DNA of 30,554 bases from a virus (Duplodnaviria > Caudoviricetes): positions 1-30,554 of the IMG/VR virus record IMGVR_UViG_3300030433_001511, one strand, 5' to 3'. The notes below the pieces were generated by a model. It was not told the DNA's origin. It ran no database searches and saw only the letters and a program-made list of their open reading frames with translations. Made by a program: the position numbers and the translations under genes. Positions 1 through 30,554 of this stretch are shown here, piece by piece; the stretch's first letter is position 1, and each line of letters starts with the position of its first letter.

Positions 1-106
1 GCATTTGCCTTAGTATGTAACAGTATGCTACTATTTAAGGATTTTACTGTTTCTTAAGAGTGTATATGTGCGCTTATCCAGACTAAATCTATACTTTTTT
101 GACTAT

Positions 107-1885
107 TTATGAACCTTCAAGAGCGGTCACACGCGCCAACAAATCGGCGTTCTGGGTTTCAAGCGCCTCAATCCTAGTCTGTGCTTCCTGCAAAGCCTTA
201 ACGGATTTCATATAGAGCACGGAGTAGTTGATTGATTTAATGGAATCCAGTTGGTTTCCATCTGCGTCTAAAACCGTTTCACCTTCTTTAACAGCAGACG
301 TTTCAACTAGCCCAGGAGAAATACTTTCAACTTCCTGAGCAATTAGTCCAATTTGAGTGTGCGTTTCATACCCAGTGTTTTCTCTAAAATTATATTTGCG
401 GATCTGCAATCCTTTGATATCATCCCACTGAGAAGTGGCATCAACAATATTTTCTTTTAGCCTTTGGTCCGAGAGAGACGAGTAAGAGTTATTAGTATTA
501 CTTACGTTACCATTGTTTGTTACCTTAAAGGCGAGAGTTCCAGCACCCATGCTCCCAGAGTTGTTGCGAGCATAGATAAACTCATATGTATTGCCAGCAG
601 ATCGGGTATTCGAAAGATCATAGTTAGTTGACGTTGAAAAATTTTGAGTACCACCGTCGCTTCTTAGCCGCCACGATTCGCTTAAGCTGCCTGAATTGTC
701 ACGGCAAACATAAAAGCTAATTCGTGTTGGTTTGTCATTATTAGCGTGGTTGGCGTCAACAACGGCAGCAATTCTGGCGCATTCTTGATAGCTACCGCCG
801 TCATTTCCGAACCAACCCAAAATTCCAAGGCTTTCACCGGTTGTAGCTGTACTGTCGTTTCTGCCAAGAATGATTCGTGGGGCTTCACTTGTGGCACGGA
901 TTTGAAGATTTGCACCAGAAGTTGTTGTAATTGGACCGTCGGTCCCCGTGTTAATCAATACCCGACCACTTGAATCTATACGAAGTCTTTCTACTTGACC
1001 TGAACTTGGATCTGTTTTAAAAATAAAGTTTTGATTATAACCAGAGGAAATATATGCATCTGCTTGGCTTGAACCAATATCAATTCCATAACCAGAGCTT
1101 TGATGAAATTCTGCAATTTTACCATCAGCATCACCACGACGAACATCCAATCTAGCAGTGGGAGATGCGGTTCCCAAACCCATATCACCACCAGAAGTTA
1201 TACGAAGTTTTTCCGCTGGTGAACCTGCAGATGCATCTAAACCAAAAGTAAGTGAATTTGTGTTATTTGGATGACTACCACAGTCTATAGCCCAACTATT
1301 TCCAAATGCATTCAGAGTGATACCTGCAGATGCAGAAGCATGATTATTATCGTTCTTTACTAATAAATGTGCTCGTCCATTCTTATCTTCTTGAACTATT
1401 GATCTAGAACTCCAATAATCAGAATTTCTCCCTAAAAGTAAATTACCACTAGAATTTATACGAAGTCTTTCTGATCCATTAACTTCAAACTGTAAACCAC
1501 CAGCACCTAATCCATTTACATTAGCAATATTAGAAGCACCAGAGAAAAATTCTATTCCAGAATTGTAACTTGTTGATCCTGATTTTAGTCTTAAGAAACT
1601 ATGAGCAGCAGATGCTTCAAGATAAGACCTTTGAGTTCCACTTGCTACATATGCGTGAATAGGACCAGATGGACTGACAGTTCCGATACCGATCAGACCA
1701 GCAGAAGTTATACGAAATCTTTCCGCAGCATTAGTTCCCAATGTCAATACATTGGCAGAAGGAGATGTAACACTCGCTCCTGTTCCTACAGTAATAAAGT
1801 TACTAGCCTTCAGTTCCGTTGCGGTAACCGTTACTGTAGTTCCACTGCCAATTGGTTGTATAGTATTGACGTTAAGGATACTCAT
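107..1885 (-). CDS. Tail fibre protein with C-terminal intramolecular chaperone (peptidase S74-like) domain
   Basis: 592 aa, G/S/T/N-rich; four ER(L/F)RI/EKLRI-G.VGIGT repeats; SLSDQRLKENI...GLIAQEVE...NYSVLY plus terminal coiled coil typical of S74 chaperones. Confidence 0.85.
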   Translation of the reverse strand: MSILNVNTIQPIGSGTTVTVTATELKASNFITVGTGASVTSPSANVLTLGTNAAERFRITSAGLIGIGTVSPSGPIHAYVASGTQRSYLEASAAHSFLRLKSGSTSYNSGIEFFSGASNIANVNGLGAGGLQFEVNGSERLRINSSGNLLLGRNSDYWSSRSIVQEDKNGRAHLLVKNDNNHASASAGITLNAFGNSWAIDCGSHPNNTNSLTFGLDASAGSPAEKLRITSGGDMGLGTASPTARLDVRRGDADGKIAEFHQSSGYGIDIGSSQADAYISSGYNQNFIFKTDPSSGQVERLRIDSSGRVLINTGTDGPITTTSGANLQIRATSEAPRIILGRNDSTATTGESLGILGWFGNDGGSYQECARIAAVVDANHANNDKPTRISFYVCRDNSGSLSESWRLRSDGGTQNFSTSTNYDLSNTRSAGNTYEFIYARNNSGSMGAGTLAFKVTNNGNVSNTNNSYSSLSDQRLKENIVDATSQWDDIKGLQIRKYNFRENTGYETHTQIGLIAQEVESISPGLVETSAVKEGETVLDADGNQLDSIKSINYSVLYMKSVKALQEAQTRIEALETQNADLLARVTALEGS

Positions 1886-1909
1886 TATCTACTTTTTATT
1901 TGTATTTAT
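1883..1909 (-). promoter_or_regulatory. T4-like late promoter plus leader cassette ATAAATACAAATAAAAAGTAGATAATG
   Basis: ATAAATA box (T4 late consensus TATAAATA) about 17 nt before ATG; identical 27-mer at four loci. Confidence 0.75.
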
Positions 1910-3222
1910 CCAATATAGAAGAGACTTATAGAAAGATCAAAATTTTGAGTTCTACTAGCATATGGATACCAAGTCATTCGTCCATCTATTGCATCATTTG
2001 CACTTAAATTTAAGTAAAACTGTTCAGTAAAAGAGTAGTGAGTATTGCTTGAAGGACAAGCCGCAACAGAATGCCAGTGAGAACTGATAACACCTGAAGC
2101 AGTACCATTAACTCTTGGTACAATACTAATTGCTCTGATACTGTAAGAAGAATTACTTATCATACTCTCCATTCTCATAAAACAACGATACATTCCAGTT
2201 TTTGGAACAATAAGGTTGCCTGAAGAGATAGTATATCCACCACGATTGAAACTGAAAGTATCTACACCCAATTCATGGGTACTACCATCACCACCAGTTA
2301 CACTTTGAGCGTTTTTATATGCCAGACACTCTGCATGATTAAAAGTCTGGATAACTCCATCAGAGTGAATACGCATTCTCTCCGTTCCAACTGTTCCACT
2401 TGATGGTGTTGCAAAAACAAGATCGGCACCACTACCAGAGTTAGCGCCACCAATCTTATTCTCAATATAACAAGTAGCAGCACCTGTCTTAAATTCCAAT
2501 CTACTTGCAGAACCTTGATTTCCGCCACCATTATGTAATTTTAAAAGAGTTACTGGAGTATTATATGGATCTGCATTATTTTTTGTCAGGTGTAATAGTG
2601 TATCTGGATTATTTTGACCGATGCCAACATTACCACTTGATGTGATACGAAGTCTTTCTGTACCTGCTGTTCTAAAAACTTGTATACCAGAAGCACCACA
2701 AGTAAAGTAATTATCTTTGTTTGTACCATGTCCTATATGAAGAATATTAGAACCATCAACTTTAAGATTAAAAATACCATCTGCACCGTTTGGAATGTGA
2801 TTGATTCCTATTCTACCACTTGAATCTATGCGAAGTCTTTCTGTTGTTCCTGAACCACCTTCGGTGAAGAAGGTCATATACTTGGTATTATTACTTCCAC
2901 TTCCGTCTTGTGCCCTTAAACTAACTTCACCATCCGAATCATCTTGATGAATTGCAAAGTGTGTGTTATTAGATTTAACCAATAAATTATCTTGGTCATC
3001 TAGTCCAGTAATTTGAACTGCTCCACTAGATGTTATACGAAGTCTTTCTTCATCATTCGTTCCAAATGTCAGTGTATTTGAAGCTGGAGAAAATATAGAA
3101 CTTCCTGTCCCTAAAACAAAGTTGACACTATCAGTAAATGTTACTGTTCCGTTTGCCGTGCCAATTGCTACATTCGTTCCAGTAGAAGGTACAATTGTAT
3201 TTACTCTTAAACTACTAGACAT
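1906..3222 (-). CDS. Tail fibre protein with probable C1q/TNF-like C-terminal head
   Basis: 438 aa; ERLRI repeats; C-terminal LIVPKTGMYR...LNLSANDAI pattern resembling a C1q-like jelly roll. Confidence 0.7.
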   Translation of the reverse strand: MSSSLRVNTIVPSTGTNVAIGTANGTVTFTDSVNFVLGTGSSIFSPASNTLTFGTNDEERLRITSSGAVQITGLDDQDNLLVKSNNTHFAIHQDDSDGEVSLRAQDGSGSNNTKYMTFFTEGGSGTTERLRIDSSGRIGINHIPNGADGIFNLKVDGSNILHIGHGTNKDNYFTCGASGIQVFRTAGTERLRITSSGNVGIGQNNPDTLLHLTKNNADPYNTPVTLLKLHNGGGNQGSASRLEFKTGAATCYIENKIGGANSGSGADLVFATPSSGTVGTERMRIHSDGVIQTFNHAECLAYKNAQSVTGGDGSTHELGVDTFSFNRGGYTISSGNLIVPKTGMYRCFMRMESMISNSSYSIRAISIVPRVNGTASGVISSHWHSVAACPSSNTHYSFTEQFYLNLSANDAIDGRMTWYPYASRTQNFDLSISLFYIG

Positions 3223-3272
3223 ATCAATCTTTTATTTGTATTTATGTTTAAGGTTGGGGGTGATATTTATCA

Positions 3273-4610
3273 CTAACTAATGAAGTAGAATCCATTAAAT
3301 CTTATACTTAAATTGGTGGTTTCAGCTACACTAGCAGTACTAAAGGTATTATAGTTATTACCACTTGTTGCGGTTTGATAATATAATTGTATTAAAGAAA
3401 CTCCAGGTTGCATCTGACCCGTAAGAGTATTGATAGCGTTTGCACCATCTACACCCTGAATACAGAAACTACCACTGATAGCCTGCTGATATCCACCGCT
3501 ATTTCTTGCTGCATATGGCAGTCCATGTACCCACATAGTTGATCCAGAACCGTTCCAATTTGAAGTTGCTAATTCAAAATCAAAATAAACAGTATTTCCT
3601 ACTTTTGTGTAATGTCCTGTTTGTGAAGCATAACTAGGAGAGGGTGAAGAATATGATGAATTACTGTCTCCCCATGATGGAGTAAAAGTGCCCTCCTCAT
3701 AATCGTCCAGGAGTTCAGAAGACATTGTTCCTGAACCATTACCAGTCGCAGAGAAGTCAATACCATGACCATTCGCTACGACCAGGTTTCCATCTAAGAT
3801 TGTTAAATGACCATTGCTATCTATTCTTACATCATCTTCAATACTTCCACTAGCATTCCCACTGCTAACACCAAAAGATAAAATTTTACTGTTCTGAGTG
3901 TTTAGATGAACAATACCTGTGCTATTATTTCTGATAGAAAAAGAAGCATTTGATTGTTTTTGTAAAGCAAAAATATAATCACCAGCAGCATTAACTCTTA
4001 GTTGATTCCCATTCGCAGGGTCAGTTACACCATCACCAATATCAAGTCTGTAGGATGGAACTGCGGTTGCAATACCGACCAGACCGGCAGAAGTTATACG
4101 AAGTCTTTCTGTAGGTTCACTATCGGTAGTATTTGGTCTTGTAGCAAATAGTAAATCTGTTTGTTGAGCACCACCTGCCGCAACAGTTTCAACACCAATA
4201 AATGAAGATGGTTTTTCTCCATAATCTAAACTTTGAGCATAATGGAAACCAATACCACCTCTTTCTCCTACTCCACTTGGTCCATTAAGTCTTAATAACT
4301 GGCATTGAGAGAAGGTGCTTGAATTTGTATTATTAACAATAGTAAGTTTTGGAGGAACCGATCCCAGATTAGTTGCAGTTCCCAGAATCATTTGACCAGC
4401 AGAATTTATGCGAAGTCTTTCTGCACTATTGGTGCTCAGAGTAATTTCATTCGCAGAAGGTGCCGCAATAGTAGAACCCGTTCCTAACCTGATACCAGAA
4501 CTACTTACAAGAACAGAAGAATCATTCTGCAGGTTGATATTGCTGGCAAAAGTAACCGATGATATACCGGTGTCTGCTTCAATTGTATTGACAATAATCT
4601 TACTGGTCAT
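3273..4610 (-). CDS. Tail fibre protein with LDDYEEG-type tip domain
   Basis: Start moved to MTSKIIVNTIE (ATGA overlap with upstream stop), 445 aa; ERLRI repeats; LLDDYEEGTFTP...GHYTKVGNTVY...GLPY tip motif. Confidence 0.75.
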   Translation of the reverse strand: MTSKIIVNTIEADTGISSVTFASNINLQNDSSVLVSSSGIRLGTGSTIAAPSANEITLSTNSAERLRINSAGQMILGTATNLGSVPPKLTIVNNTNSSTFSQCQLLRLNGPSGVGERGGIGFHYAQSLDYGEKPSSFIGVETVAAGGAQQTDLLFATRPNTTDSEPTERLRITSAGLVGIATAVPSYRLDIGDGVTDPANGNQLRVNAAGDYIFALQKQSNASFSIRNNSTGIVHLNTQNSKILSFGVSSGNASGSIEDDVRIDSNGHLTILDGNLVVANGHGIDFSATGNGSGTMSSELLDDYEEGTFTPSWGDSNSSYSSPSPSYASQTGHYTKVGNTVYFDFELATSNWNGSGSTMWVHGLPYAARNSGGYQQAISGSFCIQGVDGANAINTLTGQMQPGVSLIQLYYQTATSGNNYNTFSTASVAETTNLSIRFNGFYFIS

Positions 4611-4846
4611 ACTATCCTCCACTCTCCTCTAATAGTCACCACGTTACTTCCGGTGACGGTTAATGTTCCGGCACTTACCGCGTTTGTGCCTGCGGGTATT
4701 GTTACGTTTTCGTCTATGGTTTTCTTATTAGTCTTGATCACACCATAGCGATCCATCCACTGTCGAGCACCATTGGCAGCAATGGTATCTTTAAATTCTG
4801 TAGTTGCTGCTCTAGAATCAGCAGTATTAAAAATCAGTTTAGTCAT
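4607..4846 (-). CDS. Small fibre-associated/adaptor protein (79 aa), paralog of 4843-5082
   Basis: Start moved to MTKLIF (ATGA overlap); colinear with neighbour (TEFKDTI.ANG..QW.D.YGVIKTN); ends NAVSAG...EWRIV. Confidence 0.7.
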   Translation of the reverse strand: MTKLIFNTADSRAATTEFKDTIAANGARQWMDRYGVIKTNKKTIDENVTIPAGTNAVSAGTLTVTGSNVVTIRGEWRIV

Positions 4847-5082
4847 ACGATAGACCAATCTCCATTAACAGTGACAGAATAACCACTAGCAATAGTGATT
4901 GGTCCAGCAGATAAACCATTCGTATCAGAAGGAATAGTTACGTCTTCGGCAATGGTGGTGCGATTTGTTTTAATAACACCATAAGAATCCACCCACTGCT
5001 TATCACCATTGGCAGTAATAGTATCCTTAAACTCCGTTGCCGTAGTCGTAGAATCAATAATATTTGCCTTTATGGTGGACAT
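4843..5082 (-). CDS. Small fibre-associated/adaptor protein (79 aa)
   Basis: Late-promoter cassette upstream; ends NGLSAGPIT...DWSIV. Confidence 0.7.
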   Translation of the reverse strand: MSTIKANIIDSTTTATEFKDTITANGDKQWVDSYGVIKTNRTTIAEDVTIPSDTNGLSAGPITIASGYSVTVNGDWSIV

Positions 5083-5084
5083 AG

Positions 5085-5108
5085 TATCTACTTTTTATTT
5101 GTATTTAT
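5085..5108 (-). promoter_or_regulatory. T4-like late promoter cassette (24-nt copy)
   Basis: ATAAATACAAATAAAAAGTAGATA upstream of ATG at 5082. Confidence 0.7.
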
Positions 5109-6613
5109 GAGTTGGTTGTATAGGAACCACAGAACTGAATAACCAGGTGTGTTTGACTACTGCTAATATTTACATTATTTTTATTCTTAAGGTAATCATT
5201 ATCACCATCATCTTTGTAAATATAAACTTGAGCATGATTTTGTCTAAATGTAACTGCCATGTTTCTATAAGTATCATCAATAGTTCTTGTTCCTGTTATT
5301 GAAAATCCACCAGCTTGATTGGGAACATATGGTAAGGTTGCAATCTGACTAGTATTCTCATTATTTCTAAGTTCTACAGTAACACCAGTGCTGCTTCCAG
5401 TGTTTGCAGTATAAAGATATCCACTCACATAAACTCTGTTACCAATTTTAGTATATCTAACACTTGTGTCACTATTATTAGAACCTGATCCAATAGAATT
5501 ACTTCTTTGTAGTCTCCAACCAATTGTTCCCTCTTCATAATCGTCGAGAGCGTTTGCAGCAGCTGTGTCACCGTTGAAGGTTATACCACCTGTATTAAGG
5601 ATACGCATCCTTTCTGCACCCGCAGTACCAAATCTAAGTTGATCAGTAGTATGGTTATATCTAATAAATCCTCTGTAAGTAGCATCACCAGAAGTTCCAT
5701 CAGCATAATAAAGATTACCATCACCATTGGTAGCAGAAACAATTGATAACCCACAAGTTCCACTAGTATTAGCAACTGCCAGTTTCACACTACCACCATA
5801 TGAGTTTGGATCAACTGTTCCTAAACCCATCTGACCAGCAGAAGTTATAGTAAGTTTATCTCCAGTTACAAGACTATTACCGTCAGGAGTTCCATATCCA
5901 ATATCAAGTTCTCCACCATTTCTTGCAGAAATTGCCCAATAATCAGTTGTCGAGTCATTTATATTCTGCATGAGCAGATGACTAAACCTATTAACTCTTA
6001 GTCTTCCTTCACTTTGTACAATATCTACACCATTTAGTGGATTTTCGGTTCCGATACCGACATTGCCATTATGATCTATACGAAGTCTTTCTGATCCTGT
6101 TGCACTTATATTATTACCAGTGCCAAAGACTAAAGCTGATCCGCTTCCAGAAGTATTACTTTCTACATGAATGTTTGCTGCACCCTTGTCTACACCCCCA
6201 CTTGATTCTCTAACAAAAAAGATTCCAGAATGATTACCGTTTCCTGAATTTTGAAGTTCTAGGATTGCATCACCACCATTTTTTTGTAAATGTAATACAT
6301 TACCAGGATTATCAGTTCCAATACCAACATCACCACTAAACGTAGAGTCACCACTAACAGTTAAGTTTGTTGGTTCAATGGTTCCTACAAATTTTGTTGC
6401 AGTAATAATACCAGTGACTACAACATTACTATTCTGATCAAATTTTATATTACCTGCAGTCGTGTTGATACCAATGGTTGTGATACCAGAAGTCTTTCCA
6501 TCAATGTGAACAAGAATATCACCATTGGAGTTTGTTAGTTTTATCTTTTCATCTACTGTTGGGCTTGAGGGATCTGCCTTTGCCTCAATGTTAGTAATAC
6601 GGAGAGTACTCAT
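5105..6613 (-). CDS. Tail fibre protein with LDDYEEG-type tip domain
   Basis: 502 aa; VGIGT.NP and ERLRI/ERMRI repeats; NALDDYEEG...RYTKIGNRVY. Confidence 0.75.
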   Translation of the reverse strand: MSTLRITNIEAKADPSSPTVDEKIKLTNSNGDILVHIDGKTSGITTIGINTTAGNIKFDQNSNVVVTGIITATKFVGTIEPTNLTVSGDSTFSGDVGIGTDNPGNVLHLQKNGGDAILELQNSGNGNHSGIFFVRESSGGVDKGAANIHVESNTSGSGSALVFGTGNNISATGSERLRIDHNGNVGIGTENPLNGVDIVQSEGRLRVNRFSHLLMQNINDSTTDYWAISARNGGELDIGYGTPDGNSLVTGDKLTITSAGQMGLGTVDPNSYGGSVKLAVANTSGTCGLSIVSATNGDGNLYYADGTSGDATYRGFIRYNHTTDQLRFGTAGAERMRILNTGGITFNGDTAAANALDDYEEGTIGWRLQRSNSIGSGSNNSDTSVRYTKIGNRVYVSGYLYTANTGSSTGVTVELRNNENTSQIATLPYVPNQAGGFSITGTRTIDDTYRNMAVTFRQNHAQVYIYKDDGDNDYLKNKNNVNISSSQTHLVIQFCGSYTTNS

Positions 6614-6638
6614 TCCCTTATAATGACCTTTTTAGTAT

Positions 6639-8171
6639 TTAGACTACGACCAGTGTGGATCCTTGTGCAACATCAATTGTAGCACCAGCAGCAACTGTGG
6701 TAGGACCAATTAGAAGTGCATTCTTACCAGAAGGAACCGATATGGTTGTATTGACATTTTGATCGATGATTAAAGCACCGTCTGTAATTGCGATATTACC
6801 GACTGCCTGGACGGCACCTTCTGATGTTGCGGTTCCGGCAATGGTAGTTGTATTGACACCGACAATCTTATCAGTGTGAACACCAACAGTATTGGAACCC
6901 CATGTTCCACCGGCACCAGCACTACCACTACCACCCTGAATACTAATGTCTACTGTGGTTCCACTGACTGCAAAAGTATTGCCAGTTCCAATGAAGTTTA
7001 ACTGAGTGATACCTGCACCGATGACAGTACCACCAGACTGGATACCAACTGCCGTTACAAAGTTAGTGCTGACTCCTGTGAGTGATGTACCTGCACCATC
7101 AAAGGTGGTGGCACTAACGGTTCCTGTGGCAATAATACCACTACGTGCGGTGATAACACCGATAGCATCAATGTTCGTGACATCATCGTATGTCAGTGTT
7201 CCTCCAATAGTTACGTTACCACTGAAGGTCGCATCCGCAAACGTCAGTCCAGTACCAACAACGTTTCTTACCGTAATGTCATCACTATTGGTAAGAGTAA
7301 CGTGACCTGTCTTTCCAAAAACAGAACTTACAGGAGCATTATCATTTCTTCCGGCAAAACCAATATGCCTTACTTGAATCTCCACACCATTACCAGGTGC
7401 AGACACAAAGGTTATCGTGTTACCAGATGTATCATATGCTCTGGTTGTTGATGTATCAGAAGGATATTGAACAACACCATCCAATGTAACAAGAATATTC
7501 CTATTATCAACAGGAATCTTGGACATAGTAAAAGCAGTCGTGCTGCCATTACCAGTGAAGTTATCTACATCATTATCAGATACTTCAAAGGATACTGCAT
7601 TACTTGCAGTGATATTACCAAAGATCGTATCAGTGGTAACAGGTGCAGTAGAGAATACAACTACAGAGTCAGCATCAATACCAAAACCAGTAGAAGGTGA
7701 TGCAGTCTGATGTGGTTGCTGAACAACACCGTTGACAGAGATCATCAACTGTGCGGCACGAGTTACATTACCGTGTCTACCACCATCATGTGTTACTTTG
7801 AATTTAGTATTAACACCATCAAAGGCAACATTGAGAGTGTGGGCATTACCAACACCAACACCCGTAAGATTGATTGCCGTTCCAGATGCTGCGTTATTAG
7901 CAGTGGATGCTAGTTTGATATTATTTCTATCGTGCTTGATGATGTAATATACACCGTCAGAAAGACCACCAATTGCAGTTCCACCACCATCATTATAAGT
8001 TACTCTTTGTCCTGTGACGAACCTATGATCATTGATAGTAATCGTATCTACAGAAACATTAACAATCGTCGCAGACGCACCATCAAACGTTGAGGTGTGT
8101 GATGCAAAACTGTCTAGAATCCTAAACGTATTATTATCACCAGCAGCAGGTCTATTACCGAGATAACTCAT
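6639..8171 (-). CDS. Virion structural / fibre-base protein
   Basis: 510 aa; MSYLGN.P start; FTGNGSTTAF...VTLDGVVQ.P repeat; TLTYDDVTNID module; ends NALLIGP...LVVV. Confidence 0.7.
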   Translation of the reverse strand: MSYLGNRPAAGDNNTFRILDSFASHTSTFDGASATIVNVSVDTITINDHRFVTGQRVTYNDGGGTAIGGLSDGVYYIIKHDRNNIKLASTANNAASGTAINLTGVGVGNAHTLNVAFDGVNTKFKVTHDGGRHGNVTRAAQLMISVNGVVQQPHQTASPSTGFGIDADSVVVFSTAPVTTDTIFGNITASNAVSFEVSDNDVDNFTGNGSTTAFTMSKIPVDNRNILVTLDGVVQYPSDTSTTRAYDTSGNTITFVSAPGNGVEIQVRHIGFAGRNDNAPVSSVFGKTGHVTLTNSDDITVRNVVGTGLTFADATFSGNVTIGGTLTYDDVTNIDAIGVITARSGIIATGTVSATTFDGAGTSLTGVSTNFVTAVGIQSGGTVIGAGITQLNFIGTGNTFAVSGTTVDISIQGGSGSAGAGGTWGSNTVGVHTDKIVGVNTTTIAGTATSEGAVQAVGNIAITDGALIIDQNVNTTISVPSGKNALLIGPTTVAAGATIDVAQGSTLVVV

Positions 8172-8190
8172 GAGAGCATTTTATTTGTAT

Positions 8191-8601
8191 TTATGAACTC
8201 GGTTTGGGGAACTGATTTTTTACACTTGTTATACCCACATACCAATCACCGGTTTTAGCAGTTTCACCAAATTTTCCTGCTTCAATATCATGATATAGTT
8301 GATCTAACTGCTCTCCAATATCAGGATATCCCCAGTTTCCTCTACCTGTAGAAGCAATACCGACTCTAGTTCTCTGATATTGATTCGATACCCACTTATT
8401 ATATACTTCTTCAATCTTTGCTTTTAGTTCTTCTTCAGAACATAAAGTATAATTTTGTAAATCAATTGCTGAATAGTCAAAATGATTTCGATCATTGAAA
8501 TCAATATTTACTTGTGGATCTCCATACAATTCAATTAATGCATCAACAGTAAAACGAAGTGCATCAATTCCTAAGTCGGGTGCGTTACTATCAAATGCCA
8601 T
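8191..8601 (-). CDS. Putative tail-fibre-associated chaperone-like protein
   Basis: 136 aa, acidic/helical; YQRTR...YPDIGEQLDQLYHDI...W...VK..PKP pattern; directly follows a short tip gene. Confidence 0.55.
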   Translation of the reverse strand: MAFDSNAPDLGIDALRFTVDALIELYGDPQVNIDFNDRNHFDYSAIDLQNYTLCSEEELKAKIEEVYNKWVSNQYQRTRVGIASTGRGNWGYPDIGEQLDQLYHDIEAGKFGETAKTGDWYVGITSVKNQFPKPSS

Positions 8602-8602
8602 C

Positions 8603-9118
8603 TTAATCTCCTAACTCTAATACTAAAAGTGAACTTCTTGAGGTGTTTGTGTTATAACCACTATCACTTCCTCTTGGTCGATTCAAATATAAACCATTAA
8701 CGTTTTCACAAGAAAACCTCACTCTATATCCTGAGTTTGTAGATGGAAAGTCAAATTCATATATTGCAGTCCATTGACAAGTTTGTTTATCTTCAACTGT
8801 GCTAGATCTTGCTATTGACCAGTCACCAAATGAACCACGATAATTACCACTACCACCAGGACCCGTAGCACCTCTCATCTCATCTCTAGCTTGCCATGAT
8901 CCATTATTATAATATTCAATATATCCTGATGCGTCATCGTTTGCAGCACCATTAATAGTTGCAAATACAATATGTTTACTCGCTGTGGTGTGAGTAGTGA
9001 AAGTCAGTGATAAAAAAACAGCACCACCCTGCGATGTAGTGAAATGAAATCCAGTATCTGATGTATAGTGAGTATTTAAAACAGCGTGTGTTTTAGTGCT
9101 GCCATGATATAATGCCAT
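8603..9118 (-). CDS. Short fibre tip / receptor-binding-like beta-sandwich protein
   Basis: 171 aa; TAATG coupling to 9118-10590; ends SSLLVLELG like the 12390/12872/13795 paralog family. Confidence 0.55.
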   Translation of the reverse strand: MALYHGSTKTHAVLNTHYTSDTGFHFTTSQGGAVFLSLTFTTHTTASKHIVFATINGAANDDASGYIEYYNNGSWQARDEMRGATGPGGSGNYRGSFGDWSIARSSTVEDKQTCQWTAIYEFDFPSTNSGYRVRFSCENVNGLYLNRPRGSDSGYNTNTSRSSLLVLELGD

Positions 9119-10590
9119 TAACCCACCTCCGTTAGATTGAACTTATATTTCTTACCATTACGTCTATTTATTAAGAATAAATCATTTTCACCTTCTTGAA
9201 TGGTGTATTTACCCCAAGTTCCATCCACATCATTTGCAGAACCTTCATTAGACATTTGAAGGTCAGCAGTATAAATGTTTCGCCAACGAAGTGAAGTGGA
9301 GCCTAAGTCCACAGAGTTGTCTGAACCGGGAGCTAAGGTGTGATAGGAAAGGTTCCCGGTGGTACGAACCCTGAAGCACTGCTGGTTATTGGCCCAAAGC
9401 TCTAGAATACCATCACCGTTTTGACGAATGCCAGTATCACCATCTCCAATTGCAATCGCCTTACCATTAGGAAAACTATTATGTGGAGTAACATTACCAA
9501 TTCCAATATCACCATTGGAAGTTATACGAAATCTTTCTGTTCCACTTGTTCCTGTTGCAATTATAAATATTCCACTATCAATCTTAAATGAAGCGTTAGC
9601 ACTAGTAGATCTATAATTTGCTTTAATTACTGATGTAGTCGAACCAGAGTTATTATATTGAAATTCTAATCCAGTTGCACTAGTACCACTACCACCAATT
9701 TTTATCGTTCCACCAGTACCATTTCTGACCTGGAAATCAGTTTCTGGAGTGCATCCTACACCCATCTTACCATCAGAAATGATACGAACTCTTTCATTAG
9801 ATGCAGTTACAAACGCAAGAGTGTCATCCGCTGGTTTGTGAATACCAGCACCAATCGTTGGAGTGGAACTTGCACCAGCAAGTAGGAATGCGTTACTTGA
9901 ACCATTAGTTTCAACAGCACCATAGAATGTTGACTTACCAGCAGAATCTATACGAACTCTTTCTGATCCGGCAGTTTTAAATCTCATGTAATCGCCATTA
10001 TGCGAATACTGAATTTCACCCCTGTCTGCAGTATCATCCTCAAATAGAATTGTACCAGCAGCAGTGGTTCCACTACGAATAGTAATACCAGCGTTTGCTG
10101 AGTCTGCAATCGTTAATTGCTCGCCAGCCGTAGGACCAACAGACGTTGTGCCCAACATCATGCGACCACTAGAATCTATGCGAAGTACTTCTGTACCCTC
10201 AGTTGTGACTTTTATATGTCCATCTGAACCAGTATCTATGGTTTCGACTTTTGTATTACCAGTTTCAATCTTTGTGCTATCAACAGATATACCTGTTAAT
10301 TGTGAACCATCACCTCTATAACTTGTTGCTGTGATGACTCCAGCATTACCTAATTTTATATTACTTCCTACATCTAACTGACCACCACTGACATTCACAC
10401 CTGCTCTAGCAGTTATAACACCAACTGAATCAATATTGGTTACGTCTTGATATGTTAATGTACCACCGATGGATACATCTCCTGTAAAGTTAGCGGAAAC
10501 CGCAGTTACGATACCCGTAGAGTTGATATTGTGAGTATCATAATTTTCGTTTGCCTTAATGACTCCACGAGTAATCTTTGTAAGTGCCAT
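9118..10590 (-). CDS. Tail fibre protein
   Basis: 490 aa; MALTK start; TLTYQDVTNIDSVG module; four E.(L/V/F)RI repeats; C-terminal DLGSTSLRWRNIY...TIQEGENDLFLIN domain. Confidence 0.75.
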   Translation of the reverse strand: MALTKITRGVIKANENYDTHNINSTGIVTAVSANFTGDVSIGGTLTYQDVTNIDSVGVITARAGVNVSGGQLDVGSNIKLGNAGVITATSYRGDGSQLTGISVDSTKIETGNTKVETIDTGSDGHIKVTTEGTEVLRIDSSGRMMLGTTSVGPTAGEQLTIADSANAGITIRSGTTAAGTILFEDDTADRGEIQYSHNGDYMRFKTAGSERVRIDSAGKSTFYGAVETNGSSNAFLLAGASSTPTIGAGIHKPADDTLAFVTASNERVRIISDGKMGVGCTPETDFQVRNGTGGTIKIGGSGTSATGLEFQYNNSGSTTSVIKANYRSTSANASFKIDSGIFIIATGTSGTERFRITSNGDIGIGNVTPHNSFPNGKAIAIGDGDTGIRQNGDGILELWANNQQCFRVRTTGNLSYHTLAPGSDNSVDLGSTSLRWRNIYTADLQMSNEGSANDVDGTWGKYTIQEGENDLFLINRRNGKKYKFNLTEVG

Positions 10591-10612
10591 TATCTGCTTT
10601 TATTAGTATTTA

Positions 10613-12361
10613 TCAACCTTCAAGGGAAGTGACTCTTGCTTCAAGAGTTTCAATCTTAGCGATTGCTTCTTTAAGTGCTGCAGCTAAGAGAGGAGTAATT
10701 CTTCCATAATCAGCAGCTTGTGGTTTAATGGAACCGTCTTCTCTTACAGCATCTTTTTCACCATCAACTGCATCAGGACATACTTCACCCAATTCATGTG
10801 CAATCCACCCATCTACAGTTCCTAGTGATGGATTGTTTCTCCAAGTATGCCTAACAGGATTTAATTGCTTGACACGAGTTATACCATCTGTTATTGAAAC
10901 AATATTATCTTTGAGTCTATAGTCAGAACTTGTATGATAAGTTACGTTGCTTTGATTGTCTTTAATTCTTCCAGTTTCCTGATTACCGTTTGAGTAATTA
11001 GAGAAATATATGTGGTCTCCTGAACTACCGCCAGCACTTGAAATATATGCATAATTTGCAGTGGTGCCTTTAACGTTCATTCCATTTCTACCAGAGGAAG
11101 ACGCATCTATATTAAAGAATCCTCCATGTGGACCTTGACTTGTTGTGGCATAGTAGAACTTTCCATCACTCCCTATCCTCATTCTTTCTGTCAATCCTGA
11201 GTTTGGACTACCATTTGCGCTTTTAGATGCAAAGACTAAATCACCACCCCAACCCGATTTGCCTTGTGCAAATACTGATCCAAGAATTGCTTCTTGACCA
11301 TTAGTTTGCCTAATAATATAGCGAGTGTGCCGTGTATCCTCGTTTGGCATACTTGCAACACCTTCACGGCGAATCTGCAAATGACCATCTGAGTCGATAC
11401 GAGCTCTTTCTGAACCATTAGTTTTAAATCTCATGTAGTCGCCATTATGATAATATGAGATGTCACCAGCTGCGCCACCAGAATCCTTAAACTCAAGATA
11501 GTTTGTTCCTGTTGTACCTGTAGTTCTAGACTGTAAGAAAGTATCTCCACTACTTGTTATTGAGATACCATCTCCACCATGAACATCAAGTTGTGAATTT
11601 GCAGTTACATCACCAATAGCAACTCTACCATTAGAAAGTATACGAAGTCTTTCTGTAGTATTAATTAAGAATGTAATAGGATGATTGCTTCTTCCATGAA
11701 TTTGATTTTCAGATGCCTTTGCTTCGAATCTTAAATGTCCAGCAGAGTTAGATTCATCGCCAAGTGAGAAGACCGCAGAACTAGAAGAATAAGATAATCT
11801 TGCTCTTTGTGTTCCATCAATTTTGAATTTAATCTCTGATCCTCTTATTCTTAGAGGAACATTAGCAGACCCAGCATCATTATACGCCTCTATTGATGCC
11901 TCTGAACTATCGGCAGATAAAGCTATATTGGCATTTGTTGCTGTTTTTACTTGGAACTGTGAGAGTGGAGTGCAATTGACACCAACCAGACCACCAGAAG
12001 TTATACGAAGTCTTTCTGTTCCGGCAGTATCAACAGCAAAAGTGTTATCGGCAGGGAACCGCATTGCAGTATCGGTGTCCCCGGTATGAATAATCTTATC
12101 GGCAATATCTACGTTGCCACTAAACGTTCCTGTGGCACCACTGATGTTTCCAGTTACATTACCAGTGATGTCACCATTAAAAGCATTATTAACAAATAAA
12201 TTATTAGCAGTTATAACACCAACATTCAATACGGCAGTGTTTGCCGCACTAACAACAATAGAAGGATTCGTGGTTCCGATTCCGATATTGCCGATATGAT
12301 CCTGCGAAACACCACCGGTCCCAGATTGATGTAACCACTGATTAAAACGGATATCAGACAT
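10613..12361 (-). CDS. Tail fibre protein with C-terminal peptidase S74-like chaperone domain
   Basis: 582 aa; ERLRI repeats; TSSDYRLKDNI...GWIAHEL...DYGRITPLL plus coiled coil. Confidence 0.85.
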   Translation of the reverse strand: MSDIRFNQWLHQSGTGGVSQDHIGNIGIGTTNPSIVVSAANTAVLNVGVITANNLFVNNAFNGDITGNVTGNISGATGTFSGNVDIADKIIHTGDTDTAMRFPADNTFAVDTAGTERLRITSGGLVGVNCTPLSQFQVKTATNANIALSADSSEASIEAYNDAGSANVPLRIRGSEIKFKIDGTQRARLSYSSSSAVFSLGDESNSAGHLRFEAKASENQIHGRSNHPITFLINTTERLRILSNGRVAIGDVTANSQLDVHGGDGISITSSGDTFLQSRTTGTTGTNYLEFKDSGGAAGDISYYHNGDYMRFKTNGSERARIDSDGHLQIRREGVASMPNEDTRHTRYIIRQTNGQEAILGSVFAQGKSGWGGDLVFASKSANGSPNSGLTERMRIGSDGKFYYATTSQGPHGGFFNIDASSSGRNGMNVKGTTANYAYISSAGGSSGDHIYFSNYSNGNQETGRIKDNQSNVTYHTSSDYRLKDNIVSITDGITRVKQLNPVRHTWRNNPSLGTVDGWIAHELGEVCPDAVDGEKDAVREDGSIKPQAADYGRITPLLAAALKEAIAKIETLEARVTSLEG

Positions 12362-12385
12362 TATCTACTTTTTATTTGTATTTAT
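12359..12385 (-). promoter_or_regulatory. T4-like late promoter plus leader cassette
   Basis: Identical 27-mer to 1883-1909. Confidence 0.75.
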
Positions 12386-12389
12386 GAAA

Positions 12390-12872
12390 TTATCCAGAGA
12401 CTTCCATAACTGTTAAAGTCCACCTACAATTGGCGTGAGTTATGTAAGCAGTTGCAGATCCATTATGAGACCTACCATATATTGTATATGTTACAGCACT
12501 TGTTGTATTCGGAGCGTCAAAGACACTAAATGTACCTTGTGCTGTCACAGTTTCAGAAGCACTATAATTTCCAACCATAGATAACCCATAAGTTGCATGA
12601 CCTATATTAGTAGTATCATTACGATAAATTGTTGTATATGAACTTCCTGCTTGAGTATTTGGTTGTTGAGATGGAGAACTCCAACATATGAAAAATTTAC
12701 TATCGCTCCTGGTTGGTGTGATAGTAACATCAATACCCATATCCACAAAACCAGTGGAAGTTGTGGTTTTTGCGTCAGTTCCTGTGACATGTTTCATCTG
12801 AACAATGCCACCACTCGCACCAGCAGGTAGTCCGTCTCTTGGGACGATTCTATTTGTTCTTAATTCTGACAT
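12390..12872 (-). CDS. Short fibre tip / receptor-binding-like protein
   Basis: 160 aa; MSELRTNRIVP...GGIVQ...ITPTRSDSK...D.PNTTSAVTY...LTVMEVSG. Confidence 0.65.
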   Translation of the reverse strand: MSELRTNRIVPRDGLPAGASGGIVQMKHVTGTDAKTTTSTGFVDMGIDVTITPTRSDSKFFICWSSPSQQPNTQAGSSYTTIYRNDTTNIGHATYGLSMVGNYSASETVTAQGTFSVFDAPNTTSAVTYTIYGRSHNGSATAYITHANCRWTLTVMEVSG

Positions 12873-13396
12873 TATGCTGATACCTCATATAAAAACATTC
12901 GTGCTGCCTGATACCCATTATTGGCTGGAAATTCCACAGTACCAGAACCACTCTGCATTCTAATATAAACTTTATACTCTACGGATTGTGTAGTATTCGG
13001 ACTATCCAAATATGGCATTGCTACTGGAACATGAATCCTTGAATTCGCACCATAAACCATAGCGAATCCATAATTTTGATCTGCAGAGTTGGAGTCATTA
13101 AATCCATTTGGTGCTAGATTTGTGAAAGTACCACCACCAATACTTCTATAATAAGTCATGTACAAATAATTAGCAGTGCCATTATTATTTGCATCTCCAC
13201 CCAAAGTAATGTAAATTTTACTACTTGAATATCTAGGAGTGATTGTTGCAGATAAATTTGTAGCTTGGAATGTATTACTTCCTGTTGCAATCCTAGATGT
13301 GGTACTTGCTTGAACTATTTGAATAATACCTCCCCCACCACCAGTAGGAACACCAGCCGTTGGAATTATTTTATCTACTCTTAATTCAGATGCCAT
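12872..13396 (-). CDS. Short fibre tip / receptor-binding-like protein, paralog of 12390-12872
   Basis: 174 aa; MASELRVDKIIP...GGIIQ...ITPRYSSSKI...LDSPNTTQSVEY...YEVSA. Confidence 0.65.
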   Translation of the reverse strand: MASELRVDKIIPTAGVPTGGGGGIIQIVQASTTSRIATGSNTFQATNLSATITPRYSSSKIYITLGGDANNNGTANYLYMTYYRSIGGGTFTNLAPNGFNDSNSADQNYGFAMVYGANSRIHVPVAMPYLDSPNTTQSVEYKVYIRMQSGSGTVEFPANNGYQAARMFLYEVSA

Positions 13397-13399
13397 TTA

Positions 13400-13765
13400 T
13401 CAGGAAGGTTCAGTGGGCCAAGTAACAGAAGTCAGATCTAAATCGTAATTAGAATCAAGGGTTGGAGTTGCGGATGCAGGAAGATCTCTTAGTGCCTGGC
13501 GATAGGTTGACCACGCAGAAGAAAGTGTAAGATCAGAACTTGCTCTCCAATCAGTCTTTGCGATTCTAGCATCTCTCTCAACACGCAGAAGTCTCATTGC
13601 TTCTGCACCATCAAGTTCAGCGATCTTTGCTGTTAGTGCTGCTTCGGTTGGTTTATCGTGACCATTTCCTCTAATCCACTCCAAACCAGAATACTCACTG
13701 CCACGAAGCACCCATTCTGCTCCTGGTGTAAGTGCTTGTAATGCTGCTGGAATATCGTATTTCAT
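13400..13765 (-). CDS. Phage tail (fibre) assembly chaperone-like protein
   Basis: 121 aa; LRVERDARIAKTDW...WSTYRQALRDLP...WPTEP motif typical of tail assembly chaperones. Confidence 0.75.
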   Translation of the reverse strand: MKYDIPAALQALTPGAEWVLRGSEYSGLEWIRGNGHDKPTEAALTAKIAELDGAEAMRLLRVERDARIAKTDWRASSDLTLSSAWSTYRQALRDLPASATPTLDSNYDLDLTSVTWPTEPS

Positions 13766-13794
13766 AGTAATGAACGTTTTAGTTTTATTTATGC

Positions 13795-14319
13795 TTACTG
13801 AGCGACTTCATATACTTCAACAATTCGATCATCGTTAGCTGACCAATTGAGAGTAAGAGTGCCTCCATTCGCAACTACTACTTGAAACTGAAGTCTCATA
13901 GCATTGGTTGTTCCAGCAACCTTTGTATGTTTAAGAACAACTTCAAGCCATTGTGAAGGACTATGTGGAGCATAGTAATGGCTGGCACCCATAAACATGT
14001 TAGAGCTCCATTTTGTGTCTGAATTATTGGCATCTACAATTTGATATCTACAATACCCAGAATTAGCACTATGACCTGCTGTGAAATTGGTAGAAACTAC
14101 TAAAAGATTATTAGCATTTTTAGGTGTTATATCAACATAAAAATCATTCAAATCAGTCATAGAAGTACTAGAAGTAGTAAAAGTAGTGTTAGTTCCCTTT
14201 CTATATTGATATTGAATAATAGTTCCAGGAGGAGCATCAGACCAACTAGCAGCACTGTTTCCAAATGCAGTTCCAGAACTAGAAAGTTTTACCCCTGTCC
14301 CTAAATTAAGAGTTCCCAT
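13795..14319 (-). CDS. Short fibre tip / receptor-binding-like protein
   Basis: 174 aa; PPGTIIQ...VDITPKNANN...YEVAQ, same family as 12390/12872. Confidence 0.6.
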   Translation of the reverse strand: MGTLNLGTGVKLSSSGTAFGNSAASWSDAPPGTIIQYQYRKGTNTTFTTSSTSMTDLNDFYVDITPKNANNLLVVSTNFTAGHSANSGYCRYQIVDANNSDTKWSSNMFMGASHYYAPHSPSQWLEVVLKHTKVAGTTNAMRLQFQVVVANGGTLTLNWSANDDRIVEVYEVAQ

Positions 14320-14328
14320 ATTACCTCC

Positions 14329-15108
14329 TTATACGATTACCCAAGTTCCGTCAAGCGTCATCGTTGAACCAAGAGAAACTGGTCCAGCATTGAGAGCATT
14401 GACTTCTGTTGAAATATAATACCCACCAGTTCTATTTAAGTATTTATTGAACACCAAAGAACCGTCACCAATATACATTCCAACAAAAGAGTTACCGGCA
14501 CCTACAAGTGCGGAGTGTGTAATGCTACTGGTTTGAACACCGACATTGCCACTACCAACGAATGTTGCTGCAGTTACACCGGCAATACCAGTTACGTTTG
14601 TAGAACCATCACCTGCAATATTTCCATTGGCAGTGATATCACCAGCAACAGAAAGTGCAGTTCCATTCAGTAACTGCAGCGAGTCACTCCTCAATCTTGC
14701 TGTTATAGCATTTGAACCAGCTTTCTTATTAGCAAATTCTATAATACCATCTTCACTTCCATCTGATGCGTCTTGTATTTTACCAGTTATCTTAGCATAT
14801 ACTATCTTCTGACCTGCATCATTCTCACCCTGAAACTTTATCTGACCCATATAGTCAGCATCAGCAGCAGAAGCACTGTTCCTATACAAGTCAATTATGG
14901 GTCCTGCACTACTATCAGTACCAGCATCAATCAGGTATAAGTCACCACTTCCTGTAATATTACCACTTACATCAATGTTTGCATTAATATCTAAGTTATT
15001 ACTGAAAGTTGATATGCCGGTGACAACCATACCAGCATTTGGTGTCAGCGCAATATTGGAACTCCCAGAGTCAGGACTTTGTAGATTATGCGTCTTGAGA
15101 GTTGACAT
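14329..15108 (-). CDS. Fibre shaft/adaptor protein
   Basis: 259 aa; MSTLKTHNLQ start; VGAGNSF.G.YI module shared with 22347-23180; ends NALNAGPV...TWVIV. Confidence 0.65.
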   Translation of the reverse strand: MSTLKTHNLQSPDSGSSNIALTPNAGMVVTGISTFSNNLDINANIDVSGNITGSGDLYLIDAGTDSSAGPIIDLYRNSASAADADYMGQIKFQGENDAGQKIVYAKITGKIQDASDGSEDGIIEFANKKAGSNAITARLRSDSLQLLNGTALSVAGDITANGNIAGDGSTNVTGIAGVTAATFVGSGNVGVQTSSITHSALVGAGNSFVGMYIGDGSLVFNKYLNRTGGYYISTEVNALNAGPVSLGSTMTLDGTWVIV

Positions 15109-15125
15109 TATTATCTATTTTTCTA

Positions 15126-18100
15126 CTATTTAGCGTTCGCAGTCTGGAATGGTGATTCAGCAAATGCCATGAAAATGAAAGATGCACCAGAAAGGTTGTG
15201 CCAACTTCCAGTGCTTCTTATTTTAAATCCATTTGAAAGTAGATCAATTTCATCAGATCCGTGAGCATTTTCACTATGATTTGTATTAGCCAATAAGTCT
15301 AGATTAGTTGGATTAGTTGGACCTCTAGAAGAATCCCATATTCTCCAATTTGTACTGCCATTGGAACTAGATTTAACCATGACCCATGCAGGTTTAAATC
15401 CACAATACACAAAAGGTCCTTCAGCTTGACCTGTTCCCTGATAAAAAGAAAATTTACTGTATCCGGGTATTTCTGCCCAACAATAAGCAATATGACCAGA
15501 ACCAGATGCATTTGTTTGACCATCACCAGTTCCTAGAGGAAATGTAGTGGTAGTTGTATTACCACTATTAAAGAAGTTACCAGCAGTTGCTGTAGCATTA
15601 GTAAGATTTAATTGAAGCAAATCGTTCGTATTATCACTTATACCGTCAAAGAAAATTGGCCAGTTTGTAGAAGCATTTCTTCTCTTTACAATAACTACTT
15701 TTGGTCTTTTTCCAAGTCCATGTCCGACAGTTCCAGCACTACCAGTTCCAGTATAAGAAACAACACTAAATCCAGCAGTCTGGTTTACAGAGACTTGAGA
15801 GTTTATTGAACCATCTGTGTTTGCTACTGCGGCACCACCTGCTTTCCAACACCAGGCAACATAAGTATGTCCGCTTTGATTCATTCCATTAGTATTTCCA
15901 CTGGTAAATCCATCACTATCAAATGACATTAATGTGTTTGTTGCATCATCCCCCTCAGCAGCAGTTGAATGTGACTGTAAATATTTACCAGCACCACGAA
16001 CAGAATCGAATAGAAAATGAGATGCATCTGCACTTCTTCGTTTAACCCAAACAAGATCAGGAGCAAATCCAACACCAGGAACACTTCTACCACCTCTACC
16101 ATCACCAGTCCAAAGCACCGTCCTAAAGTGCTCACCAGGATCAGCAATCGCAGGAGTTGGTAAGTTGTCCTCACATAATGCTAAGTAACCCGCTGGTGGT
16201 TGATACTTAAACAGTCCCTTACCATTACTATCTGTGTAGGTTCCTGCTGTTGTAGTTCCTCCAAAAGTGGGGTTCTGTCCAAAGTTATATGTTTGACCAC
16301 TAGAAGTAGAAGAACTATTATTACCTTTTGTAGCAAACCAAGTACTTACCTTAGTCTTGCTGGTAGTAATGTTCGTTATAGAAGCAGTCAAAGTTCCATT
16401 TGTATAGACATAAAATGCCATATTATCTCTATCAAAAGCAAGTCCAACTACATCAGAAGATGATGTGATAGCAGTTGCATTTGTGTTGTCTATTGTCCCT
16501 GAGACGAGATATTCGTAGGCGGTTCCATTGTGATTTCCACCACTACTAATCTCCCCATTAGAACCACGAACTTGAAGCATACACTCAATAGCAGCACCAG
16601 CTCCATTTTGTGTAAATACTTGCTCTCTACCCAATGAAATTCCAAATCTTTCATTTGCAGGATTTTCCCAGTTAGACAATTCCCAATACCACTTCCCACT
16701 ATCCATTCCAAAAGAACTAAATCCAGCCATCTGTGGAGAAAGTCCACCATTACCAGAATTTCTAATATTCAAGTTTCCTTCTGTGAAATTTAAAATAGTT
16801 GCAACATATGCTCCTGTATTCCTCTTTACAGTATATGAGTGAAGAGGATCCATCGTGCAGAAGTTATTCTTACAAGTATCAGAAACCTGTCTCCAACTCT
16901 CAATACCTACGGGTGTATAAGGTTTCGGGACATCAAAACCACCCTTGTATTTTGCTACACCTTTGTATACTCGGAGGTCTTGTATATAACCGTTAATATG
17001 ATTTGATGTTGACCATTTTCCTATCCAGAATGGATCGGCAGGAGTAAATATTGATTGTGTTCCAAGAGTTGTATTTACTCCAACACAAACACCATTAACG
17101 TATCCAACAAGATTTGAACCATTTCTTTCCATACAGAAATGATTCCATTGATTGGTTGGAATTGTTGGTGATGATGCATTTATAGCAATACTATTTGTTC
17201 CATCAACAGATGTGTAAAATCTTGGTAATCTACTAGAATTTTGATAAATTAACCAACTTCTTTGATTATTAGCATTATCCCATATTCCCAATCCAGGTGC
17301 GGCAGCAAAACTATTAGCATACTGCCAATACTCAACAGTAAAATCTCCACTACCAAAGTCAAAATCTGAACTACTTCCTGCATCAAAATAATCACCAGTC
17401 CCATCAAAATGTAATGCACTTCCATAATAACCATTAACGTGAAGTCCACTTGCACCATTAGGATTTCTTACACCAGCGTCACCAGCTGGTGTAAAAGTTT
17501 TATTAGTTCCACTACCCTTAATATCAGCAGAATAGTCTCGTATGGTTGTTGCTTTTACCGAGATATTATCATAAGAGGTGGAACCAGATGGATGTGCATA
17601 TAATATAATTCTTGTTGTGGTTGTATCAGCAGTAAAAGTTCCTTTATATGTTCCAGTGTAGAAAGAATATCCTATAGTGGTATTCAAAGATCCACTATGA
17701 TATGTGCTTCTTACATAAATTTGACCATGTGATCCAGCAATATCAGTGATATCAACGCTTAGTTCATATGTCGTACCAACTACTGTTGTGATATCTTGAT
17801 AGACAACTTCAGCACTACTACCTCTCGTGACTTTTGCCGTTCCATCAGATTGGCGAACAATAGTACCAGTATCAGTAACTGTCCATCCAGATACGTTACT
17901 ATCAAAAGTTCCGTTAGTAATTAATTCAGATCCTGTTGGTTGTGTATTAACACCAGGAACAGCGAGAACTAAGTTAGCAGCATAAGGGTCACTTCTTAAC
18001 TGACTAACGTAATTATCAGAAGTTGTAGGAGCACCATTGCGTGGTTGTGGTAAGTCTTCTCCTTTCAGTTTGATAATACTGTTAGGAGTGCAATGGAAGT

Positions 18101-18830
18101 CGGCACCAAAGTTGGAACTATCATTCATAGGAAGATAGAAACCATTGACGCCAAATCCACCACGCCTTTCAATCTCAGTTTTAATCTTTCTTGGTGAATG
18201 TGGAGACCACTGACCAGGACGGAAGTCAGTTGCTTGTGTAGAACCAACAGAAATATATCCGTCACCGTTCTTATTAAAACCAAATACATCTGGTGTCAGT
18301 GCTTGACCGTCTACGAGGAAGACATCAGAAAATTGACTCTTGGAATATGATGTGGTTAAACTTCCTGCAAATTGATCAACACCAAGATAATGTTCTGTAA
18401 TAGAATTTACATATGTCTCATAATTTGTTGATGGGTTTACATCATATGGCGAACCCATAATGGTAGTATCTAATACTCCATTAATATAAACTTCTACTCT
18501 ATCATCACCTCTTGGTTTGGTGCTATCAAAAACAAACATTGCATGAAACCAATTTCCACTATCTCTTCTTTCATTATCACCATACTTTACCCAATTAAAG
18601 GCATTGGCATTATAGTCGTAAAAATTCCAACCATTATTACTACCACTACTATTATCCTTTCTAAATCTTATATCAGTTCCATGACTATTACTGGCAGTAT
18701 TTGCAGCATTAAAGATAACATCTGCGCCAGCATCATCAAAAACAGCATTTCTCTTTAACCATAATGCTAAAGTCCATACCTTACGATTACCAGTGCTTGT
18801 AGGAGTTCTCTTTAAATATTCGCTCGCCAT
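15126..18830 (-). CDS. Large multi-lectin virion protein (two LamG/ConA-like domains, CBM-like insert, SPRY-like domain)
   Basis: 1234 aa; WTLALWLKR...WFHAMFVFD...VYINGV; GDFTVEYW...QWNHF...YVNGV...GYIQDLRVYKG; ELITNGTFDSNVSGW; SGKWYWE...VVGLAFD; GFAPDLVWVKRR C-terminal region. Confidence 0.75.
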   Translation of the reverse strand: MASEYLKRTPTSTGNRKVWTLALWLKRNAVFDDAGADVIFNAANTASNSHGTDIRFRKDNSSGSNNGWNFYDYNANAFNWVKYGDNERRDSGNWFHAMFVFDSTKPRGDDRVEVYINGVLDTTIMGSPYDVNPSTNYETYVNSITEHYLGVDQFAGSLTTSYSKSQFSDVFLVDGQALTPDVFGFNKNGDGYISVGSTQATDFRPGQWSPHSPRKIKTEIERRGGFGVNGFYLPMNDSSNFGADFHCTPNSIIKLKGEDLPQPRNGAPTTSDNYVSQLRSDPYAANLVLAVPGVNTQPTGSELITNGTFDSNVSGWTVTDTGTIVRQSDGTAKVTRGSSAEVVYQDITTVVGTTYELSVDITDIAGSHGQIYVRSTYHSGSLNTTIGYSFYTGTYKGTFTADTTTTRIILYAHPSGSTSYDNISVKATTIRDYSADIKGSGTNKTFTPAGDAGVRNPNGASGLHVNGYYGSALHFDGTGDYFDAGSSSDFDFGSGDFTVEYWQYANSFAAAPGLGIWDNANNQRSWLIYQNSSRLPRFYTSVDGTNSIAINASSPTIPTNQWNHFCMERNGSNLVGYVNGVCVGVNTTLGTQSIFTPADPFWIGKWSTSNHINGYIQDLRVYKGVAKYKGGFDVPKPYTPVGIESWRQVSDTCKNNFCTMDPLHSYTVKRNTGAYVATILNFTEGNLNIRNSGNGGLSPQMAGFSSFGMDSGKWYWELSNWENPANERFGISLGREQVFTQNGAGAAIECMLQVRGSNGEISSGGNHNGTAYEYLVSGTIDNTNATAITSSSDVVGLAFDRDNMAFYVYTNGTLTASITNITTSKTKVSTWFATKGNNSSSTSSGQTYNFGQNPTFGGTTTAGTYTDSNGKGLFKYQPPAGYLALCEDNLPTPAIADPGEHFRTVLWTGDGRGGRSVPGVGFAPDLVWVKRRSADASHFLFDSVRGAGKYLQSHSTAAEGDDATNTLMSFDSDGFTSGNTNGMNQSGHTYVAWCWKAGGAAVANTDGSINSQVSVNQTAGFSVVSYTGTGSAGTVGHGLGKRPKVVIVKRRNASTNWPIFFDGISDNTNDLLQLNLTNATATAGNFFNSGNTTTTTFPLGTGDGQTNASGSGHIAYCWAEIPGYSKFSFYQGTGQAEGPFVYCGFKPAWVMVKSSSNGSTNWRIWDSSRGPTNPTNLDLLANTNHSENAHGSDEIDLLSNGFKIRSTGSWHNLSGASFIFMAFAESPFQTANAK

Positions 18831-18840
18831 ATGTCTTACC

Positions 18841-19497
18841 TCAACCTAAAATAACTGAACCAGTGGGGAAATAATCCGTGATTATCTCTACCCATGATGT
18901 CCCATCAAAATACTCTAAGGCATTATTGGTGGTGTTCTTCCTTATGTATGGTGCCGAACCAGAAGGTCTTTGTGCTGTGGTGCCTTGTGGTAGTGCTACA
19001 GCACCTGTTTTTGTAGAAGCATCAAGATCTGTTTTTGGTGCTGTTGATGAGATACCAACCGAACCAATTCCCGTTATACGAAGTCTTTCAGAACTATCAG
19101 TTTCTACAGTAAATGTATCCGCAGCAGGGAATCTTATAGCAGTATTGGTATCACCAGTGTGTATGATTTTATCTGCAATCGATACATCACTTCTAGCAGT
19201 TATAATACCAACCGAATCAATGTTAGTTACGTCCTGATATGTTAAAGTTCCTGCAATACTTACAGTGGTGGCAGAAAGAGTAGTGGCAGAAATAGTGCCA
19301 GCATTTAACTGTCCAGTGAACGTAGATACACCAAGAACATTTAAACTAGTAACTCCAACACCAAGAAATGTTGTTACTCCTGCAATATTAGCATCGAAGT
19401 TTATATTATCAGCAAACGTCGTAATGCCACTAAACGTAGCATTATAAAAGGTTGATACACCTGTAATAGAACCCGATCCTTCAATAGATACTGACAT
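18841..19497 (-). CDS. Fibre shaft/adaptor protein
   Basis: 218 aa; TLTYQDVTNID and IADKIIHTGDT modules; one ERLRI; GTTAQRP...NTT...LEYFDGTSW motif. Confidence 0.65.
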   Translation of the reverse strand: MSVSIEGSGSITGVSTFYNATFSGITTFADNINFDANIAGVTTFLGVGVTSLNVLGVSTFTGQLNAGTISATTLSATTVSIAGTLTYQDVTNIDSVGIITARSDVSIADKIIHTGDTNTAIRFPAADTFTVETDSSERLRITGIGSVGISSTAPKTDLDASTKTGAVALPQGTTAQRPSGSAPYIRKNTTNNALEYFDGTSWVEIITDYFPTGSVILG

Positions 19498-19506
19498 ACT
19501 TTCTCC

Positions 19507-19893
19507 TTAGACTACGGACCAGACACTTCCGGCAGGTATGGTGACCGTAACATTTGCTGCCAAAGTTATGGGTCCTGCACTCATAGCATTTTTACCAGGC
19601 GAAATCGAATACGATTGAGCAACTGAAATATCATTTTCATAAAAAACTTTATCAGTTCCTGCCCCGACTGCGCCGCCTGATCCACCGGCAATACTAATGT
19701 CAACGTTTCCACCAGACACGGCAAAAGTATTGCCGGCACCGATGAAGTTCAACGATGTGATAATACCACTGTGAATTGCAGTTCCAGCAGAACTAATACC
19801 AATACCTTTTAGACCACCAGTAGCAGTGATAACACCAACATGAATGTCGGTTGTCTCGCTTATACCATAGCCTACAAGTTTAGTAAATGCCAT
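19507..19893 (-). CDS. Small fibre adaptor protein
   Basis: 128 aa; LNFIG.GNTFAVSG..VDISI module shared with 6639-8171; ends NAMSAGPIT...WSVV. Confidence 0.65.
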   Translation of the reverse strand: MAFTKLVGYGISETTDIHVGVITATGGLKGIGISSAGTAIHSGIITSLNFIGAGNTFAVSGGNVDISIAGGSGGAVGAGTDKVFYENDISVAQSYSISPGKNAMSAGPITLAANVTVTIPAGSVWSVV

Positions 19894-19917
19894 TATCTAC
19901 TTTTTATTTGTATTTAT
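19891..19917 (-). promoter_or_regulatory. T4-like late promoter plus leader cassette
   Basis: Identical 27-mer to 1883-1909. Confidence 0.75.
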
Positions 19918-19928
19918 TATAGATAAAA

Positions 19929-22319
19929 TTATTTGATTAACCAAAGATCCTTCCCTGCAATGGTTTTGATATATTTCCAGTTGGGGTGTTTAGGACTATC
20001 ATTTCTGACTCTAACTTTTCCAAGTAAACCAACTATACCCCATTCTCTTCTCTCATCTCTTGGAACATATGCTTGAGATGAATCATATGTGGAAGATTCA
20101 ATATATCTATGATGAATTCTTCTAGATGCATCGTCTGGAACAACCACATCAGAAGGAACATCATTTTCATCTGCATAGGAATGCTTAGTGCCATCAGCGT
20201 CTTTCCATGACACTTGAGTTACTTGCTCTTTTCTGCGCGTCCCCCATTCATCTATTTCATATCTACCTTGCCAATCATACACAGCAGCATCACCAATTAT
20301 AGCTGCGGTTCCTGATATTACACCAATGATATCAGAGGTGCTTGTTTCACTAGTTGCTTTTTCAATTTTACCGTTAGCATTAAGAAATACTGAATATCCA
20401 CGACGATCTTCATTGTTTGGATTTCCATCTTCCCATTCAAAGTATTCAGCGTAGTCATAATTGTTCTGACTTAATGAACCATCAAAATATGCATTACCAC
20501 CAACATCAAGGTCAAAAGTAAATCTTTTCGAACCAGCCCCAATAAATACATATTCATTTGGATTGCCGTCACTAGAGACACGTCGATACGCAGCGCCGGT
20601 ACTGCCAGCCCAAAAAGTACCCCATCCGTTATTACCACCTATCCAACCTTCGTAGAAAATATCAGCCCAAGCATTCCAATCATTTTTCAGTGCCGTACCA
20701 GCAAAATCATCACCATCCCCCGAAGCAGGGTTGGACGATATAGGTCCAGTCTTCTCGATACGCATCCTCTCGACTGCTTCGTTAGGACTTTCACTACGTG
20801 TTGCAAATGCAAGGAAGAAATCCTTATTAGCATTAGATCCATTTAGTTTGCCACCATAAATGGCAGCACCGTCTAATGGGACATCAGGACTTGTTCTGTA
20901 CTTGGTTGAGAATACAATTCCTGCTCGTGGAGAAGATCCAAAAGCAGTTGTGTCATTGAAAATTCTCAATTGACCTTTTACATCTCCAGTTCCGTTTGCA
21001 TTTGTATCAGCTCCGTGTACGTCTAAGGGTATTGCGGGAGCATTTGTCCCCAGACCCATAAAACCACTAGAAGCTATACGAAGTTTTTCAGACATACCAT
21101 TAGCGGTATCTGTCCAAAACTGAAGCGAGGCGTTGCCACTCGCATCTTCGGCTTGTGAGACTATTGCACTATCAGCTGCAGCACCTGATGTTTTTGAAGT
21201 CAGTGAAATAGATGCTTGAGTTGTAGTACCTGAGGTATCGGCATTTTCTACTCTCAATACTGAGTCACTGGGATTGATAAAAGAATCAGTAAAACTATCT
21301 ACAACATACAATCTATTACCACCACCATTAGTATCGGTTCCTACAAGCAAATCACCAGCAGTAGTTATTTCTACTTTACCATCAGCAGTAAGACTTGGGT
21401 CGGATGTACTATTATATGCAATGACATAATTATTATTTGTTAAATCAATTCCATGACCCCAAGTATTACCTGAGGCATTCTCAAACATCATAACAGCATC
21501 ACCAGCTCCACCACTGGTGATTAATACTCTGGTATCACTACTACCTTGAATGTGCAATTCGTGATATGGATTATTTGTCCCTAAGCCTACAAATCCACCC
21601 GATTCGATACGAACTCTTTCCGTATTATTAGTTCCAAAACGTAAAGGTGTATTTTCTTGATTGAAAATTCGTCCATGCTCATTGCTATCGATACCAACAA
21701 GCAATCCATTATTACCACCTTCACCCGTTGTTGTATTCGTGAATCTTATCTGAGATTCGTCACTACTACCTCTGTGTATGCTGAGCATACTATTGGTATT
21801 GATAACCTGAGCACCGATAGTGACACGTCCGTCTGACCTAATACGAAGTCTTTCTGAGTTGTCTACATTAAATCCAAGATAACTATTAGCAGCACTGTTA
21901 CCCTGATCAGCATTTAATATCAGTACGCCATCATTGTCAGCATAAATTTGTGAATGAGCACCAGTTCCTCCAAGATATATTTGACCATTTGATGCAGATC
22001 CTTTTACGTGTAGATTGACTGATGGATTATTATGCCCTACAGCAACATTTCCACCAGTGACATGAACACCTGCCTGTGCAGTGATAATACCAACAGAATC
22101 AATATTAGTTACGTCCTGATACGTTAATGTACCACCAATGGAAACATTGCCGGTTACTGTTAATGCTGCGACGGTTGATATTCCTGATGTTGCATTGAGG
22201 TTTGCACCATCAATCATCAGACCACCTTGTGTTCCATCAGACTTAAATATCTTAATCTCGTTTGCTTGGGCAGTTATACTATTGATGCCCGAAACACTAT
22301 TTGGTCTAATTACCGTCAT
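19929..22319 (-). CDS. Tail fibre protein with C-terminal peptidase G2-like autocleaving chaperone domain
   Basis: 796 aa; ERLRI-type repeats; DYAEYFEWEDG...IIGVIS...YVPR..R.EW..VGLLGKVRVR. Confidence 0.8.
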   Translation of the reverse strand: MTVIRPNSVSGINSITAQANEIKIFKSDGTQGGLMIDGANLNATSGISTVAALTVTGNVSIGGTLTYQDVTNIDSVGIITAQAGVHVTGGNVAVGHNNPSVNLHVKGSASNGQIYLGGTGAHSQIYADNDGVLILNADQGNSAANSYLGFNVDNSERLRIRSDGRVTIGAQVINTNSMLSIHRGSSDESQIRFTNTTTGEGGNNGLLVGIDSNEHGRIFNQENTPLRFGTNNTERVRIESGGFVGLGTNNPYHELHIQGSSDTRVLITSGGAGDAVMMFENASGNTWGHGIDLTNNNYVIAYNSTSDPSLTADGKVEITTAGDLLVGTDTNGGGNRLYVVDSFTDSFINPSDSVLRVENADTSGTTTQASISLTSKTSGAAADSAIVSQAEDASGNASLQFWTDTANGMSEKLRIASSGFMGLGTNAPAIPLDVHGADTNANGTGDVKGQLRIFNDTTAFGSSPRAGIVFSTKYRTSPDVPLDGAAIYGGKLNGSNANKDFFLAFATRSESPNEAVERMRIEKTGPISSNPASGDGDDFAGTALKNDWNAWADIFYEGWIGGNNGWGTFWAGSTGAAYRRVSSDGNPNEYVFIGAGSKRFTFDLDVGGNAYFDGSLSQNNYDYAEYFEWEDGNPNNEDRRGYSVFLNANGKIEKATSETSTSDIIGVISGTAAIIGDAAVYDWQGRYEIDEWGTRRKEQVTQVSWKDADGTKHSYADENDVPSDVVVPDDASRRIHHRYIESSTYDSSQAYVPRDERREWGIVGLLGKVRVRNDSPKHPNWKYIKTIAGKDLWLIK
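22099..22138. repeat. 40-bp exact repeat, copy 1 (other copy 26856-26895)
   Basis: tcaatattagttacgtcctgatacgttaatgtaccaccaa at both loci; encodes GGTLTYQDVTNID. Confidence 0.9.
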
Positions 22320-22346
22320 TTTATATTGCCTCCGTCAAAGTATTTA

Positions 22347-23180
22347 TTAGACCACAACATAGTTGCCATCGACAGTTAGACTCCCATTTACTGTTACAGG
22401 ACCTGCCATCAGTCCATTAAATGCTGTACTAATATAATGATTTCCGTTTAGTTCATTATCATATATCGTCATACCATTACTGATATAAAGACCATTAAAT
22501 GAATTACCGGCACCAACCATTGCGGTTGTGAACTGCGTCGTGCCGATACCTACATTTGAGTTTGTATGAATACCAGAGTTTGATGATACAAACTTACCGC
22601 CACCGGCAACCTCCAGATCTATCGTTCCATCTGAGTCTTGATAGGTTGCGGTAATATTTGTTTCGGTATTACCCGTGAACATTGCACCAACAATGTCCTG
22701 AATCTGCTCATCAGTTTTACCACCAAGTGTAACTGTGGCAATTCCGGCAGAAACTTCTGCGGTTAATCCGGACTGAACCAGGTTAATGAAAGTAACACCC
22801 GTTCCAATCGTCGTACCACCAGATTGAATACCAACACTTGATAGTCTATCTAATGCACTCTGTGCTAGTTTTGGTAATGTAACTGATGCATCAGCAGGAA
22901 CAGCAACACCTAGTGCAGTTCCAAGAACCACACAGAAAAAATCATCACCAGCAGCAGGTGCGGTGACAAATTCAATATTGCTTTGATCAATAGTAAATGC
23001 TGCTTCCGGTTCTTGAATTACACCACCGATAGACACGATAAGTGCATAGGCAGAACCAGGAAAAAAATTGGTTCCACCAGTTGTTAGGTTAAAAGATACC
23101 TTACTCCCATTGAACTGAGAGGAGATATCATCTAACTTAAGGTAATTACCTGCACTTAGATCGCGACCAATATATGGCAT
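22347..23180 (-). CDS. Virion structural / fibre-base protein
   Basis: 277 aa; MPYIG...LDDISSQFNG...IVSIGGVIQEP N-terminal domain related to 6639-8171; ends NGLMAGPVTV...NYVVV. Confidence 0.7.
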   Translation of the reverse strand: MPYIGRDLSAGNYLKLDDISSQFNGSKVSFNLTTGGTNFFPGSAYALIVSIGGVIQEPEAAFTIDQSNIEFVTAPAAGDDFFCVVLGTALGVAVPADASVTLPKLAQSALDRLSSVGIQSGGTTIGTGVTFINLVQSGLTAEVSAGIATVTLGGKTDEQIQDIVGAMFTGNTETNITATYQDSDGTIDLEVAGGGKFVSSNSGIHTNSNVGIGTTQFTTAMVGAGNSFNGLYISNGMTIYDNELNGNHYISTAFNGLMAGPVTVNGSLTVDGNYVVV

Positions 23181-23243
23181 TATACTACAGTTTTACTTGT
23201 ATTTATGAGTGATAATATCACATTGAATTTACTTTGTTATTTA

Positions 23244-24926
23244 TCAACCTACAAGATAACCCATAAAATAAGTATGAGCTCCATACTGATCGTTGTTTAT
23301 GTTGTAATAACATGTTCTACCAGTATTTTGATCAGAATAAAGTTCTATCGTATCCCCAACAGACAATGACTCCATGATAGAAATAGTCAATGATTCATCA
23401 CTTCCATTTGTATCACAAGCAGCGGTACATAACTGAATAGCACTACCACTTGATGTTTTTCTAATTTGAACTCTAAAGTCACCATCACCAGAATTATAAT
23501 ATACTTGACCGAAGAAGTAATATATTCCTGCAGTTGGAGCGGTAAACTTATAAGTTGAAGTATTCCAACAGTTTCCAACATTTATTCTTGCAACATTAAA
23601 AGGAAATGTTCCTAATGTAAAAGTTTGATTACCACCGGTTCTACCAACAAGGAATGCAGGGTTATCAGGTTTTGTTACAGATCCATTTGAATGAAGAATA
23701 AGTCTTTCTGTAACAGTACCTCCTTCTGGTTTTGTCATAAGCTGCATATATGCACCAGCATCATTACTTGCATTACCATCAGAGGTGGTTATTTTTGCCT
23801 GAATAACAGCAGACAATTTCATTGTATTTCCAGGACCTGACCCAGAATTATTATCATTATTAAACCAAATAGTTCCAATATCTCCATTATCACTACCAAC
23901 TCTACCACTCAAAGAAAGAATACCTCTCTTACCAGCAGTAGCACCACCATAGATATCAAGAATTACATTACTGGATCCAGTGTCATCATAAGTATAAGCA
24001 CTATGACCACCAAGAAGTAAATCGCCACCAGAAGTTATACGAAGTTTTTCAGAACGAACACCACCTCCTCTGTTTTGAAAAGCAATATCAGTATTACCAT
24101 CTACAACTTCAGTTGCAGTAATAGCAGCCTCACCATTGCCCCCAATTTGAAAGAAAATCCCTGCCGACTTATCATTAGTTGTGTTTTCAATTTTCAGGAA
24201 GTTGTAGTCTGCAGTATCACTTCCACCACTATAAGCGGTGCTTGAAGCCGCTTTTAAATGAAGCAGTCTGTCGGGTGAATTCTCACCAACACCAATCTTA
24301 CCATCAGAAGTTATACGAAGTCTTTCTCCAGAGTTTGTTACAAATCTAAGGTCATCATCAAATAACTCTATATTACACTCTGTTCCAGTTTCAACATTAT
24401 TTCTGAATACAATACGACTTCTATTAGTTTGAGATGCTTCAACAACTAATGGAGTGTTGCTGGTTGTGCTATCAATGTGAGTTTTAGCACCTGGATTTAC
24501 AACTCCAACACCAATATTTCCAGCAGAAGTTATACGAAGTTTTTCTCCACCATTTACAGCAAGGATTAGTGCATTGCTTGAGTGGCTGTATTGAAGTTGA
24601 CCAACGTTATTAGAATCGCCGTCAGCAAATTGAATGAAAGAATTATGAGCTGAAGTGCCTAAAATTCTTAGGATTGGATTAACAGTGGTATCAGTTCCAA
24701 CAATTACAGTTCCATCAGATGCTATACGAAGTCTTTCTGCATTGTTCGTTCCCAACGTTACAGTATTAGACGCTGGTGAAAATATAGATCCGCCCGTTCC
24801 TACATTAAATCCCGAGTTGTCCTGAAAAGTCGTGATACCAGAAAAGATCGGACCAGTATCTGTAAAAGTTACAGTGCTCAGTCCTGTTCTACTGGACAGT
24901 GAATTAACGCGAATTTCAGACGACAT
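23244..24926 (-). CDS. Tail fibre protein with C1q-like C-terminal domain
   Basis: 560 aa; four E(R/K)LRI repeats; PAF.V...FN...N.GN.WN.STYKFTAPTAGIYYF...LSVGDTI...FMGYLVG. Confidence 0.8.
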   Translation of the reverse strand: MSSEIRVNSLSSRTGLSTVTFTDTGPIFSGITTFQDNSGFNVGTGGSIFSPASNTVTLGTNNAERLRIASDGTVIVGTDTTVNPILRILGTSAHNSFIQFADGDSNNVGQLQYSHSSNALILAVNGGEKLRITSAGNIGVGVVNPGAKTHIDSTTSNTPLVVEASQTNRSRIVFRNNVETGTECNIELFDDDLRFVTNSGERLRITSDGKIGVGENSPDRLLHLKAASSTAYSGGSDTADYNFLKIENTTNDKSAGIFFQIGGNGEAAITATEVVDGNTDIAFQNRGGGVRSEKLRITSGGDLLLGGHSAYTYDDTGSSNVILDIYGGATAGKRGILSLSGRVGSDNGDIGTIWFNNDNNSGSGPGNTMKLSAVIQAKITTSDGNASNDAGAYMQLMTKPEGGTVTERLILHSNGSVTKPDNPAFLVGRTGGNQTFTLGTFPFNVARINVGNCWNTSTYKFTAPTAGIYYFFGQVYYNSGDGDFRVQIRKTSSGSAIQLCTAACDTNGSDESLTISIMESLSVGDTIELYSDQNTGRTCYYNINNDQYGAHTYFMGYLVG

Positions 24927-24950
24927 TATCTACTTTTTATTTGTATTTAT
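24924..24950 (-). promoter_or_regulatory. T4-like late promoter plus leader cassette
   Basis: Identical 27-mer to 1883-1909. Confidence 0.75.
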
Positions 24951-24959
24951 GGATTATAT

Positions 24960-25169
24960 TCAATCGGTCCAAGTATTACCTTCAATATCTGGATCGAGAG
25001 GTGAAGCATCTGTAGTATCTGCAACTACTCTTACATCATCAGCAACGTGTTCTCCCTCATCAATGAGTTGAGTTCTTCTTGCGTTTGCTTTTTCTTCAGT
25101 AAGTTTTGAATGTGCCTGGTTTTTTAATTCCCATGCGTCTCCGTTTCTAACTTCTATACAGTATGCCAT
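24960..25169 (-). CDS. Hypothetical small acidic protein
   Basis: 69-aa ORF filling the gap, starting 5 bp after the upstream fibre gene. Confidence 0.55.
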   Translation of the reverse strand: MAYCIEVRNGDAWELKNQAHSKLTEEKANARRTQLIDEGEHVADDVRVVADTTDASPLDPDIEGNTWTD

Positions 25170-25174
25170 AATTT

Positions 25175-27115
25175 TTAGTAATAAGAATGGAACATGATTC
25201 TAAATCCAGCATTGTTACTGCTGCTATAATGACTGGTTGCTTTTATTTGTAAAGTCCAAGGACCACTATTATTTCTTAATTGGAAAGATACTGAACCAGT
25301 ATTCCAAGCACCATTCATAAATCGTTGTGAAAGGTTATTCACACCATATGCAGGACTAGTTAGACTGTATTGATATTGGAAAATATTTTTAGATGATGCA
25401 TCTCCACAATATCCATGGAACAATCCGTTAGAATCATTGATACTATGAAGTAAATCGTGCCAAGTATTATTACATGGAACACTTCCCATCACCACCCATG
25501 TACCAGTGAAATGTGGATAACTAGGAATTGTTGCGCTGGCAAGAGCGCCAAGTGAATATGGGTTTGAAAAACTACCACCACCAGAAGTAGTGCTAATCCT
25601 GTAACCATTATTTACTATCATTCCATCATTGTCTATTCTAGCCCTTTCTGTTCCATTAGCTGTCTCAAATCTTATGTAATCACCTGATTGTAGAGCACCT
25701 ATTTGAAGACCATTAGCATCACCAAATATTCTACCATAAATGTTTCCATCACTTCTTTCAAAATCAATACCTGAACCAGTTACTGCTCCTGCTCCACCAA
25801 TAGTTAATGTCGTATAATTACTGAATGTATTTGCATCCATTCCACCGATAGAAACATCACCACCAGATTCGATGCGAAGTCTTTCTGCATTGTTTGTGTA
25901 AATCTGTATATCGGCGTTTTCTCTTTGTATTAAATTAACAGCACTACTACTACCATCAATACTCAAAGTAAATCCATCACTAGCAGTATGTCCAGTATTA
26001 GCAGTGGTCATATGAAGTCTGACTGGATCACCAGAAGTAGTCTCACCAATATGAAGTGCTGTATTTCCAGGCGCAATTGGGGTTACACCCAATCCCATAT
26101 CACCACTTTTTAAGATAGTAAATAAAGTTGAATTATCATTTTGAACTCTGAATATTTGAGAAGTAGCGGAAGTTTGACCTAATACATTAACTCTAAGACC
26201 AGAAGATGCATTAGTTGCCTCTGTAGTAATGACTGGTGCATTATTTCTTAAATGTAAGATATCTGCTGGAGCATCAGTTCCTATACCAACATTACCATCA
26301 GAATTTATACGTAACTTTTCATCAGATATTGACACTCCAGTAGCATCATTACTTGATCTGAATGCAAAGATCATATCAAGATCATTGTAAGAATCTTGTC
26401 TCTGAACAAAGATACCTGCTTTTGAGTAATCACCAGTGCTACCACCAGCAACAGCAAACTTAATTCCAGTGTAACTCGTATTAGCAGTTGAACCAGTTGA
26501 TGTTAAATGAACTGTAGGATCCGAACCCCATATTAAGAGGTTTGGAGAACCATGATTAGTTGGTGTTTTTCCACCCTGTGCAATACGACCACTGGAATCT
26601 ATACGAAGTCTTTCTGCTGCGTTTACAGTAAATGCAAGATAATTTGATGCATGGTTATATCCAAGCATACCTACATCTTCATCATTCTCATCTGCAAACA
26701 TCAGATTGCTTGTTCCGTTTGATGCACCCTCTATAAGGATTACACTATTAGTCGCATCATGAACAGTTAAATTTCTACTGTGTGTTGCACCACCTATATC
26801 TACATTACCACCAGTAACATCAATACCATTGCGTGCAGTAATGATACCAACCGAGTCAATATTAGTTACGTCCTGATACGTTAATGTACCACCAACAGAC
26901 ACGTTGCCTGTGAAGTTAGCAGAGGCGGCAGTTACTATTCCAGTGGCATTAATATTAGTACACTCATATCCAGTACTATGAACATTACTGGTTCCCGACT
27001 TAAAGTTAGATGCTGTAGCAACACCAGTGACATTTACTTCGGCAAGATCTTGAATGCTAAAAGATCCATCAACCGCACTTATCCTATCAGTTTGTCCGTT
27101 TATCTGGATACCCAT
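25175..27115 (-). CDS. Tail fibre protein
   Basis: 646 aa; TLTYQDVTNIDSVG module; four E.(L/A)RI repeats; distinct aromatic-rich C-terminal tip. Confidence 0.75.
   Translation of the reverse strand: MGIQINGQTDRISAVDGSFSIQDLAEVNVTGVATASNFKSGTSNVHSTGYECTNINATGIVTAASANFTGNVSVGGTLTYQDVTNIDSVGIITARNGIDVTGGNVDIGGATHSRNLTVHDATNSVILIEGASNGTSNLMFADENDEDVGMLGYNHASNYLAFTVNAAERLRIDSSGRIAQGGKTPTNHGSPNLLIWGSDPTVHLTSTGSTANTSYTGIKFAVAGGSTGDYSKAGIFVQRQDSYNDLDMIFAFRSSNDATGVSISDEKLRINSDGNVGIGTDAPADILHLRNNAPVITTEATNASSGLRVNVLGQTSATSQIFRVQNDNSTLFTILKSGDMGLGVTPIAPGNTALHIGETTSGDPVRLHMTTANTGHTASDGFTLSIDGSSSAVNLIQRENADIQIYTNNAERLRIESGGDVSIGGMDANTFSNYTTLTIGGAGAVTGSGIDFERSDGNIYGRIFGDANGLQIGALQSGDYIRFETANGTERARIDNDGMIVNNGYRISTTSGGGSFSNPYSLGALASATIPSYPHFTGTWVVMGSVPCNNTWHDLLHSINDSNGLFHGYCGDASSKNIFQYQYSLTSPAYGVNNLSQRFMNGAWNTGSVSFQLRNNSGPWTLQIKATSHYSSSNNAGFRIMFHSYY
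26856..26895. repeat. 40-bp exact repeat, copy 2
   Basis: Identical to 22099-22138. Confidence 0.9.
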
Positions 27116-27134
27116 CTTTCAAAGACTTTTTTAG

Positions 27135-27141
27135 TATTTAT
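27135..27141 (-). promoter_or_regulatory. Late promoter at the head of the fibre array
   Basis: AATAAATACTAAAAAAG about 20 nt upstream of ATG at 27115. Confidence 0.6.
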
Positions 27142-27145
27142 TAAA

Positions 27146-27229
27146 CGGAAAGAGTGGGATTCGAACCCACGGTGCTATTAACACGGCAGTTTTCAAGACT
27201 GCTACCTTAAACCACTCGGTCATCTTTCC
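27146..27229 (-). tRNA. trnS: tRNA-Ser(UGA)
   Basis: GGAAAGA/TCTTTCC acceptor stem; GCAGT-CTTGAAA-ACTGC anticodon arm; long variable arm; GTTCGAATC; CCA not encoded. Confidence 0.95.
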
Positions 27230-27468
27230 TCAAATTGGATGCGACGAACTTTACGTTTGCGTCGTTCCTCTTGATACATTAGTTCTTCCCTAGAGAAGTG
27301 ACTGTCAATCTTTCTTTCTCTATTATTTGATATCATCACAACTTTGTTCAAGTCCTTAGCACCTATCTTGTTATCCACCACACTCATCTGATTTGGGCAA
27401 CCACAAAATTGCACTTTGCTAGTACTCGTTAACTCCTTTCCACAGGAGGTACACTTTACTATAATCAT
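27220..27468 (-). CDS. Small putative zinc-ribbon protein
   Basis: 82 aa; CTSC...CGCPN; basic C-terminus; TATAAATA upstream. Confidence 0.7.
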
Positions 27469-27504
27469 CGTTCTATAATGAAATCTACGTCTTCAGTTTT
27501 CAGT

Positions 27505-27512
27505 TATTTATA
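27505..27512 (-). promoter_or_regulatory. T4 late promoter TATAAATA
   Basis: Exact consensus immediately after the tRNA-Val 3' end. Confidence 0.7.
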
Positions 27513-27584
27513 TGGGTGAAGAGGGGATTGAACCCCCGACCGCCTCCGTGTAAAGGAGATGCTCTACCGCTGAGCTATTCACCC
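27513..27584 (-). tRNA. trnV: tRNA-Val(UAC)
   Basis: GGGTGAA/TTCACCC stem; TCTCC-TTTACAC-GGAGG anticodon arm; GGTTCAATCC. Confidence 0.95.
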
Positions 27585-27760
27585 TTGTCCTTACATTCTA
27601 ACATATACTCTACGGTTTTGGCAACATCTTCCATTGCATCACGCAAATAGATTCTTTGACCGGAGTGTTGCTCTAGTTTTGTGACGCCGTTTTTAAACTC
27701 TTCGGAAAGAGTCCAGCGCCACTGTTCCATACTCTTAGAATACCAAAGGTTAATCTTCAT
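27575..27760 (-). CDS. Hypothetical protein (MKINLWYS...)
   Basis: 61-aa ORF tightly packed between neighbours; protein-like composition. Confidence 0.65.
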
Positions 27761-27911
27761 TAGAAAGGTTCCCTAACTTACTATCTAGATGCCCAAGAAG
27801 ACGTATCATTGTTGAATTTTGTTCTTCAAGAGAATTAATACGTTCTTGTAACTCAAGAATCATATCATAGAGATTCTTACATTCTGCAGTTTCTTTATAT
27901 TGTTTTTTCAT
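27750..27911 (-). CDS. Hypothetical 53-aa coiled-coil protein (absent from ORF track)
   Basis: [53 protein letters not shown]; TAATG coupling upstream; fills the gap exactly. Confidence 0.6.
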   Translation of the reverse strand: MKKQYKETAECKNLYDMILELQERINSLEEQNSTMIRLLGHLDSKLGNLSNED

Positions 27912-28093
27912 TAGTCCAATTCCCAACAAGTTTCTCGTGCCAACTCTGGATTCTTTTGTAGTGCTCTGTGAACATGCCCGTGAACATCTTGCTCTAAGGT
28001 GTGATGTGCTTTGGTATGAACAAATTCAATCACCCCAAGAGATCCACAAATTAATAGGTTTATGATCGTGACAGGGTGAAAAAGATACCGCAT
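27911..28093 (-). CDS. Hypothetical small membrane-anchored protein
   Basis: Start moved to MRYLFHP (after the terminator hairpin), 60 aa; hydrophobic N-terminus; His-rich tail. Confidence 0.6.
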   Translation of the reverse strand: MRYLFHPVTIINLLICGSLGVIEFVHTKAHHTLEQDVHGHVHRALQKNPELARETCWELD

Positions 28094-28118
28094 AAAAAAG
28101 GGGGTGCCGTCGCACCCC
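28094..28118 (-). terminator. Rho-independent terminator after the OMP-like gene
   Basis: GGGGTGC-GACG-GCACCCC followed by CTTTTTT. Confidence 0.85.
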
Positions 28119-28147
28119 ATCATAACATCTAGATGTTTATTTGTCTA
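28119..28147 (-). promoter_or_regulatory. sigma70-like promoter
   Basis: TAGACA-N17-TATGAT. Confidence 0.55.
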
Positions 28148-28156
28148 TCGTCTTTA

Positions 28157-28528
28157 TCAGAAGTTGTACTTAACGCCCAACTTACCACCAACTCCCAGTC
28201 CTTCCATGAACTCATCTTCATCGGTGATGAAGGAAAGTTCGCCGTATGCGCTGAGTGCATCGGAGACGGGGATACCTACGCCTGCCTTACCAGAGAAGCG
28301 AGTGGTGTTCTCAACACCATCATTGGCGACGATTGCTGGACCTGCTTGGATGTAGTAGGAAGCAACACCAGCTTCACCTTCATAACCTACATGGATGTCT
28401 GTAGTTGCTCCGGTGTAGTCATCGCCATCCCAACCTGCGTTGGTTTCGACGTTGACGTAGGGACCTGCAAGGGCAGGTGCTGCCATCAGGGGAGCAGCGG
28501 CAGCAAGTGCGATTGCGGATTTGATCAT
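28157..28528 (-). CDS. Small outer-membrane beta-barrel (porin/OMP-like) protein
   Basis: 123 aa; signal peptide ending APALA; alternating beta strands; C-terminal GVKYNF resembling a BamA beta-signal; GAGG Shine-Dalgarno. Confidence 0.75.
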   Translation of the reverse strand: MIKSAIALAAAAPLMAAPALAGPYVNVETNAGWDGDDYTGATTDIHVGYEGEAGVASYYIQAGPAIVANDGVENTTRFSGKAGVGIPVSDALSAYGELSFITDEDEFMEGLGVGGKLGVKYNF

Positions 28529-28681
28529 TGGTTTAATACCTCGTTGTTTTTACTTGTGGAATGGTTACCCACAGATGAAAGAACCTCGACATGGTTCTGT
28601 GTAATTATACCTATTGCCGAAAAAAAGCAAAAGGTCTAATATTTATACTGAGTATAAATTCGGATGATTCGGGTATCCGAA

Positions 28682-28753
28682 AGCGGGAGACGAGATTCGA
28701 ACTCGCAACAACCTGCTTGGAAGGCAGGGACTCTACCGTTGAGTTACTTCCGC
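28682..28753 (-). tRNA. trnG: tRNA-Gly(UCC)
   Basis: GCGGAAG/CTCCCGC stem (one A-C mismatch); CCTGC-CTTCCAA-GCAGG anticodon arm; GTTCGAATC. Confidence 0.92.
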
Positions 28754-28804
28754 AAGTGGTGGGAGAAGGTATCTCCCGACACATCCTTCACACGGACAAG
28801 AGTC

Positions 28805-28833
28805 ATTATAAAGGAAAGATGTTATCTGGTCAA
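28805..28833 (-). promoter_or_regulatory. sigma70-type promoter for the tRNA-Gly transcript
   Basis: TTGACC-N17-TATAAT. Confidence 0.8.
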
Positions 28834-28904
28834 GCCCCCAGTCGGATTTGAACCAACGACCTACGCTTTACAAAAGCGTTGCTCTACCACTGAGCTATAA
28901 GGGC
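28833..28904 (-). tRNA. trnT: tRNA-Thr(UGU)
   Basis: GCCCTTA/TGGGGGC stem; ACGCT-TTTGTAA-AGCGT anticodon arm; GGTTCAAATCC. Confidence 0.95.
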
Positions 28905-28906
28905 AA

Positions 28907-28978
28907 CTCCCCCGGCAGGATTCGAACCTGCGACCAGACGATTAACAGTCGTCGGCTCTACCGCTGAGCTACAGAGGA
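28907..28978 (-). tRNA. trnN: tRNA-Asn(GUU)
   Basis: TCCTCTG/CGGGGGA stem; GACGA-CTGTTAA-TCGTC anticodon arm; GGTTCGAATCC. Confidence 0.95.
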
Positions 28979-29163
28979 TTGCGTTTGGTCTTGAAGTAAA
29001 GACTATAATATCTTTTCTTCATTTTGTCAACAGTGTTCATATCTTCTTCAAATCCCATGTATTTGAGATGTTGATAAACACCTTCCATCTCACCTAAGAG
29101 TAGAAGAAGATTGACACCGGTTACGGGTCTGTCACCAAACCCGTATCCTTCAAAGTTATCCAT
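28969..29163 (-). CDS. Hypothetical protein
   Basis: 64-aa ORF filling the talC-to-tRNA-Asn interval. Confidence 0.6.
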   Translation of the reverse strand: MDNFEGYGFGDRPVTGVNLLLLLGEMEGVYQHLKYMGFEEDMNTVDKMKKRYYSLYFKTKRNPL

Positions 29164-29196
29164 AAGAAGAAATGCCCACCCGTTTTGCGGGAGGGC
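29164..29196 (-). terminator. Putative terminator after talC
   Basis: GCCCTCCCG-CAAAA-CGGGTGGGC followed by ATTTCTTCTT. Confidence 0.55.
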
Positions 29197-29255
29197 GAAA
29201 AATGTTTGGCCAAGTATCGTGAATTATCTGCACCACTTTATATGGTGTCTCTGAA

Positions 29256-29903
29256 CTAATCACCTTTTACTGCTGCCCAATCTTTATCAAAGATTTCGAG
29301 ACCTTTATCTGTAAGGATGTGGTCATACATTTGATCAAAGATTTTGGGTGGCATAGTAACCACCTCTGCACCATTATAATAAGATCTCACAACTCTTTGC
29401 ACACTACGAATAGATGCAGAGAGAACTTGGGTTCTCATACCATGAATACGATACAGTTCAGAAATAGATCTGACTACTTCCAAACCAGCAACAGATTGAT
29501 CATCAAGTCGTCCCACAAAAGGTGAGACATATGTTGCGCCTGCCTTAGCAGCAAGGACTGCTTGTGCCGCAGAAAAGATCAAAGTCACATTAACTTTGAC
29601 TCCCAAATCTGACAACTTTTTACATGCAAGCAAACCTTCACGACTGCATGGAACCTTGACAGTACAAACGTCTTCAAATTTTTGTGAAAGACGAAGACCT
29701 TCATCAAGCATGTCAGCATAACTGCCAACAACTTCCATGCTGATATCCTGAACTCCGATGTCTTTAATTTCTTGATAGACATCTTCAGGATTTCTACCAG
29801 ACCTCATAATAAGAGTGGGATTAGTAGTAACCCCATCAACCAGTCCAGTCTGAAAATACTCACGGATAAGATCGGTATCCGCTGTATCTAGAAAAATTTT
29901 CAT
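29256..29903 (-). CDS. talC: Transaldolase (TalC/FSA family), cyanophage auxiliary metabolic gene
   Basis: MKIFLDTAD, GVTTNPTL, catalytic VKVP, NVTLIFS, YVSPFVGRLDD, SASIR motifs; 215 aa from ATG at 29903. Confidence 0.97.
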   Translation of the reverse strand: MKIFLDTADTDLIREYFQTGLVDGVTTNPTLIMRSGRNPEDVYQEIKDIGVQDISMEVVGSYADMLDEGLRLSQKFEDVCTVKVPCSREGLLACKKLSDLGVKVNVTLIFSAAQAVLAAKAGATYVSPFVGRLDDQSVAGLEVVRSISELYRIHGMRTQVLSASIRSVQRVVRSYYNGAEVVTMPPKIFDQMYDHILTDKGLEIFDKDWAAVKGD

Positions 29904-29919
29904 TGGATATATGAATAAA

Positions 29920-29993
<74 letters not shown>

Positions 29994-30001
29994 ATGAACT
30001 C

Positions 30002-30030
30002 ATTATACTCAGTTGGAGGTATTATGTCAA
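30002..30030 (-). promoter_or_regulatory. Consensus sigma70 promoter for tRNA-Arg/talC
   Basis: TTGACA-N17-TATAAT, exact consensus. Confidence 0.85.
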
Positions 30031-30254
30031 CCTTCGCCTTCTTCTACTACTTCGGTAGGAGCCGCTTCTGCAGGTGCTTCTTCAGTCTCTTCTTCAAGAG
30101 TTACACCAACTTGCTCCAGATATTCGATAATGCCTTGAACCTTCAGACCCAACTCTCTCTTGTTTGTGATTTGGGTATTAAGTTCTTGAATTTCTTTGAG
30201 GATGGTCTCACGCTGCTCAAGGGCAGACTTCAGATGTGTTTGTTGTTCGCTCAT
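30027..30254 (-). CDS. Hypothetical coiled-coil protein with acidic tail
   Basis: Start moved to MSEQQTHL, downstream of the promoter; 75 aa. Confidence 0.7.
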   Translation of the reverse strand: MSEQQTHLKSALEQRETILKEIQELNTQITNKRELGLKVQGIIEYLEQVGVTLEEETEEAPAEAAPTEVVEEGEG

Positions 30255-30290
30255 TGTGGGAATTAAACGCAAGGTATATATACAGTCAAA

Positions 30291-30319
30291 ATTATAGGAC
30301 AATGTGTAAAAACCGTCAA
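30291..30319 (-). promoter_or_regulatory. sigma70-type promoter
   Basis: TTGACG-N17-TATAAT. Confidence 0.75.
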
Positions 30320-30352
30320 GCTAAATAAAGCCAGAGTATAAGAATTAATCCT

Positions 30353-30554
30353 ATGCGAAAAGCATTTGTTGCTTTTAGTATGCTTCTGTTGACCGCTGGC
30401 GCAGCAAATGCTGGCGGATTAGTTACTAGACACCAGTCAAGTCTTCAGCACACTGTAGATCCGACTAGAACCATCACCTCTAGAACTGCAAACAGTTATT
30501 CAATTTCTGGTAGTGGTGTTTCTTTGGATTTAGATGCTGACACCACAGGCAATG
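30353..30554 (+). CDS. Signal-peptide-bearing hypothetical protein, 5' part (runs off the window)
   Basis: MRKAFVAFSMLLLTAGAANA|GGLVTRHQSSLQHTVD...; open to window end; CTAAATA late-like box at 30321. Confidence 0.7.
   Translation, partial: MRKAFVAFSMLLLTAGAANAGGLVTRHQSSLQHTVDPTRTITSRTANSYSISGSGVSLDLDADTTGN

Follow-up and report, generated by a model that had tools for sequence, protein, structure and literature searches.

A codon-locked joint in the fibre genes of a T4-like phage coincides with sites of module exchange among related phages

The analysed window is the entire 30,554-nt viral record IMGVR_UViG_3300030433_001511, and its gene content is consistent with a marine T4-like cyanomyophage. 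Six tRNAs, including Arg(TCT), lie within 27146..30302 as flanking context, together with a cyanophage OMP-like gene (28157-28528) and a transaldolase gene (29256-29900). A cultured close relative was not found in a DNA search with a 7.3-kb window query, the best matches of which cover 3%. Ten open reading frames on the minus strand encode fibre proteins, for which Pfam and PHROGs name generic tail-fibre families only, neither of them naming gp37 or gp38.

In these ten genes a short joint, E[RK][LMVF]RI, recurs in frame 30 times between 977 and 26614, with the consensus GAA AGA CTT CGT ATA followed by ACT TCT nnT GGT. Its first bases are 26614, 26320, 25885, 24737, 24545, 24326, 24050, 21854, 21620, 21089, 20771, 19089, 12016, 11653, 11188, 9963, 9795, 9537, 6091, 5614, 4421, 4109, 3048, 2841, 2658, 2382, 1723, 1471, 1213 and 991, all on the minus strand, so that the copies are direct repeats. 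Gene 107..1885 (592 aa) has four junctions and an S74 autochaperone tip (PF13884, E=1e-12), and gene 1906..3222 (438 aa) also has four. Two junctions occur in 3273..4607, with one degenerate copy, and in 5105..6613 (502 aa), with a degenerate DKLTI. Three occur in 9118..10590 (490 aa), with EVLRI, in 10613..12361 (582 aa), with ERARI and an S74 tip, and in 25175..27115 (646 aa), with degenerate ones. The short gene 18841..19497 (218 aa) has a single junction, while 19929..22319 (796 aa) has four, one degenerate copy and a Peptidase_G2 tip. The 560-aa gene 23244..24926 consists of an anchor (24738-24926), the modules 24546-24737, 24327-24545, 24051-24326 and 23709-24050, and a C1q tip (23244-23708).

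The sequence-only reading had reported about 30 copies of GAAAGACTTCGTATA in the ten genes; the number of junctions is right, but the exact word is present in only 11 of them, a further 11 differing by one base, three by two and five by four or five. Its codon counts were reproduced: ERLRI is spelled GAA AGA CTT CGY ATH in 16/16 copies and EKLRI is GAA AAA CTT CGT ATA in four of five. Relative to codon use in the same ten genes outside the motif, Leu is CTT in 20/21 copies (31% background), the second Arg is CGY in 29/30 (20%) and Ile is ATA in 22/30 (25%); the first Arg uses its commonest codon. The chance of such locking is 0.029 per copy, or 3e-25 over 16 copies treated as independent, which common descent means they are not. 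The neighbouring Gly at +8 is invariant (30/30) yet is written GGT 20, GGA 8 and GGC 2 times (background 56/32/7%). Elsewhere in these genes, CTT-CGY encodes 5/33 Leu-Arg pairs, and the SDxRLK motif of S74 varies its codons, with CTT for Leu in 1/16. With the motif locked, and the adjacent invariant glycines and SDxRLK varied, synonymous fixation beyond protein selection, as proposed from the letters alone, is borne out.

The locked spelling differs between genomes. Among 61 loci with at least three junctions, 46 use ATA, 13 use ATC and two are mixed, proportions that are biased since the loci were chosen by exact-word scans; the background share of ATA is 39% in ATC loci versus 26% in ATA loci. 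In the complete genome G008, ATC occurs in 19/19 junctions (background 15%) and CGC in 13/19 (background 4%). Genome-wide codon or codon-pair bias, which the sequence-only reading had named as part of what would overturn it, is rejected as the cause because in other genomes CGC-ATC predominates although it runs counter to the codon usage of those genomes. Segments are shared across spellings in 3/598 locus pairs, against 77/1035 and 4/78 within a spelling, and in two instances of sharing across spellings the common stretch ends at +11, each genome retaining its own spelling. In two other spelling pools, the pairs sharing both, upstream or downstream flanks number 1/3/3 and 0/2/1, too few to speak of shuffling, and in this sparse sampling no segment of at least 150 nt at 85% identity or more was found to be common to different spelling pools. 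When ERLRI was sought irrespective of its codons, 114 distinct copies came back, spelled in many ways, and a universal site across viruses is rejected.

One may suppose that the spelling is kept for expression, for instance to make ribosomes pause at domain boundaries so that trimers can fold, or to provide a protein- or RNA-binding site. This would accord with the location of 457/458 distinct core copies in an open coding frame and with CGY and ATA being minority codons in the window fibre genes. However, the spelling differs among genomes and lineages, the first Arg takes the commonest codon, and such a function predicts neither breakpoints nor lost linkage, which makes it very improbable.

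Breakpoints between relatives are enriched at the motif, as the sequence-only reading had expected. Distinct internal alignment ends were counted across 272 non-redundant motif ORFs, and 131/231 lie in the zone from -15 to +50 of the motif versus 7.8% expected (p=5e-82); in 88 of the 131 this holds for both partners. Left ends of the alignments peak at -1/0 of the motif, and right ends have two peaks, one at +11 to +15 and one at +27. For the window alone, 12/14 breakpoints are near the motif versus 15% expected. The other 100/231 fall away from the strict motif and, in a random sample of 25 of these, many are at degenerate joints or other repeats. Linkage is lost at the same place: over 534 junctions, five pairs share both flanks, 161 only the upstream and 42 only the downstream one, so that both are kept across the motif in 5/208 flank-sharing pairs versus 27/47 mid-module. 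Anchors shifted by +105, +135 and -150 gave 27/47, 22/27 and 32/61 pairs sharing both flanks.

The same is seen in proteins. In a set of 119 homologs, independent of the DNA loci and including some fragments, the modules of gene 23244..24926 recur end to end at 72-100% identity; each of its parts (anchor, modules, tip) is found separately, in other genes and beside new neighbours, and the native next module is present in the same protein in only 1/24, 0/3, 0/6, 1/28 and 1/18 cases. Gene 107..1885 has segments 1456-1723 and 981-1164 in common with loci L272 (94%) and L329 (92%), respectively, module 2371-2658 of gene 1906..3222 has a counterpart (90%) in L068, but in a different gene, and the tip of 9118..10590 that starts at the 9537 junction is common to L047 (89%, 243 nt). 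In the close relative L058, the counterpart of 19929..22319 keeps the N-terminus (97%), while its modules and tip differ. Modules between strict motifs have a median length of 95 aa, and 321 of them fall into 292 clusters at 80% identity, with a Chao1 estimate of ~1,800. At the level of compared sequences, these data demonstrate the shuffling of modules at the motif among related phages.

The proposal that shaft modules and tips are swapped in frame at the motif is therefore upheld by the breakpoints, the lost linkage and the sharing of whole modules, but the motif is not the sole crossover zone. Two further switch zones are seen in L058, one being a second repeat, TYQDVTNIDSVG, and the other the GxxGIG loop. 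Comparison of the window with itself, together with the L058 breakpoints at 22077, 26835 and 19184, places a second repeated crossover zone, GTLTYQDVTNIDSVGIITA, at 22045..22151 (minus strand), with similar copies near 26802-26908, 19192-19245 and 10382-10478.

Since most loci are metagenome assemblies, the mosaics might be thought to be assembly chimeras at a short repeat. However, single Logan contigs span the junctions at 9795, 9963, 11653, 20771, 21089 and 24545 free of differences, albeit in runs that may be the source samples. Identical new arrangements are also found in a number of distinct protein clusters, the word is present in near-complete genomes too, and codon locking cannot arise by chimerism; we regard chimeras as extremely improbable. 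The joint tables of the Logan contigs list many joints at motif coordinates; their shorter side measures 20-34 bases and may come from another organism or a repeat, and they were not counted.

Within the joint, crossovers were mapped inside one spelling from 24 and 14 independent pairs, 38 in all, which makes the map noisy. Upstream linkage is 0.73 at -3..-1, 0.28 at +4/+6 and 0.07 at +11/+14; linkage to the downstream flank starts at 0.13 and climbs to 0.66 (+15..22) and 1.0 (+30). On these 38 pairs, linkage changes stepwise from about -6 to +30 (~30 bp), and about two thirds of the exchanges fall in the 15-bp core. Identical runs between unrelated junctions have a median of 11 bp, reaching at least 15 bp in 33% and at least 27 bp in 2%. 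Such runs are short for UvsX strand exchange and count against the explanation that we prefer below.

Could protein selection alone account for this pattern? Recombination would then be illegitimate, with survivors only being seen, and the shared codons would be the relic of an ancestral repeat with no role in exchange. The joint is a conserved structural element, present in Bdellovibrio fibres too, and breakpoints also occur at degenerate joints lacking the word; protein selection by itself would also lead one to expect breakpoints at such a joint, which counts against the explanation that we prefer below. However, the silent sites of the motif are fixed amid unalignable flanks while the adjacent glycines and SDxRLK vary, and most exchanges fall in the DNA-conserved 15 bp and not across the longer conserved peptide. 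Moreover, whole genomes have switched at two silent sites over many junctions and homogenisation is therefore needed. Protein selection with relic codons is largely disfavoured, and we consider it improbable.

Pfam finds no recombinase among 25 scanned window proteins and PHROGs name none among 31, in agreement with the sequence-only reading. Its proposal to look for one in the rest of the genome was taken up in five near-complete motif-bearing genomes of phages other than that of the window: the tyrosine and serine recombinase families PF00589 and PF00239 gave 0/5, positive controls being included, and so did reverse transcriptase (PF00078). A RecA/UvsX-family match occurs in 5/5 of these genomes, four above the cut-off, and G008 also encodes UvsY, UvsW, gp46/47-like proteins, gp32 and gp59. 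A Pfam scan of 150 of the 165 ATG-started G008 ORFs of at least 90 aa named no recombinase. An HNH endonuclease lies beside the G008 fibre cluster; it has relatives in 12/272 loci, and none is named in the window. An inverted partner of the motif was sought and not found (best mean match 0.46), and a lox-like site is rejected for this reason. Of the suggestion "microhomology or recombinase site", the first half fits, while the second is not supported, given the spread of the crossovers, the missing inverted partner and the absence of recombinase matches in the five genomes.

A sequence-specific factor acting at the word, whether a host enzyme or a phage recombinase or nickase that has escaped recognition, would make the spellings incompatible site variants. 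The core is very short and yet takes about two thirds of the exchanges, the spellings are near all-or-none per genome, sharing across them is rare, and the two segments that cross from one spelling to another stop at +11. Part of the core, moreover, resembles one arm of the Cre site. On the other side stand the unmatched enzyme families, the missing inverted arm, the direct orientation of all 30 window copies, the spread of crossovers with use of a second repeat, and the different spelling of ERLRI in other lineages; separation by host or lineage can account for the low sharing across spellings. No host chromosomal copy of the word was seen either, none of the seven loci returned from a scan of 185,579 species being cyanobacterial. 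We consider such a factor unlikely. It is likewise rather doubtful that there exists a dedicated sequence-directed cut-and-rejoin system, with an enzyme outside the known recombinase families, about two thousand cassette types, and spellings that split the module pool of the ocean.

Short repeated sites diversify host-recognition proteins in frame in Cre/lox, Rci shufflons, Gin/Cin inversion, integrons and DGRs. Unlike the first four, the joint described here comes without a recombinase (in five genomes), inverted sites or silent cassettes and, on 38 pairs, apparently without a single crossover point, and unlike in DGRs, the reverse transcriptase family is absent from the five genomes. Recombination at conserved motifs of T-even distal tail-fibre and gp38 adhesin genes was reportedly described by Tetart in 1998. 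In these genes, according to the part of a later account available here, conserved motifs separate hypervariable segments and exchanges occur in or near the motifs (PMC3157838), much as in our T4-superfamily phage; that part reports no codon-level analysis. Unlike in T-even adhesins, whole shaft modules move here among at least ten paralogous genes, changing order and number, and the joint is locked at silent sites with genome-level spellings; gp38 homology was not seen by Pfam or PHROGs.

PeSL cassettes of the T4-type phages RB49 and phi1 lie between genes, consist of a promoter and a stem-loop, mobilise entire ORFs and are associated with excised mini-circles. In the available part of their description, they resemble our joint in being dispersed short direct repeats at which the crossover point varies, in phages that have the T4 genes of general recombination and in which a dedicated recombinase was not found; they differ in that our word is a 15-30 bp coding joint moving protein domains in frame. 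That T4-type phages can exchange DNA over less than 50 bp with no dedicated recombinase (PMC2839356) is a precedent that counts for our preferred explanation. The receptor-binding domain motif of E. coli phage tailspikes (44 nt, ~63% identity, once per gene) likewise combines DNA conservation at an anchor/domain boundary with a proposed recombination hotspot, for which the part of the paper at hand found no correlation with recombination events (PMC10408124). Here, in contrast, a near-identical 15-mer occurs up to four times per gene and breakpoints are mapped.

A profile search matched the joint with the Bdellovibrio fibre structures 8OND (E=2e-17) and 8OML (E=8e-11). The mosaic adhesive trimer (MAT) fibres of Bdellovibrio are intertwined trimers sharing the joint peptide ERMRI-xSG-xxGxGTxxP, interchangeable S74 or TNF/C1q-like tips and many paralogs (PMC10769870), and by homology the window fibres are predicted to have the same beta-rich trimeric shaft. 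The VG(G/N)xxxP capping-loop repeat shaft with an S74/TNF-like tip is present in the window fibres (S74 and C1q tips); fold searches matched the C1q tip only, the monomer model having a pLDDT of 70. MAT proteins differ in belonging to the cell surface, with a signal peptide; they also have a conserved 130-aa N-terminal domain, and the available part of their description treats the loop as structural, with no discussion of a DNA crossover site (PMC10769870).

Codon locking, breakpoints at the joint, lost linkage and genome-level spellings are all demonstrable in the DNA and protein data compared. Probably, the word encodes a joint strand at which modules are exchanged in frame between genes and phages by general recombination or template switching over 15-30 bp of homology, a process that would also keep the spelling uniform. 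Protein selection may first have conserved the ERLRI-xSxG-xVGIG strand and loop, so that only crossovers there would yield a foldable trimer. Variable crossovers inside the zone would then pass the central bases between modules, which would homogenise by concerted evolution while the flanks stay unalignable. Copies with the local spelling would pair and swap more often, reinforcing it, and gene pools kept apart would drift towards different spellings, CGT-ATA in one and CGC-ATC in another. The machinery would be the phage's own general recombination or template switching, and the purpose is presumably the formation of new receptor-binding fibres.

T-even adhesins and PeSL cassettes already illustrate the principle of such shuffling. 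In the open-access literature searched, no description was found of the motif, its codon locking, its genome-level spellings, the in-frame 15-mer or exchange on this scale; the available part of the P-SSM2/P-SSM4 account cites the swapping of fragments and names no joint (PMC1079782). The joint gives a defined crossover address for building or varying T4-like cyanophage fibre genes, its modules form a natural in-frame library, and the spelling is a silent two-letter marker of gene pools. If the exchange reading is true, a mix-and-match kit for host recognition would follow. Being recodable, the joint bears on the question of whether conserved fibre motifs are kept for structure or also for evolvability, and its shuffling accounts for some of what makes the fibre region of marine viromes hypervariable.

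The window, which is the entire available record (30,554 bases, genes on the minus strand), belongs to a T4-like cyanomyophage and covers its fibre region, as marked by numerous tail-fibre PHROG matches together with a transaldolase, an OMP-like cyanophage gene and six tRNAs. A DNA match search found no cultured phage close to it. Ten of its genes bear the ERLRI junction, and their C-terminal tips vary (Pfam: S74 autochaperone in two, Peptidase_G2, C1q, others unnamed). Among the fibre genes lie several small genes of 160–175 aa with mostly unnamed domains (12390–14319 and 8603–9118), adjoining a tail assembly chaperone (13400–13765); since one of them matches a tail-fibre C-terminus, they may represent stand-alone tip domains. 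Two small paralogs in tandem (4607–4840 and 4843–5082), 76% identical in DNA over 95 nt, align with the far C-terminal end of a tail-fibre family 3319 aa long, and a tail resembling this match also ends genes 6639–8171 and 19507–19893.

The sequence-only reading had counted about 30 copies of the 15-mer GAA AGA CTT CGT ATA. There are indeed 30 E[RK][LMVF]RI junctions in the window, but the word is exact only in 11 of them, with 11 more one base off. The codons are as it described: all 16 ERLRI copies read GAA AGA CTT CGY ATH, and four of the five EKLRI copies GAA AAA CTT CGT ATA. Compared with the same genes outside the motif, the junctions are strongly biased for Leu (CTT in 20/21 vs 31%), the second Arg (CGY in 29/30 vs 20%) and Ile (ATA in 22/30 vs 25%). 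This locking, for which a comparison with other conserved fibre motifs had been proposed, is not seen in the controls: the invariant Gly at +8 and the residues at +11 to +14 are coded as in the background, CTT-CGY makes up 5/33 of the Leu-Arg pairs outside the motif, and the S74 motif SDxRLK of related loci has CTT in 1/16. Codons that depart from the consensus within the word are mainly one base away from it (AAA, GTT, TTT). The four ERMRI copies (20757–20771, 11174–11188, 5600–5614 and 2368–2382) are 4–5 bases off the consensus, and each is the last strict junction ahead of its gene's tip, so the joints next to the tip may derive from a different pool or no longer take part in exchange.

The word is shared, yet not universal, an exact 20-mer being present in at least 121 IMG/VR stretches. 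The 114 distinct ERLRI copies revealed by a codon-blind scan are spelled in many ways; these codons are thus not required for the peptide. A search of 185,579 species (7 loci returned) did not find the word in cyanobacterial genomes. Other viral lineages (L184, L148, L197, L192 and L194) have different, locally repeated spellings of the same joint, and in a Firmicutes MAG contig (L660/L661) the 20-mer pattern is matched exactly three times, two of the matches lying 54 bases from each other.

Two silent forms of the word, CGT-ATA and CGC-ATC, are distinguished at the genome level. Among the 61 loci with at least three junctions in the pool using the window's form, 46 have ATA, 13 ATC and 2 are mixed, a ratio biased by scans partly seeded on ATA. 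Background ATA is higher in the ATC loci (39%) than in the ATA loci (26%), hence the spelling opposes codon bias. In G008, a complete motif-bearing genome, ATC occurs in 19/19 junctions vs 15% in its fibre background (p = 1e-8 against the window), and CGC in 13/19 vs 4% (p = 3e-5 against the window). Two silent changes common to many junctions of one genome indicate that the copies are being homogenised, which is one reason why we regard as quite improbable the explanation that protein selection places the breakpoints while the codons are a relic.

Exchange at the word was analysed in 273 sources (272 loci plus the window; 272 of 454 motif ORFs after dropping duplicates and contained ORFs), a breakpoint being a distinct internal end of an alignment with at least 88% identity over at least 150 nt. 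Of 231 breakpoints, 131 lie near the motif (for 88 this holds in both partners, for 43 in a single partner), whereas 7.8% would be expected; this is the enrichment that the sequence-only reading had set as its check. In a random sample of 25 from the other 100, many fall at degenerate joints or other repeats. For the window genes alone, 12/14 alignment ends are at the motif vs 15% expected. A flank test on 534 junctions, which makes no use of alignment ends, agrees with this result: both flanks are shared by 5 pairs and one flank by 203, and more than one partner is found in 48/52 upstream and 36/40 downstream flank clusters. At control anchors inside modules, both flanks are kept by 27/47 (+105), 22/27 (+135) and 32/61 (−150) pairs.

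An independent protein search, in which some homologs are fragments, showed that the parts of gene 23244–24926 recur end to end at 72–100% identity, with the native next module in the same protein in only 1/24, 0/3, 0/6, 1/28 and 1/18 cases. One homologous protein (P0006) joins the anchor of 23244–24926 to a module of 25175–27115 and then to the third module of 23244–24926. Modules thus also cross between genes, and the exchange is in frame, as had been proposed from the sequence. In the syntenic relative L058 (95–99% identity in shared parts), N-termini are kept and downstream parts replaced, the switch point being the motif in one gene and a second repeat, TYQDVTNIDSVG, in three. This crossover zone (TYQDVTNIDSVGIITA; 22045–22151, 26802–26908, 19192–19245 and 10382–10478) has only partly fixed codons (Val GTA 25/28). 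The 1234-aa Laminin-G/DUF7483 gene, which lacks the ERLRI joint, is also mosaic (15126–18830 vs L058 1–2719), blocks of 88–92% identity alternating with replaced ones. Single Logan contigs, from runs that are possibly the source samples, span six window junctions with zero differences, which argues against assembly chimeras at those six. Chimerism and a function of the spelling in expression together seem very improbable.

In many high-identity pairs the differences end at −1 or −2 and identity follows, or identity runs through +14 and the differences start after it; this confines the crossovers in those pairs to the core. In a small linkage map (ATA spelling only; 24 and 14 independent pairs), upstream-flank linkage falls from 0.97 (−15..−10) through 0.73 (−3..−1) and 0.28 (+4/+6) to about 0.1 beyond, and downstream-flank linkage rises from 0.13 through 0.66 (+15..22) to 1.0 (+30..35). 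Such stepwise change suggests, within this small sample, a crossover zone rather than one bond: the core accounts for about two thirds of the exchanges, and the remainder reach out to +30, with some just upstream. Homology between unrelated junctions is short (median identical run 11 bp; at least 15 bp in 33% of pairs).

The word had been read as a microhomology or recombinase site, and it is the former that fits better, given the apparent spread of crossovers. Part of the core resembles one arm of the Cre site, but no inverted partner arm was found for the word. Five motif-bearing records (97–100% complete, 1 to 18 word copies each) gave no match to PF00589, PF00239 or PF00078, while the controls worked. 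RecA matches occur in all five (four over the cut-off), and G008 encodes UvsY, UvsW, gp46/47-like, gp32 and gp59 (150/165 ORFs scanned). An HNH endonuclease lies directly upstream of a motif-copy cluster in G008 (L401:17126–17569), with relatives in 12/272 loci. A sequence-specific factor, which may be an enzyme of an unrecognised family or a host enzyme, is unlikely in view of the apparent crossover zone and these searches, even though segments shared across spellings are about tenfold rarer (3/598 locus pairs vs 77/1035 and 4/78 within). This rarity fits host isolation or a word-set barrier alike. In two cases (L329 vs window 981–1164 and L054), cross-spelling segments begin at the GIG loop and reach only to +11 in the motif that follows, and each genome thereby retains its own spelling.

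A profile of 80 homologs matches the Bdellovibrio fibre Bd2133 (8OND, E = 2e-17), pairing ERLRI-xSxG-xxGIG with ERMRI-DTSG-NLGLGT. Bdellovibrio fibres are described as an intertwined trimeric beta-helix in which a capping loop recurs and the tips, S74 or TNF-like, are interchangeable (PMC10769870). In a monomer model (pLDDT 70), which has a C1q-fold tip, all four motifs form a beta strand immediately following another strand. Because of this match and the strand position, the joint is likely a structural seam where crossover preserves the fold. We suggest that exchange probably proceeds by general T4-type recombination or template switching via short homology at this seam. Only at the seam would unrelated modules have DNA in common and hybrids fold, and the machinery would act on its 15–30 bp; variable crossover points would spread the central bases to all junctions, and better-matched copies would exchange more often.

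The principle of motif-based fibre exchange is already known. T-even adhesins exchange close to conserved motifs (PMC3157838), and PeSL repeats show variable crossovers with no recombinase found, patches of <50 bp being cited as sufficient (PMC2839356); both are precedents for the mode of exchange suggested here. A DNA motif at tailspike boundaries has been put forward as a hotspot (PMC10408124), and cyanophage fibres were assumed to swap fragments (PMC1079782). Searches of the open-access literature turned up no account of the word, of how its codons are locked or of its two spellings. The codon-locked, module-exchanging joint is real, and beyond the known principle the present analysis contributes a test of flank linkage, a map of the crossovers and a pair of spellings at odds with codon bias.
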